From an uncultured Verrucomicrobiae bacterium (lineage in GTDB: Bacteria; Verrucomicrobiota; Verrucomicrobiia; Chthoniobacterales; JAFAMB01): a DNA stretch of 64,000 bases. Position 1 is the stretch's first letter; the number at the start of each line of letters is the position of its first letter. The stretch is taken from positions 608,001 through 672,000 of the forward strand of contig CAVXLD010000003.1 of assembly GCA_963762565.1 (NCBI GenBank), written 5' to 3'. The notes beneath the pieces were generated by a model. That model saw only the letters and a program-made list of their open reading frames with translations, had not been told where the DNA came from and ran no database searches. Positions 1 to 64,000 of this stretch are shown here, one piece after another. The position numbers and the translations under genes were made by a program.

Positions 1-15
1 AGGGTTGGCCGCGAC

Positions 16-50
16 GTAGGCTTTGCGAAGTCGGGTTTTCGCCCTACCGG
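16..50. repeat. Family C GTAG-type palindromic repeat (partial copy)
   Basis: gtaggctttgcgaagtcgggttttcgccctaccgg, nearly identical to 53037-53075. Confidence 0.8.
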
Positions 51-67
51 TCTTGGGCGGTGCCTTT

Positions 68-1297
68 TCACACCGCCTTGAACACCACGCACGAGTTGAT
101 GCCGCCGAAACCGAAAGCGTTGCTAAGGATGCAACGGAGACGCTTTTCGCGCGGTTGGTTCGGCACGACATCAAGGTCGCAAGCCGGATCAGGGGTTTGA
201 AAATTTAGCGTAGGCGGGATGTAACCGTGCTGCAGGGCGAGTGCGCAAATCACGCCCTCAATCGCAGCGCTGGCGCCAAGAGGGTGGCCGTAATATGCCT
301 TAGTGCCGCTTACCGCCAGACTTTGTGCGCTAGCCCCGAATACACTTCTGATACACGCGCATTCATTTGCGTCGTTCAATTGCGTGGAGCTGGCGTGGGC
401 ATTGATGTAATCAATTTGGTCCGGGTTAACCTGCGCTCCGGCCATGGCGTCTTCCATTGCTCGGATGCAGGATTCACCACTGGGCAACGGCGTGGTCATA
501 TGGAACGCGTCATTGTTCAGGCTGTAACCAGCCACTTCGGCGTAAATGCGAGCACCTCTAGCACTGGCATGCTCGTACTCTTCGAGAATGAGACTGGCCG
601 CGCCTTCGCCCATTACAAAGCCGTCCCGATTAAGATCGAACGGGCGGCAAGCGATCGGGGCTTCTTGCCGGCTCATTGTTCTAATGAAAGCAAACGCCCC
701 GTAGGAAAGCGGACTTAGAGGAGCTTCGGCTGCTCCGGCGATGATCACATCGGCGAACCCATCCCGGATATAACGGGATGCTTCACCGATTGCCACGTTG
801 CCGCTCGCACAGCTGTTCGAATTGGTGGTGCCGACGCCGCGGAGTCCGAACTCAATTGCGATGTTGCTGTGAGCGGAGCCACCAAACACTTGGAGCGCGA
901 TGGTTTGATGGACCGCTTTCGGGCCGCCATGGACATAGGAAGCATGCTGATGTTCGGCATTAGCCACACCTCCGAGTGCGCTACCGAAGCTGACTCCGAC
1001 GCGGGTTTGTGGATTGTCGGGCGAAAAAGAAAGCCCGCTATCATCCAGAGCGAGCTTTGCCGAAGTCACCGCAAATTGGGCGTACCGATCCAATCGCTTA
1101 AGGCGATGGGGTGGAAAATATCGACCCGGTTCCCAATTTTGAATCTCGGCCGCGACCTTAGCGTTAAAAGGGCTGGGATCGAATCGCGTTACCGAACCGA
1201 TGGCTGATTTCCCCGTCTGGATACCTTGCCAAAAAGCCTCTTTGCCGATGCCGATTGGCGTTACCGGCCCAAGGCCGGTCACTACAACGCGTCTCAT
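68..1297 (-). CDS. fabF: Beta-ketoacyl-ACP synthase II / ketosynthase
   Basis: RRVVVTGLG N-terminus, catalytic Cys in SNSCASG, His in YINAHASS and GHPLGAS, C-terminal NAFGFGG. Confidence 0.92.
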   Translation of the reverse strand: MRRVVVTGLGPVTPIGIGKEAFWQGIQTGKSAIGSVTRFDPSPFNAKVAAEIQNWEPGRYFPPHRLKRLDRYAQFAVTSAKLALDDSGLSFSPDNPQTRVGVSFGSALGGVANAEHQHASYVHGGPKAVHQTIALQVFGGSAHSNIAIEFGLRGVGTTNSNSCASGNVAIGEASRYIRDGFADVIIAGAAEAPLSPLSYGAFAFIRTMSRQEAPIACRPFDLNRDGFVMGEGAASLILEEYEHASARGARIYAEVAGYSLNNDAFHMTTPLPSGESCIRAMEDAMAGAQVNPDQIDYINAHASSTQLNDANECACIRSVFGASAQSLAVSGTKAYYGHPLGASAAIEGVICALALQHGYIPPTLNFQTPDPACDLDVVPNQPREKRLRCILSNAFGFGGINSCVVFKAV

Positions 1298-1851
1298 GCA
1301 TCCGCCTCCGCTTCGCTCGCGCGCGACGGGTGCGCTCCCCCTTGGCTACGGCGTGACAGGTCCGCCTCCGCTTCGCTTGGGCGCGACGGCTGCGCTTCCC
1401 CTTGGCTACGGCGCGACAGGCTCTCCACGTAGGCTTTCATGTGTTTCAACGTCTGGTTGGCGACGTAACTAATGAAGAAACCTCCAATGATTGGTTCAGC
1501 GATGGGAGAGAGTGGGGGAACCCGGAAGTGAAGCTCGTGAGCGATTGATACCAGCACGCCGGACGGTTGTTCGGCGAAAGTCCAGACCACTTCCATTCCC
1601 TTGGTCCAAGCCTTAAGATGACGAAAACGCACCTCATATTTTTCAGGGTCGATTACTTCTTCAGACACCCAAGACAACGGAATATTCCCGCGCCGAGCCG
1701 CCATCTTGACCACATTCCGGTTAGCGCCCCGCTCAAGGTAACGAATGTAACGATAGTGAGGCAGAAAGGTGGGCCACTTCTCGAGATCGGCTGCGACCTC
1801 AAAGATGCGCAGCTTGGGGGCGTTCATCACAATCGAGTTCGCTGTATGCAT
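1294..1851 (-). CDS. SRPBCC (polyketide cyclase/aromatase-like) protein with repeat-derived C-terminal tail
   Basis: IVMNAP...IFEVAADLEKWPTFLPH START-fold pattern; stop overlaps the fabF ATG. Confidence 0.8.
   Translation of the reverse strand: MHTANSIVMNAPKLRIFEVAADLEKWPTFLPHYRYIRYLERGANRNVVKMAARRGNIPLSWVSEEVIDPEKYEVRFRHLKAWTKGMEVVWTFAEQPSGVLVSIAHELHFRVPPLSPIAEPIIGGFFISYVANQTLKHMKAYVESLSRRSQGEAQPSRPSEAEADLSRRSQGGAHPSRASEAEADA
1301..1420. repeat. Tandem 2 x 60 bp repeat inside the 3' end of the SRPBCC gene
   Basis: 1301-1360 and 1361-1420 differ at 5 of 60 positions; encodes LSRRSQG...SEAEAD twice. Confidence 0.9.
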
Positions 1852-2582
1852 GCCTCGTGTTCCAAAATCAGGTAGAACTCGTTATCACCGATCTCGTGGT
1901 TGACCAATCGAAAATGGCGGCTGGCAGGCAAAAAGTTGCCCGGTAATCCGGTCAGAGTTGGGGCCAATTTTCCGCCGAAGAGCTTGGCTGCTACCGTTAG
2001 AATGATCCTGTCGATCAGGTCAACCTCTGCCAGAGATTTAACCAGGGTTGGGCCACCTTCACAGACGACCGTGCGCACCTGGTAGTGCGAAAAGAGATGA
2101 CTCATGACATAGTTGAGATCGACTTGGTCCTGGCCGGCCTTGTGAATAGTAACTCGCTGCTCTAGCTCGATCCGTTTCAGAGCGGGGATTTTGCTTGTGG
2201 TGTAAAGCACGATCGGCGCGCCTGGATTTTGGAAGATTGGAAGATCGAGACTGATTTGGCCGGTGGCGGAAACGATGACCCGGAGCGGTTCTTCCGATGC
2301 GCCGCGATGCAGTCGTTGAACGCGCAAAGCCGGGTCCGGTAAACCCAAGGCCATCCGGTCCGTTTCCAGAGTGCCTCTCGCGACTATGACCGCATCGTTT
2401 TCAGACCGCACCTGTAATAGGCGTTTTTTATCGCGAGCCGAAGTGAACTGGGCCGGAGTGTGACCCGGAGTGGAGACTTTCCCGTCGAGGGTGACGGCGA
2501 AATGGATGGTGACTCGCGGCCGAGTCTGCAAATCCTGGCCGCCGCTATCAAGCGGCGTTCTTGGCATTGGCATTTCCGGCAT
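1827..2582 (-). CDS. RibD C-terminal domain (pyrimidine reductase / DHFR-like) protein
   Basis: RPRVTIHFAVTLDGK, DAVIVARGT, VVCEGGPTL; start may be 2567. Confidence 0.85.
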   Translation of the reverse strand: MPEMPMPRTPLDSGGQDLQTRPRVTIHFAVTLDGKVSTPGHTPAQFTSARDKKRLLQVRSENDAVIVARGTLETDRMALGLPDPALRVQRLHRGASEEPLRVIVSATGQISLDLPIFQNPGAPIVLYTTSKIPALKRIELEQRVTIHKAGQDQVDLNYVMSHLFSHYQVRTVVCEGGPTLVKSLAEVDLIDRIILTVAAKLFGGKLAPTLTGLPGNFLPASRHFRLVNHEIGDNEFYLILEHEACIQRTRL

Positions 2583-3489
2583 CTTGGTGAAACAGCTCTA
2601 GCCATTGTTGCAACGCGTTCCGAATCTCCTCGGCTTGCGCTGAAGGCGTGAGTTCCCAGACCAATGGCGCGTGCGCCGGTATCATGGGGATGAGTTCTTT
2701 GAACGGAACTGTCCCGGTCAACGGAATTCGATGATCACGATCGGGATAAATAACGTCATGCACATGGCAGCCGAGTAACCGGGGAACCGCTGCTTGCAAC
2801 TGTTCTGCGTGATCTTGGAGCGTGAGGTTATGCTTGACCTGAGCATGGCCGAAATCATGCCAATGGCCGAGAAGCGGTTCTTTAAAATCGTCGAAGAGCT
2901 TCTTGAGTTCGTATTCGTTTGGGAATGTATCGAGCTCCGCGCGATTCTCGATGCCAAGCTTGATGCCGGCTTGTTTGGCATGTTCGACGACCGGAATCAG
3001 CCAATCCCGAACCCGGGGATATAAGTCGGTCTTTTGGCGTCGCCGCAGAGCGCGCAGCTTGGTCTGTACAAAGGTCCTTCCGAAAATCTGACCTTGATAA
3101 ATCAGCTTTGACAGAGCTCTGGTCGGATCTCGCATGGGCACGACGCCAAGATGCAAAACCACGTAAGGCGCGCCGAATCTGACTGCTAGATCGATCGTCG
3201 CCAGGGTGTGTCGTTGGGCCCGCTTTCGTTCGGTAGCGTCAGACGACGTGCATTGCAGACAATCCGGTGACGCGTGAAAGACCTCGAGCGGGAGAGGGCA
3301 GAAATTATGAAGGCTGGTAATCACTAAATCATGATCTCGGAGGAAATCCGCGATTCCTTGGATCAGAGATATTCTGATTCCGTGACCAAGTTCGACCTGC
3401 CGAAACCCTAATTCCCATATCTCCTCGAGCATACGGTCTCCGCGAGTATGACGATCTGAATTCCAACAGGTCGAGAAGGCAGGAGACAC
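2548..3489 (-). CDS. Sugar phosphate isomerase/epimerase (xylose isomerase-like TIM barrel)
   Basis: LGIENR, WHDFGHA, CHVHD, DHRIP metal-binding motifs. Confidence 0.85.
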   Translation of the reverse strand: MSPAFSTCWNSDRHTRGDRMLEEIWELGFRQVELGHGIRISLIQGIADFLRDHDLVITSLHNFCPLPLEVFHASPDCLQCTSSDATERKRAQRHTLATIDLAVRFGAPYVVLHLGVVPMRDPTRALSKLIYQGQIFGRTFVQTKLRALRRRQKTDLYPRVRDWLIPVVEHAKQAGIKLGIENRAELDTFPNEYELKKLFDDFKEPLLGHWHDFGHAQVKHNLTLQDHAEQLQAAVPRLLGCHVHDVIYPDRDHRIPLTGTVPFKELIPMIPAHAPLVWELTPSAQAEEIRNALQQWLELFHQDAGNANAKNAA

Positions 3490-3502
3490 GATGCTAGTAT
3501 AA

Positions 3503-3793
3503 TGGAACGTTGCCTCGCTTGCGAGGCCGTGGTGAGCAGGGCGATATCGTTACATTATCCTTCGCTGTCTACGCTCTGTATCGCGCCGATTCAGTTGACG
3601 ATTCCTGGCTGCCACTCAGACTTTGCAACATGACATCTCCCGTTTTCGCCTCTGTTTCGATCGTCAACGATATAGCGCAGCACGAGGAAGGGCGCCATGT
3701 CACGCCATTTCCTTGTTCACCACGGCCTCGCAAGCGAGGCAGCGCTCCAGGGGTGGCGACCCCTTCGGCCTCGCAAGCGAGGCAGCGCTCCAC
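3503..3793. repeat. Family D REP doublet (GCCTCGC-TT-GCGAGGC hairpin) plus a third REP copy
   Basis: inverted copies at 3503-3540 and 3711-3749, extra copy 3766-3793; inner gttgacgat/atcgtcaac pairing. Confidence 0.85.
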
Positions 3794-3797
3794 GGCG

Positions 3798-6347
3798 TCA
3801 GCCCGCCCAAGTGATCAATCGTAATTCATGATCTTGGATCAAGTGCGGATGGGTCGGGATCACGCGCAAGTTGAATCCATAGCTGCCGCTATCAGAGGTC
3901 GTTATATCGCCGGTGAAGCGGAACCAACCCGGGGTCTCTTTCTTCTCAAATTGCGGTAGATCGACCGCATACGGGTGGTCCAGTGAGCCATTGTCCGTCG
4001 CTCCGATGTAGGCCTGAACCCGAACATAGGAAGGATCGACCGGGCCCAAGAAAACATTGGCTGATATCGTCAGCTTTTCTCCCACAAATAACCTACTGCC
4101 TTGAGGAGCGACCTCCACTTCATGGATTTTGACCTGCGCCCAATCGGTCCTGGTCTTGTGTTTCCAATCGGCCAGCTCAATCGCAGCTGCGCATCCTTGG
4201 GCCGACAATGCGCGAAAAGAAGCAGCCGCCGCCTCATATAAACGCTCGTTGTACTCTTTGACCATCCGATGAGTGTTGAAAACCGGAGTAACGCTGCGAA
4301 TGGATTCTCGCATCAGCTGGAGCCAGGCCAGCGGCAACTTACCATCCGGCTTTGCGTAATAGAGCGGGATGATCTGGTTTTCGAGAATGTTAAAGAGGCT
4401 GTCGATGTCTACTTCGGTTTGGAACTGGACGCTGCCCCCCTTGATTTCCGGTCCGATCGGCCATCCGTTTCTTCCGTTATAGCCTTCACACCACCACCCA
4501 TCGAGAACGCTGAAGTTCAGGCCACCGTTTGGGGGCAGCTTCATGCCGCTGGTGCCGCTGGCTTCCAATGGCCGAAGTGGATTATTCAGCCAAATGTCTA
4601 CCCCCTGGTAAAGCCGGCGACCGATGTAGGTGTCGTAGTCCTCAACGAAAACTAAGGCTTCTTCCAAACCTGCTTCCCGTGACGCCTGATAGACCTCTTG
4701 AATGAAGCGTTTACCAGGTTCGTCTTTGGGATGAGATTTACCGGCGAAGACGAACTGAACCGGGCGCTCTTTGTTCTGAATCAGTTTGAGCAGCCGCTCC
4801 TTATTCGCTAGCAAGAGAGTGCCTCGCTTGTATGTCGCGAAACGGCGGGCAAAGCCGATGGTCAAGATTTCAGGGTGCAAGAGGTTATTGACCTTGCGCA
4901 ACTGCTCCGGCGATTCGCCGATGCGAGTCCTCTGAATGCGAATGCGGTCCCGTAGGAACTCGATCAGCCTGACCTTCAGTAACTGATGTGTTCCCCACAG
5001 GACCTCATCGGGTATATCGATCACCCGTCGCCAATATTCGCCGTCCGTTAGATGTTCTTCCCAGTCCGGTCCTAAGTACCTTTCGTAGAGCCGATGAAAT
5101 TCCGGAGCCGTCCAAGTTTTGGTGTGGATACCGTTAGTGATGCTGGTAATCGGCACCTCGGAAAAGGGTACCCCTGCCCAAACATCTTTCCACAAACCCC
5201 GGCTAACCTCTCCGTGCAGCTTGCTGACTCCGTTCGCGTGACGGCTCGTGCGCAGGGCCAAGATCGTCATGCTGAAAGAATTGTCGCGGTTGACCGCTGG
5301 CTGTCCTAATCCAAAGAACTCGTCGAATGCGATTCCCAGATCGCGTGGATAATCGCCCAGGTAACGGCCGATCATCTCCCTGGAAAATGCGTCATTTCCA
5401 GCAGGAACCGGTGTATGCGTTGTAAAAATATTCGACGAAGCAACCACCTGGAGGGCCGTGTAATAATTCAGCCCCTTTGTCTGTGCATATTGGCGGATCC
5501 GTTCAATCGATAGAAAGGCGGAGTGCCCCTCGTTCATGTGATACACGTCCGGCTTGATCCCGAGGGCGTCGAGCGCGCGGACACCGCCGACTCCCAAAAC
5601 GACCTCTTGCCGGATTCGCATTTCTAAATCTCCGCCATACAGCTGCTGGGTGATCAATCTGTCTTCCGGAGAATTTTGCTGAACATCCGTGTCTAGCAGG
5701 TGCAACCGGATCCGGCCGATCTGGAGCACCCACACTTTGGCGGTTACCTTCCGGCCTAGAATGTCAACGGTAACCGAAACCACCTGATCGCCGTTTCGCG
5801 CCTCCGATACCGGCAGGTGGTGAAAGTTTTGGTTCAAACTGACCGCTTCTTGCCAGCCGTCCTTATTGATCTCCTGTTTAAAGTAGCCATGCCGATAGAG
5901 CAGGGTGACAGCATGAAAATTGAGATCGAGATCGCTCGCTGATTTGCAATGGTCTCCGGATAGAATCCCAAGTCCGCCTGAGTAGTTCGGCACAGATTCG
6001 TGGAAACCGAATTCGGCCGAGAAATAGGCGATGCATATCGAATTCTGGCGCGAGCGCCGATAGGTGTCGGTACGCGCCATGTAAGCCTCTAACTTCTCAT
6101 GAACGTCTTTCATGGCGCGCAGGTAGTTGTCATCCGAGGCCAACTCGACTAAGCGCGCTTGTTTGCACAATTGCAGCATGCGGATCGGGTTATGATTCGT
6201 CCGGTCCCAGAGTGCAGGATCTAGATCGCGGAAAAGCTTGCGAGCGTCCGGTTCCCAAGTCCACCAGAGGTTCCGGGCAATCTCGTCGAGCGGTTCAAGC
6301 GCTGCTGGTAAGCGCGGCGACACATTGAAGCTCTTAATAGGATGCAT
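3798..6347 (-). CDS. glgP: Alpha-glucan (glycogen/starch) phosphorylase
   Basis: YFSAEFG, YSGGLGILSGDH, ARRFATYKR, PLP motif EASGTSGMK. Confidence 0.97.
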   Translation of the reverse strand: MHPIKSFNVSPRLPAALEPLDEIARNLWWTWEPDARKLFRDLDPALWDRTNHNPIRMLQLCKQARLVELASDDNYLRAMKDVHEKLEAYMARTDTYRRSRQNSICIAYFSAEFGFHESVPNYSGGLGILSGDHCKSASDLDLNFHAVTLLYRHGYFKQEINKDGWQEAVSLNQNFHHLPVSEARNGDQVVSVTVDILGRKVTAKVWVLQIGRIRLHLLDTDVQQNSPEDRLITQQLYGGDLEMRIRQEVVLGVGGVRALDALGIKPDVYHMNEGHSAFLSIERIRQYAQTKGLNYYTALQVVASSNIFTTHTPVPAGNDAFSREMIGRYLGDYPRDLGIAFDEFFGLGQPAVNRDNSFSMTILALRTSRHANGVSKLHGEVSRGLWKDVWAGVPFSEVPITSITNGIHTKTWTAPEFHRLYERYLGPDWEEHLTDGEYWRRVIDIPDEVLWGTHQLLKVRLIEFLRDRIRIQRTRIGESPEQLRKVNNLLHPEILTIGFARRFATYKRGTLLLANKERLLKLIQNKERPVQFVFAGKSHPKDEPGKRFIQEVYQASREAGLEEALVFVEDYDTYIGRRLYQGVDIWLNNPLRPLEASGTSGMKLPPNGGLNFSVLDGWWCEGYNGRNGWPIGPEIKGGSVQFQTEVDIDSLFNILENQIIPLYYAKPDGKLPLAWLQLMRESIRSVTPVFNTHRMVKEYNERLYEAAAASFRALSAQGCAAAIELADWKHKTRTDWAQVKIHEVEVAPQGSRLFVGEKLTISANVFLGPVDPSYVRVQAYIGATDNGSLDHPYAVDLPQFEKKETPGWFRFTGDITTSDSGSYGFNLRVIPTHPHLIQDHELRLITWAG

Positions 6348-6461
6348 AATTTCTTTTTGTTCATCGGACGTAACGCCGATGCGATCGGCTACATCAACGC
6401 CCGTCGCGGCTTATGGCAAGCACGAAAAATGCCTAAGGAATGAAACGCCGGGAAAGAGCAG

Positions 6462-6483
6462 CGGCAGGGCGAAAATCTCGGCG
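6462..6483. repeat. Family C half-site
   Basis: cggcagggcgaaaatctcggcg matches the left arm of 24191-24234. Confidence 0.6.
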
Positions 6484-6484
6484 T

Positions 6485-6874
6485 TTACTTGACACCTCCG
6501 ACGGTGAAGCCTTCGGCTTCGAGCGTCGCCCGGATTTTGGCGACCTGGTCGCCCTGAACTTCAATGATCCTGTCTTTTACCGTGCCGCCGGTGCTGCAGG
6601 CCGTACGCAATTTTTTAGCCACTTTCTCTATGATGGAAGCGGGTAGGTGAGTGGCAAAATCGTAGACTATCACGACGGTTTTTCCACCTCGATGGGCGGT
6701 TTCCCGCCGGAGCAGGACCCGTCCCATTTTCCAGAGGAGTTCATCTGGGCTGGGCCCAGGCGGACTTATATCAGCAGGTAACGCGAGGTTCAGATTTTCG
6801 AGTACCGGTCCGAGGCCGGACAAAGGCGGCGCGTTCGGATTCGTGTCGATGCGCGTTTTTGGTTTCTTTTTCAC
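6485..6874 (-). CDS. Translation initiation factor SUI1/YciH family protein
   Basis: RETAHRGGKTV, LRTACSTGGTVKD, IEVQGDQ. Confidence 0.88.
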   Translation of the reverse strand: MKKKPKTRIDTNPNAPPLSGLGPVLENLNLALPADISPPGPSPDELLWKMGRVLLRRETAHRGGKTVVIVYDFATHLPASIIEKVAKKLRTACSTGGTVKDRIIEVQGDQVAKIRATLEAEGFTVGGVK

Positions 6875-6925
6875 GGTAACCTCACTAGGGGGTCTCAGGG
6901 CTGCGAAAGCTCGCCAGGCATACCC

Positions 6926-7028
6926 AGAATGACAAATGAGAAATGACAGATGACAAATAAAATCATCCTTCCGGGATTCCGGCAGAAAGCCGGCTATTTG
7001 TCATTTGCCATCTGTCATTTGTCATTCT
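6926..7028. repeat. Inverted heptamer arrays (TGACAAA)4 ... (TTTGTCA)4
   Basis: arms 6926-6959 and 6995-7028 are near reverse complements. Confidence 0.9.
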
Positions 7029-7081
7029 CGGATCGATCGCAAAATCTCCGGAGACCTGTGATCGATCCCGTCCACACGCGA

Positions 7082-8017
7082 TCACGCCTGCCTTCGATAA
7101 GCCCCAGGGGTCGAACCGGTCTCTCTCCGGAACACTTGAGCGAAGTGGCTAGGGCTGGTGTAACCCAGTTCCAGTCCGATTTCGATGACGCTTCTGCGAG
7201 TCTGGCGTAGCAGGGTCCTCGCTCGTTCCATCTTCAGGCTGATGAAATATTGGGAAGGCGATCGCCCGGTTGTCCTCTTAAACATCCGGCTAAAATGGAA
7301 TTCGCTCATTTCGGCTTCCCGGGCCAAACGGCCCAACGAGAAGTCATCTGCCAGACTGCTGGCCATCAAATCGGAGATCCGGCGAAGCGTGAACCCCGGC
7401 AAACCCCAGCCTTTGCGTTGGTCCTGCATTTGTCCCGAAACAAAAGTGTAGTTGCGAGCCAGGTGAACAGCCAAGGCTTGAGCGGCGCCCTGTACGAAGA
7501 ACGGGCTGGCCCGCTGCCCAAGGTGGAGCTCGACTAAAAGACGTTCCATTAAGCTAGCCAGGAAAGCGTCTTGGAAACCGGAGATATCACGTAAGCTCAC
7601 CGCCTCCGCATCCTTGCCAAATACATCTTTCATGGCTCGCGTTAAGACTGGGAGAGCGAGCGACACGACCATCGCCTGATACGGGAGAGGTCCGATGACC
7701 TTCCAGCGCATTTCGTAGAGCGGTCCTGGGGCGGTGAGAAAGAAATCTCCTTTGGTGATATTGGTCGTGAGCCAACGTCCACCGATTTCGCGTTCCTCGA
7801 ATTGACAACTCCCCGCTAAAATCCAGACGATCTGAGGCTCCTTCGTTTCGGACATGATCCTTCCTTTTTCGATGGCAGGAAGGTCGATCGTTTCCACCTG
7901 CAAGTCTCTCCAGGCCCGGCCCACACTGGTAGACGTAATCTGGACCATGCGACCACCAGCAGCTGCCGCAGCCGGCGCGATTTCAGGAGCTTCGCTTATC
8001 GCCACGTTGTCAACCAT
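7082..8017 (-). CDS. AraC family transcriptional regulator
   Basis: C-terminal double HTH: LAREAEMSEFHFSRMFK...IGLELGYTSPSHFAQVFRR. Confidence 0.93.
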   Translation of the reverse strand: MVDNVAISEAPEIAPAAAAAGGRMVQITSTSVGRAWRDLQVETIDLPAIEKGRIMSETKEPQIVWILAGSCQFEEREIGGRWLTTNITKGDFFLTAPGPLYEMRWKVIGPLPYQAMVVSLALPVLTRAMKDVFGKDAEAVSLRDISGFQDAFLASLMERLLVELHLGQRASPFFVQGAAQALAVHLARNYTFVSGQMQDQRKGWGLPGFTLRRISDLMASSLADDFSLGRLAREAEMSEFHFSRMFKRTTGRSPSQYFISLKMERARTLLRQTRRSVIEIGLELGYTSPSHFAQVFRRETGSTPGAYRRQA

Positions 8018-8046
8018 AACAAGCAGTTTGCTAGCCGCAAACGGTA

Positions 8047-8312
8047 GCGTATGGGCGTGTTTTGGCTTGGTGGGGCGAGGCTCCCGAAAGGCTGTAAAGT
8101 TTCAGCAGGGAAATCGGTACCTGCCAGCTCACGCGATGAGCTAGGCCTATAAATACGCCGAGCCGTGGCCCAGTGCTGGACGACGGCTCGGCCCGCGTAT
8201 GGAGTAGCAGTATGCTTCGCTTGGCGAAAGCCATTCACTTCGCCATTATGTTTCGGTCTTTTGGGAGCCTCGTCCCACCAATGCTTCGCCGTTACGCCCA
8301 TACGCCGACCCG
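8047..8312. repeat. Family B expanded-loop REP doublet flanked by GGCGTATG octamer arms
   Basis: tggtggggcgaggctccc ... gggagcctcgtcccacca; inner gccgagccgt/acggctcggc; loops 76 and 75 nt. Confidence 0.85.
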
Positions 8313-8316
8313 CTCC

Positions 8317-9588
8317 CTACAGCGCCCAGACGGTCTCGCCGGCCACGATCGTTCGCACGGCTCGTCCCTTCAAATTCCAGCCTTGAAAGGGCGTGTTACG
8401 GGACCGAGACAAAGTGTCTTCTTTATTGTAGGTCCATTCGCGGTCGGGATCGATAAAGGTAATATCCGCGTCTGCCCCGACAGCTAGAGTGCCTTTTCTG
8501 ATCCTCATCAGATACGCCGGGTTGACCGTGTACATGGCGATCAGCTGTTCAAGCGAAATGGCCTTTTCCCGGTGGAGCAGAATGGTCAAGAAAAGGGCAA
8601 GCTCAGTCTCAAGCCCGATGATTCCGAACGGCGCCTGGTCGAATTCGACTTCTTTTTCAAAACCGGCGTGAGGCGCATGATCGCTGGCCAGGATCGTGAT
8701 GGTCCCATCAGCGACGCCTTCGATCAGCGCATCGATATCCTCCTGCGTGCGCAGCGGCGGATTCATTTTAAAGCTGGAATCAAACGAGCAGATGGTTTCG
8801 TCCGTGAGAGCGATATGATGAGGGCACAGCTCACCGGTGACGGGAATCCCTCGTCCGCGGGCGTTGCGTAACAACCGGACGCTACCCGCTGAACTCAAAT
8901 GCTGGCAATGAATTCGCGTGGAACACAGCTCGGCTAAGAGAATGTTCCGCATCACCATGATCTCTTCACCCGCGCGTGGCCAGCCGGGTAGCCCAAGCAC
9001 GGTGCTCCAGTAGCCCTCATGCATGACTCCGTCACCGACCATATTGTAGTCCTGACAGTGATCCAAAACCGCCAGATCAAACATGCGGGCATATTCCACC
9101 GCCCGGCGCATCAGCTCGTGATTTTGGACGCAATGCCCGTCGTCCGTTATGGCCACGATGCCGGCTTGCACCATTGATCCGATCGGGGCCATTTCTTGGC
9201 CGGCCAAATCGCGGGTTATAGCGCCAGTCGGGAAAACATTTACTCGTGCGGTTTCGCGAGCCCGATCGATTATCCAAGCCACTCCGCTCGGGCCGTCGGT
9301 TGGTGGGTTGGTATTCGGCATGCATACCACCGAAGTGAACCCCCCGGCGGCCGCGGCCTGGCTTCCGGTGGCCAGCGTTTCTTTATGCGTCTGTCCCGGC
9401 TCACGAAAGTGGACATGCATGTCGATCAGACCAGGCGTCACCACCAAATTCTCGGCCCCAATGACCGGAGAGTTCTCTGGCGGCGGCTCGGCCGAGATCT
9501 TTCCGTCGACCACATAAATATCTGCGATCTCATTTCGGCCGTTGGCCGGATCGATCACATGGCCGCCTCGAATCGTAAGATCTTTCAT
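8317..9588 (-). CDS. pyrC: Dihydroorotase
   Basis: [29 protein letters not shown]; in operon with pyrB and pyrR. Confidence 0.95.
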
Positions 9589-10550
9589 CGCTGTTTTCTT
9601 GCTGCCGTTGAACAGAGATAAAGGACCGCCATACGCACGGCGAGACCGTTTGCGACCTGGTCGAGGATGACGCTTTGAGAGCCGTCGGCTACATCACTAT
9701 CGATTTCGACACCCCGATTGATTGGCCCTGGATGCATGACTAAACAGTGCGGTTTAAGTCGCTGGGCGCGTTCTTTGGTAAGGCCAAAGAAACGCACGTA
9801 CTCGTTTAGGGTGGGGAAATATTCTTTACGCTGCCGCTCGTGCTGGATCCGGAGCAGGTTTATCACATCGAGCTCTCCGAGGATGTCGTCCAGGCTTCGA
9901 ACCACGGTAACGTCCATCGATTCAAAAGCGCGCGGCACGAGCGTACTCGGCCCCACTAAGAACACGTTTGCGCCTAGTTTCTTCAAGGCCCAGATATTTG
10001 AGCGAGCGACCCGGCTAAAGAGGATGTCTCCAACAATGGCAACTTTTAAGCCCTCAATTCGCCCAAGTCTCTCCCGGATTGTGAACACATCGAGCAGCGC
10101 CTGGGTTGGATGCTCGTGAGCACCGTCGCCTGCGTTAATCACGCTTGCGGCCAATCGCTCAGCCAAAAATTTCGAGGAGCCGGCCGCACTGTGTCGCAAG
10201 ACGATTATATCTGCGTGTAGAGCCTGGAGATTGAGAGCAGTGTCCTTTAGTGATTCCCCTTTTTGGAGGCTGGAGCTGGAAGCCGAAATGTTGACGACGT
10301 CCGCGCTTAACCTGAATGCGGCGAGTTCAAAAGAGGTGCGGGTTCGCGTGCTCGGTTCAACGAAGAAATTAACCAGCGTCTTACCCCGTAATGCGGGCAC
10401 CTTTTTGATGTCGCGGGCGCCTACCGTCTTAAAGGCTCCGGCGGAATCGAGGATAGTATTGATTTCCGATGGCGCCAGCTCTCGGATACTAAGGAGATCT
10501 TTGCGGACCCAATCTTCCCTGGCATCCAAAGTCGGCTCGGGTGTTTTCAT
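9585..10550 (-). CDS. pyrB: Aspartate carbamoyltransferase catalytic subunit
   Basis: [30 protein letters not shown]. Confidence 0.97.
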
Positions 10551-11086
10551 GGCTTGTCGACGCGGACGGAATCGACTTCGTGATCGACTTCTCTCAAGCG
10601 CACCTTGACTAGCTCTGAGCGCGAGGTGGGTAGACTTTTGCCGACGTAATCAGGTCTGATGGGAAGTTCTCGATGGCCCCGATCGATTAAGACCGCATAC
10701 TGGATTCGAGCTGGACGCCCGAAGGAGCTAATCGCATCCATGGCGGCGCGGCAGGTCCGCCCGGTAAAAAGGACATCGTCAACCAAGACCAGAGTTAAGT
10801 TTTCCAGATGAAGTGGCAGCTTGGTTTCCTGGACCCTCGGTAAGCGGGAACGCAGGCTTAAGTCATCTCGGTGCATCGAGATGTCCACGATACCGGTTTC
10901 AGGAGGTGTGCCTTCGATTTGGCCGATCAGATGGGCGATGCGTTGAGCGAGCGCGGCGCCCCTTTGCGGGATTCCGGCGACTAAGCAATTCTCCGGATGA
11001 GGGTTGTGCTCGAGGATCTCGTGAGCAATCCGGCGAAGGGAACGGGCGATCTCGTCCTCGTCCAGGATCAATACAGAGCTCGACAT
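10547..11086 (-). CDS. pyrR: Bifunctional pyr regulator / uracil phosphoribosyltransferase
   Basis: [37 protein letters not shown] at 11086 preferred because the upstream GTG lies in the PyrR loop. Confidence 0.95.
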
Positions 11087-11091
11087 AACAC

Positions 11092-11124
11092 ACCTTCGCG
11101 ACCTCACTGGATCGCCTTAAAGGT
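11092..11124 (-). promoter_or_regulatory. PyrR-binding RNA loop overlapping the pyrR ribosome-binding site
   Basis: minus strand ACCTTTAAGGCGATCCAGTGAGGTCGCGAAGGT fits the CUUUAA...RUCCNGNGAGGY consensus; GAAGGT is 5 nt before the ATG. Confidence 0.85.
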
Positions 11125-11154
11125 CACCTACTTTAACTGACAGCGTAAAAAAGG

Positions 11155-11367
11155 CTACGCTTTAGTTGCGCGCTGACGGCGCTCGCGCCAAGCGGAGCGA
11201 TGCTTAACAATCCAGTCTAGCAGGGCTCTCTCGAAGCCGATGTCGTAGCCGGCTTTTTCGCTTTCAATCCACTTATGCCTCAGAATCTCTTCGCGCTCGG
11301 CTAAGAACTCCTTATACAACACTGAATTTTTAACCAGCTCGGAGGCGTCTTCTTTCGGGGGTTCCAT
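11155..11367 (-). CDS. Small conserved protein, DUF4032-like
   Basis: EILRHKWIESEKAGYDIGFERALLDW motif. Confidence 0.75.
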   Translation of the reverse strand: MEPPKEDASELVKNSVLYKEFLAEREEILRHKWIESEKAGYDIGFERALLDWIVKHRSAWRERRQRATKA

Positions 11368-11449
11368 CGATTTGGTAATCCGGAGTCTGTCGATAATTTT
11401 GTTAAGGAGTCAAATCAAAACCGACGTTTTGTTCGGACTCCGAACAAAT

Positions 11450-12511
11450 TCATGCCGCCTTTTCCACCCCGCGGCGTAGTTCGTCTGCAATAGAAAGGAA
11501 GATAGAGGATACGCTGCTTTTCGGATCTTCGAGAACCACTGGCATCCCACGGTCTCCAGCTTCCCGAGTGGCCACATCAATTGGCACTTCTCCCAGCAAC
11601 GGAACTTGTAGACGGGCGGCTTCGCGTTTGCCGCCGCCAGAACCAAAAATGTCGTAACGCTTACCATCGCTGGGTGATACGAAAAAGCTCATGTTTTCGA
11701 CGAGACCAAGCACCCGAACATTCACTTTGGCGAACATGGCGCTCGCCTTGCGGGCATCGATCAAGGCGACTTCTTGAGGAGTGGTAACGATTATGGCGCC
11801 GGAAAGCACAACTGTTTGTACGATAGTGAGTTGGATATCGCCAGTACCCGGCGGCAGATCGAGAATCAGATAATCCAGCCCTGACCAGTCGACTTGCCGT
11901 AGAAACTGTTGGGTAGCTCGAGTTACCATCGGGCCACGCAAAATCGCGGGTGAATTGTCATCCAGCAGAGATCCCATCGAGATCAATTTGATCCCATACC
12001 GTTCGATTGGCAGGATCGTGTTGTCGGAAGTCGCCATGGGTTGCTCCTGGGTGGCTCCGAACATCAAAGCTATGCTTGGCCCGTAGATGTCGCAGTCACA
12101 GAGGCCAGTCTTCAATCCTCGCTGTTGCAAAGCCGCAGCCAGGTTCGCCGCCACGGTCGATTTTCCCACGCCGCCCTTGCCGCTGGCTACTGCGATGACA
12201 TGTTTCACACCACTGATGCCGGTGGCCCCGGATCCAGCTATCCCCTTGCCGGTGTCCGGCGGGCTAGAGATATCGATGACGATCCGAGCTGACGTTACCC
12301 GCGGAATTGTACCAATCGCATTTTCGGCATCTCGTTTGATCGCTTCCGGCACCGCTGGATTACTGGTCGCGACCGCGAGGCGCACTAGTACGTCGCCCCC
12401 CGAAAGCTTGATCTCTTTCACCAAGCCGAAACTGACTATATCCCGGCTGTAGCCGGGAAATTTCACCAATTTCAGTCGATCAAGGATGGTGGACTCAGTG
12501 AGATCAGCCAC
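11450..12511 (-). CDS. mrp: Mrp/NBP35 (ApbC) Fe-S cluster carrier ATPase
   Basis: N-terminal DUF59-like domain, ASGKGGVGKST, DIYGPS, DLPPGTGD, VENMS. Confidence 0.93.
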   Translation of the reverse strand: MADLTESTILDRLKLVKFPGYSRDIVSFGLVKEIKLSGGDVLVRLAVATSNPAVPEAIKRDAENAIGTIPRVTSARIVIDISSPPDTGKGIAGSGATGISGVKHVIAVASGKGGVGKSTVAANLAAALQQRGLKTGLCDCDIYGPSIALMFGATQEQPMATSDNTILPIERYGIKLISMGSLLDDNSPAILRGPMVTRATQQFLRQVDWSGLDYLILDLPPGTGDIQLTIVQTVVLSGAIIVTTPQEVALIDARKASAMFAKVNVRVLGLVENMSFFVSPSDGKRYDIFGSGGGKREAARLQVPLLGEVPIDVATREAGDRGMPVVLEDPKSSVSSIFLSIADELRRGVEKAA

Positions 12512-12515
12512 AATG

Positions 12516-12641
12516 CGTTATAGGTTTTAGGTTTTAGGTTATAAGTTACACGTTATAGGTTTTACGTTTTAAGTCGCGCGTTGCCGCGCGTAGGACGCTT
12601 CAGGTCTCAACCTAAAACCTACAACTTAAAACGTATAACCT
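12516..12641. repeat. Inverted heptamer arrays (GTTWTAG)n ... (CTAAAAC)n
   Basis: about 8 units at 12516-12574, about 4 reverse-complement units at 12609-12641. Confidence 0.85.
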
Positions 12642-12776
12642 TTAACTGTTCGTAGCCGTAGCGGAGTTCGGGATGAGCAACCAACCGCAGAACCGAGGAA
12701 AGTCAATGTATGGGATGCTCGAGGCGCGAAGTGTTTGGTCCGAAGCATTTCGCGGGTGGAAAGAATTCAGCCTAGG

Positions 12777-13068
12777 CCCAACGCCTGGAGGGGAGCCGCT
12801 TTGGCATGTCGCCCGTGACCTCGCGATATCTGGTTCAGTGCGCCGTCTGGCCAATCAATGTAGCAGCGGGCGGCTCCCGGGAATAACCCAGCGCGAGGCA
12901 TTTACCCAACGCTTTCTATGCGTTTACACCCGAACCATAGAGCTGCCACCCGATGGATCGTTCCCGGGAGCCGCTTGTTCTCACACGGTTCGGCTGGACT
13001 AACGATGAGAGGAAAGGCCGCGAGGGTGGAGAGATACACGCCAAAGCGGCTCCACTCCAGGCGTTGGG
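12777..13068 (+). repeat. Family A expanded-loop REP doublet, copy 1 (inside outer IR gaggcgcgaag/cttcgcgcctc at 12721-13100)
   Basis: GGAG-GGGAGCCGC[70]GCGGCTCCC[87]GGGAGCCGC[71]GCGGCTCCA-CTCC. Confidence 0.9.
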
Positions 13069-13168
13069 CCTCTCTAAACTCCTTCACCGCTTCGCGCCTC
13101 CATCTTGGTTGCGTCTCGCAACAATCGGGCTTTGAGTAAACCGGAGGGACGAAGAAGACACTTTTGCT

Positions 13169-14632
13169 ATGAATCCTATCGAAACTTTGAAAAAGCGGGA
13201 TCTTTTGCGGGAGCAATGTTTTGTCGGTGGTAGTTGGGTTAAAGGAAATAAGACTGTCGACGTCGAGGACAAGGCTTCAGGCGAACGGATTGCTGGGGTT
13301 CCGTATTTTGGAACCGAAGAGACTAAAGGGGCAATCGATCAGGCCCATCAGGCGCTGCCTGCCTGGCGCAAAAAGACTCCGGTTCAACGCTCGGTGTTGC
13401 TGAGAAAATGGTTCGACTTGATGACGGCCAACGCCGGCGATCTGGCCAAGCTAGCCACCGCGGAGAGCGGTAAGCCTTTGAAAGAATCGGAAGGAGAGGC
13501 GGCTTATGCGGCGGCTTATCTCGAGTGGTACGCGGAGGAAGCAAAACGCATCTACGGGGACGTGATTCCGAATGCGAATCCGGATCAGCGGATTGTTGTG
13601 ATTAAGCAAGGCGTCGGTGTCTGCGCGGCGATTACCCCCTGGAATTTTCCATTGGCCATGATCACTCGGAAGGCGGGGCCAGCACTGGCGGCCGGATGCA
13701 CCATCGTCATCAAGCCGGCTACCGAGACGCCCCTATGCGCCTTAGCTCTGGGCGTTTTGGCTGAAGAAGCCGGTTTTCCGCCGGGAACAGTGAATGTCCT
13801 GACTGGGGACGAGGTCGCCATCGGTAAAGAGCTAACCGGCAACCCGGATGTCCGCAAAGTCACCTTTACTGGGTCAACTCCGGTCGGAAAATTGATCGCG
13901 AAACAAAGCGCCGACACGCTGAAGAAAGTTACGATGGAGCTTGGTGGTAATGCGCCTTTCATTGTCTTCGCTGACGCGGACGTCGACAAAGCGGTGCAAG
14001 GCGCCATTGCGGCTAAGTACCGGAATGCCGGGCAAACCTGTATCTGCACGAACCGCTTCTTAATTCACAACAAGGTGTTTGATGAATTTACGGACAAATT
14101 TTCCAAGCAGGTTGCTAACTTAAAGGTAGGGAGCGGCTTCGAACCGGGTGTCGACATCGGGCCACTGATCAGCCGGGAAGCCGTCGATAAGACTCGGTCT
14201 TTTATCGCTGATGCGACCGAGAAAGGCGCTGAGGTCACCATCGGTGGTCGGCCTCACGGGCTGGGTGGATTGTTTTTTGAGCCAACTGTGATCACCAAAG
14301 CGACGCCCAAAATGCGCTTTTTCCAGGAAGAGATCTTTGGGCCGGTCGCGCCGCTCTATTCATTTGAAGATGAGAGCGAGGTAATCGACTTGGCCAACAG
14401 TACGCCCTACGGTTTAGCGAGCTATTTCTATGGCCGTGATATTGGCCGAGTCTGGCGCGTCGCTGAAGCTCTTGATTACGGCATGGTTGGCGTAAATACC
14501 GGACTGATCTCAAACGTGATGGCGCCCTTTGGCGGAGTAAAGGAATCCGGTTATGGCCGCGAAGGCTCGAAGTATGGTCTGGATGATTATATGGCCATAA
14601 AATATATCTGCCTGGCAGGGATAGAGTCGTAG
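13169..14632 (+). CDS. gabD: NAD(P)-dependent succinate-semialdehyde dehydrogenase
   Basis: ITPWNFP, FTGST, MELGGNAP, NAGQTCIC, EEIFGPV, PFGGVKESG. Confidence 0.92.
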   Translation: MNPIETLKKRDLLREQCFVGGSWVKGNKTVDVEDKASGERIAGVPYFGTEETKGAIDQAHQALPAWRKKTPVQRSVLLRKWFDLMTANAGDLAKLATAESGKPLKESEGEAAYAAAYLEWYAEEAKRIYGDVIPNANPDQRIVVIKQGVGVCAAITPWNFPLAMITRKAGPALAAGCTIVIKPATETPLCALALGVLAEEAGFPPGTVNVLTGDEVAIGKELTGNPDVRKVTFTGSTPVGKLIAKQSADTLKKVTMELGGNAPFIVFADADVDKAVQGAIAAKYRNAGQTCICTNRFLIHNKVFDEFTDKFSKQVANLKVGSGFEPGVDIGPLISREAVDKTRSFIADATEKGAEVTIGGRPHGLGGLFFEPTVITKATPKMRFFQEEIFGPVAPLYSFEDESEVIDLANSTPYGLASYFYGRDIGRVWRVAEALDYGMVGVNTGLISNVMAPFGGVKESGYGREGSKYGLDDYMAIKYICLAGIES

Positions 14633-14637
14633 GAACG

Positions 14638-14930
14638 CTTCGTCTCGCCCTCGTCGTCGTCCTTCCGACTTCGCCGGCTTCCTGGTTGTGGAGCGCGCCT
14701 CGCTTGCGAGGCCGACTTCGAGCGGTTGGCAACATAGCTCCCGGGCATAACTCAGCGCGAGGCAATTACTCAACGCTTTCGATGCGTTTACGCCCGACAC
14801 CAGGGAGTTGCTAACCGACGGGTCGATCCCGGGAGCCGCCTGTTCTCGCGCGTTTCGGCCGGACTGGTAATGAGACGAATGTTGCGAGGCTGGCGGGATA
14901 CACCAAAGCGGCTCCCCTCCAAGCCTTGGG
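14638..14930. repeat. Composite repeat: hexamer arm + Family D REP (14688-14714) + truncated Family A copy 2 (14737-14930)
   Basis: cgtctcgccctcgtcgtcgtcct; gtggagcgcgcctcgcttgcgaggccg; GCTCCC[88]GGGAGCCGC[68]GCGGCTCCC-CTCC. Confidence 0.85.
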
Positions 14931-14999
14931 TGTTCGTCCACGCAGAGCGTTCTCAAACGTTATCGTGTTGATGTAGCTCGCTGGCGAAAGGCCAATTAG

Positions 15000-15050
15000 C
15001 CTATAAGGCATATAGGCTCTAGAGACACTATAGGAGCCATACGTCCTATT
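15000..15050. repeat. Degenerate 9-mer tandem array
   Basis: cctataagg catataggc tctagagac actatagga gccatacgt cctat, period 9. Confidence 0.5.
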
Positions 15051-15200
15051 GTTAACCGTCGCAATCCGTCCTTCTCTTTCGTCGCCAAATTAGGTATTAG
15101 TTAATTCCGGCAAGTATATTGGTTAAGGAACGTCATCTCTAATGTTTGAACGCTAACCAGCGAACTTACCTGTAATAAGTACATTCAGAGGAGATCCAAG

Positions 15201-15800
15201 ATGGAAAATACGAGGCTCATCGAGCTGCGGAGGACCTACGACACGGAACTGGCTGCCGGTAGATACTCATGTGCTGAGCAAATCTGCTGGCAAGCAATCG
15301 AGATTTGCGGCTATCGCGGCGCGCGCCGGCACTTCAGTTGTTGGCTGGGTTCGGCGGGCTCGAAGGCAGCCCTGGGGGTAGAGGCAGTCTGGTTATGGGA
15401 GTGGGCCGGTCTATTGGCCGATATTTACTATGAACTAGGTCAGTATGCGGAAGCGGAACCGGTCTATGCCTGGTTGGCAGTGGCTTGGATGCGCTTGCCT
15501 CGGGAATTGAAAGGTCACGCCTCGGGAACGCGTGCTTTGCTGTCTGATCTGTTACGAAAGTTGGCGGGGACCGAAGCGTTTATCGGGAAAGAACAGCGGG
15601 CAGGAAAACATTGGGTGATGGCTAAAAGACTTTCTGGTAAATGGGCGGTGGTCTTGGCTCCGGAGAGAAACGGAACGAGTTTGGCGGTAGGCTCGCTTCC
15701 CAGTCGAGGCCGTGTAACGGATACACTGCGAGAGGGGTTTGGTCATGGTTTTAGCCGATGGCCGTCGCTCTCTAGACATCGCCGATTTCGCAGGAGCTAG
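15201..15800 (+). CDS. Hypothetical protein with a TPR-like segment
   Basis: GAGGAG RBS upstream; LADIYYELGQYAEAEPVY resembles a TPR. Confidence 0.55.
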   Translation: MENTRLIELRRTYDTELAAGRYSCAEQICWQAIEICGYRGARRHFSCWLGSAGSKAALGVEAVWLWEWAGLLADIYYELGQYAEAEPVYAWLAVAWMRLPRELKGHASGTRALLSDLLRKLAGTEAFIGKEQRAGKHWVMAKRLSGKWAVVLAPERNGTSLAVGSLPSRGRVTDTLREGFGHGFSRWPSLSRHRRFRRS

Positions 15801-15815
15801 GCCGAGCAGGCGATA

Positions 15816-17026
15816 CTATTCTTGCGATTTTTTGCTTGCGATGGCTTCCGCTAGATTTGCCTCCGCGGTCGCCAGGCGGGTGGCAGCTTCGAGTTGAAAA
15901 GCGATCAAATCGGCGAACGTCCGGAACATGCCAATCACCACCGGATCACCAAGTTTCGCCGGTTCTGGGTCGATCGCGCAAAGTGTGCCGTAGAATCTGC
16001 CGTCACGCATAAAGATCGGCACGGAAATATAGCTTTGAAACCCATACATCGAAGGCGCGCAGTGATTGAAATAGGCGGCATTTTCCGCCACCCGGTTGAT
16101 GATAACAGCATGGCCGGCTTGCCGGACTTCGTGACACAAAGTGGTTGTAACCGGCAGTTCGTCCCCAGGCTTCAGCCCAAAGCCAATCGCGTCATGGGCA
16201 TCAAGACACACCCAACGCTCTGAGGTAACTCGCGCAATAGCGATAAACCCCATTCCGGTGACACGGCATACGCTTTTGAGGATTGTGGGCACGGCAGACA
16301 AGGCCTTGATCGCGTCCAGATCGTTCTGAAAATCGAAATAGCTGCCGCCGGCGGTCGCACCGATTGGTCTGCGCACCATATGATTGTTGACATGAGCTTG
16401 CGGGCTACCATCGACTCCTGGATTGCGTAGGACGAAATGGTGACGTTCAATGATGTCGCTGACTTCCGCGTGGCCGAGGCGGTCATGGCAGTAGCTGCAC
16501 ATACAGATAAGGCGTTGCCCGGGAACGGCCCTGTGCACGTGCGATTCGTAGTCTACAAAGGTATTCCAGCGATCCTTGTTTGCCCATCACAATTGCCATT
16601 GGTACGCAGGCCGCGATAACCGGCGGCAAGGGCTTTTTGTTCACGTTGCAGCAGTCCATCGACAATGGCTTTCGACTGGAGCGGTTGGTCGGGGTCGTAA
16701 AAGCTGCGCGTATCCTGTATTTCAATCTGCCCCCGACGTTCACGAACATCGAGATCAGGGACGGCGGCTCGCAGCGCCGCGCGGGCGTCGTCTAGGCAGA
16801 ACGGCGCGTTAGTGACCCAAAGGCAGAGTTCGTTGTTCTCAAGCCCCGCTCTGAAGTAGGGTACCAGCACATCACGCAAATCGGCCGCCACGCTGTAAAA
16901 CTGACCGATATGGCTTCCCCACGACAGGGACGGCAGCACCGCTATACCCGAGGGCGCAAATTCCTGTGGAGGATGCTCCAGCATGGAGCACAGCTTAGCA
17001 TTAAAATGGCACGACAAAACAGGCAA
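15816..17026 (-). pseudogene. MEDS + GAF sensor protein split by a 1-bp frameshift near 16586
   Basis: MEDS half (WGSHIGQFY...GLRTNGNC) and GAF half (VTGMGFIAIARV...GTLCAIDPEP) join if one T is restored in TGT GAT (T)GG GCA, giving CDWANKDRWNTFVDYESHVHRAV. Confidence 0.75.
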
Positions 17027-17142
17027 AGTTGACCAAACAGTTTAGAAATCGTGGTCCCAAGTTGCTCAATTAGGGGATGAGGACCCGGGGCATTGACGGG
17101 ACGTCCACCGAAATGCTTCGGGCTAAAGCGTCGCATTTTAAA

Positions 17143-20100
17143 CTACCCAAAATCATGCGAGCTGGGAGTCTCTAACGCGAAGGTAGGTAAACGTTCTATG
17201 TTCTTCGCGCGAACATGAATTACTCCCTGGCGACTTTGAAGGATGCCTTCCACTAATAAAAAGCTCTCTTGAGTGATAATCAGACGATAGCGTTCGAACA
17301 TATTAGGCGTAACGATCACGTTGCTAATGCCGGTTTCGTCTTCCAAGCTGATAAAAACAAAACCTTTTGCCGTGCCGGGTCGTTGCCTGCAGATGGCGAT
17401 ACCGGCAACTCGTAGCAAGGTCCCATTACTCGCTTGAGGTAAATCGATACTACGCCAGATGTTATCCGGTAAAGTGGACCTTAAACAGGCAAGAGGATGC
17501 TTACCCACGGTCAAACGCATGGTGGAATAATCAGCAGTTAGACGTTCTACTTGTTCCATTTGCGGCAAGGGATCGGACGGCTGATCCAAGTGAGTAAAAA
17601 GCTCTCCTTGATAGTATGGAGCTTCAACCAGCCAGAGAGCATGGCGTCGGTGGCTGGCTAAAGGATTGAGAGCGCCGGAAGTGGCTAAAACCCTTAGCTC
17701 GTCGCGATCAAAATAGGTTCGCTTCCTAAAATCAACGAGATCCCGGAACGGACGGCTTTGACGCTCATTGATCATGCGTTGAACGTTGGGGCTGCTAAGT
17801 CCCCGACTTAAACAAAAACCTAGCCGGATAGTTTTATCCGATATTACGGTACAGAACCAATCAGACTCTGTGACTGATACAGGTAGTACCCGAATTTGAT
17901 GTCTCTGGGCGTCCTTTATTAGAGTAGCCGGAGCATAAAAACCCATAGGTTGATTATTCAGCAAGCTGACATAGAACTCGGCTGGTCTATGTACCTTTAG
18001 CCAGGAACTAGCGTAAGCAATCAAAGCAAAACTGATGGCGTGTGATTCCGGGAATCCATAGAGTGCGAATGAAGAGATAGCGGCTAAGATCTTTTCAGAG
18101 ACTTCCTCACTCACCTGGTTATCAGTTAACGCATTCCGAAGCTTTTTGGCGACCCGTTGCATCCGTTCTTGGGATCGATGAAAGCTCAATGCCCGTCGTA
18201 ATTCCTCCGCTTCATTGCCGGTGAAGTTAGCCATTACCATGGCAATTTTGAGCATTTGTTCTTGAAAAAGAGGGACTCCCAAGGTTCGCTCTAGAACCGG
18301 GATTAACCGTTCATCTAAATAAGTGATTTCCTCCGTGCCTTCCCGCCTGGCTAAGTAAGGATGCATCAGATGACCTTGGATTGGTCCTGGCCGGATAATG
18401 GCCACTTCGATTACGAGATCGTAAAACCGACGAGGCTTCATCCGAGGCAGGGTTGCCATTTGCGCACGGCTTTCCACCTGGAACACTCCAACGGTATCAG
18501 CGGCGCAAAGCATATCATAGGTCTGCGGATCATCCTTTGGCAGTTTCGCTAGCTCAATGGGGTGACCGCGTTGAGAGCAAATTTCAATCGCGTCCTGTAA
18601 AGCCGCCATCATTCCCAGTCCGAGCAAATCGACTTTTACTATCCCGAGATCTTCGCAGTCTTCCTTGTCCCATTGGATCACGGTTCGATTGGGCATAGTG
18701 GCGTTCTCCAGTGGCACAATCGAATCCAAATGATTTTGAGAAATCACCATCCCACCTGAATGTTGGCCCAGATGACGAGGTAACCCCTGGATCATTTGAT
18801 AAGCATTCAGAAATGTGGGGACCCGAGGATTATTCAGGGATAGTCCTGATTGTCGAAGTTGTTCTCGAGCTTCTAAGGTGTGCGGAAAATCACCGCTATG
18901 ATGCAATCGGGAAAATCGATCCATGATATCTTCAGGTAAATTGAGCGCTTTACCAATCTCCCGCATGGAGCTGCGTCCTCGAAAACAGATGACATTGGCT
19001 GTCATGGCGGCTCCGAGTCTACTGTAACGCCGATAAACCTCTTGGATAACGCTTTCCCGCCGGTCACCACTGGGTAAATCCAGATCGATATCCGGCCACC
19101 CTTTTCTGCCTTCACTAAGAAATCGCTCGAATAATAGATGGTTACCGATGGGATCTACCGGAGTAATTCCTAAGCAAAAACAAACAGCGCTGTTGGCCGC
19201 ACTACCCCGACCTTGCACCATAATATTCTGACTCCGGCAAAACTGGATCAGATCCCAGACAATGAGGAAATAACCTGGGAACCCTAATTTATGAATTAAA
19301 GCCAGCTCTCGTTCGATCTGATTTCTAACTTTTTTCGTTATCTTTGGATAAAGCCGGCGGGCGCCGTCCCAGGTTGTCTGTTCAAGAAAGCTATCCATGG
19401 TTTCCCCGGGAGGAACAGAGTAACGGGGAAATTCATAACCAAGATTTTCCAAAGTAAACTCTACTTCCTTGGCGATAGCGGCAGTATTGGCAACTGCCTG
19501 AGGAAGGTCGCTGAAAAGAGCGCACATCATAGCCGCATTTTTTAAATGACGCTCGGTGTTAGGCTCCAATAGCTGGCCGGCAAGATCCAGGTGAGTATGA
19601 TTCAGCGCACAGGTAAATACATCCAAAGCGATCCGTTGATCCGGAGTCGCGTAAAGGACTCCATTTGTAGCGACTAGTTTTAAGTGATGTTTTTCGGCTA
19701 GCCGCAACAAATTTAGTTCGATCCAGGGTTCATCTCGTAGATGATGGCGTTGGATCTCGACAAATAAGTGATCGACATCAAAACAACGTTTCAGATCGGC
19801 TAAACTTTTATCTGCGCCGGCAAAATCACCGCTAGTCAAGGCTCGATGCAACGGCCCTTCCTGGTCGCCGGTCAGACAGACTAGACCTTCGCTAAATTCA
19901 GAGAGTTCAGCCCAATCTATCGCGCTCTCGTTTTTAGGCGATCGCAATTTTGCTCTCGATATCAGTCGGCAAAGATTTTGATAACCGATACGGGATTTTA
20001 CCAGGACTGGTAAAACCGTGCCGTCAGTCATGGTGAGCTCGCTTCCGACCAATGGCCTGATACCGGCTTCCTTAGCAGCTGTGTAGAATCGGGGTGCACC

Positions 20101-20232
20101 AAAGACCCCATCTCGGTCACACAACGCTAGAGCCGGCAATTCCTGTTCGGCAGCGAGGTAAGCGAGGTTTTCAGGAGAAGAACTACCTCGTAAAAAGCTG
20201 AATGCGCTGCGAGCATGTAGTTCGACGTACAT
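17143..20232 (-). CDS. dnaE2: Error-prone DNA polymerase DnaE2 (ImuC)
   Basis: PHP domain YVELHARSAFSFL, QGRGSAANS, PDIDLD, C-terminal SHDF motif; downstream of imuA-imuB. Confidence 0.96.
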   Translation of the reverse strand: MYVELHARSAFSFLRGSSSPENLAYLAAEQELPALALCDRDGVFGAPRFYTAAKEAGIRPLVGSELTMTDGTVLPVLVKSRIGYQNLCRLISRAKLRSPKNESAIDWAELSEFSEGLVCLTGDQEGPLHRALTSGDFAGADKSLADLKRCFDVDHLFVEIQRHHLRDEPWIELNLLRLAEKHHLKLVATNGVLYATPDQRIALDVFTCALNHTHLDLAGQLLEPNTERHLKNAAMMCALFSDLPQAVANTAAIAKEVEFTLENLGYEFPRYSVPPGETMDSFLEQTTWDGARRLYPKITKKVRNQIERELALIHKLGFPGYFLIVWDLIQFCRSQNIMVQGRGSAANSAVCFCLGITPVDPIGNHLLFERFLSEGRKGWPDIDLDLPSGDRRESVIQEVYRRYSRLGAAMTANVICFRGRSSMREIGKALNLPEDIMDRFSRLHHSGDFPHTLEAREQLRQSGLSLNNPRVPTFLNAYQMIQGLPRHLGQHSGGMVISQNHLDSIVPLENATMPNRTVIQWDKEDCEDLGIVKVDLLGLGMMAALQDAIEICSQRGHPIELAKLPKDDPQTYDMLCAADTVGVFQVESRAQMATLPRMKPRRFYDLVIEVAIIRPGPIQGHLMHPYLARREGTEEITYLDERLIPVLERTLGVPLFQEQMLKIAMVMANFTGNEAEELRRALSFHRSQERMQRVAKKLRNALTDNQVSEEVSEKILAAISSFALYGFPESHAISFALIAYASSWLKVHRPAEFYVSLLNNQPMGFYAPATLIKDAQRHQIRVLPVSVTESDWFCTVISDKTIRLGFCLSRGLSSPNVQRMINERQSRPFRDLVDFRKRTYFDRDELRVLATSGALNPLASHRRHALWLVEAPYYQGELFTHLDQPSDPLPQMEQVERLTADYSTMRLTVGKHPLACLRSTLPDNIWRSIDLPQASNGTLLRVAGIAICRQRPGTAKGFVFISLEDETGISNVIVTPNMFERYRLIITQESFLLVEGILQSRQGVIHVRAKNIERLPTFALETPSSHDFG

Positions 20233-20239
20233 GGGAGAG

Positions 20240-20417
20240 AGGAGCTAGGAGCTAGAATCTAGGAGCTAGGAGAGGTCGACAGACATTGGTTCGCTCGGAG
20301 TCAATAACACATAGGTCCCATGTGTCCCATAAGTCCCATTTCAGCCACCCCTTAAAAACTTCTCTCAAGAAACCGCTTGTTTCTCCCAACGGCCGCTCCT
20401 CCTAGCTCCTAGCTCCT
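20240..20417. repeat. Inverted GGAGCTA heptamer arms enclosing a 9-mer array (20310-20339)
   Basis: ggagctaggagctagaatctaggagctagg ... cctagctcctagctcct; inner cataggtcc catgtgtcc cataagtcc. Confidence 0.88.
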
Positions 20418-20420
20418 TTT

Positions 20421-21950
20421 TCAGTCGTATCCCCCCGTGATAGACCAGGAGCCGGCTGATAACGTCAATCGATAGAGTCCACCTTGCGCCAGCTCGATAT
20501 CCCATTCCTGGATCTCCCAACGATTGGTATCCCACCAATCACCGGAGGAATGCCAGGGACCAGACAGGTTATTGATTTTGCCGTTTACTGATGGGCTTTG
20601 GATCCTGACTGGTCGCCCTGAGATAAGTTCGACCATAGCCGGGATCGGCGGACGATAACGACGCAAAGCAGGGCCGACTCTTGGCGGTTTAATCTTGGTA
20701 GAAGTTTTATCCATCCAATCGAATGCTGGCAATTGCATACGGACGCTATCCGGTCGATGAGTAGCGATCTTTTCTGGGATTCCCACTCGATTATTGCCAA
20801 CTAAAGCGGCTAATCGCGCGAGCGTGTTAAAGAAGCGGTTAGGATCTTTTAGCCCGCTCTGAAATAGATCGAATTGATGTTTCCCAGGGTTACTAGCGAA
20901 TACTTCTAAGACAAATCCTACTACCGGTGCAGTGGTTTGCACGGTCTCTAAATATTGGGTCAGAACCCGGAATAGGACCGTTATGTCGCGAGTGGGTGCT
21001 GGTATTTGCAGAGAACGTTCCAGGGTATCTCCATTATCCAATAACAGTTGTAACCTGATCTCTGCTACTAGCCGGTAAACCGCCTCCACTCGTAAAGTGA
21101 GATGCTCCAAAGAACGTCTCAGAATGAAAAGCAGTGGTTCCAGCGTCTCCAGCCGCTGATCCAGATCGATCGCTTCCCTAAAAGTTTCCGGAGGATGCAT
21201 ATGATGGAGCACCTTGGTGGAACGACCCGTTGCTCGATCCCAAAGCGCTAACCCCTCCAGACCTAGACGCACCCCAATATCTTCTCTAGGTAAGCGTACT
21301 AGCTCGCCTAAGGTCCCGATTCCCCAGTTATGTAAAATATCTAAAAGCTCATGAGAGGGCTCAAGTGATTCCAGGGGAAGAGACCGAAGTAATTGGCTAT
21401 CGGCGTTAACTGCTAAATAAGGGTTAGCGAATTTGGCGGCTTGCTCCGTCAGTTCCGGGTTAGGGCCAATTCCGATTTGCGCGGTAAAACCTAGAATTCT
21501 CCAGTTAGCCAAAAGTTCGCGAGCCCACCATTCATGATGCTGATCTTTACGGCCGCGTAAATCGAGCGTGCAGACACCGGGAGCAGTATTTTCGATAAAA
21601 GGTGAATATCGATAGCAAAGTTGCAGTAACGCTTCTTGTTGCTGGTTTTCTTGTTCAATAGCCGGGGCATAAAGTTGCAACTCGGGTGCTCTGGCTAGAG
21701 CTAAGCTGGGAGTAATCCCAATGCTCACCCCAGCCGCATCAGCTATCGGATTGATTTCGATAATCTGCGAATCATTGAGTAAAGCGGACGGGATTTTATC
21801 CCCCGACTTTGGAATTGTCGCCTGCTCGCCAAATAAAGAGAGATTGGTTTGTCGATTGGATTCGATTTCGGCGTTAAGCAGCCTTTGTTGGGCGCATTGC
21901 AGCCGAAAATAAGGAGTATGCACAACAGCAAACAATTTAGGCTTGGGCAT
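20421..21950 (-). CDS. imuB: Y-family polymerase-like ImuB
   Basis: Y-family fold, QFDLF clamp-type motif, C-terminal GPW..SGDWW...GLYRL...GGYD; start uncertain (21950 or 21935). Confidence 0.88.
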   Translation of the reverse strand: MPKPKLFAVVHTPYFRLQCAQQRLLNAEIESNRQTNLSLFGEQATIPKSGDKIPSALLNDSQIIEINPIADAAGVSIGITPSLALARAPELQLYAPAIEQENQQQEALLQLCYRYSPFIENTAPGVCTLDLRGRKDQHHEWWARELLANWRILGFTAQIGIGPNPELTEQAAKFANPYLAVNADSQLLRSLPLESLEPSHELLDILHNWGIGTLGELVRLPREDIGVRLGLEGLALWDRATGRSTKVLHHMHPPETFREAIDLDQRLETLEPLLFILRRSLEHLTLRVEAVYRLVAEIRLQLLLDNGDTLERSLQIPAPTRDITVLFRVLTQYLETVQTTAPVVGFVLEVFASNPGKHQFDLFQSGLKDPNRFFNTLARLAALVGNNRVGIPEKIATHRPDSVRMQLPAFDWMDKTSTKIKPPRVGPALRRYRPPIPAMVELISGRPVRIQSPSVNGKINNLSGPWHSSGDWWDTNRWEIQEWDIELAQGGLYRLTLSAGSWSITGGYD

Positions 21951-22581
21951 ATTGAGGCTCCAGGTGATGGTTTTTTCGGTAAATGAAATCAATTAGCCGG
22001 CTCTGTGAGATCGTGGACGATAGTTCAGCGAAATCAGCGATTTGGAGAGGGTTATTGATCTGCAATGCGGCTATTGAGCTGCCGGAGATGTAGTAGCTAG
22101 TGACGAGCAACAGCGTTGTGCCGATCTCGGCTGTAACCCGTTGTAACCGGTACCAAGCAGTGGCCGGTACTTTCCTTAACTCGCGTGCCTCGTTCTGTTT
22201 TAAATCCAGGATACTAAGAACGATGTTGCCATCTCGGATGATTAAATCAGCGGCTCGAATTGCCTGAGAAACATTTTTGCATCGTATCCATAGCAAAAGA
22301 TTCGTTGCGTCGAGTGGCTCAAAACTGTTTTTGCCGTCGATTAAAGCCACAAACTGGGAAGAGGCTTGCATGGATTCGATGAGATCATGCAAGAGAGCTG
22401 CACTTCCACAGCTGGGGAGGGGAGCGACTAATTGAGTGATCGCCCCCCGTCGCAGGCCTCCATCTAAAGGCCGATCCAAGCAATCAATCCCGGTAGATAA
22501 GAGGGAAGAAGGAGGGGGCAATTCCCTGGGGTAGCGTTCATCCAGGATCTGTCGAAGTTCAATAATCTTACCGGACGGCAT
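21937..22581 (-). CDS. imuA: ImuA-like (RecA-related) protein
   Basis: STGIDCLDRPLDGGLRRGAITQL RecA-like N-terminus with degenerate Walker A; first gene of the mutasome cassette. Confidence 0.82.
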   Translation of the reverse strand: MPSGKIIELRQILDERYPRELPPPSSLLSTGIDCLDRPLDGGLRRGAITQLVAPLPSCGSAALLHDLIESMQASSQFVALIDGKNSFEPLDATNLLLWIRCKNVSQAIRAADLIIRDGNIVLSILDLKQNEARELRKVPATAWYRLQRVTAEIGTTLLLVTSYYISGSSIAALQINNPLQIADFAELSSTISQSRLIDFIYRKNHHLEPQYAQA

Positions 22582-22600
22582 AGTGTTCTACTGAACACTA
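22581..22600. promoter_or_regulatory. LexA (SOS) box, Verrucomicrobia type TGTTC-N4-GAACA
   Basis: TAGTGTTC-tact-GAACACTA palindrome abutting the imuA ATG. Confidence 0.88.
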
Positions 22601-22635
22601 TAGAGTGTAGATCGATTTGCAACCCAGAAATGGGG

Positions 22636-23131
22636 GGGAGGCGGAAGGTGATTAGTGATTGGTGATTGGTGGGGGCGGGAGAGGTGAAAGATGATTGGTG
22701 GGAGCTGTGCACTATTTGGTGGGGCAAGGCTCCCGAAAGGTTGAATGTAACCCAACGCTCGGAGGGGAGCCGCTTTGGCATTTAGCAGGCGACCTCGCTA
22801 TATTTGGTTCAGAGCTCTTCTGGCCAATGAATGTCGCAACAGGCGGCTCCCGGGAATAACCCAGCGAGACGCATGTACCCAGCGCCTCCGATCTGATTGC
22901 ACCCGGACTGCAGAGCTGCGAACCGATGGGTAGTTCCCGGGAGCCGCCTGTTTTCGCACCTCTCGGCCGGACTAATGATGAAACGAAAGTTGCGAGGGTG
23001 GCGAGAGACACGCCAAAGCGGCTCCCCTCCGGGCGCCGGGCTACGAGATCTTTCGGGAGCTTCGCCCCACAAAGAGGGCGACAGCCCACCAATCACCAAT
23101 CACCAATCACTAATCACCCCTCACGCCTCCC
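22636..23131. repeat. Three-layer nested element: GTGATTG heptamer arms > Family B outer arms > Family A copy 3 (22751-23040)
   Basis: A core GGAG-GGGAGCCGC[69]GCGGCTCCC[87]GGGAGCCGC[70]GCGGCTCCC-CTCC; B arms 22716-22738/23051-23072; heptamer arms 22647-22700/23087-23118. Confidence 0.9.
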
Positions 23132-24140
23132 GCGGCCCTGCAGCCTTCGCTATGAAATCGTACGGATAGGGCGGCTCAAGCGCGCTCGCGTCGTCTAGAT
23201 ACCTCACGTACTCCTCGGAGAGAATCCATCCGCTCGAACCAAGATTGGCTTCTAATTGAGGCATTGATCGGGCGCCGATGATTGGGGCGGTGACACCGGG
23301 CTTCCGAAGCAACCAATTGATTGCTACTTGGGCCGCGGTCTTCCCGCTCTTACTGGCGACGGCATGCAAAGCGTCCAGCACGGTCCACGTATGTTCGTTG
23401 TTGTAGGCGCTCCACTTTTCCCCCCAATCCTTTTCCTCAGCCAGTTTAACTCGTGAATCGTCTGGTGGCGCGGTCATACCACGCTGGAACTTGCCGGAAA
23501 GCCAGCCGCCACGCAGTGGGCTCCAAGGGATCACACCTAAACCTTCTCGAACTGAGATGGGGATGAGTTCCCATTCCGTACTACGACACAGCAAATTGTA
23601 TTGTGGTTGCAGGCATACGAACCTTTCCCAGCCTTTTTCACGGCTGAGATCGATCGCGCGCTGCAGCTGCCAGCCGTTAAAATTGCTCACTCCAAGATAG
23701 CGTACGGCACCATGGCGTAAGAGATCGTTCAGGGTAGAAAGTGTTTCCTCCAAAGGAGTCGCCGGATCCCAACAGTGGACCTGATAAAGGTCAATGTAGT
23801 CTGTTTGTAACCGTTGCAGACTCGCGTCGACCGAGCTCAGAATATGTTTCCGGCTCAAACCAAGGTCGTTGGGGCCGGGTCCCATCGGAAAACGGACTTT
23901 AGTGGCAATAACGAGATCATCACGTCTCCGGCGGCGTAACCATCTCCCGACGATTTCCTCAGAGAGGCCGGTCGAATAAACGTTGGCGGTATCAATAAAA
24001 TTGCCACCGACAGCGACAAATCGATCCAACATCGCATGACTCTCTTCTTCCGTAGCCTCGTTCTGACGCCCGAAAGTCATTGCGCCCAAGCAGAGCTCGC
24101 TGACGCGCAATCCTGTATGACCTAAGAAACGATACTCCAT
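23121..24140 (-). CDS. Aldo/keto reductase
   Basis: [44 protein letters not shown]. Confidence 0.94.
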
Positions 24141-24190
24141 TACCGAAACATGCTCAAAGGAAGCTTGGTGGCAAACGGGCGGAGGAGGAC

Positions 24191-24234
24191 CGGTAGGGCG
24201 AAAATCTCGGCGCGCCGAGGTTTTCGCCCTACCG
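24191..24234. repeat. Family C 44-bp near-perfect palindrome
   Basis: CGGTAGGGCGAAAATCTCGGCGCGCCGAGGTTTTCGCCCTACCG. Confidence 0.9.
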
Positions 24235-24242
24235 AATTTCCC

Positions 24243-24273
24243 AAAAAACCGCGCGCCTTTGGTGGCGCGCGGT
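24243..24273 (-). terminator. Probable rho-independent terminator of the Spy/CpxP gene
   Basis: accgcgcgcc/ggcgcgcggt stem followed by a T-run on the minus strand, about 35 nt after the stop. Confidence 0.7.
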
Positions 24274-24306
24274 CTGGCTTTGGCCCAACCAACTAGAGAA
24301 GCTTTA

Positions 24307-24807
24307 TCAACTACCAGTCTGGCTCATACGGTCAATATGGGCCTGAATCCTTGCATCTCGTTTCTGTTGCAGCGTGGTCAGCGTCTGCTTTTGCTCAGTG
24401 GTCAAAATCGACTGCAGAAACACATCGAATTTTGCGCGCTGAGCTAACATTTCGGTCTGGGCGCTGGCTACATTCGCTGAAAGCGAGCGAATGGTCGCAT
24501 CGTCGCTTGGATTCTTCTCGAGGGCAGAATCAACGGCTTGCTTCGCCTTCATCATATTCAGCAGGTTGGTTTTGAAGGCCTGCTTATTGTCGGAGAAGTA
24601 TTGTTTGACCTGTTGTTTCTGGGCATCTGTGAGATTCAATTGTTTCAAAAAGAACCCGAATTCACGATGATGACCCCATCCATGAGGTTTACCGGTCTCT
24701 GCCGAGGCGGACCCTGACGCTGACGCCGAGGCGCTCGGGTCTTGCGCATTAAGCGTGGCAAAACCCGCGAGCGCGGCGACGCAGATAATTAAAGGTTTGC
24801 ATTGCAT
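24307..24807 (-). CDS. Spy/CpxP family periplasmic chaperone (LTXXQ motif)
   Basis: signal peptide; [10 protein letters not shown] and ILTTEQKQ motifs. Confidence 0.85.
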
Positions 24808-24878
24808 ACGGAGAGAATGACGCAAATAAAACGAGCTGAGTACCCTCGTTTGATAAGCGGTCATCGGTCGGGACGATC

Positions 24879-24950
24879 GGTGAGCGGTGGTTTATGAGAG
24901 GTGAATTGTCAGAGGTAAAAAGTGATTGGTGAGAGGTGATTGGTGACTGG
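24879..24950. repeat. One-sided GGTGA(nn) heptamer array, about 10 units
   Basis: ggtgagc ggtggtt tatgaga ggtgaat tgtcaga ggtaaaa agtgatt ggtgaga ggtgatt ggtgact. Confidence 0.75.
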
Positions 24951-24959
24951 GAGGCCACG

Positions 24960-25291
24960 AGTCGCCCTGGGTTGGTATGCCCGATTTTTCGGTTGGACTC
25001 GCGGTGAAGTGATCGACTTGGGACCGCGCCAGGGTTCACATCAGATGTTCGCGTGGGATGAATCTGGAAAGATCGGCGGAAGCATGACGGACTCGGCTCG
25101 GCTGCCCGGTATCCACGCGCAATGGCTATTTTTCTTCCCGGTTTCAGAAATCGAAATGTCTCTAGCCAGAGTTCGCGCCCTTGGCGGCAGCACATTGGAG
25201 CCAATGCAAACCGCGCGCCGTGATTGGGTTGCGGTGCAATGATCCGCAAGGTGCTGCTTTCGCGATTTACCAGTTCAGCCCCGGCGATTAG
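24960..25291 (+). pseudogene. VOC/glyoxalase family gene remnant (C-terminal half, frameshifted)
   Basis: WYARFFGW...WLFFFPV..IE.SLARVRALGG, then NDPQGAAFAIYQ in another frame; no N-terminal half or native start. Confidence 0.7.
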
Positions 25292-25347
25292 GCCCCTGCT
25301 TGCTTAATGGCTGAGTTGAACGACTTTTTTGCGTTTAATTTACCCGT

Positions 25348-26388
25348 ATGCAAACGATGAAAGCGCTCGTAAAGAAAGAGCGCGCACCCGGTCTTTGGCT
25401 GGACGAGGTCCCGGTCCCTCAGGTTGGCGAATTCGATGTTCTTATCCGAGTTCTCCGTGCATCTATCTGCGGCACCGACGTTCACATTTTTGAATGGGAT
25501 AACTGGGCTCAAAAGACGATTCCTACTCCGATGGTGATCGGGCACGAATTTGTCGGAGTAATTCAAAACGTAGGCAGCCACGTGCATGATTTCCACCCGG
25601 GAATGATCGTCACGGGTGAAGGCCATGTCGTTTGCGGTCGCTGCCGAAATTGTTTAGCTGGTCGCAGGCACCTATGCAATAACACCAGCGGCATCGGCGT
25701 TAACCGGCCGGGTGCGTTTGCCGAACTCGTGGTGGTACCGCAGACTAACGTCTGGGCAGCCGATCCGAATATCCCGCTTGAGGTGCTGTCCTGTTTTGAC
25801 CCATTGGGGAACGCGGTTCATACCGCTTTGTCGTTTGATGTCTTGGGTGAGGATGTGTTGATCACGGGAGCCGGTCCGATCGGTTTGATGGCGATCGCGA
25901 TCGCCAAACATGCGGGGGCGCGTCATGTTGTGATCACGGATATCAACCCTTATCGGCTTAAGCTGGCCGAACAGCTTGGGGTCACGGTGGCATGCGATCC
26001 GCGAGCGACCACCCTCCAACAGGTAATGAAGAGCCTGGGTATGAAGGAGGGATTCGACGTCGGTTTGGAGATGTCCGGCAATGGAGCGGCTTTAAATGAC
26101 ATGCTCGAGGTTATGTGTCACGGCGGCAAGCTCGCCCTCCTAGGCATCCAATCCAAAGAGACCGCAATTGATTGGGATATCGTGGTTTTTAACGGGCTAA
26201 CCATCAAAGGCATCTATGGTCGGGAAATGTATGAGACCTGGTACAAAATGACCTCACTGATTCAGTCGGGTCTTGATATTACGCCAGTCATCACTCACCG
26301 GTTTCCGTACCTGGAATTTCAAGACGCGTTTGCCTTAATGAAGTCGGGCCAATCCGGGAAAGTGGTATTGCACTGGTCGGATCTGTAG
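25348..26388 (+). CDS. tdh: L-threonine 3-dehydrogenase
   Basis: [35 protein letters not shown]. Confidence 0.96.
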
Positions 26389-26397
26389 GGCTTTTTC

Positions 26398-26794
26398 CGT
26401 CGTCGTCCTTGTCCTCGAAAAGGTTGCCAGGCCGGTAGGGTGTTTGTTCCCAGCGCCTGGAGGGGAGCCGCTTTGGCGCGTATCCGGCCAGCCTCGCGAT
26501 ATTTTCCTTAGCGTTAGCCCGATCTGAACGTGTGAAAAACAGGCGGCTCCCGGGAACGATCCAACGGTTTGCAGCGTAATCAGCCAGGTCGATACGAATG
26601 GGGGGGCCAACAGGGGTAAATGCACCATGCTGGGTTATTCCCGGGAGCCGCCTGTTGAATACATTCTTTGGTGAGATTGCGCGCTAAAGCAAATATCGCG
26701 AGGTCGTGAGATGACGCCCCAAAGCGGCTCCCCTCCAGGCGGTGGGAAAAAGCACGCCATCATCCTAGCAACCTTTTCGAGAACGAGAACGAAG
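26398..26794. repeat. Hexamer-arm IR enclosing Family A copy 4 (26449-26746, reverse orientation)
   Basis: gtcctcgaaaaggttgccagg / cctagcaaccttttcgagaac arms; A core loops 71, 91, 72 nt. Confidence 0.88.
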
Positions 26795-26848
26795 CGTCGG
26801 CAACCAGCCGACTGTACTCCCTCCATCATTTGCGATAGATTCCGGGCA

Positions 26849-27352
26849 ATGCGGCTGTTAGCTCTTGATCCGGCATTGAGAAGCTCCGGGTTCGCGATCC
26901 TCGAAAAGCAGGAGCAAAAAATCCGTTCTTTGGCGTATGGGGTTATCCAGATCAGGGCGGATGTGCCGATGGCGCAATGCCTGGTGGAGATTCACCGGCA
27001 GGTCTCGGAATTAATTGATCGACATCAACCGGAGGTCTGCGCGGTGGAAAGCGTGATCTTCGTTCAAAATTCCAGGACCGCGGTTACTCTGGGCGCCGCT
27101 CGAGGTTCCGCATTATTAGCTGCAGCCCAGCGCGGCCTGAATATTTTTGAATATCCCCCGAAACGGGTTAAACAAGCAATCGTGGGAACAGGGGCTGCAC
27201 AAAAGAGCCAAGTGGGCTTCATGGTGCGAGCATTACTCGGTTTGACCGAAAACCCTCAATCAGACGCAGCCGACGCCCTGGCCATCGGGTTGACCCATTT
27301 GCAGATGCAGGATTCGCCGCTGTGTTCGTTACAAGGTGCGCGAAGATTATGA
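26849..27352 (+). CDS. ruvC: Holliday junction resolvase RuvC
   Basis: LLALDP, AVESVIF, VKQAIVGTGAAQKSQV, DAADALAI; the ORF-track N-terminal extension is repeat-derived. Confidence 0.93.
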   Translation: MRLLALDPALRSSGFAILEKQEQKIRSLAYGVIQIRADVPMAQCLVEIHRQVSELIDRHQPEVCAVESVIFVQNSRTAVTLGAARGSALLAAAQRGLNIFEYPPKRVKQAIVGTGAAQKSQVGFMVRALLGLTENPQSDAADALAIGLTHLQMQDSPLCSLQGARRL

Positions 27353-27999
27353 AAGTAGTTTGGTTAGGGCGTATCGAGTTTTCTGAAGGAGTAAAGGTGC
27401 AGGAAGAGGCCCTTGAACACTGCGATCGGACCGGCGAAGAAACACTCTTTTTACTCGAACACGAGCCGGTCTACACGATTGGCCGGCGGCTAGACAAGTC
27501 GAGTCTGGGGAATAGCGCCTATCTGCCACACCCGGTTTTCGAGATTAACCGCGGTGGGCAGGCGACCTATCATGGACCGGGTCAGCTTGTTGGGTACCCA
27601 ATTCTCGATCTCAAGAGGCGCGGGAAAGATCTGCATGTCTATTTGCGTTCCCTCGAAACCGCCGTAATTCGGTTAGTGGAAAGCTTTGGGATCGATGCGG
27701 TTTTCTGTGAAGGAAAGACAGGTGTTTGGGTCGAGAATCGCAAAATCGCCTCTATTGGGATCGGTGTTCGTCGCTGGATCACCATGCATGGCTTCGCCTT
27801 GAATGTGTCGTCCGATCTGAACGGATTCCTATCGATCACCCCGTGCGGCTTAACCGGCGTCCGCATGACGTCGCTGAGCTTGGAGCTTGGGCGAGAGGCC
27901 TCGTTAGAGGAGGTGCGGGATCGGGCTGCCGTGGTTCTGCCGGCCGAGTTTGAGGAAACGGCGGTGGGGGCGGGGAAAGGTGATGTGAGTGATTGGTGA
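27349..27999 (+). CDS. lipB: Lipoyl(octanoyl) transferase
   Basis: LEHEPVYTIG, RGGQATYHGPGQLVGYP, KIASIG, HGFALNV, PCG. Confidence 0.95.
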   Translation: MKVVWLGRIEFSEGVKVQEEALEHCDRTGEETLFLLEHEPVYTIGRRLDKSSLGNSAYLPHPVFEINRGGQATYHGPGQLVGYPILDLKRRGKDLHVYLRSLETAVIRLVESFGIDAVFCEGKTGVWVENRKIASIGIGVRRWITMHGFALNVSSDLNGFLSITPCGLTGVRMTSLSLELGREASLEEVRDRAAVVLPAEFEETAVGAGKGDVSDW

Positions 28000-28247
28000 T
28001 TGGTAGGCTGTCGCCTCTTATCGTGGAGCGAGGCTCGCGAAAGGTTCAACGTAACCCAACGCTCGGAGGGGAGCCGCTTTGGCGTTTAGCAGGCGACCTC
28101 GCGATATTTGGTTCAGAGCTCTTCTGGCCAATGAATGTCGCAACAGGCGGCTCCCCTCCGGGCGTCGGGGTACCAGATCATTCCGAAGCCTGACCCCAAC
28201 AATAGGGCCGCGGCCCTACCAATCACCAATTACTAATCACCAATCAC
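27963..28247. repeat. Nested element, sibling of 22636-23131, with an internally deleted Family A copy 5 (28055-28170)
   Basis: GTGATTG arms, degenerate B arms; loop 1 differs from copy 3 at only 2 of 69 nt. Confidence 0.88.
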
Positions 28248-28255
28248 GATTCCCG

Positions 28256-29512
28256 CTATGCCTGCCTCAGCTGCCGAATATTCCCGAGCCAGGTGGTACC
28301 CACCGAAAGGAGGATCACGGCGCAGAATGCAGTGGCAGCGAGCGTGTCTTGGACGTCGAAGTCGGATTCGAGGCAGAACAGGCCAAGCAGGCCAAGCAGA
28401 TAGACCAGGCTACCGCAGATCATGAACAGGATGCGCCCAAATCGGGACGGGTTAGTGAAGACGAGAGACATCGGGAAAGCGCTACCGAGCAACGTGACTC
28501 CTAAGAGAAGAGCGACATCATGATGGCACAACCCGACGGCAAACATGGGTAGGCCCAAAAGGACGCCACCTCCAACGACGCACGCCTCCCATTTCTCGGA
28601 TGGTCTTAGAGCTCGCCTGGCAAAATTGTCGAACAGGAGAAACAGGTTGCCGACGCTCCGAGCGACCCATATCCAAAGGCCGAACAGTACATACAACAAG
28701 ATCAACCCCCAGCCGATCGGCGCGTAAACACCCATGAACAAGCCGGCGACCAATCTCGAAAGCAACAACAGCCCTAGTATGAACGGCCAGCGCAAATAGC
28801 GCCGTAGGCGTTCAAGGTTCAAGGTGTAATAGAGATAGATCCGATATAGCGGAGAACGCGCACGAAACGCAGTTAGCAGCCCGTCTCGGGCGTACTCCGC
28901 TTCAGGGTTCAATCTGAGCGCCTCGAAAAAGTGTTTTTCCGCGTCACGAGCTTTACCGCGTTGGAGCGCAGACCATCCTGCTGCAACATGGGTGCGTTCG
29001 TTCTCGGGGTTCCGAGCTAGGAGTGCTCTTATCTGTTGCTCGTTTTCAATGCGCTTCCCTTGTAAACGGAGCGCATGAGAAAGCTGATTACCGGCTGGCT
29101 CATACTCGGGATCGATCGACAAAGCCTGGCGAGCTGAAGATTCAGCTTCAGCGGTTCTTCCTAGGGCCAGCAGCGCGGCGCCTTCCGCAGCGTAGGGTTG
29201 AGGAATTCCGGGATCGAGCCGGCGGGCCTCCCGAGCAGCGCTCAGTGCCTCCTTTGGCCGGTGCAGCAAAATCAGTATCGAAGAGCGTTGGCAATGAATT
29301 AGAGGATCGTTTGGGCGCAGGCGCATCGCTTCGTCGACGGCTCGTTCGGCTTCTCGATAGGTCTCGGGCCGTTTCGTCAGGCAGCAGGCCAGTAGGAAAA
29401 ACGCGCGGGCATTCTGGGGGTCATGTTCGATGGCGTCTCGTAGAAATGGCTCCGCCTCGGACATCCTTCCTTGCTCAATCAGCACCATTGCACGTTGGAG
29501 GGCCGTATTCAT
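28256..29512 (-). CDS. TPR-repeat protein with C-terminal transmembrane region
   Basis: about 6 TPRs (A...P spacing), then several hydrophobic helices. Confidence 0.82.
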   Translation of the reverse strand: MNTALQRAMVLIEQGRMSEAEPFLRDAIEHDPQNARAFFLLACCLTKRPETYREAERAVDEAMRLRPNDPLIHCQRSSILILLHRPKEALSAAREARRLDPGIPQPYAAEGAALLALGRTAEAESSARQALSIDPEYEPAGNQLSHALRLQGKRIENEQQIRALLARNPENERTHVAAGWSALQRGKARDAEKHFFEALRLNPEAEYARDGLLTAFRARSPLYRIYLYYTLNLERLRRYLRWPFILGLLLLSRLVAGLFMGVYAPIGWGLILLYVLFGLWIWVARSVGNLFLLFDNFARRALRPSEKWEACVVGGGVLLGLPMFAVGLCHHDVALLLGVTLLGSAFPMSLVFTNPSRFGRILFMICGSLVYLLGLLGLFCLESDFDVQDTLAATAFCAVILLSVGTTWLGNIRQLRQA

Positions 29513-29561
29513 TTTGCTGAGTTAAAAAAAAAGACGTTAGACGCTCTTGATCGGATTCAGC

Positions 29562-30926
29562 TTATTTTCGCAAATTCAAAAACGAAAGTACATCGTCGTA
29601 GAAACCGCTCTGGTTGGCATAGAGAGCGTAGTTCTTGGCGCTCTCAAACCACGCCTTTGCCGAAGGGCGCAGGTTCCGTGCAGTTTGCAAAAGATCTTCT
29701 GTGGTTAACGGCACCACCCGGCCTTCGCGCATCGCGCGAGCCAAGGCTTGTTCGGTGGTGATATCGAACATCGCCTTGATGTCGGCGCCCGAAAACCCTT
29801 TGGTCTTTCGTGCTAACGTCGCCACGTCCAACCGCTCGACGGGCTTTTCCTTGGCCATTAGCTCGATGATCGCAATACGAGCATCTTCGTCGGGCGGCGG
29901 AATAAAAATGATCCGATCAAACCGGCCGGGCCGCCGAAAAGCGGCGTCGAGATGCCAAGGAGCGTTGGTGGCGCCCAGGATCAGAATGCCTTCGTTGTTA
30001 GCAACATTACCATCCATCTCGGCGAGAAACTGGTTGATCAGGGTTCGCATACCGCTTTCCCTTAAGTCTTTTCGATCTGCCGCCAGTGCATCGACTTCAT
30101 CGAAGAACAGGATCGTCGGCGCATGATCACGTGCGAGCTGGAAGAGCTGATGCAAATTTTTCTCACTATTGCCGATGTAGAGATCGAGTATCTGATGGAG
30201 CGCTACCGAGATGAAATTGGATCTGATCTCGCCGGCCGTCGCCTGGCTGATCAGGGTCTTGCCGCAGCCTGGTGGCCCGTAAAGCAGCACGCCACCTCCT
30301 AATTTCTTTCCATAGGCGCGGAACAAGTCGCGGTTCTGGATCGGATAAATGATCTTCATCCGGATCTCTTCTTTGACTTCTTCCATTCCGCCGACGTCCG
30401 CAAAGGAGATCGCGGGCCGGCTTACTTCGTCCATGAAACGCTCTGCCGAGGACTCGTCACCGTAGTCATCCTCGTCAGCCGACCAAAGCTCTTTCTCGAC
30501 ACTGGCTCCGGATGGCGCTGGGGCGGTGCGGCCAGAGAGGCCGAGCAATTTTTCCAGAGCATTATCTCTAAGGGCGGGCCGTAGCTGAATCGCGTTTTCG
30601 TAATGGCCAGACGCGGATGGCCGGTCGCCGTCGGCAATCTCTAGCCGGCTAAGTAATAACCATCCTTCTGCCAGCTTAGGGTCTGCCTGGACTAGTGCCT
30701 CGGTCCGGACGATCGCCTCCGAGATATGGCCGGTCAGTTGCAACAACTGAGCGATCCCCAGCTTTGCTTCTACGCGCTCGGGCTCATGAGTAAGCACCTG
30801 CTCGTACGCCCGTCGAGCCTCATCGAAGCTAAGCTCGTCGAGACAGGCCTGGGCGTACAGGATCAGCAACGGAACGTTGGCCGGCGATACCGCCAACGCT
30901 TCTCGAAGTGATTTGAGCTTTGACAT
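29562..30926 (-). CDS. AAA ATPase with N-terminal TPR domain
   Basis: FADVGGM, Walker A GPPGCGKT, Walker B LFFDEVD, ATNAPW...RRPGRFD. Confidence 0.9.
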   Translation of the reverse strand: MSKLKSLREALAVSPANVPLLILYAQACLDELSFDEARRAYEQVLTHEPERVEAKLGIAQLLQLTGHISEAIVRTEALVQADPKLAEGWLLLSRLEIADGDRPSASGHYENAIQLRPALRDNALEKLLGLSGRTAPAPSGASVEKELWSADEDDYGDESSAERFMDEVSRPAISFADVGGMEEVKEEIRMKIIYPIQNRDLFRAYGKKLGGGVLLYGPPGCGKTLISQATAGEIRSNFISVALHQILDLYIGNSEKNLHQLFQLARDHAPTILFFDEVDALAADRKDLRESGMRTLINQFLAEMDGNVANNEGILILGATNAPWHLDAAFRRPGRFDRIIFIPPPDEDARIAIIELMAKEKPVERLDVATLARKTKGFSGADIKAMFDITTEQALARAMREGRVVPLTTEDLLQTARNLRPSAKAWFESAKNYALYANQSGFYDDVLSFLNLRK

Positions 30927-31088
30927 AACGTTTACGTCTTCAATACCAAAAAAGGAGCAATCAAGCAGCTTTCTTTTCGTCTAAATGTATACGCGAATAT
31001 ACCGCAAAGTTGCGGAAATACTCACTAGTGCTTGGACAAAAGTACGGCCCAAACGATCAATTTCAGGACGATCGGACTGAAATTACGC

Positions 31089-31177
31089 GTGAGAGGTGAG
31101 AAGAGAGGGGGAGAGGTGAGGGGAGAAGGGTGAAAAGTGATTAGTGATTAGTGATTGGTGAGAGGTGATTGGTGATT
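31089..31177. repeat. One-sided GTGA(nnn) heptamer array, about 12 units
   Basis: gtgagag gtgagaa ... gtgatta gtgatta gtgattg gtgagag gtgattg. Confidence 0.8.
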
Positions 31178-31194
31178 CGTGGCGGCTGCTCCAT

Positions 31195-31436
31195 CGCCGG
31201 TAGAGCGAAAATCTCGGCGCGCCCAGGTTAATGATGTCTCCAAGGGTTAATCCGCGCCGGATTTGAGCCGCGCCGTGCGGCCGGCATCCCCCGGGAAAAT
31301 TGTCGCGAACCCAAACGATTTTATCCTGAGACACCGTGGGCGGAGCCTTCCGCACGGCGCGGCTCAAACCCGACGCGAGTTCCCGCAGTAGCGCAGCTTG
31401 CATCCTGGGCGCGTCGAGGTTTTCGCCCTACCGGCG
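31195..31436. repeat. Family C long form (outer and inner inverted repeats)
   Basis: outer IR 31195-31227/31404-31436; inner 28-bp IR 31253-31280/31350-31377. Confidence 0.88.
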
Positions 31437-31441
31437 CTCGC

Positions 31442-32005
31442 CTATGTCTTCAAGAAGTTGAACAGCAACTGCTTACCAACGGAGGTCATGATCGACTCGG
31501 GGTGAAATTGAACACCCTGAATCGGGTAGCGCCGGTGGCGCAGGCCCATGATCTCCCGCTGAGTGGTTTCAGCGGTGACCTCTAACTCTGGTGGGAGGCT
31601 TTCCCTTCGCACGATTAGGGAGTGATACCGAGTCGCTTCAAATGGGTTCGGTAGGGTCCGAAAAACGCCGTCCCCTTCGTGTACGATCGGGGATGTCTTC
31701 CCGTGCATGAGACGGTCTGCCCGGACGACTTCACCTCCAAAAACGTGTCCGATGCATTGGTGCCCCAAGCAAACGCCGAGAATCGGAGTGGTAGGTCCAA
31801 ACTTCAGAATCAGATCGTTGCTGATCCCGGCATCGAGAGGCGTTCCCGGTCCGGGCGAGATGCAAATCCGGTCGGGATGCATCTGGGCAACCTCATCCAG
31901 GGTTACCCGGTCATTTCGTTTAACCACCAGATCCGCTCCGAGCTCCCCAAAATATTGGACCAGGTTGTAGGTAAATGAATCGTAATTGTCGATGATGAGC
32001 ATCAT
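31442..32005 (-). CDS. trpG: Anthranilate synthase component II (glutamine amidotransferase)
   Basis: [30 protein letters not shown]; coupled to trpE. Confidence 0.92.
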
Positions 32006-33498
32006 ATAATGGCTTGAGCTCTTTCGATGGCTCGGAACAGAGCCATCGCTTTATTGACGCATTCCTGGTATTCCGATTCGGGAACCGAATCCGCGACCAC
32101 GCCGCAACCGGCCTGAGCGAATGCGACACCATCCTTCAACACGATGGTTCTGAGGGCGATGCAGGAGTCCAAATTCCCGTCGAACCCAAAATAGCCGATC
32201 GCTCCGGAATAAACCCCTCTTTTTCCCTTCTCGAATTCGTTGATCAGCTGCATGGCCCTTACCTTAGGGGCTCCGGATACCGTTCCGGCCGGGAATGTTG
32301 CCCGCATAACGTCGTCAGCATCAGATCCGGACTTCAACAGGCCCTCGATGTTGGAAACGATGTGCATGACATGGCTGTACCGCTCGATGGTCATGAAATC
32401 GCTGACCTTAATAGAGCCGAACTCGCAAATCCGCCCGACATCATTTCGGGCCAAATCGACCAGCATGAGGTGTTCGGCTCTCTCTTTTGGATCCTTTAAT
32501 AGATCGGCCGCTAACTCCTGGTCTTCTTCGGGTGTGGCCCCTCTTCGCCGGGTACCAGCCAGCGGCCGGATCTCGACTTTCCGATCACGAAGCCGGACAT
32601 GCACTTCTGGTGAACTGCCCACTAGGGAGAAATTCTCCCCGAGCCGCAGATAAAACATATACGGAGAGGGGTTCACGAAGCGCAGAGCGCGGTAGAGTGA
32701 GATGGGACTACCGCTATAGTTGGCTTGGAACCGCTGCGAAGGAACGATCTGAAACACGTCCCCTGCCCGGATATGTTCCTGACAACGCCGAACAATATCG
32801 CAGAAGTCCTCCTTGCTGGTGTTCGATTGCGGCGAAAGATTGGGTGCAACCTGGGCCGCGTTCATCAGCCGGGGATGGGTGGGGGATTCTAACCGCTCCA
32901 CGATCTTGGCGATTTTGGCCCCGGCCTCCTCATAAGCGACCTCCGGACCTCTCTCATCAATGAAAGCCGGCGCAAAAATCTTCAGCCGCCGGTACCGATG
33001 ATCGAATACCAGGAACGTGTCGGTAATTATAAATACCGAATCTGGAACATTCAGTTGGTCGGGCGGGGAGGGCGACACCGTTGTCTCGAAAAAGCGGACC
33101 ACATCGTAGCCGATGTAGCCGACCGCTCCCCCAACGAACGGAGGTAGTCCCGGGTATTCGACAAACGAATACCGGCTCATGAGCTTCCGCAGCTCGGCTA
33201 ACGGATCACTATCTGTCTCGAATTCTCGGACGGTCCCGTTCTCCTCGATGCGAATCTTGGAACCCCGGCTCTCGAAGTATACCCGGGGAGAACTCCCCAG
33301 GATCGAATACCGGCCGACGTGATCACTGGTTTCCGCCGACTCCAGCAAAAAAGAGCGCCGCCCGTCGTCGATCTTTTCCAGAACTCCAACCGGAGTTTCG
33401 TAATCGGCGACGAACTCGGTGTAAACAGGGACCAACTTCCCGCGCTCAGCAAGTTTGAGGAATGCTTCCCTGGGGGGATTGAGTGGAGCCGTGGTCAT
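32002..33498 (-). CDS. trpE: Anthranilate synthase component I
   Basis: [40 protein letters not shown]. Confidence 0.94.
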
Positions 33499-33878
33499 TC
33501 TTTATAAACCTCAGTCGGGTCAAAAACCTTCTCTTCTTTCGTTTCTTTGGGTTGCCCTTGCAAATCGAGCTCTTGAAAGAAACAGGACCGATAACCGGTG
33601 TGACAAGCGCCCGCCACTTGTTCAACCTCGAAAAGGAGTGTGTCCCGATCACAATCGGTAAACCAGCGCACAACCTTTTGTTTGTGGCCGCTCGTCTCTC
33701 CTTTGAGCCAAAGCTTTTGCCGGGACCGGCTCCAAAAGTGCATAAACCCGGTCTCCAAAGTCCTATCGAGGGAGTCTCTGTTCATCCAGCCCATCATCAG
33801 CACCCGGCCCGGGGCGTCTGCTTCGCGAACAATGGCTGGAATAAGCCCATCCTTAGAGTATCGAAAATCGAGGTTCAT
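33495..33878 (-). CDS. hisI: Phosphoribosyl-AMP cyclohydrolase
   Basis: [31 protein letters not shown]. Confidence 0.95.
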
Positions 33879-33979
33879 TTTATTCGAGAAGGGCAGCCAC
33901 GGAAGTCCGAACGCCGCCAAATTTGGAGAAATTGTCCCTTACCTCAGGGCAACGACTAGCGCAAGAGTGGGGGAGGATT

Positions 33980-34265
33980 GCGTATGGGCGTGCCGGCGTA
34001 TGGGCGTATCGGCGTGTGGGCGAAACGACTGGATGGGTGAGCAGGCTTTGGTGGGGCGAGGCTCCCGAACGACGATTGGCTTTCGCAGCGTTGGGATCTT
34101 TGCAAACCGGTTGGTGACCAACACCGATTGGCGTGCCGAGCCGCGCTCGACGGTAGCAAACCATGGGACCGGCTCGGCCCGTTATTCGGCCTGGCCACCC
34201 GAAGGGTCGGAAATCATCACGAGCGCTGCGAAGCCGACGTGAACGTTCGGGAGCCTCGCCCAACC
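33980..34265. repeat. GCGTATGG octamer array (33980-34022) + Family B element (34048-34265)
   Basis: GGCTC[73]GAGCC ... GGCTC[75]GAGCC; terminal gtggggcgaggctcccgaac / gttcgggagcctcgccc. Confidence 0.88.
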
Positions 34266-34400
34266 TAATGAAAAATCTGCTTTTCATTAGAAAAACTAAT
34301 GGACGGATGGAGCAGTCCATGAAAATAAAAAATGCGCGCGTAATACCAAGGTGTTGGTTGCTACGCGAGGCAAGCGTGGGTAAGAGTCAGAACAAGTATC

Positions 34401-35498
34401 GTGCTCAACCATCAATACACCAGGTACTCGCTTGCGATACGTGGCTCAGGACGAGGCTGGGTGCTCTTGGGTTTTACGGTCGCGGCATTTGTCGGGTTCC
34501 TTTCATTGGCGCCCGTTGCTCGGGCTCAGGATTCAACAATCCGGGCAATCCAAAACATTTTTGATCCACTATCGGCGCCAGCCGAGACGCTTTACTCAAT
34601 CTCGCTATTGGTGCTGGCGGTTTGTGCCGGGATTTTTCTGATCGTGGGCGGACTGCTAACCTACGCGATTATCCGGTATCGGCGTCGGGGTCCGGAGGAC
34701 GACCATGAAGAACCCCCGCAGGTTTACGGCAGCGCGGCGATTGAGCTCGCGTGGACGGTGCCGCCAATCTTGATCGTGGTGATGTTGGTTTTGGTCACCG
34801 CTCGGACGATTGGTGAAATCGAACATCATCAGATGCCGCCGGCAGCCGAACAAATTCGCGTCATAGGACACCGTTTCTGGTGGGAGATCCGTTATCCTAA
34901 ACATGGCGTTGTGACGGCTAACGAAATTCATGTGCCGCTCAGTGACCGTAAAAATCGAGTGCCCACGGAAATGATTCTGGAGTCGGCCGACGTGATCCAC
35001 GGATTTTGGGTACCCCAGTTAAATGGGAAAACCATGTTGGTTCCGAACTACCGAAATACGATGTGGATCGAGCCCTATTCCACGGGCATCTATTTGGGAA
35101 ACTGCACTGTTCTCTGCGGGCAGCAACACGCCAACATGTTAATCCGGGTCATAGTGGATAAACCGGACGTCTATCAAAAATGGCTGGAGTCGCAGAAGCA
35201 GGCCCCGGCGCCTGATCCGCAAACTGCGGAGGGGCAAAAGCAGTTTATCGCGAATTCGTGCGGGACCTGCCACACCATTGACGGTCTGCGCGGAGCCAAC
35301 GGCGTATTTGCTCCGGACTTAACGCATTTCGCCAGTCGCGCAACCCTTGGATCGGGGGTGGCGCCCAACGATGAACAGAATCTGCGAACCTGGGTAAAGG
35401 ATCCGCAGACCCTAAAAGCCGGCTGTCTCATGCCGAACATGCAACTCTCAGATAAACAAGTTGACGCGATTGTGGCTTATCTCCGAACCCTCAAGTGA
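34401..35498 (+). CDS. coxB: Cytochrome c oxidase subunit II with fused cytochrome c (caa3 type)
   Basis: IELAWT, SADVIHGFW, CuA ligands CTVLCGQQHANM, C-terminal CGTCH; exact start uncertain. Confidence 0.93.
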   Translation: MLNHQYTRYSLAIRGSGRGWVLLGFTVAAFVGFLSLAPVARAQDSTIRAIQNIFDPLSAPAETLYSISLLVLAVCAGIFLIVGGLLTYAIIRYRRRGPEDDHEEPPQVYGSAAIELAWTVPPILIVVMLVLVTARTIGEIEHHQMPPAAEQIRVIGHRFWWEIRYPKHGVVTANEIHVPLSDRKNRVPTEMILESADVIHGFWVPQLNGKTMLVPNYRNTMWIEPYSTGIYLGNCTVLCGQQHANMLIRVIVDKPDVYQKWLESQKQAPAPDPQTAEGQKQFIANSCGTCHTIDGLRGANGVFAPDLTHFASRATLGSGVAPNDEQNLRTWVKDPQTLKAGCLMPNMQLSDKQVDAIVAYLRTLK

Positions 35499-35504
35499 CC
35501 CGTT

Positions 35505-37205
35505 ATGGCCAACCCCACTTCCACACTCAAGGAAATAGGAACAGAACTGGCGCCGGCTCCTCCGGGCCAAGAACACGGTTCTCCGACGGCCTGGATTCAG
35601 GACCTGATTTTCACGGTAGATCATAAAAAACTGGGTTTCATGTACCTTGGATCGGGTTGGTTGTTTTTCATTGCCGGCGGGATCCTGGCTGTGCTGATTC
35701 GTACCCAAATAGCGGTACCGAACAATCACTTCCTGGACGGGGAAACCTTTAATGGCGTGATCACGATGCATGGCACCACGATGATCTTTTTCTTCGCGAT
35801 GCTGATGGTGTTCGGGTTAATCAACTACATCGTGCCGCTCCAGATCGGCGCTAGGGACATGGCGTTTCCGCGTCTAAACGCGTTTTCATTTTGGGCGTCG
35901 TTTTTTGGAGGCGTCTTTCTTTTTACGAGTTACATCTTTGGTCCCGGTCTATATGGGACCGGTGCGGCCCCGGACGCCTCCTGGTTTGCGTTAGCCCCCC
36001 TGACTTCCCGGGCTTTTTCGCCAGGGAATAACATTGATTTTTGGTCGCTGGGGCTGCTGGTCAGCGGCGTTGGCAGTATCACGGGCGGCGTCAACATCAT
36101 GGTCACAATCTTCTGCTATCGCACGAAGGGCATGACCCTTTACCGGATGCCGCTGTTCACCTGGTTGGCCCTGGTGACGATGTTTCTGGTGATCATGTTT
36201 ATGCCGCCGCTATCCGCCGCCCAAATCATGTTGGTCCTGGAACGATTCTTCGGTGCGAAATTCTTCGAGGCTCAAGCCGGCGGGTCGCCCGTTTTATGGC
36301 AACACTTTTTCTGGATCTTCGGTCATCCGGAGGTCTACATCCTGGTATTACCCGCCTTTGGAGTTATTTCGGAAGTGATCCCGGTGTTTTCGCGAAAGCC
36401 GATTTTCGGCTACCCGATGATGGTGGCGGCGAGCGTAATGATTGGTTTTATCAGCGCGGGCGTATGGGCCCACCATATGTTCACGATCGGGATGGACTCT
36501 TTCAGTGTTACCTTCTTCGCTTTTGCCACTTTCGTCATTGCGATCCCAACTGGTATTAAGATCTTCAATTGGCTTGGGACCATGTTCGGCGGGAAAATAC
36601 GGTTAGAAATTCCGATGCTTTTTTGCATCGCCTTTTTGTTCCAGTTTCTCATCGCCGGATTGACCGGCATCATGTTGGGATGCGCGCCCTTTGATTGGCA
36701 GCTCAACGATTCGTACTTTGTTATCGCTCACTTTCACTATGTCATTGTTGGTGGGATCGTTTTTGGGGTCTTTGCCGGCTTCTACTATTGGTTTCCTAAA
36801 GCGACAGGCCGAATGCTAGACAAGCGGTTAGGAATTTGGCATTTCTGGCTGTTCACCATCGGGTTCCATCTCACCTTCGATCCGCAGCACTTCTTAGGTT
36901 TTCTGGGTATGCCCCGCCGGATCTACACCTACCAGGAAGGGCGAGGCTGGGAGTTCCTCAATATGCTCTCCACCATCGGCGCGTTCATCCAAGCCGTCGG
37001 CGCGATCATCTTCATCGTGAACATGATCTATTCAGCTCGAAAGGGAAAGATTGCCGGGGACGACCCTTGGGATGCTTGGACGCTGGAGTGGATGACGTCG
37101 TCGCCGCCGCCCGACTACAATTTCGAACAGCTACCAGAAGTGCGCAGCCGGCGTCCACTCTGGGATTTAAAACACCCTGAAGATCCGGATTGGAAGTTTG
37201 AGTAA
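35505..37205 (+). CDS. ctaD: Cytochrome c oxidase subunit I, A1 type
   Basis: HGTTM, DMAFPRLN, FGHPEVY, WAHHM, PTGIK, HFHY, MPRR. Confidence 0.96.
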   Translation: MANPTSTLKEIGTELAPAPPGQEHGSPTAWIQDLIFTVDHKKLGFMYLGSGWLFFIAGGILAVLIRTQIAVPNNHFLDGETFNGVITMHGTTMIFFFAMLMVFGLINYIVPLQIGARDMAFPRLNAFSFWASFFGGVFLFTSYIFGPGLYGTGAAPDASWFALAPLTSRAFSPGNNIDFWSLGLLVSGVGSITGGVNIMVTIFCYRTKGMTLYRMPLFTWLALVTMFLVIMFMPPLSAAQIMLVLERFFGAKFFEAQAGGSPVLWQHFFWIFGHPEVYILVLPAFGVISEVIPVFSRKPIFGYPMMVAASVMIGFISAGVWAHHMFTIGMDSFSVTFFAFATFVIAIPTGIKIFNWLGTMFGGKIRLEIPMLFCIAFLFQFLIAGLTGIMLGCAPFDWQLNDSYFVIAHFHYVIVGGIVFGVFAGFYYWFPKATGRMLDKRLGIWHFWLFTIGFHLTFDPQHFLGFLGMPRRIYTYQEGRGWEFLNMLSTIGAFIQAVGAIIFIVNMIYSARKGKIAGDDPWDAWTLEWMTSSPPPDYNFEQLPEVRSRRPLWDLKHPEDPDWKFE

Positions 37206-37223
37206 CCATCAATTACCGAATTT

Positions 37224-37817
37224 GTGAGCACTGAACTATTAGCAACGGCCGAAACGGAGTGGCAATTACCGTCTCCACGAAAAGTCGGGTTAATCCTGGT
37301 GATCCTGACTGAGTCTGCGCTGTTCACTATCTTCGTGGTGGCGTACTTGTTTTACATTGGGAAGAGTTTGAATCCGCCCTATCCGAAGGAGGTCTTAGAG
37401 TTTCCTTGGCTGGGATCGTTCTTTCTGTTTTCCAGCAGTGGAACCGTGGTGGTTGCAGAGCAGCGGCTAAAAAAGGGGGACAAGACCGGCTTTCACCTTT
37501 GGTGGGGGATCACCGCGCTATTAGGCCTGGGATTTTTGATCTATACCGGCACCGAGTGGTACGGCCTGATCTATCACGATCATCTGACTCTAAGCACCAA
37601 CCTGTTTGGCTCTACTTTTTATTCCCTGGTTGGCCTGCACGCGAGTCATGTGATCGTTGGTTTGATATTACTCACCCTGATCTTAGTGGCCAGTTTGACT
37701 GGTAACATCCAGGAACGCCACCACGAGCACATTGAGATGATCTCCTGGTACTGGCATTTCGTGGACGGGATCTGGGCCGTGGTTGTGACGGTAGTTTACA
37801 TCATCGGGATGCAATAA
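37224..37817 (+). CDS. coxC: Cytochrome c oxidase subunit III
   Basis: FYSLVGLHASHV, YWHFVDGIW. Confidence 0.92.
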   Translation: MSTELLATAETEWQLPSPRKVGLILVILTESALFTIFVVAYLFYIGKSLNPPYPKEVLEFPWLGSFFLFSSSGTVVVAEQRLKKGDKTGFHLWWGITALLGLGFLIYTGTEWYGLIYHDHLTLSTNLFGSTFYSLVGLHASHVIVGLILLTLILVASLTGNIQERHHEHIEMISWYWHFVDGIWAVVVTVVYIIGMQ

Positions 37818-37824
37818 ATCGCCA

Positions 37825-38673
37825 ATGGAAACCGAACATCATTCTGAGCATCAGAACGCCGAGGGCGTGGAACTACCGACCCCTACTGCTTGGCCGATGA
37901 TCGCCGCGCTAGGGATCATGTTGATAGCGGGCGGATTCGTCACCAGCATTGTAGTTTCGATGGTTGGATTTCTTCTAGGACTTATTGGAGGGATCGGTTG
38001 GTTTCGTGCCCTATTCCCGTTACCGAGTCACGAATTTGTGCCGTTTGTGGAGCCGGCCAAACGACCAGCAGCGATCAAGGTCTCACCCCGCCGTATCAGT
38101 CACTTGTCATTAGGGATGGGGGGACACCGGGCCTACTACCCGCTCCGGGTTCACCGATATTCATCGGGGATCACTGGGGGATTAGCCGGCGGAGCCGCTA
38201 TGGCGGTGTTAGCCATGCTCTATGGCCTGATATTTGAGCATAGCATCTGGTACCCGATTAACTTGTTAGCGGCTGCTGGGCTTCCGACGATGGAGACAGC
38301 GAACGTGGCGACGCTGAACGAGTTTCATTTATCTGCTTTTATCATTGCGGTACTGAGCCATGGAGTTTTGTCGATCCTGGTTGGGATGCTCTACACCGTA
38401 CTTCTGCCGATGTTACCCGCGCGTTACGAATGGTTCTGGGGAGGGATTATTATTCCCCTGATTTGGACGGCGATGCTGTTTCCGATGTTCGATATCGTTA
38501 ATCCAGCGTTAGCTATTCACGTGAATTGGTTCTGGTTTATTATCTGCCAGATTTCGTTTGGCCTCGTTGGTGGTTACGTAGTCTTCAAGTCACAAAAGGT
38601 CGAGACGATGCAAACCTGGTCGCTAGCGGCCCGCATGGGTGTGCACGCAATGGAAGCCGAAGAAGAGCAATGA
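37825..38673 (+). CDS. Membrane protein; N-terminus resembles oxidase subunit IV
   Basis: LPTPTAWPMIAALG plus about 6 TM helices; position after coxC. Confidence 0.6.
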   Translation: METEHHSEHQNAEGVELPTPTAWPMIAALGIMLIAGGFVTSIVVSMVGFLLGLIGGIGWFRALFPLPSHEFVPFVEPAKRPAAIKVSPRRISHLSLGMGGHRAYYPLRVHRYSSGITGGLAGGAAMAVLAMLYGLIFEHSIWYPINLLAAAGLPTMETANVATLNEFHLSAFIIAVLSHGVLSILVGMLYTVLLPMLPARYEWFWGGIIIPLIWTAMLFPMFDIVNPALAIHVNWFWFIICQISFGLVGGYVVFKSQKVETMQTWSLAARMGVHAMEAEEEQ

Positions 38674-39395
38674 ACTTCTCCTGGCCAAGCATTTTGTTCT
38701 ACGCCTGTTCAGCGGCCGGCCTCTTAACGGTTTCCGGGTGCGATCAACTGCCTGGTAAACCTAAGGAGAGCGATCGTTGGCAGCCGCCGGAAGCGGTCAA
38801 GGACTTTAAGACTCTCTTTGGCACCAACTGCAGCGCCTGTCATGGCGACGACGCGGCGATTGGGCCGGCCCTCTCCGTGCAGAATCCTCTTTTTTTAGCA
38901 GTGATCCCAAAAGACATACTGAGGAAGATCATCGCTGACGGAATCAAGGGAACTCCGATGCAGGGATTCGCCAAGGCCAACGGAGGTGATCTGACTGACG
39001 AGCAAATAGACATTTTAGCTAACAACCTGACTAGCAAAGCCGTTCAACAACCGAACTTGCCTGCCTATTCCGCCCCGCTGGGAGACGCCAACCACGGGTC
39101 AGAAGTGTACAATCAATATTGTGCGAACTGTCATGGTCAAGCTGGCCAGGGAGGAAAAGCCGGCTCGCTCGTTAACCCTGACTACCTGCATTTGGTTTCC
39201 GACCAATACTTACGAAGCGTCATCATTGCCGGCCGGCCCGAGCTAGGCATGCCGAACTACCAAGAATTTGTAAAAGACCATCCAATGTCGTCAGAAGAGA
39301 TTGCGGATGTCGTCGCTTGGTTGGCTTCACATCGGCTAACCGCCGAGGAAGCCAATGCAGCTGTTTCACCAACCGCGAACGCTTCTTCTCAATAG
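38670..39395 (+). CDS. Diheme c-type cytochrome, probable lipoprotein
   Basis: lipobox VSGC; CSACH and CANCH, each with a downstream Met. Confidence 0.88.
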   Translation: MNFSWPSILFYACSAAGLLTVSGCDQLPGKPKESDRWQPPEAVKDFKTLFGTNCSACHGDDAAIGPALSVQNPLFLAVIPKDILRKIIADGIKGTPMQGFAKANGGDLTDEQIDILANNLTSKAVQQPNLPAYSAPLGDANHGSEVYNQYCANCHGQAGQGGKAGSLVNPDYLHLVSDQYLRSVIIAGRPELGMPNYQEFVKDHPMSSEEIADVVAWLASHRLTAEEANAAVSPTANASSQ

Positions 39396-39398
39396 ACC

Positions 39399-39944
39399 AT
39401 GGCTAGCGATCCAAACGAAGGTAGTGCACACGAAATTCCCAAGTACGATTGGAAGGAAACGCGGCGCGATTTCTTGCTGAAGCTGGGTATAGGTATTAAC
39501 GCGGTCGCCGGCGCGCTCATTGCTATTCCAATCGTCGGTTACTTTATTTCTGCCATCGTTGAAAAGAAGTCGCCGACCTGGATATCACTTGGGTCTATCG
39601 ACCAATTCCCTGAAGAATCCACCCGGATGGCGGTTTTTATTAACCCCTACCGCACGCAGGCGGATGGCAACACCGCTCATATCCCTTGCTGGGTAAAGCG
39701 GATGCAAGGTGAGAATTTCACGGTTTTTGCGGTCAATTGCACTCACCTCGGCTGTCCCGTCCGTTGGTTCGAGCAATCAAAGTTATTTCTCTGCCCTTGT
39801 CACGGAGGAGCCTACTATGAAGACGGCAGCCGCGCGGCGGGTCCGCCTCCCCGGGGTCTGTACGTCTACGAACACAAGGTAGAAAAAGGTGATTTGGTTA
39901 TCAAAGCCGGCGTCCTGCCAACCCTGGCGGATCCTAATGCTTAG
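39399..39944 (+). CDS. Rieske 2Fe-2S subunit of a cytochrome bc complex
   Basis: Tat motif TRRDFL, CTHLGC, CPCHGG. Confidence 0.93.
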   Translation: MASDPNEGSAHEIPKYDWKETRRDFLLKLGIGINAVAGALIAIPIVGYFISAIVEKKSPTWISLGSIDQFPEESTRMAVFINPYRTQADGNTAHIPCWVKRMQGENFTVFAVNCTHLGCPVRWFEQSKLFLCPCHGGAYYEDGSRAAGPPPRGLYVYEHKVEKGDLVIKAGVLPTLADPNA

Positions 39945-39947
39945 GTC

Positions 39948-41468
39948 ATGTCTATGATGACGACGCTAAAAAATATCGCGCTTTGGTTCGAAAGCAGGTT
40001 GCATCTAGTCAAACTCTACGAGCAGACCGCCGGGCACCCAGTTCCCAAGAGCACAGGAAGCTGGTTTTATACTTTCGGCAGCATGACGCTGACCTGTTTT
40101 GTCATCCAGATTGTGACCGGCATCTTTCTGGCGATGGCCTACGTCCCGTCTGCCGCCGAGGCCTACCGTACCCTGGAACTGCTTAACTATACTTACCCGT
40201 TGGGCTGGGTTATGCGAGGCATGCATTACTGGGGCTCGACCATGATGGTCATCGTCATGATGTGCCACATGACTCAAGTATTCCTATGGGGCGCTTATAA
40301 GTATCCGCGTGAACTCACTTGGATAACCGGCTGTGTGCTGTTGGTTTTGACACTCGGCTTAGCGTTTAGCGGCCAAGTCATGCGGTTCGATGCCGACGCT
40401 TATTGGGGTGTCGGGATCGGCGCTGCGGTTGCCGGGCGCATCCCTTTTATTGGAGATCAGGTGGTCCACCTTTTGTTAGGTGGACCGATTCTCGGGACTG
40501 ACGTTTTGTCCCGTTTCTTTTCTCTGCACGTTTTCATCCTGCCCGGTTCGCTGTTGGCGTTAGTCACTATGCATCTACGCCTGGTTCTCGGGAAAGGAAT
40601 CAATGAGCAGCCTAAGCCGGGAGTGCTGGTAAAACGGGGGACATACGACCAGTATTATCACGGCATACTTAAGCGCGAAGGGATACCGTTCGCAGCCATC
40701 CTTAATAAGGATGTGGTCGCTAACGGGATTCTTCTTCTGGTGATCGTCGGACTCACCCTTTTTGTCGGACCAAAGGGTCCCGGCATTCCAGCGGATCCAT
40801 CATTGGTTATTCCGGATGCGAAGCCGGATTATCCTTTTCTGTGGTTATTTGGTGCTGCGGCCTTATTGCCGAACGGCTCGGAGATTTTTCTTTTCTTCAT
40901 CTTTCCTACCGTCGCGGCGCTTCTGTTATTCGGGCTTCCTTTCATCTCGAATGAAGGGGAAAAGCATTGGCGCCGGCGGCCAGTCGCTGTCGCCACTGTG
41001 ATTCTGACTTTCCTGGGTGTCGGTATGTTGACCTACGAAGGGATGACCGGACCATGGTCACCACACATGGATGCCTGGAGCGGGTTGCCGATAAAGGCGG
41101 AGTACGTGAAGGGTCGCTCGCCGTTAGAACTTCAGGGGGCAGTCGTGTTTCAAGATAAGCAATGCCGGAACTGCCACGCTATCGCCGGCGAAGGAGGGCA
41201 TCGCGGCCCGGATCTGACTCGGGTAGCAACGCGTCTGACCAATCCGCAATTGGTCCGGCAAGTGATCCAAGGCGGGGGTAACATGCCGGCTTTCGGCAGG
41301 AATTTGTCTCCGGAGCAGACACGGGCATTGGTTGCCTATCTCTGTTCGTTGCATCCGCCAAATGTGCCGCCAGCGCGAGAAGCGGTTGGGGTGCTGAAGC
41401 CCATCGGTGAAGCGCAGCCTACGCCAAGTGTCACGCCGGCGGGGGTTGCGGTGAGCAGTGAGAAGTGA
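39948..41468 (+). CDS. Cytochrome b with fused C-terminal cytochrome c
   Basis: heme b His pairs in RGMHYW...CHM and SLHVF...MHL; PRELTW; C-terminal CRNCH...GGNMP. Confidence 0.92.
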   Translation: MSMMTTLKNIALWFESRLHLVKLYEQTAGHPVPKSTGSWFYTFGSMTLTCFVIQIVTGIFLAMAYVPSAAEAYRTLELLNYTYPLGWVMRGMHYWGSTMMVIVMMCHMTQVFLWGAYKYPRELTWITGCVLLVLTLGLAFSGQVMRFDADAYWGVGIGAAVAGRIPFIGDQVVHLLLGGPILGTDVLSRFFSLHVFILPGSLLALVTMHLRLVLGKGINEQPKPGVLVKRGTYDQYYHGILKREGIPFAAILNKDVVANGILLLVIVGLTLFVGPKGPGIPADPSLVIPDAKPDYPFLWLFGAAALLPNGSEIFLFFIFPTVAALLLFGLPFISNEGEKHWRRRPVAVATVILTFLGVGMLTYEGMTGPWSPHMDAWSGLPIKAEYVKGRSPLELQGAVVFQDKQCRNCHAIAGEGGHRGPDLTRVATRLTNPQLVRQVIQGGGNMPAFGRNLSPEQTRALVAYLCSLHPPNVPPAREAVGVLKPIGEAQPTPSVTPAGVAVSSEK

Positions 41469-41692
41469 GAGGTGAGAAGTGAGAGGTCGGCCGGTGATCG
41501 GAAACTGCGCGTCGAAGTAGTGCGCACTGAGTGTGACGCGGATGGGACCTATAGGACAAATGTGACTTATAGGTCCCATTCGTCCCATAAGTCCTATCCG
41601 CGTCATGCCCAGCATGGTGAGTTGGTCGATGGGTTATCCGTCGGCCCGAACCGCACTTCTCACTTCTCACTAATCACCTCTCACTAATCACT
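41451..41692. repeat. GTGAGAA heptamer arms enclosing a palindrome of 9-mer arrays (41534-41605)
   Basis: gtgagaagtgagag ... cttctcacttctcac; inner tgacgcggat-gggacctat-aggacaaat / tcgtcccat-aagtcctat-ccgcgtca. Confidence 0.88.
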
Positions 41693-41699
41693 TAAGAAT

Positions 41700-44021
41700 A
41701 TGGAGGATGTCGCCGATGCTGTCTTTGGATCCTGGTCGATCCAATTCTGGCCGACGATTGGACTGATATTCCTCGCGCTGATTTATTTTCGTGGCTGGCT
41801 AAAGCTGCGGAAACAGGTTCCTCACCGGTTCGACGGATGGCGCCTCGCGTCGTTTCTCGGAGGCGTTGGCACTGTCTTTCTGGCACTGGATTCGCCACTG
41901 GATACCTTCTCGAATCTTCTGCTCCAGGTGCACATGATCCAGCACCTCCTGCTGATGATGATCGCACCGCCACTTTTTTTGCTGGCGAACCCGTTTTTGC
42001 CGCTATTAATCGGGCTTCCGCGTCCGGTTGTTCGCGAGTGGATTCGTCCGTTTCTGCTCTGGACGGCATGCAAGAAGTTGGGGCGATGGTTAACCCACCC
42101 GAAGGTCACATGGATCCTCTTTGTGGTGATGACTTTGGGCTGGCATGCTCCTCCGCTGTATGAGCTGACTTTACGCTCACCAACCTGGCACATGGTTGAG
42201 CACGCCTGTTTCCTGGGATCGGGTGTCCTCTTTTGGTGGCCTGTGGTTCTGCCTTGGCCCAGCCGTCCGCAATGGCCGGAATGGGCCGTCATCCCGTACC
42301 TTCTACTTGCCGACGTTGCAAACACTGTTTTGTCAGCTTTCTTGACTCTTTCCGATCGGGTCCTCTATCCGACTTACAGCCTCGTTCCTCAGTTCCCGGG
42401 CATGAACCCACTAAGCGATCAGCATGCCGCTGGCGCGATCATGTGGGTGCCGGGCTCCATCATTTATCTCATCCCTGCCGGCATCCTGGCGATGCGATTT
42501 CTTTCTCCAAGGCGCCAGATCCCCAGGCGGCTAACTCCGGTCGGAAATCTGGCGCTAACGTCCAGCGGACGCGGGACGAAGCCGATCCTTGGTGCAAGCA
42601 GAGCGGCGTCATCTAAGACCAAAGGAGTTGATCTCCTCGCATTGCGTTGGGTAGGGCGATTGATCCGGTCGCTCGCATTTCGACGGGTTCTTCAGTGCGT
42701 TCTTTTTGGCTTAGCCATATTCATTGTGGTCGACGGACTCTTTGGGCCGCAGATCGGTCCAATGAATCTGGCCGGGACATTACCCTGGACGCATTGGCGA
42801 GGCCTTAGCGTCTTAGCTCTGCTCGTGATCGGGAACTTCTTTTGTTTTGCTTGTCCATTCACCTTTGCTCGCGATCTTGCCCGGCGCATCCTGCCGGGGA
42901 ACCGGCAATGGCCAAGATGGCTACGCACGAAGTGGATCTCGGTTGCATTGCTCGGCATTTACCTCTGGTCTTACGAAGCCTTTAGCTTGTGGAATAGTCC
43001 ATGGCTCACGGCTTGGGTCATCATCGGATATTTTGTGGCGGCCATCGTTGTGGATGGATTTTTCCGCGGCGCCAGTTTCTGCAAATACGTCTGTCCGATT
43101 GGCCAATTTCACTTTGTGCAGTCGCTGGTTTCACCGTTCGAAGTGAAGACGCGCGATGTGGATGTCTGTCGCAGCTGTAAGTCGTTTGATTGCATTAAAG
43201 GAAATGAGCAACAACGCGGCTGCGAATTACGGCTGTTTCAACCAAAGAAAGAAAGCAATTTAGATTGTACCTTCTGCCTGGATTGCGTGCGCGCATGTCC
43301 GCATGACAATATCGGGATCATCGCAGTAACACCAGGCCGTACGTTAGTCCGGGACCAGTTTCGTTCATCAATTGGCCGGTTTGCTCAAAGAACCGATTTG
43401 GCGGTTCTGGTACTGGTTCTCGTTTTTGGCGCGTTCCTCAACGCTGCTTCGATGACTTTACCGGTCGAAAACGCCCTGAGCTTTTCTCGTCTGACGCTCG
43501 ATCTGATTCCGCGCCCGGTTATTCTTTTCATCTTCTTCGCCCTGGCGCTCGGATTATTGCCGTTGGTCGCTGTCACCGGTTGCGCATTCGTCAGCCGGCG
43601 GTTCGGCGCTATCACTACATCTTGGCGGGCAATCACATGCCGGTTTGCCATGACCTTCGCGCCGCTGGGTTGCGCCATGTGGTTAGCCCATTTTGGGTTT
43701 CATCTTTTCACTGCTCTACTGACGCCGATTCCAGTCATTCGACGGGTTTTTCTAGACCTTCATATCGCTACAACCGGCTCGCCGTGGTGGAGTCTGCGCA
43801 TGCCCGCGATCCCGCAGTTGCTGGATTTTCAATGCCTGGCATTGGATCTCGGGCTACTGGCTAGTTTGTATTTTGCCTGGAAAGTTTCGCGCGCCTTAGT
43901 GGCAGCGAACCGAAAAGCGCTGGGTGCTTTTTTGCCCTGGGGCGTTCTACTTACTTCGCTTTATCTCTGCGGGATTTGGATCGTCTTTCAGCCGATGGAA
44001 ATGCGGGGAATGCTGCATTGA
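41700..44021 (+). CDS. Caa3-type CtaG copper assembly domain fused to a membrane 4Fe-4S (CcoG/NapH-like) domain
   Basis: VHMIQHLLL and HMVEH in the N-half; CFACP, CKYVCP, CRSC...C, CTFCLDCVRACP in the C-half. Confidence 0.8.
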   Translation: MEDVADAVFGSWSIQFWPTIGLIFLALIYFRGWLKLRKQVPHRFDGWRLASFLGGVGTVFLALDSPLDTFSNLLLQVHMIQHLLLMMIAPPLFLLANPFLPLLIGLPRPVVREWIRPFLLWTACKKLGRWLTHPKVTWILFVVMTLGWHAPPLYELTLRSPTWHMVEHACFLGSGVLFWWPVVLPWPSRPQWPEWAVIPYLLLADVANTVLSAFLTLSDRVLYPTYSLVPQFPGMNPLSDQHAAGAIMWVPGSIIYLIPAGILAMRFLSPRRQIPRRLTPVGNLALTSSGRGTKPILGASRAASSKTKGVDLLALRWVGRLIRSLAFRRVLQCVLFGLAIFIVVDGLFGPQIGPMNLAGTLPWTHWRGLSVLALLVIGNFFCFACPFTFARDLARRILPGNRQWPRWLRTKWISVALLGIYLWSYEAFSLWNSPWLTAWVIIGYFVAAIVVDGFFRGASFCKYVCPIGQFHFVQSLVSPFEVKTRDVDVCRSCKSFDCIKGNEQQRGCELRLFQPKKESNLDCTFCLDCVRACPHDNIGIIAVTPGRTLVRDQFRSSIGRFAQRTDLAVLVLVLVFGAFLNAASMTLPVENALSFSRLTLDLIPRPVILFIFFALALGLLPLVAVTGCAFVSRRFGAITTSWRAITCRFAMTFAPLGCAMWLAHFGFHLFTALLTPIPVIRRVFLDLHIATTGSPWWSLRMPAIPQLLDFQCLALDLGLLASLYFAWKVSRALVAANRKALGAFLPWGVLLTSLYLCGIWIVFQPMEMRGMLH

Positions 44022-44171
44022 ATGACAAATGGCAAATGACGGATGACAAATTCGTTCGGCTCTGCCGAAACAGATTGCTCTTCGAAATGGACTCCCAAGA
44101 CACGGAACGCGGTGCTTCGTGCGGACCGCTGAATTGGTCATCTGTCATCTGTCATTTGTCATTTGTCATTC
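44020..44171. repeat. Inverted TGACAAA heptamer arrays
   Basis: gaatgacaaatggcaaatgacggatgacaaa ... tcatctgtcatctgtcatttgtcatttgtcattc. Confidence 0.9.
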
Positions 44172-44716
44172 TTTTGATCTCGCTGTGTTTGGCGGGTAAT
44201 GCGTTCGGGGATGGGGGCTCGGTGCAGCTGCATTCGGTGAGCGGTCCGTTCGAGATCACGCTTTTTACTGAACCGCCTTTGCCAAGAGCGGGTCAGATCG
44301 ATTTTAGTGTTTTGATCCAAGACGCGAAGAGCGGGCAGCCAGTGATGGATGCGACGGTGATGTTAGCGCTTACGCCGGCGCGGGTTCATCAAAATTCGCA
44401 ACCGGCCTGGTATCCGCCCAGTTGCGTGGTCAGTCAGCCGGCGAATTTAGCAGCCGTGCCGCTTCTCCATTCCGGAGCATCGAATCGTCTGCTTTACGGT
44501 GCACTCGTAGAAATACCGGCTGCCGGAGTTTGGCAGGCGCGAGCTTCGGTTCAACGGGGTGATGAACATGCGAGCGTTGAGGGAAACGTGGATGTGGCCG
44601 ATCCCTTCCCGCCAGTCGCTAATTATTGGCCCTTGTTTCTTTTTCCGGTTGTGGCCATCGGACTTTATGTTTTGCGTGGGCACATACTTGGTGGGGCGAG
44701 GCTCCCGAATGGCTGA
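44036..44716 (+). CDS. Exported, membrane-anchored hypothetical protein (possibly FixH/YtkA-like beta fold)
   Basis: signal-like ...LCLAGNAFG|DGG, beta-rich core, C-terminal TM; start uncertain (44036 or 44087, both inside a repeat). Confidence 0.6.
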   Translation: MTDDKFVRLCRNRLLFEMDSQDTERGASCGPLNWSSVICHLSFVILLISLCLAGNAFGDGGSVQLHSVSGPFEITLFTEPPLPRAGQIDFSVLIQDAKSGQPVMDATVMLALTPARVHQNSQPAWYPPSCVVSQPANLAAVPLLHSGASNRLLYGALVEIPAAGVWQARASVQRGDEHASVEGNVDVADPFPPVANYWPLFLFPVVAIGLYVLRGHILGGARLPNG

Positions 44717-44923
44717 GAAAATCGACAGGGCAAATCGGCTTCGTATAGATACCGTGAACAGCACCGATTCGCTGCCGAGCCGATCCCAGCGCCTGGCATC
44801 GCGAAGAAGGTGGCAAACCCTGGGCTCGGCTCGGCAGGTAAGTCGGTGCTGCTTACGATGTCTTCAGGAAGCCGATTTGCCTTGTTCGATTTTATCGGCC
44901 ATTCCGGAGCCTCGCCCCACCAA
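44688..44923. repeat. Family B element, almost fully self-complementary
   Basis: GGCTC[72]GAGCC ... GGCTC[74]GAGCC; arms pair over most of their length. Confidence 0.92.
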
Positions 44924-45018
44924 ATCAGGCAGCCGCCGTTGACGTCGTTGGGCAGGTTCCATACTGTGCCGCGTGTTTAATTGACCTGCGCCTTGAGCGC
45001 TGATGTGTCTTAAAGCTT

Positions 45019-46329
45019 GTGAAAGTATTTCGTTTTATTTTTATCGCACTTGTCGGCGTCGTTTTGATTCTGGGGGCGGCCTGGTTTGGAGGATCTTTCT
45101 TTCTCGGCAGCAATATCTTCCGGCACTGGATCAATGGCAGTGTCAATCGAGCTCTCCAAACCGGCGGGACCTTGGCTCCGATCAGCGCTACCGGGGGCGC
45201 TCTTTATTCGGCCAATTATTCGGGCAAGGGTAAATCAAAAACCCATGTCGCTTCTGTCCAAGCAAAAGATCTTTCCGCTCGACCAAATTGGCCGAGGCTT
45301 CTTTCGGGTGTCTGCGATTTCAACGATGTCCTGATTAAAAACATTGATCTGGTAATTGGAACTCCGGCCCCTGATACGCCGAATAGCAAAACGCCGGAGC
45401 ACCATTCGTTCGGCATTAAGTTGCCCAGCTTTCTCCGGCCGAAATTCGACGTGCATCGAGTGTCGGTAAATCAAATCAACCTGCGTTGGTCCGCGGGCGA
45501 CAAACCAGCCGAAATCACAGGCATGCAGGCTGCGGCGGTCCATCAGGGAGATAAACAATGGGATTTCTCCGCTAACGGAGGGACGCTGAATTCCAGCGGC
45601 TGGCCTGCTTTCCAAGTCGATCAGGCAGCGGGTTCCTATCAGTCAGCGGCAATCACCCTGACACAAGCAAAACTAGTCGTTCCGACCGGCGGCTCAATCG
45701 CGGTGAATGGATCGGTCGATTTACAGGGAAGGCGCCCATACAAGTTCCACGGCGATCTGGCCGGACTTTCGATGAGCGACTTTCCGCCAACGAAGTGGCA
45801 TCTCCAAGGACTCGCTTCAGGGAGCCTGGATTTCACTGGGGACCTGGCAGATTCAGACTCCGGTCGAATTGTGGGGGCCGTACATCTAGACAAAGCCAAG
45901 TTGGATTGGTCGCTCTTATTCGGAAAAGTGCGCAGCTTGGTAAAGCAGATAGGACTGAACGATTGGCAGCTCGACAGCGTTGATGTGCAGATCAACGGCC
46001 ATGGTCAACATTTAGAATTTTCGAATTTATCGGTGAAATACCAAGATCTCTTAAGGGTTGAAGGAGGTGGTACAATCGACGGAGACCAGATCAAAGCCAA
46101 TCTGACGATTGGCCTATCATCTAGTCTTCTGGGTTGGTTACCTGGGGTTCAGCAGAAAGTTTTTACCGAGCAGCGAGACGGCCTGTGTTGGGCTCAAATG
46201 CAGGTCGCCGGTCCTTTGAATGATCCGAAAGAGGATCTTTCCAAGCGGATCTCTGATGCACTCTCTCAAGGGATGTCTAATCAGCTAAAGAGCCAGGCCA
46301 AAAGCTTGCTGGATCTGCTCGGGCGCTAA
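45019..46329 (+). CDS. AsmA-like (repeating beta-groove) envelope protein
   Basis: N-terminal TM anchor, beta-rich body, C-terminal VAGPLNDPK plus amphipathic helix. Confidence 0.6.
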   Translation: MKVFRFIFIALVGVVLILGAAWFGGSFFLGSNIFRHWINGSVNRALQTGGTLAPISATGGALYSANYSGKGKSKTHVASVQAKDLSARPNWPRLLSGVCDFNDVLIKNIDLVIGTPAPDTPNSKTPEHHSFGIKLPSFLRPKFDVHRVSVNQINLRWSAGDKPAEITGMQAAAVHQGDKQWDFSANGGTLNSSGWPAFQVDQAAGSYQSAAITLTQAKLVVPTGGSIAVNGSVDLQGRRPYKFHGDLAGLSMSDFPPTKWHLQGLASGSLDFTGDLADSDSGRIVGAVHLDKAKLDWSLLFGKVRSLVKQIGLNDWQLDSVDVQINGHGQHLEFSNLSVKYQDLLRVEGGGTIDGDQIKANLTIGLSSSLLGWLPGVQQKVFTEQRDGLCWAQMQVAGPLNDPKEDLSKRISDALSQGMSNQLKSQAKSLLDLLGR

Positions 46330-46333
46330 AAGC

Positions 46334-46825
46334 ATGGGTACTACTACGCCGATCTACCGGCCCAACGTCGCTGCGATCATACGGCGTTCCGACCATAAGA
46401 TCCTGGTAGGAGAGCGGTCGGACCGGCCCGGATCGTGGCAATTCCCGCAAGGCGGCATCAAGCCGCGAGAGACTCCTGAACAAGCGCTCGAACGAGAGCT
46501 ACTCGAGGAAGTAGGCCTTTCCGGTGGATCTTATCGTATCATCGAGCGCAAGGGACCTTACCGTTATCTGTTTGGCGAGGGCAGGACCAAGGAGGGGTTT
46601 CACGGCCAAGAACAGATTTATTTTCTAGTCGAACTATTGGCGGGTTATCGACCTAAACATGAAACCAGCGATCCCGAGTTTCGTGCACTCCGTTGGATCG
46701 TCCCATCGGAATTCAATATCCAATGGGTGCCTCCCTTTAAGCGCGAGGTTTACCGGCAGGTGCTTGGCGTTTTCTTTGGCGTTGAAACGCTGGCCGGCGA
46801 AGGGAGCGACGGAGTAGTGGAGTAA
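46334..46825 (+). CDS. rppH: NUDIX hydrolase, RppH-like
   Basis: YRPNVAA, WQFPQGG...ALERELLEEVGL, GQEQ. Confidence 0.75.
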   Translation: MGTTTPIYRPNVAAIIRRSDHKILVGERSDRPGSWQFPQGGIKPRETPEQALERELLEEVGLSGGSYRIIERKGPYRYLFGEGRTKEGFHGQEQIYFLVELLAGYRPKHETSDPEFRALRWIVPSEFNIQWVPPFKREVYRQVLGVFFGVETLAGEGSDGVVE

Positions 46826-46968
46826 TCGAGTGCTGGAGTAATGGAGTGCTGGAGTGCCGGAGTAATGCCTCTAGAATTGCCGCGGATCGAGTTGGGTTGC
46901 GGAGCCGATAGCCACGACGCCTCATTCCACCACTCCATTACTCCACTGCTCCGTTACTCCATCACTCT
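46803..46968. repeat. Inverted octamer arrays (GGAGTAAT/GGAGTGCT)n ... (ATTACTCC)n
   Basis: about 8 units at 46803-46867, about 5 reverse-complement units at 46923-46968. Confidence 0.88.
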
Positions 46969-47053
46969 GTTGGGCAGCCGTTGTGAGATTTTTTTGATGA
47001 GGTGACCACTTTCCTTTTGACTATGCGCTCTAATTCCGGCATCACCATGACGT

Positions 47054-47149
47054 ATGCTGACCTTGGGAATGTTCCTCTTTTTGGGCTCTGCTCTCTTGGG
47101 CTGTGTATGGTGGGTGTGCATCAAGGACGACCCCGATCGCACGCGGTGA
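47054..47149 (+). CDS. Putative 31-aa single-TM small protein
   Basis: MLTLGMFLFLGSALLGCVWWVCIKDDPDRTR*; below the ORF-track cutoff; no clear RBS. Confidence 0.4.
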   Translation: MLTLGMFLFLGSALLGCVWWVCIKDDPDRTR

Positions 47150-47420
47150 TCCGAACTAACTAACGACGCTTATCTGTTTATACTGGCTATACCAATCGCG
47201 AAAGGCGGTGTCCCCCCTCAAACAAAAAATTCTCTACCGCCAGCCTGTCGCAAAATTGCTCCGTAAGAGCCAGATCCTTATAGCTCCAGACGAAAAACTG
47301 GACGAGGGAACCGCCTATCCGTAACGCCGAAGCAGGGGGCCCAGAGCCGTCGCATGAGTCTTGGCCCTTTTGCCGATGGTACTTGCTAATTAGTCGGCTT
47401 TCGGAGAACATCGTGTTGCA

Positions 47421-47969
47421 ATGAAATCCATCGGCTGGTCCCGGTTCAGTTGGGACCCGAAAGATCTGCCTGAGACCAGCCGGTACATCATAACTGAGAC
47501 CTACAGCCTCCGGACGGCGAGCCGGCAGGAGAAGTCACTCATTCACCAGGTCATTAAGAGCTGCTTCGCTCAGGAAGCCTGTTGGAACGTTGTGGCCTCA
47601 AAGCTAATGCCGCGGCTGCAACAGGAAGTAGAGGACAAATTCGCTCACCATCGCGAAGGCGATTGTTTGGTGATTACGCACGGGAATCGAGTCATTGCTG
47701 CCTCGATCGTTGATACCAGTGCCGGTAGCGATAATCACTTGATAACCGGCCCCTGTATCACTGTGGAATACCGGAGCCGCGGCTTTGGTGCGCTGCTGCT
47801 GAAGGAATCATTATTGCTAGCAGCACAGGGTGGCGCCGAAGTTCTATTCGGCCTTACCCGTGCGAATAGTCCGGCTGCAAGATTTGTGTATCCGAAGTTC
47901 GGTGGGGTGGCCGTTCCATACGAGTTCGACCTTGGCCAATCCAGCCTCAGTCACTGGACCGTTGGTTGA
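47421..47969 (+). CDS. GNAT-like acetyltransferase
   Basis: EYRSRGFGALLL acetyl-CoA motif; ARFVYPKFG. Confidence 0.7.
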   Translation: MKSIGWSRFSWDPKDLPETSRYIITETYSLRTASRQEKSLIHQVIKSCFAQEACWNVVASKLMPRLQQEVEDKFAHHREGDCLVITHGNRVIAASIVDTSAGSDNHLITGPCITVEYRSRGFGALLLKESLLLAAQGGAEVLFGLTRANSPAARFVYPKFGGVAVPYEFDLGQSSLSHWTVG

Positions 47970-47973
47970 AGCG

Positions 47974-48183
47974 TGGTAGGGCGAGGCTCCGGAATAGCCA
48001 AACCGGAATCGCAGGGCAAAATGACGATTCGCTGGTATATCGAACGCACCGTCTAGGAGCTGCCGAGCCGTGCGTCGCGCAACCCACGGCTCGGCAGTTT
48101 TCATGTGTTGCATCTCATATAGCAGCGGAGTTCGCCTTTCCCTTGCGATTCCTGTTTGGCTATTCCGGAGCCTCGCCCTACCA
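47974..48183. repeat. Family B element (GTAG variant)
   Basis: tggtagggcgaggctccggaatagccaaac ... gtttggctattccggagcctcgccctacca; loops 75 and 75 nt. Confidence 0.9.
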
Positions 48184-48233
48184 ACCCCACTTGCAACCCG
48201 CTCCGATCTGCCGATCGTGGATACGTTACCTCT

Positions 48234-49292
48234 ATGGCACGTTTTCCGATTCGGACGACGTTACGCGACATCGCTCAACGAGCTGGCTGCCATTATTCGA
48301 CGGTCTCGCTTGCTTTACGCGAACATCCACGGATTCCGGAAGGGACCCGGTTGCGGATCCAAGAGATCGCTCATCAACTCGGCTATCAGCCAGATGCGAT
48401 GTTAGCTGCGTTATGCGCCTATCGAGAAAAAAAACGAGTCTCTGAACGGCGCGGTGTCATTGCCTGGTTGACGAACCACGCCGCGGAACGGGACTGGCGA
48501 AACTCGGCCTGCAATCGCGATTATTTTGAAGGCGCCGCTGCCCGCGCTGCAGAACGTGGCTACCGTGTGGAATGCTTTTGGCTCGCGGCACCGGGTATGA
48601 CTGGAGCCCGAATGAGCGAGATACTTTGGACCCGCAATATCCAAGGACTTCTAGTACCGCCGCAAGAAGGACTCTGTTCGATCGATATTGCCTGGCACAG
48701 ATTCGCCGCAGTGACCTTCGGCTACACACTGATCGAGCCGAAGTTGCACCTCGTTTCGAACCATGAATACCGGACGATGGGGAAGCTCTTTTCAGAGCTG
48801 CAGCAGCGTGGCTATCTACGTCTTGGCTTGGTGAACCGGCGGGATCACGATGAACGGGTGGATCACAACTGGCTGGCGGCTTATTTAGTGGAACAGAATC
48901 AGCTTCATCGTAAGAACCGTTTGCCGCCCCTGATCGTGGACCAATGGGACGATGAATCCTTTCTCGCTTGGTTCACGGCCTATCGACCGGACGCTATCGT
49001 GACTCGGTTGCCAGAGGTTTTGGTCTCATTGCGAAAAGCCGGCTATCGGGTTCCAGCCGATATCGGCGTTGCCTTTCATTCACTTGATGAAGGGCGTAAG
49101 GGCTTTTCGGGGATGAAGAAAAACTCGTTTCAGATCGGGGTGATGGCGGTTGACCTGCTGGTTGATATGCTGCATCGGAACGAACGCGGTATTCCAGCTA
49201 TCCCGTATCGGCTCATGGTTGAGGGTACCTGGTGTGAGGGGAAGACCTTGCTGACCGGGACTCGCCTGAAGCTAGTTCCGAATGACAAATAA
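48234..49292 (+). CDS. LacI family transcriptional regulator
   Basis: TLRDIAQRAGCHYSTVSLAL HTH, LGYQPD hinge, VPADIGV. Confidence 0.92.
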   Translation: MARFPIRTTLRDIAQRAGCHYSTVSLALREHPRIPEGTRLRIQEIAHQLGYQPDAMLAALCAYREKKRVSERRGVIAWLTNHAAERDWRNSACNRDYFEGAAARAAERGYRVECFWLAAPGMTGARMSEILWTRNIQGLLVPPQEGLCSIDIAWHRFAAVTFGYTLIEPKLHLVSNHEYRTMGKLFSELQQRGYLRLGLVNRRDHDERVDHNWLAAYLVEQNQLHRKNRLPPLIVDQWDDESFLAWFTAYRPDAIVTRLPEVLVSLRKAGYRVPADIGVAFHSLDEGRKGFSGMKKNSFQIGVMAVDLLVDMLHRNERGIPAIPYRLMVEGTWCEGKTLLTGTRLKLVPNDK

Positions 49293-49427
49293 CAAAGCTT
49301 CGAGCAAGTTAGCGCGGTCAACAGTTTGACTAAGAGCGCCCGTTGCCGTTTCAACCCGCGCTACTACTCTGGATCTGCAGGATACCGCGTTTTAGCTGTC
49401 GACAACCCGCAAGTGACTCCCCCAGGA

Positions 49428-50081
49428 ATGAATAGCCTTAGCTTGGAAAACATAGAAAGTTCCCTCCGCACGGTTGCAAAAATATCACTCGATAACGAAA
49501 AATTTTTTTGCGACTTAGATGGCGAAATGGGTGACGCCGATTTCGGCAAGACCCTGGCGGATGGGTTTCGTGCCGTGCTGCGCCAACTCGATGGCGACAT
49601 CGATCGTTCGTCGATAGGGACATTCTTAATGAAAGTGGGTTCGGCTTTTGCGGGAAGTGCGGGTGGTACCACCGGACCGATGTGGGGAACCGCTTTTCTT
49701 CGAGCCGGTATCAATTCCAAAGAGAAACAAACGATCAATTTGAGTGACCTCGTGGTAATGGGTCGGGCTGCAATCGCCGGCATGCAGGCGCGAGGCAAGG
49801 CATCGCAAGGCGACAAGACCTTGTTGGATGCGCTGATCCCGGCCGTTGACAAATTGGAGGAATACTCGCATGCGGCGCCCGGTGATTTGGTGCCCGCTTT
49901 CCGGGCCGCGGCTGCGGCTGCAGAAGATGCCATCGAGGGTACGCGCAATTGGACGGCGAAGCGGGGACGGCAATCCTATGCCGGCGACCGGACTATAGGA
50001 ACTCTGGATCCTGGCATCGTCGCGGTGGCGATGATGCTGCGAGCCGTTGCTATCGAACTTGGCACCGAGCCCGCCCACTAA
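49428..50081 (+). CDS. dhaL: Dihydroxyacetone kinase subunit L
   Basis: LDGEMGDADFG, GGTTGPMWG, GDKTLLDAL, AKRGRQSY, DPG. Confidence 0.9.
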   Translation: MNSLSLENIESSLRTVAKISLDNEKFFCDLDGEMGDADFGKTLADGFRAVLRQLDGDIDRSSIGTFLMKVGSAFAGSAGGTTGPMWGTAFLRAGINSKEKQTINLSDLVVMGRAAIAGMQARGKASQGDKTLLDALIPAVDKLEEYSHAAPGDLVPAFRAAAAAAEDAIEGTRNWTAKRGRQSYAGDRTIGTLDPGIVAVAMMLRAVAIELGTEPAH

Positions 50082-50129
50082 AATTCTCGTCCACATCACA
50101 ACCCCCCAACCCAAAAAAGTCGCGACCAA

Positions 50130-51125
50130 ATGAATAAATTCATGAATGCCCCGGAGAATTTCGTTGCCGAAATGCTCGAGGGGATCGCATTAGCCAATCC
50201 TGACAAGTTGAAGTACCAACCAAAATTCAATTGTATCTATAGAGCAGATCGGCCCAACGATAACTTCGTATCCGTGATTCAGGGCTCAGGCAGCGGTCAT
50301 GAACCGGCGCACGTGATGGCGGTAGGCCCAGGTATGCTGGATGCCGCTTGTCCCGGAAATGTGTTTGCCGCTCCGCCAATGGAGTATGTGCTCGAATGCA
50401 CCCGCCTCATGAACTCCAAGAAAGGCGTTCTGCATCTGATCAACAATTACACGGGTGATCGGGCGGCTTGGGAAATGGCGCGTGAGCTAGCCGAGGCGGA
50501 AGACCTCAAGATCGGGGTGGTACTAGTCAATGACGACGTAGCCGTGATGGATAGCACCTGGACGGTCGGCCGGCGCGGGGTAGCGGGGAATTTCTTTGTC
50601 ATCAAAGCTTGCGGTGCAGCTGCAGCCAAGGGAGCCGAACTCGCGGATCTGGTTAAATTAGGGGAGAAAGTAGTCAGCGTGGTTCGAACGATGGGGGTAG
50701 CGATTACCGGGTGCACTCCGCCTGGTAAAGACAAACCGATCTTCGAACTGGCTGACGGCGAGATGGAGATGGGGGTTGGTATCCACGGCGAAAAAGGCCG
50801 GCGTCGCGCTGCACTGCCGAACGCTGATGCGGTAGTTGATGAGCTTTTCGACGCCGTATCGAAGGATATTCCTTACCAGCGAGGAGACGAGGTTGCCCTC
50901 ATGATAAATGGCCTGGGGGGAACTCCACCCAGCGAGCTGTATCTATTATACCGTCGAGCCGCGCAGCGTTGCGCAGATGCCGGATACAATATCGCGCGAA
51001 ACTACGTAGGAAATTATTGCACATCCTTAGAGATGGCCGGGTTTTCTCTCACCTTGTTGCGCTTGGACGACGAGCTTAAGCAACTCTTGGATGCTCCAGC
51101 CGAAATCGCCGTGAGGATCTTTTAG
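50130..51125 (+). CDS. dhaK: Dihydroxyacetone kinase subunit K
   Basis: GSGSGHEP, NNYTGD, RRGVAG, GVGIHGEKG, NGLGGTP, TSLEMAG. Confidence 0.93.
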   Translation: MNKFMNAPENFVAEMLEGIALANPDKLKYQPKFNCIYRADRPNDNFVSVIQGSGSGHEPAHVMAVGPGMLDAACPGNVFAAPPMEYVLECTRLMNSKKGVLHLINNYTGDRAAWEMARELAEAEDLKIGVVLVNDDVAVMDSTWTVGRRGVAGNFFVIKACGAAAAKGAELADLVKLGEKVVSVVRTMGVAITGCTPPGKDKPIFELADGEMEMGVGIHGEKGRRRAALPNADAVVDELFDAVSKDIPYQRGDEVALMINGLGGTPPSELYLLYRRAAQRCADAGYNIARNYVGNYCTSLEMAGFSLTLLRLDDELKQLLDAPAEIAVRIF

Positions 51126-51146
51126 TTCAACAAAACCCAGGGGCTT

Positions 51147-51290
51147 GGAGCTAGAATCTAGGAGCTAGGAGGTGCAGCTGGAACCGCTGTCAGCGAATGA
51201 TATGACCAATGCGAGCTATGCTGCACATGTGTTTTTCGGGTTACTCGGGGGTACTCGTTGAAGGCCATGTCCTCCTAGCTCCTAGCTCCT
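51147..51290. repeat. Inverted GGAGCTA heptamer arms
   Basis: ggagctagaatctaggagctaggagg ... cctcctagctcctagctcct. Confidence 0.88.
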
Positions 51291-51298
51291 TTCAACTT

Positions 51299-52150
51299 AT
51301 GGCTGTCGTCTCGCTTAAAGAAATCTTAGGGCCTGCTTTTGAAAAACGGTACGGGGTTGGGGCGTTTAACATCGTGGATGATCTGACCATGATGGCGGTT
51401 CTAGACGCAGCGGTTGAGACCAGCTCACCCGTTATTATCCAGGTCTCGGTGAAGACGGTTAAATTCTGGGGAGCGCGATTAATTCGAGAGGCGTTCACGG
51501 AACTAGCCTCTCAACGCCCCATTCCAGCTACTCTCCATCTCGATCACTGTCCGGACGTTGCAATGATCAAAACCTGTCTGAAAGCCGGCTGGAATTCAGC
51601 CCTCTTTGACGCCTCTAATCTTACCTACGAAGAGAATTTGCGTCAGACGAAGGAGGTGGTCGGTTTCGCCAAGAAGCTAGGGGCAGGGGTTGAAGGCGAG
51701 CTGGAAGCGGTGAAAGGCGTTGAAGACGGCGTTGGCGGCGATCTGGAGGGCGAGTTGGTTCCGATCGATAAATGCATCGAGTTCATCGAAGCAACCGGGA
51801 TCGATTGTTTCGCTCCCGCCATTGGCACGGCCCACGGCATGTATTCGACGAAACCGGTGATTAACTTCGATCGAGTCAAAGAGATCACGACCCGAAAGTC
51901 TGTTCCCATCGTTTTACACGGTGGCACCGGGCTATCGGACGATACCTTTCACCGGCTAATACAGAACGGTTGCGCGAAAGTGAACATTTCTACCAAGCTA
52001 AAGATGCAGTTCGCCGACGGATTTCGGAGTTATCTCGAAGGTAAGCCGAAAGAATACGATCCTCTCAAATTGCTGAAATCCGTTCATGAAGGCGTTAAGA
52101 GCATGGCCGCTGGGTTCATGAATATCTTCGGGAGCGCCGGACAAGCGTGA
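51299..52150 (+). CDS. Class II fructose/tagatose-bisphosphate aldolase
   Basis: GAFN, LHLDH, VEGEL, AIGTAHG, VLHGGTG, KVNIST. Confidence 0.92.
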   Translation: MAVVSLKEILGPAFEKRYGVGAFNIVDDLTMMAVLDAAVETSSPVIIQVSVKTVKFWGARLIREAFTELASQRPIPATLHLDHCPDVAMIKTCLKAGWNSALFDASNLTYEENLRQTKEVVGFAKKLGAGVEGELEAVKGVEDGVGGDLEGELVPIDKCIEFIEATGIDCFAPAIGTAHGMYSTKPVINFDRVKEITTRKSVPIVLHGGTGLSDDTFHRLIQNGCAKVNISTKLKMQFADGFRSYLEGKPKEYDPLKLLKSVHEGVKSMAAGFMNIFGSAGQA

Positions 52151-52157
52151 CGATCCA

Positions 52158-52259
52158 AGATGGCAGATGACAGATTACAAATGACAAATACCGAGCCTTC
52201 CTCGAGGTACGCGTAAAGAGCGAGTCATTTGGCATCTGTCATTTGTGATCTGTCATTCT
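52158..52259. repeat. Inverted TGACARA heptamer arrays
   Basis: agatggcagatgacagattacaaatgacaaat ... atttggcatctgtcatttgtgatctgtcattct. Confidence 0.88.
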
Positions 52260-52265
52260 AAATGT

Positions 52266-53036
52266 ATGAGGGCGCTGATTTTTGATTGTGACGGAGTGCT
52301 CGCCGACACCGAGCGTCATGGCCACCTGGTTGCGTTCAATCGTATGTGGGAAAAGGCGGGGGTTCCCTGGCGCTGGCATGAGGAACAATATGCTGAAAAG
52401 TTAAAGATTGGCGGCGGCAAAGAGCGCATGCGGGCGCTATTCAGTGAGCCGGCATTTCAGGCGGTCTACCGAGTCCCGAAAGATGAGGCGGCCCAGAAAG
52501 AACTCTTGGCCCAGTGGCATGGGCAAAAGACCGCACTTTATCAGGAGATCATTGCTTCAGGAAGCGTTCCCGGGCGGACGGGAGTCAAACGCCTAGCGGA
52601 GGAGGCATTGGCTGCGGGCTGGTCGCTGGCGGTAGCATCAACCTCGGCGAAACCTTCAGTTGAAGCAGTACTTCGGTTCACTGTTGGCGATACTGTGGCC
52701 TCGCAGTTCAAAGTCTTTGCCGGGGATATTGTCCCAAAGAAAAAGCCGGCTCCGGATATCTATCAGTATGCGTTACGCGAAGTGGGCGTTCCGGCAGATG
52801 GCAGTATAGCGATCGAAGACTCACGTAACGGTTTGTTGGCCGCCGCCGCCGCCGGTATTCGAACCGTGATCACCACAAGTTATTTTACTTGTACTGAGAA
52901 CTTCGACGAGGCGGTGTTAGTGCTCGATTCGTTGGGTGAGCCCGAAGGGAAACCTTGTACGGTTCTGGCGAACCGGACTGGGCGCCGGGTCGGGCCGTTT
53001 CTGAAAGCCAGCGATCTGGACGCGATCATTGGGTGA
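52266..53036 (+). CDS. HAD-IA hydrolase, CbbY-like sugar-phosphate phosphatase
   Basis: FDCDGVLADTERHGH, GGGKERM, KKPAPDIY, IEDS. Confidence 0.88.
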   Translation: MRALIFDCDGVLADTERHGHLVAFNRMWEKAGVPWRWHEEQYAEKLKIGGGKERMRALFSEPAFQAVYRVPKDEAAQKELLAQWHGQKTALYQEIIASGSVPGRTGVKRLAEEALAAGWSLAVASTSAKPSVEAVLRFTVGDTVASQFKVFAGDIVPKKKPAPDIYQYALREVGVPADGSIAIEDSRNGLLAAAAAGIRTVITTSYFTCTENFDEAVLVLDSLGEPEGKPCTVLANRTGRRVGPFLKASDLDAIIG

Positions 53037-53075
53037 CGGTAGGGCGCTTTGCGAAGTCGGGTTTTCGCCCTACCG
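53037..53075. repeat. Family C palindrome between convergent genes
   Basis: cggtagggcg-ctttgcgaagtcgggtttt-cgccctaccg. Confidence 0.85.
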
Positions 53076-53079
53076 GAGC

Positions 53080-54675
53080 CTACCGCCGTTTCACCTTGGC
53101 CAACACTTTGTTAAACAGCGCCCAAGCCTCCGGTACCCGGAACGCGAGTGTTCCGCATAGGTAGAGCGCCCCGTACCAGGGCAACAAAACGATTCCCGCT
53201 ACAAGCGGGTGTCCGGTGAAGAAATGTTTTAAGGGAAAGACGATAGCAGCCGCTAACAGCGCCGAGGCCCATAGACGAGTGGCTAAGCCGGGCGGTAAGG
53301 AGAAATGATCTACCCTTTTTCTGAGAGTGTGGCGCAACAACAAGAACTCGATCCAACCGGCGATACCCGCGGAGGCAGTGAGGCCCGCTAGCCCGAGCTT
53401 GGGATCGAGATGCAACAACTTCGGCAGAGGAAACGCAAAAAGGTAGCCGAGAATAACCGTGAGCACGACTCGTACAGTCGCGAACTTCAGAGGTGTTCGC
53501 GTATCGCGCAGGGCGTAAAAGGTTGAAGAACAAAGCCGGCCGAAGGTCGACGCCAGCAAGCCAACGCCGGAGCCGGCCAGCAACGCCCAGAGATAAAGGA
53601 CATCCTGATGCGTGAAGAGGCCAGTCTGATAGATCACCGCTCCAATGGTGTCACCCAAAGCCAAGAAAGCGGCGGAAGAAGGGATCACAAAAAACGCCAT
53701 CCGGCGCAGGGCAGCGTTTAACCGTTCCGCTAGCGTGCGGCGCAAGTCCTGTTCATCGCTGCCAATAGCGCGAGACATTGCGGGAAGCTCGGCGGCGGAA
53801 ATCGACATCCCGAATAGGCTGATCGGCAACAACGCGATGGTTTGTCCGTTCGTTAAAAGAGCAACCGACCCTGAAGGCAGAAGGCTGGCCAGAAGGTTGT
53901 CGATATAAGCGCTGAGCTGCACAACCCCGCGGCTGATAAACACCGGCCCGAAGCTAGTAAAAACAGTACGGACTTGTTGAGAAGCAAGGTCTAGGGAGAA
54001 ACGAATCCGGCGAGTAACCCGGAAGACCGTGGGTAATTGGACCCCGAGCTGCCCGAAGCAACCTGCGACCGAACCCCAGGCGACCCAAATCGTGAGCTGA
54101 GACAGGGTAGGGACGTCGTGGAAGATCAGGAGCGCCGCAATGATCATGACGTTCCAAACAACCGGCGCCGTGTACGACAGAAAAAAATGACCGTGACTAT
54201 TTAGAATCCCCAGGCACCAGGCGGACAGGACTAGGGCGCCAATCCCAGGAAACATGATGCGAACCAGGGTGACGGTAAGCTCTCTTTTCGCACCGACAAA
54301 ACCGGGAGCGATGGCTTCGATCAGGAATGGCGCCAAAAGGATCCCGAGTAGAACCAAAGTCGAGGTCAGCAGCGCGAGGATAGACCCAATGACACTCGCA
54401 ACTTGATCCGCCTCTTTCTCATCTTTCGCGCCGAGCAGGCGGGCGTAAACCGGGATGAACGATGCCGATAACACCCCTTCACCGAAAAGATTCTGCAGAA
54501 AGTTAGGGATCCGCAACGCTGCGTTAAAGGCATCCGCGGCGTCGGAAATACCCAGGTAGTGGGCAAGCGCGCGCCCGCGGACGAGACCAAGAATCCGGCT
54601 GAGCAAGATTCCCGTGGCAATGAGCACTGCCGGCCGTCCGGAAGGCCTTTCGGTCTTCGCGGCATCTACGGACAT
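53080..54675 (-). CDS. murJ: Lipid II flippase MurJ (MviN)
   Basis: LSRILGLVR, DAFNAALRIPN...FGEG, FYALRDTRTP; many TM helices. Confidence 0.93.
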   Translation of the reverse strand: MSVDAAKTERPSGRPAVLIATGILLSRILGLVRGRALAHYLGISDAADAFNAALRIPNFLQNLFGEGVLSASFIPVYARLLGAKDEKEADQVASVIGSILALLTSTLVLLGILLAPFLIEAIAPGFVGAKRELTVTLVRIMFPGIGALVLSAWCLGILNSHGHFFLSYTAPVVWNVMIIAALLIFHDVPTLSQLTIWVAWGSVAGCFGQLGVQLPTVFRVTRRIRFSLDLASQQVRTVFTSFGPVFISRGVVQLSAYIDNLLASLLPSGSVALLTNGQTIALLPISLFGMSISAAELPAMSRAIGSDEQDLRRTLAERLNAALRRMAFFVIPSSAAFLALGDTIGAVIYQTGLFTHQDVLYLWALLAGSGVGLLASTFGRLCSSTFYALRDTRTPLKFATVRVVLTVILGYLFAFPLPKLLHLDPKLGLAGLTASAGIAGWIEFLLLRHTLRKRVDHFSLPPGLATRLWASALLAAAIVFPLKHFFTGHPLVAGIVLLPWYGALYLCGTLAFRVPEAWALFNKVLAKVKRR

Positions 54676-54690
54676 ATTTGGACCGTAACG

Positions 54691-55051
54691 GGATATCGGC
54701 GTGTGGGCGTATTGGCGTACACGCTCCCGACATAAGGGAGGAGTTCAAGGAGTTCAAGGAGCGCTTGGAGGGGAGCCGCTTTGGGACCTGCCTCCACGAC
54801 CCGCAAAACTTGTTCCGCAAAGCGCCGAAACCGGAGACCGTGAAAGCAGGCGGCTCCCGCGAATTACCCAGGGTTGTGCTTTTCAGGCGTGTGCTCTGCT
54901 CAGGCCCGATGAGTTGCAGGTGCGCCACCGAGGTGCCAAACGTTGGGTTATTCCCGGGAGCCGCCTGTTTACTGTATTTTGCGACTTCACCCACGCAGCC
55001 AGAAATTTTGCCAGGGCGGCAGGTCCACGGGCCAAAGCGGCTCCCCTCCAA
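54691..55051. repeat. Octamer array + AAGGAGTTC 9-mer array + Family A copy 6 (54761-55051, reverse orientation)
   Basis: A core loops 70, 97, 72 nt. Confidence 0.88.
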
Positions 55052-55630
55052 TCAGGGGCAGGCGCTAGGTTCGGGTGGGCGCTCTTTTCTTTTTCGAAAA
55101 ACCATGAAGGCGGTTGTGCCGCCGCCCGAGACTAGCGCAACCAGCGCTATAACCCATCTCAGTCCAAAGACGGCTAAGAATGGCGGTCCGAACACGGCGA
55201 AAAGGCTGAATATAAGCAGGAGCCATCCCAGTGCTCCAATCATGGTTACCACCAAGAAGCGCCTCGTCGGGTACCTCATCAGACCGGATACTACTAAGAG
55301 GGCGGTTCGCGTTCCCAGAACCAGCCGGCTAAAAATGAGCGCGAACCCGCCAAACCTGGTGAACCATCTCGAGGCTGACTCGACTTTTTCCCGAGAGACG
55401 AGGCTGCGGCCCCACCGTGAGTCGAGCGCCCTGGCGCCCCCGGTCTTTACCAGTAAATAAATGGTAAAATCGCTACTCCACATCCCGAGGAAACAAGCGA
55501 GGAAAGCTTGCCAGGCAGGGACTACTCCATTTAGAGCTAGCAAAGCGCCACTAACGACCGCCGAATCTTCCTGCAACATGACTGTAAAGAACAATCCGGT
55601 GAGGATGGCGATACTAGCGGGTTCGTGCAT
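55052..55630 (-). CDS. DedA/VTT (SNARE-associated) membrane protein
   Basis: QED..VVSG, SDFTIYL, WFTRFG, SRLVLGTR. Confidence 0.8.
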   Translation of the reverse strand: MHEPASIAILTGLFFTVMLQEDSAVVSGALLALNGVVPAWQAFLACFLGMWSSDFTIYLLVKTGGARALDSRWGRSLVSREKVESASRWFTRFGGFALIFSRLVLGTRTALLVVSGLMRYPTRRFLVVTMIGALGWLLLIFSLFAVFGPPFLAVFGLRWVIALVALVSGGGTTAFMVFRKRKERPPEPSACP

Positions 55631-55767
55631 TTTAAAAAGCGGCGGCGAAATTAAAGTTGAATTCAAATCAAAAACGAGGGATGCCAAGATCCAGAAAAAA
55701 GACCGACCATCCTGAAATCCGACCTTCTATAACGCCCCGATCTTCATCCAAGTAAAGAAAACACCTC

Positions 55768-56442
55768 ATGATGTGCTCAAAAAGCAAAGCCCAATTGGTA
55801 CTGGTCGCCTTCGCCGGTCTCGCCCTTTTCCCTTACCTACCGAAAGCGATGGCGGGGAGCGCCACGATCTCTGAATCCCCGAGTAAAGCCGTCGTCACTG
55901 GGCCAACTCAGAACGAGGATTTCATCACCGGCGGGCAATGGGACGTGATTGTTGCTGATGGATTTTACAGCATGGCAGCGTGGCCGAGAATACGTCACCC
56001 CCTCTATAGCTTCAATGAGACTGACCTGCAGCTAGGTTATATGTTTCCGGTGTGGGGCAACTACTTTTACCGGGGCAATTTTGAAGGACTTGCGCATCTC
56101 TTTCTTTGGGAATCAACCCGCGAGCATTCGGGGATTCTTGGCGGCGGCGCGCTGGATGTGCACTATAACTTCATTCAGCCGGGCTGGCGGCTGGTTCCTT
56201 ACATCGGCGCCAGCTTAGGAATTAGTGGAAACGATCTTTACGTTCAGCAGAGTCAGAATATCATCGGCGGACCGTTTGAATTCACCCTACAGGGGAAAGT
56301 GGGCGCCCGCTACTTCATGAATAAGAATTGGGGTTTTCTGATTGAGGGCGGATACCAGCATGTTTCCAACGACGACATCTATCGCCGCAACGTTGGTGTC
56401 AATCAGACCGGCGGTCGGTTTGGGATTTTTTGTACTTTCTAG
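55768..56442 (+). CDS. Acyloxyacyl hydrolase / PagL-like outer-membrane beta-barrel
   Basis: signal peptide, alternating beta strands, YQHVSN (H-x-S-N), terminal Phe. Confidence 0.75.
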   Translation: MMCSKSKAQLVLVAFAGLALFPYLPKAMAGSATISESPSKAVVTGPTQNEDFITGGQWDVIVADGFYSMAAWPRIRHPLYSFNETDLQLGYMFPVWGNYFYRGNFEGLAHLFLWESTREHSGILGGGALDVHYNFIQPGWRLVPYIGASLGISGNDLYVQQSQNIIGGPFEFTLQGKVGARYFMNKNWGFLIEGGYQHVSNDDIYRRNVGVNQTGGRFGIFCTF

Positions 56443-56495
56443 GCGCTGGGACGGTGTAGCAGAGAGGGGTATTGCGCACGTGGGGCCAGCCACGG

Positions 56496-56571
56496 ATAGG
56501 ACTTATGGGACCTATAGGACCTATGGGACTGGCGTATATGCGCCCTCCTAGCTCCTAGATTCTAGCTCCTC
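56496..56571. repeat. 9-mer array (ATRGGACYT)4 plus a reverse GGAGCTA heptamer arm
   Basis: ataggactt atgggacct ataggacct atgggact; tcctagctcctagattctagctcct. Confidence 0.85.
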
Positions 56572-57504
56572 TTTCCTGTGCTGTAGCAGCGCGCGATTGC
56601 GGCGAGCGATAACGGCGGCGGCTCGTTCTTCCGGCCAGGGATAGAAACCTTCGCCGGAACGTAGTCCGGTCTTACCGGCTGCGACTTTTTCTTTCATCAA
56701 TTGGAGGACGTCTTCGTCTTTTGCCAGCAACGGCATTAGATAGCTCGCAATGGTAAAGAACGTATCCAGTCCGCCGAGGTCCGCTGTTTCAATCGGGCCG
56801 ACCACCGAATAACGCGGTCCGAGCGAGGCCTTCATAGCGGTATCAACGGCTTCCGGGGTCGCTGCCCCAGAGCGGACGATGGCGAGAGCCTCGCGCAGTA
56901 CTGCGTACTGAAGGCGATTGCCGATAAAGCCCGGGATTTCCTTTGCCACCAATACCGGATCAGTCTTAACCGCGCGGAGAAATTCTAGGACCTTCTCGGT
57001 TACCTCTGGTTTGGTCGCCGGATTCGGTACGACCTCGACCAACGGGATCGCATGGGGCGGGTTCCAGAAATGAACCACGAGAAATCGTTCAGGATGGCGG
57101 AAGGGCCGGCAAAGCCCGGAAGGAAGCAGACCCGATGTGTTGCTGCCGATGATCGTGGAGGTAGAAACGATTTGTTCTAGCACGATGTACAATGCGTGTT
57201 TGGCTTCCAGATTTTCATAAATCGCTTCCAGGATCAGCTCGCTTTCTTTGCATGCCTCCAACTCAGGCGTGCAAACAACTCTTGCGGCGACAGTTTCCGG
57301 ATTTTCGTCGATTAGCTCGGCCGATAAAAGTTCAGCGGCGATCCCGCGAACCCTGCCTCGGGATTCGTCCAGCCGCCGCTGATCAGTGTCGATCAGAGTG
57401 ACCTTCACTTTGGCCGCCGCGAACACCGCCGCGATGCCCGTGCCCATCAGGCCTGAGCCGATAACCGAAGCCGTTGAAAAGACTGGACTGGAAGACTGTG
57501 ACAT
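56548..57504 (-). CDS. 3-hydroxyacyl-CoA dehydrogenase family protein
   Basis: VIGSGLMGTGIA, EAIYENLEAK, SNTS, HFWNPP, PGFIGNRL. Confidence 0.92.
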   Translation of the reverse strand: MSQSSSPVFSTASVIGSGLMGTGIAAVFAAAKVKVTLIDTDQRRLDESRGRVRGIAAELLSAELIDENPETVAARVVCTPELEACKESELILEAIYENLEAKHALYIVLEQIVSTSTIIGSNTSGLLPSGLCRPFRHPERFLVVHFWNPPHAIPLVEVVPNPATKPEVTEKVLEFLRAVKTDPVLVAKEIPGFIGNRLQYAVLREALAIVRSGAATPEAVDTAMKASLGPRYSVVGPIETADLGGLDTFFTIASYLMPLLAKDEDVLQLMKEKVAAGKTGLRSGEGFYPWPEERAAAVIARRNRALLQHRKEELESRS

Positions 57505-57520
57505 AGCCGAGGTTTGACTG

Positions 57521-57748
57521 AAAAATCTCACGCAAAGACGCAAAGACGCAAAGAAAAGAGAGTGAAAGGTGAAACGTAACGTGCAGCCGCGTTAGCGAGT
57601 ATGGGTGGGCGCTCCGCTCCGCACCTTATCACAGGACGCACTAGTTCCCGAAGGTGATACGCGATTACGTTTTGGGTGTCTTTGAGATCTTCTGTGAAAA
57701 TCTTCTCCGTTTTGACTTTGCGCCTTTGCGTCTTTGCGTGAGATTTTT
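57521..57748. repeat. Inverted ACGCAAAG octamer arms
   Basis: aaaaatctcacgcaaagacgcaaagacgcaaag ... ctttgcgcctttgcgtctttgcgtgagattttt. Confidence 0.9.
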
Positions 57749-57829
57749 CTTTGCCTTTTTGGTTCCGGCTCTGTCGCGCTATTTGATCTCTGGATTTTCC
57801 ATCTCCGGAATCTGGGTTCACAATAGACG

Positions 57830-60800
57830 ATGTCCGCCGACTCTGACCGCTGGCAATTCTGGATCGATCGAGGAGGAACGTTCACCGACATTGTCGCGTG
57901 TTCGCCCGATGGGCGGATCTTGTCCTCCAAATTGTTATCCGAAAACCCGGAGCAATATACAGACGCTTCGGTAGAAGGAATCCGGCGGATGCTTGGTCTG
58001 CAGCGCAATGAACTGATTCCGGCGGAGAAGATCGCGTCGGTTAAGCTAGGCACAACCGTGGCGACCAATGCCCTGCTTGAGCGGAAAGGCGAGCCCACAG
58101 TGTTAGTGATCACTCGCGGGCTGGCGGACGTGCTGAGAATCGGGACACAGCAACGGCCTAGACTCTTTGACCTCAACATTGTTTTACCCGAACCACTCTA
58201 CGAAAAGGTTGTCGAGGTTGATGGACGTTTTTCGGCTGAAGGTAAAGAACTCGAGGCGCTTAATCTGATTGCCGTTGGCGACTCGCTTAAGCAAGCCCTC
58301 TCAGAAGGTATTCGCGCCGCTGCTATTGTCTGTGTGCATGGATACCGTTATCCGCAGCATGAGCAAGCCATCGCTCGCCTTGCTCGCGAGCTCGGATTTT
58401 CCCAAGTATCGACCAGCCACGAAACCAGTCAGCTGATCAACCTAGTGAATCGGGGCGATACCACTGTGGTAGATGCCTATCTTTCGCCTGTACTTGGCAG
58501 ATACGTCGACGGACTGCGTCAGGCACTCCCAGGGATCCCCTTATTTTTTATGCAGTCGAACGGCGGGCTTATTGATGCTGCTCGCTTTCAAGGCAAGAAT
58601 TCTATTCTATCCGGGCCGGCCGGAGGAATTGTCGGAGCAGTCAAAGTGGCTGATCGGGCCGGCATTAATCGGGTAATCGCCTTTGATATGGGTGGCACGT
58701 CGACGGACGTTACCCATTTTGCGGGTGAGTTTGAACGCCGGTTCGAGACGGAAGTCGCGGGGGTGAGGATTTGCGTTCCCATGATGCACATCTACACGGT
58801 GGCAGCCGGAGGCGGCTCAATCTGCTGGTTTGACGGTGGCCGATTGAGCGTTGGTCCGGAAAGCGCCGGAGCCAACCCTGGGCCGGCGGCTTATCGCCGG
58901 GGCGGCCCTCTTACGGTGACAGATTGTAATGTGATGTTGGGACGGCTGCCGCCGACTTTTTTTCCAAAAATCTTTGGTCCCAGCGGCGACTTACCTCTTG
59001 ATAAGGATCGAGTCGCTGAGGCGTTCCGTGAGCTCAGCGCCCAGATCAAGGCGAGTTCGCACAAGTCGCTAAAACCCGAAGAACTAGCCGGCGGTTTTCT
59101 CCGGATCGCTGTGGAGAACATGGCAAACGCGATTAAAAAGATTTCGGTGGCAAGGGGTTACGATGTCACCCAGTACACGCTGGTTACGTTCGGTGGAGCG
59201 GGGGGCCAGCATGCCTGCGCGGTGGCAGACGCGTTGCGGATGGAGCGGGTGTTGATCCATCCGCTGGCGGGAGTCTTGTCCGCGTACGGCATTGGTCTAG
59301 CCGAACTTCGATCTCTTCGTGAATCGTCCGTGGAACGGCTGTTGGACCAGGAAGGCGTGGTCGAGGCCGAACGAATATTGGCTGGCTTGGAAGCAGAAGC
59401 CCAGCAAGAGTTGCAGTTTCAACACTCCGAAACAGAAAGAGTTCTTCGGAGATTTCATCTCCGTTACCGGGGGACGAACACTGCTATAGCGGTCGAGGGG
59501 GATGGTATTCCCGCCATGACAGAAGCGTTTCGGGCAGCCCATCAATCTCGCTTTGGCTTCACGATGGATCCCAACGAACGGGGGCTGGTAATCGCTGCCG
59601 TATCCGTGGAAGCGATCGGTAGGACTTCGGCGGGGGTTCGAAGAGCTCAGTCGAGTCTATCGGTCAGCATCGCAGGCGTTGCGCATTCTACGGGTGGGCA
59701 CCCCGCCGGCCTCGCAAGCGAGGCGCGCTCCACGAATGTGATGTTCGCTGGTAGGTGGCAGCCCACGCCCGTCTTCAATCGCGAAGAGCTCGGCGCCGGC
59801 TCGAAGATCGTGGGGCCAGCGTTAATTATCGAACCAACCACGGGTACCGTGATCGAGCCCGGTTGGCAGGGAGAAATCACCGAGGAACTAGACCTTTTGC
59901 TCACGCGGACGGTTCCCCGGCCAATGCGCACTGCTATTAGTACCGAGGTAGATCCCGTTCTACTCGAGGTATTTAACAATCTTTTCATGTCGATTGCGGA
60001 ACAAATGGGGCTGGTTCTGCAAAACTCTGCTTACTCTGTTAACATCAAGGAACGCCTCGATTTCTCGTGCGCCTTATTCGATGCCGAAGGCAGGCTGGTA
60101 GCGAACGCACCACATATTCCCGTTCACCTGGGATCGATGGGTGAAGCCGTGCGTTGGATCATTCGGCGACGGGGCGATACAGTTCGCAAGGGCGATGTGT
60201 TCGCCCTCAACGACCCATTCGCGGGCGGCACCCATCTACCCGACATTACGGTGGTTACACCTTTCTTCGCTTCGGATGACCGGCCCGCCTTTTGGTTGGC
60301 CAGCCGCGGGCATCACGCCGACATCGGCGGCATTACTCCTGGATCAATGCCGCCGGACAGCAAAAGCATCGACGAAGAAGGGATCCGCATTACCGATTTT
60401 CTCCTGGTCGAGCAAGGCCATTTTCGTGAGCGAGAGTTAATCGAATTGCTGGCACGCGGTCCCTACCCAGCTCGTAATACTCCGCAAAACATCGGGGATC
60501 TTCATGCCCAGATCGCAGCCAACGAAAAAGGCGGAAGTGAGCTCGCCGTGTTGGTTAAGCAGTTTGGTCTCAACGGGGTTCAGGCATACATGAACCATGT
60601 CCGAGCCAACGCGGCCGAACAGGTGCGGCGGGTGATCGATTGTCTCAAACCGGGTCGTTTCGTGCAGCGTATGGATTCGGGAGCAGAGATTCATGTACGT
60701 ATCAACGTCGATCTCACGGAACGTCGGGCGGAGATCGATTTCACCGGTACGTCCGCTCAGAGAGCCGATAATTTCAATGCCCCAACCGCGATTGTTAATG

Positions 60801-61483
60801 CGGTCGTACTTTATGTTTTCCGTACGCTGATAAAAGAAGAGATCCCTTTGAACGACGGCTGCTTAGACGCTTTGGCGATTTTTGTGCCGCAGGGATCAAT
60901 GCTGGCTCCGGAGCCGCCCGCGGCTGTGGTTGCCGGAAACGTCGAAACTTCGCAAGCCGTGGCTAACGCACTTTACGGTGCGCTTGGTGTAATGGCCGCG
61001 GGTCAGGGAACAATGAATAATCTGACTTTTGGCAACGATCGGTATCAGTATTATGAGACGATCGGGGGCGGGGCAGGGGCGGGACCCGATTTCCCGGGTG
61101 CTTCTGCGGTCCACACGCACATGACCAACACCCGGCTAACTGATGCAGAAGTGTTAGAGCTCCGGTACCCGGTAATATTAGAAGCATTCCAAATCCGGCA
61201 TAACTCCGGCGGGGACGGCCATTGGCGTGGAGGCGACGGTATCATTCGCAAGCTGCGATTCCGTGAACCGATGAAGGTGGCGATCTTGGCTAACCATCGA
61301 GTTGTACCGCCGGTTGGTCTCGAAGGCGGTAATTCGGGCGAGGTCGGCAAGACCTCTATTTTGAGAAAGGACGGCACTGTAGAAATCCTGAGTAGCTGTG
61401 ACCAACGCGATGTGGCGGCTGGCGATGCAATCTTGGTGGAAACACCGGGAGGAGGAGGATGGGGCGTGAGGGGTGAAACGTGA
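57830..61483 (+). CDS. 5-oxoprolinase (fused hydantoinase A/B)
   Basis: [54 protein letters not shown]. Confidence 0.93.
59707..59733 (-). repeat. Family D REP embedded in frame in the oxoprolinase CDS
   Basis: reverse complement is 27/27 identical to 14688-14714. Confidence 0.85.
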
Positions 61484-61502
61484 TTGGTGATTAGTGATTG
61501 GT
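61467..61502. repeat. GTGA(nnn) heptamer array over the oxoprolinase stop
   Basis: gtgaggg gtgaaac gtgattg gtgatta gtgattg. Confidence 0.75.
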
Positions 61503-61544
61503 CGCGCGTCGGGCGGTGTGGTGGCTTGTAATTTGCTGTCCGCT

Positions 61545-62147
61545 ATGAGGGTGACGTCCTTGAACTCCTCGAACTCCTTTACTCTCCGCCTTGCTAGTCC
61601 CGGTGATGCAGAGCAGATCGCGGCAATTTATGCCCCGTTTTGCCTCGACACGGCGGTCTCGTTTGAGACGGTGGCGCCGGATGAAGCAACGATGCGGGAA
61701 CGGATCAGCGCGACAGCGGCGCGATATCCTTGGTTGGTCGCGGTTTCGGAAACGGGGGATGTACTTGGTTATGCTTATGCAAGCAAACATCGTGAGAGAG
61801 CGGCCTATCGATGGTCGGTCGATTTCACCGTTTACGTAGCGCCGGCGGCGAAAAGGCGTGAAATCGGGACGACTCTATACCGTGCGCTAACGAAGATCTG
61901 CCAATATCTCGGCTACTACCGGGCGTTTGCCGGGGTCACTCTACCGAATGAAGCCAGTGTCCGGCTCCACGAGAAAGTCGGGTTTCGTGCGATCGGAATC
62001 TATCAGCGAGTCGGTTTCAAGCTCGGCAAATGGCATGACGTCGGGTGGTGGAGCCTCGATCTGGCGCCAGAAGAAGACGCGCCGGGTGAACCGCGACTGA
62101 TCGGAGAAGTGCTCGGATCCGGTGTAATTGAAGAAACGCTGCGGTAG
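61545..62147 (+). CDS. GNAT N-acetyltransferase, phosphinothricin/arsinothricin acetyltransferase-like
   Basis: IYAPF...VSFE, YPWLV, GYAYAS.HRERAAY, LPNEASVRLHE..GF, GFKLGKWHDVGWW. Confidence 0.88.
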   Translation: MRVTSLNSSNSFTLRLASPGDAEQIAAIYAPFCLDTAVSFETVAPDEATMRERISATAARYPWLVAVSETGDVLGYAYASKHRERAAYRWSVDFTVYVAPAAKRREIGTTLYRALTKICQYLGYYRAFAGVTLPNEASVRLHEKVGFRAIGIYQRVGFKLGKWHDVGWWSLDLAPEEDAPGEPRLIGEVLGSGVIEETLR

Positions 62148-62161
62148 GGTGTCTTGTCTGA

Positions 62162-62413
62162 ATCTCGCCGCGAAACCATATCGTCAGCATTCGCGAAGAA
62201 CGGTACAAGCTGGCTGAGTATTATGCCATGAACGGAACGGTGGAGAGCCAGTGGGAAATGTACGACCTGCTCAGCGATCCTCTCGAAGTCACCAACATTG
62301 CCTGGCTCACCTATAACCGCAGCCCTGAGCAGCAAAAGGAGTACGACCGCCTCAGACTCAAACTCGAATACGTGAAGTCAACCCGCCTGCAGCCGCTGCC
62401 GGACTCGCCTTAG
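62162..62413 (+). pseudogene. C-terminal remnant of a sulfatase-like hydrolase
   Basis: NHIVSIREERYKLAEYY...WEMYDLLSDPLEVTNIA; in-frame stop at 62159-62161 upstream. Confidence 0.65.
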
Positions 62414-62545
62414 GCTCGTCCGGAATAGCAAATAGCAAATAGCAGATAGCAAATGGAACTCCCTCCGACCCAGCGCCGGGCCCGGAGGGGATTTGCTATT
62501 TTCTATCTGCTATTTGCTATTCCGGACGAGCCTAGGCGAGTCCGG
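62399..62545. repeat. Long palindrome with inverted (AATAGCA)4 heptamer arrays
   Basis: ccggactcgccttaggctcgtccggaatagcaaatagc ... gctatttgctattccggacgagcctaggcgagtccgg. Confidence 0.92.
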
Positions 62546-63592
62546 TTATCTGCCACCGGAGGCATCTTTAAGAAATGCTCTGACGGTCTTTTGTATGTCG
62601 CGCATCATCGCAGCGCCTGAGCCAAGGCGTTCCGTTCCGCGCAATTCGCTAATGGCTTTTGCGGAAACCAGGTCGACCCGCCAGATCAAGGTTGCGTCTC
62701 GTCCGTCTACCTGTACCGGCCAGAGCTGTTCCAAGGTGACGACCGCGTAATAGCCGCCGCTGGAATAAAACCCGAGGTCGAGCGTCTGGTAGCCGTCACC
62801 GACCGGTCTTGCGTAGAAGGCGTCCAAACTGACAGCCGCCTCGCCGTTAGCGTCAAAGAGCTGCCAAGAGAGTGATGCGGACGATCCGCCGCCTCCGCCG
62901 ACCGGGGTCGCCGAAATAATCGGGGAAAAATGGGAGCGCAGGTCGCCGCTGCTATCGAGCAGCTCAGCTACTTCGGTTGCCGGGGAGATGCCAGTTTGAT
63001 ATGACACTGCAGAGGCGAGTCCTCCAGATGCAAAATTCCTGGCTCGTTCTGCCAGGACCTGGCTCCAAAATGCCAATATCGGCCCGGAGATGGTGCCTGC
63101 GCCGCCTGATGCTCCGCCGGAGTACTCTTTCATCTCCGCACTACTCAGCTGCAGTTTTGAAGAGTCGCCAGGGAGCTGCTCGGTCGCTTCCACAAATGCC
63201 CGAATGGAGGTATTGGAGGGAGCAGATGCAAGGCTGTGAAAACTCTCGGGGCCAGGCCTCGATGAAAGGCTGCCTTGGAGATAGGTCCTTAACTCCGGAT
63301 GCCGGGTGGGATTCCATTGTTGAAGAAGGCCGAGAGTGGTCTTGATGGCAGCCCGTACGACGTAGGCACTCTGAACTGACACCCCGCGTGCCAGCCTGCT
63401 GATAGGCGCACCCGCTGCTGCCACGTTGTCCCCGGACAACTTGGAGAGGTCCACGTCCTTCAGAGCCGATAGTGACCTGAGGTCGCTAACTGGATCCGCG
63501 GAAACGTTGAGCGTCGGTGTCAACACCCCGGCCAGGATCGCGAGAAAGGCGCCATTGAACAGGAGGTTCTTTCGAACGCTGGTAGGCTTCAT
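62546..63592 (-). CDS. Exported hypothetical protein
   Basis: long ORF; signal-like MKPTSVRKNLLFNGAFLAILAGVL...VSA|D. Confidence 0.65.
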   Translation of the reverse strand: MKPTSVRKNLLFNGAFLAILAGVLTPTLNVSADPVSDLRSLSALKDVDLSKLSGDNVAAAGAPISRLARGVSVQSAYVVRAAIKTTLGLLQQWNPTRHPELRTYLQGSLSSRPGPESFHSLASAPSNTSIRAFVEATEQLPGDSSKLQLSSAEMKEYSGGASGGAGTISGPILAFWSQVLAERARNFASGGLASAVSYQTGISPATEVAELLDSSGDLRSHFSPIISATPVGGGGGSSASLSWQLFDANGEAAVSLDAFYARPVGDGYQTLDLGFYSSGGYYAVVTLEQLWPVQVDGRDATLIWRVDLVSAKAISELRGTERLGSGAAMMRDIQKTVRAFLKDASGGR

Positions 63593-63729
63593 AAGGCTAT
63601 AAGATGCCGTCGTCGTAGATTTGCAAAATGCAAGTTGAGGATTTCGAGGATTCGAGGAGTTCAGCATAGAGCGCGCATGGAGGCAGGTAGCACTTGGCGG
63701 AAGGAAGCTGTGCGGAGCACGAACAGGCA

Positions 63730-64000
63730 CTAATTCCTTCGCCGTATTCCCATAAAACCGGCCACAAGTCTGTCGAGTATTCTCATGGGGAGCAATTGCG
63801 GAATGATCCAGTTCGTCAGGCGACTCGGAACGATAGCGTAGCGTACGCGCGGTTTCGCAGCCGTCAGAGCACGCCAGACCGCCCTTCCGATCACGTCTGC
63901 GGAATAGCCGCTAACGGCTTCCTTCGCGGCGTATCCTTCAAACTTCGCTAATGCCTCCGCATAGGGTGTCTCGCGAAACCGTTCAGCCAACCCGGTGTCA
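63730..64000 (-). CDS. C-terminal part of a short-chain dehydrogenase/reductase (truncated by window edge)
   Basis: TPY...ADVIGRAVWRALTAAKPRVRY...LPMRILDRL, typical of SDR C-termini. Confidence 0.6.
   Translation of the reverse strand, partial: DTGLAERFRETPYAEALAKFEGYAAKEAVSGYSADVIGRAVWRALTAAKPRVRYAIVPSRLTNWIIPQLLPMRILDRLVAGFMGIRRRN

What the first reader, a model, noticed from the sequence alone, without database searches (positions are those of the whole stretch)
12777..55051. Family A: ~290-bp four-arm palindromic element with fixed-length, variable-sequence ~70-nt loops (6 copies)
Seen: six copies (12777-13068, 14737-14930 partial, 22751-23040, 26449-26746, 28055-28170 deleted, 54761-55051) share GGAG-GGGAGCCGC-[loop]-GCGGCTCCC-[centre]-GGGAGCCGC-[loop]-GCGGCTCCC-CTCC. 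Loops measure 68-72 nt in every copy and centres 87-97 nt, although loop sequences diverge strongly. Pairing between the two loops is kept with different sequences: cctcgcgatattt/aaatatcgcgagg in copy 4, gacctgcc/ggcaggtc in copy 6. The termini also covary (cctggag/ctccagg vs cttggag/ctccaa). The four 9-bp arms alternate in orientation, so two folds are possible: one long rod, or two 70-nt-loop hairpins. Known: REPs are short hairpins with a 5' GTAG/GGAG guide tetramer, recognised by HUH Y1 RAYT/TnpA-REP enzymes, and inverted doublets form REPINs; REP loops are normally only a few nt. Inference: this is a non-autonomous mobile element or structured RNA in which the REP loop is expanded to a constrained length. 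I do not recognise it as a described family. No cognate enzyme is encoded in the window.
Basis: partly seen in the sequence, partly recalled or inferred. Interest (0 to 1): 0.82.

Follow-up and report, generated by a model that had tools for sequence, protein, structure and literature searches.

The report
Giant-loop REP repeats with fixed length
These are copies of a familiar kind of bacterial hairpin repeat (REP), likely spread by a transposase gene that the same repeats flank elsewhere in this genome; what is unusual is that the 2-base hairpin tip has been widened to about 35 or 70 freely drifting bases whose length stays almost fixed, likely because a protein measures it.

Summary
The six copies are real. 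They belong to a genus-wide family (389 exact heads in this genome; 160-355 in five relatives) of head-out REP dimers (REPINs). A cognate RAYT, absent from the window, lies at G000:C1:579808-580266, flanked by the same units. Loops are not always ~70 nt: classes are 34-36, 57-58 (34 plus an inserted hairpin) and 68-73. A neighbouring genus has the same arms closing a 2-nt loop, and long-loop RAYTs form one clade nested among TT-loop RAYTs, so the loop is an expanded REP tip. Loops are unstructured and about as diverged as 4-fold sites, yet at equal divergence only 1 of 62 loop indels is 2 nt or more, against 20 of 59 in centres. The claimed loop-to-loop covariation fails a permutation test (0.505 vs 0.502). 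Sites are empty, filled or class-switched in relatives. No Rfam match; expression untested. Verdict: new variant of REP/REPIN-RAYT. What sets the length is open; a match to SSB footprints (35; 65-68) is my untested lead. The scan noted this family before on other DNA of this genome.

The parts
12787..13058 (.). Copy 1, head-out dimer: GGAG 12787-90, arm 12791-99, loop 70, arm 12870-78, centre 87, arm 12966-74, loop 71, arm 13046-54 (one mismatch), CTCC 13055-58
12707..13108 (.). The 402-bp stretch that holds copy 1 and its flanks and is cleanly absent in G002, G003 and G005; no target duplication beyond one ambiguous T
14737..14920 (-). Copy 2, partial: truncated inner arm 14737-42, centre 88, arm 14831-39, loop 68, arm 14908-16, CTCC; absent in G002, G003, G004
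22761..23030 (.). Copy 3, dimer (loops 69/70, centre 87), nested in a palindrome of another repeat family; same gene gap empty of family A in G002, a long+short dimer in G003, another long+long dimer in G005
26459..26736 (.). Copy 4, dimer (loops 71/72, centre 91) between tdh and ruvC; present at the same site in G002, G003, G005 with near-identical arms and same-side loops 54-69% identical to those of the window
28065..28159 (+). Copy 5, single unit with GGAG and CTCC ends (centre and second unit lost); 95% identical over 133 nt, flank included, to the left end of copy 3; absent in G002, G003, G005
54767..55049 (.). Copy 6, dimer (loops 70/72, centre 97) between murJ and a dedA-like gene, 2 nt from that gene's stop codon; present in G002, G005 and, degenerate, in G004

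Best explanation
The element is a head-out dimer of REP units (GGAG, a 9-bp arm, a 34-, 57- or 70-nt unstructured loop, the complementary arm) that is likely copied as a whole by the RAYT which the same units flank elsewhere in the genome, and whose loop length is likely held by a protein that binds the folded single strand. Shown: anatomy, three loop classes, the flanked RAYT gene, descent from a 2-nt-loop REP, whole-dimer copies, empty and swapped sites, near-neutral loop divergence, depletion of multi-base indels in loops. Inferred: on single-stranded DNA each unit closes its own stem across the long loop; RAYT binds the GGAG foot, nicks at the pyrimidine pair just 5' of GGAG and joins strands, giving new insertions and in-place replacement; the more stable full rod is likely the inactive fold; the long loop likely began as an insert at the TT tip that then decayed. 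The ruler acts per unit and on absolute length; RAYT itself or the SSB tetramer are the candidates.
For: RAYT L012 has HUH, WQ and Y..NP motifs, passes NCBIfam NF047646 (89.4 bits, cut-off 80), best PDB match 4ER8 (E 6.7e-8), and is flanked head-out by three 34-nt-loop units. Orthologues in G002, G003, G004 (71-74% identical) are flanked by 34-35-nt units, that of G001 (68%) by four 71-73-nt units. 322 of 385 units are in head-out dimers. Classes pair assortatively among 160 dimers: long-long 83 (50 expected), short-short 51 (22.5), long-short 10 (67); nearest-neighbour dimers are alike in both loops and centre. In G012, 20 of 22 units seen in the fetched loci have the same arms and tail with a 2-nt loop and 2 have 63/66-nt inserts after TT. 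Twelve long-loop RAYTs form one branch (96/90) inside two successive TT-loop groups (tree of 61 of 116 proteins). Within-unit pairing: a sister family changes both arms at two positions; at C6:40258 both arms of one unit changed together while the partner unit kept consensus arms. Base -1 before GGAG is always C or T, dinucleotide CT in 212 and CC in 38 of 320 ends. Of 102 element-bearing syntenic gaps 68 are filled in one genome only; 18 of 59 matched units differ in class. A soil contig about 98.6% identical in the neighbouring gene has 64 other letters in place of 12720-13048. Indels of 2 nt or more: 1 of 62 in loops, 20 of 59 in centres at 83% identity each (p 1e-6).
Against: No binding, cleavage or transposition was assayed. 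The RAYT of this genome is flanked by 34-nt, not 70-nt, units; no RAYT flanked by 70-nt family-A units was found in G000 (94% complete), so the mover of the window's copies is L012 by cross-use, an unassembled gene or a lost one. G005, with 228 long units, yielded only the sister-family RAYT. Predicted energy favours the rod over two hairpins in 136 of 136 dimers by about 25-28 kcal/mol. Direct within-unit compensation rests on 2 family-A units, and a third unit with both arms changed does not re-pair. A floppy loop has no obvious reason to reject a 2-5 nt change. Centre indels are not independent events (7 are 5-nt). The tetranucleotide is GGAG, not the GT[AG]G of the tested RAYTs. Arms kept almost intact at old shared sites could reflect host selection instead of replacement.
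Confidence: 0.8

Rival explanations
1. Host-kept sites: the arms are inverted binding sites for a host protein or RNA signal, and each copy is kept in place for the host's benefit; RAYT only seeded them long ago.
For: At shared sites arms are near-invariant while 4-fold sites are only 52-56% identical; older copies show inherited loops (orthologous identity 0.64 where the best match within G000 is 0.75 or less).
Against: 68 of 102 element-bearing gaps are filled in one genome only; arm spacings of about 43, 66 and 79 bp are not in one helical phase; where a G000 loop has a twin of 90% or more elsewhere in G000, its 'orthologue' is at the random level (0.54 vs 0.53; n = 7), which fits replacement.
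Confidence: 0.1
2. Structured non-coding RNA (or DNA rod) in which the two loops pair, length being fixed by the need for a symmetric rod.
For: Rod is the predicted minimum-energy fold (copy 4, z -11.5; 136 of 136 dimers); classes pair assortatively; short-short dimers show a small excess of loop likeness (0.702 vs 0.665); flanks covary.
Against: No loop-loop covariation in long dimers; the two loop lengths in one dimer are uncorrelated (rho -0.03, n = 82), 45 of 46 unpaired long units and 11 of 11 long units in mixed dimers stay at 67-73 nt; no Rfam match; loops fold no better than shuffles with DNA parameters and only slightly better with RNA ones (mean z -0.3).
Confidence: 0.06
3. Loops are captured or hypermutated cargo (spacers or guides) written by the RAYT.
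For: Mean pairwise identity of 70-nt loops in the genome is 0.49; loops swap class in place.
Against: All loops share one consensus and have close relatives in the genome (median nearest neighbour 0.79-0.81); orthologous loop cores are 58% identical, not below 4-fold sites (52-56%), with the same transition share (0.45 vs 0.44-0.46). Loops were not searched against phage or plasmid collections.
Confidence: 0.03

Closest known systems
REPINs and RAYTs of Pseudomonas fluorescens SBW25 (PMC3116915 and PMC3337134, passages read)
   Same: Inverted REP doublet as replicating unit, extragenic, tied to a RAYT flanked by the same repeats; spacers vary in sequence but cluster at set lengths; rod versus two-hairpin ('clover') folds already proposed there.
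   Different: There the variable, length-clustered part lies between two short REPs and forms a hairpin; here it lies inside each REP, is 34-70 nt and has no fold of its own.
E. coli REP/BIME and TnpA-REP, PDB 4ER8 (PMC3333891 and PMC8266576, passages read)
   Same: HUH Y1 enzyme, tetranucleotide at the stem foot, CT as cleavage word, strand exchange between repeats, tandem arrays next to the gene.
   Different: E. coli REPs are 29-37 nt in all and need GTAG; here the foot is GGAG and the unit is 56-92 nt.
GTAG families and HH dimers (Di Nocera 2013, PMC3733652; passages and section 14 read) and TnpA-Y1 class 2 (Quentin 2018, PMC6006769; abstract, passages, sections 12 and part of 15 read)
   Same: Head-out dimers with 20-100 bp spacers, some of like length and unlike sequence; 'double foot' forms like copy 5; class-2 Y..NP motif.
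   Different: Largest loops in those texts are 9-15 nt (unpaired) or up to 27 nt (self-complementary); the search rule allows 2-5 nt loops, so these elements would be missed. Figures and supplements with the family lists were not seen.

Membership tests
REP (canonical) | Conserved tetranucleotide 0-2 nt 5' of a GC-rich stem | tested here: met
   GGAG directly before the arm in 389 of 844 exact arms, i.e. the outer arms; it is GGAG, not the GT[AG]G of PMC6006769
REP (canonical) | Short hairpin with a 2-5 nt loop, or a second stem behind a bulge | tested here: not met
   Loops of 34-36, 57-58, 68-73 nt, unstructured; met only by the G012 relative
REPIN-RAYT system | RAYT gene flanked by the same repeats | tested here: met
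   L012 and orthologues L030-L033, L196
REPIN-RAYT system | Enzyme is a class-2 TnpA-Y1 (HUH, WQ, Y..NP) | tested here: met
REPIN-RAYT system | Inverted doublet is the unit that spreads | tested here: met
   322 of 385 units in head-out dimers, assortative classes, whole-dimer near-twins
REPIN-RAYT system | Extragenic, dispersed, present or absent among relatives | tested here: met
   Six window copies lie between genes (not checked genome-wide); 68 of 102 gaps filled in one genome only
REPIN-RAYT system | Spacer keeps hairpin pairing by compensatory change | tested here: inconclusive
   Rod favoured by energy and flanks covary, but loops and centre halves do not
REPIN-RAYT system | RAYT binds and cuts the single-stranded repeat | not testable with these tools
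   Only the CT/CC bias before GGAG
MITE of a DDE transposon | Target-site duplication at fixed ends | tested here: not met
   The one clean junction (copy 1) shows none, and the inserted stretch reaches 80 and 50 nt beyond the GGAG/CTCC ends; most other gaps were too diverged to judge
Rfam RNA family | Match at gathering score | tested here: not met
   0 matches in the 64-kb window

The most novel reading that the evidence does not exclude
The loop is a docking site sized for the host's single-strand binding protein: 34-35 nt equals the SSB35 footprint and 69-71 nt just holds one fully wrapped tetramer, which brings the two ends of about 68 nt together (PMC4872115). SSB would then close the REP stem instead of melting it and present it to RAYT, a mobile repeat using SSB as a ruler and folding chaperone. 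It would also explain scan notes (unchecked) of 69-72-nt REP loops in unrelated phyla.
Probability: 0.2. Interest if true: 0.78.

Novelty: new variant of a known kind. Interest (0 to 1): 0.52.

Why it matters
Published REP searches allow loops of a few bases, so families like this one (hundreds of copies per genome in a soil lineage) are invisible to them. The family offers a natural series, the same arms with 2-, 34-, 57- and 70-nt loops and matching RAYTs, to ask what a RAYT really recognises and how REPINs replace one another at a site. A sequence-free but length-locked single-stranded loop is not explained by current models of REP recognition and can be tested directly.

Tried and rejected
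Loop-loop covariation: rejected by two permutation tests. Rod symmetry as cause of the length: rejected. Hypermutation of loops: rejected against 4-fold sites. Folded loops: z near 0 on 70 sampled loops per class. Mutual information within loops gave adjacent-column and subfamily signals, no helix. Double-strand helical phasing: spacings do not share a phase. Polarity against GC skew: none (22/19/19/16 in 76 polar dimers). Length change in element-free gaps as a neutral control was too noisy to use. Junction mapping: 22 of 68 one-sided gaps were printed; only copy 1 gave a clean boundary. Viral contigs: no relative of the RAYT. The automatic REP finder on RAYT loci was noisy and gave no call for many loci; by eye, 21 doubtful loci showed ordinary short-loop dimers except the two of this clade, so I have no independent case of ~70-nt loops. 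Literature searches found no description of this family or of REP loops this long; subscription papers, figures and supplements were not seen.
Full report
Observation. All six copies are present with the stated anatomy: GGAG, a 9-bp arm, a loop of 68-72 nt, the complementary arm, a centre of 87-97 nt, and the mirror image. Copy 2 lacks its left unit; copy 5 is one unit with both end tetranucleotides. All lie between ordinary genes. Rfam gives no match in the window.

Genome-wide anatomy. The 6.1-Mb genome has 389 exact heads (reversed control 0). Allowing one mismatch, 419 heads were found, 394 with a partner arm: 138 with loops of 34-36 nt, 19 of 57-58, 219 of 68-73, 18 others, none at 61-66. 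The 57 class is the 34 class plus a 23-nt hairpin insert. All five other genomes of the genus carry both main classes (long 30-266, short 12-86, intermediate 1-10 copies). Outside the genus only G012 has many heads (25, 41 genomes searched).

The enzyme. Twelve Y1_Tnp matches lie in the genome, none in the window. One, L012 (C1:579808-580266), is flanked head-out by family-A units with 34-nt loops, passes the NCBIfam RAYT model and matches E. coli TnpA-REP. Orthologues in G002-G004 are flanked by 34-35-nt units and that of G001 by 71-73-nt units; a paralogous clade (frameshifted in G000) is flanked by a sister family with two compensated arm changes and 67-71-nt loops. No RAYT with 70-nt family-A flanks was found in G000 itself.

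Origin. In G012, 20 of 22 units in the fetched loci have the same head, arms and tail but a 2-nt loop; two carry 63- and 66-nt inserts after the TT. In a tree of 61 of 116 RAYT proteins (chosen by me to include all close ones and a sample of the rest), the 12 long-loop RAYTs form one branch (96/90) nested within two TT-loop groups (midpoint root). The long loop is thus a derived expansion of an ordinary REP tip, probably by insertion (inference).

Which fold matters. Energy favours the full rod in 136 of 136 dimers (copy 4), as reported for REPINs, where the weaker two-hairpin fold was proposed to be the RAYT substrate (PMC3116915, passages). But the rod shows no element-specific covariation in the long loops (0.505 vs 0.502; common words 6.5 vs 6.6); short dimers show a small excess (0.702 vs 0.665), centre halves a deficit (0.41 vs 0.45). 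Pairing within a unit is supported by descent from the TT hairpin, by the sister family, and by a dimer in which both arms of one unit changed together; of 5 units with both arms changed, all changed at mirrored positions and 4 re-pair, two of these being sister-family members.

Sequence free, length fixed. Loops fold no better than shuffles. In 35 long-long pairs at syntenic sites identity is 0.60 (permuted 0.53) and lengths differ by at most 4; loop cores are 58% identical against 52-56% for 4-fold sites, so loops drift at about the neutral rate. In 45 related dimer pairs, loops and centres are equally diverged (83%) and have the same rate of 1-nt indels, but indels of 2 nt or more are 1 of 62 in loops and 20 of 59 in centres (centre events are not all independent). 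The constraint is per unit: lengths in one dimer are uncorrelated, and unpaired units keep 67-73 nt in 45 of 46 cases. A few loop positions stay conserved (C21 92%, T31 96% of 95 70-nt loops; CT at 18-19 in 103 of 111 34-nt loops).

Mobility. Copies 1, 2 and 5 are absent in three relatives each, copies 4 and 6 present, copy 3 varies. Of 275 syntenic gaps examined, 102 hold an element: 34 in both genomes, 47 in the relative only, 21 in G000 only; the regions were partly chosen for having elements in the relative. Eighteen of 59 matched units differ in class, some at what looks like the same junction. G000 loops with a recent twin in G000 match their 'orthologue' only at random level, older ones better (rho -0.37, p 0.03, pairs not independent), which fits a mix of inheritance and replacement. 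In G003 the two loops of copy 4 are 82% alike, suggesting conversion. One soil contig close to this genome replaces 329 nt of copy 1 by 64 letters, while two other studies keep at least its left end. Dimers spread whole: classes pair assortatively and near-twins are alike throughout. Ends are preceded by CT or CC in 250 of 320 cases, the words that a GGAG guide would select under the model in PMC8266576 (passages; my extrapolation). Elements often sit in the middle of other families' palindromes.

Mechanism. Most likely (0.8): a RAYT-driven REPIN whose REP loop is widened, with binding and nicking at the GGAG foot on single-stranded DNA, strand transfer as shown for E. coli TnpA-REP (PMC3333891, passages), and a protein ruler on loop length. 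The ruler is not identified. E. coli SSB covers 35, 56 or 65 nt and brings the ends of a 68-mer together (PMC4872115, passages); the genome has one ordinary SSB gene. The match to 34-35 and 69-71 is suggestive only: SSB is not known to demand single-base precision (own knowledge), and I found no independent long-loop family among my loci.

Novelty. It works like a REPIN-RAYT system and meets its testable features, but fails the short-loop rule of canonical REPs: a new variant. Searches found no paper on it; figures and supplements listing REP families were not seen. Earlier scan notes describe the same family elsewhere in this genome and similar loops in other genomes (unchecked except where tested here).

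Noticed in passing
window 14690-14712 and genome-wide: A second abundant GGAG-tagged REP (GCCTCGC-TT-GCGAGGC, about 440 copies of its 12-mers) abuts copy 2; its RAYT was seen in G003 and G004 (L040, L041) but not in the tblastn of G000.
   Followed up: partly
window 22719-22740, 23047-23073, 28023-28045, 28176-28202; also 8066-8281, 44687-44923, 47972-48184: Another long palindromic family (GGGCGAGGCTCCCGAAAG ends) encloses copies 3 and 5; relatives have it at the copy-5 site with other contents.
   Followed up: partly
G000:C4:78543-78985 (L010): Frameshifted RAYT paralogue flanked by a sister family with arms GGGCGTYGC and 67-71-nt loops; 19 heads in the genome.
   Followed up: yes
window 12729-12752 and the 57-nt loop class: A 22-23-nt hairpin (CCGAAAG..TTCGG type) inserted into short loops and into the left flank of copy 1; also next to RAYT L196.
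   Followed up: partly
window, many intergenic gaps (e.g. 22650-22700, 24880-24960, 31100-31190, 44020-44170, 62411-62534): Inverted arrays of 7-9-nt words (GTGATTG, GACAAAT, GCAAATA, GGCGTATC and others), several families.
   Followed up: no
window 17143-22581: imuA-imuB-dnaE2-like mutagenesis cassette (ImuA-like and error-prone polymerase hits) next to copy 3.
   Followed up: no
L001-L005: Five IS200-like Y1 genes of G000 flanked by their own long imperfect palindromes.
   Followed up: no
L243, L246 (G012): Independent 63- and 66-nt inserts with CCGAC/GTCGG ends right after the TT tip of the short REP, a likely model for how long loops start.
   Followed up: partly
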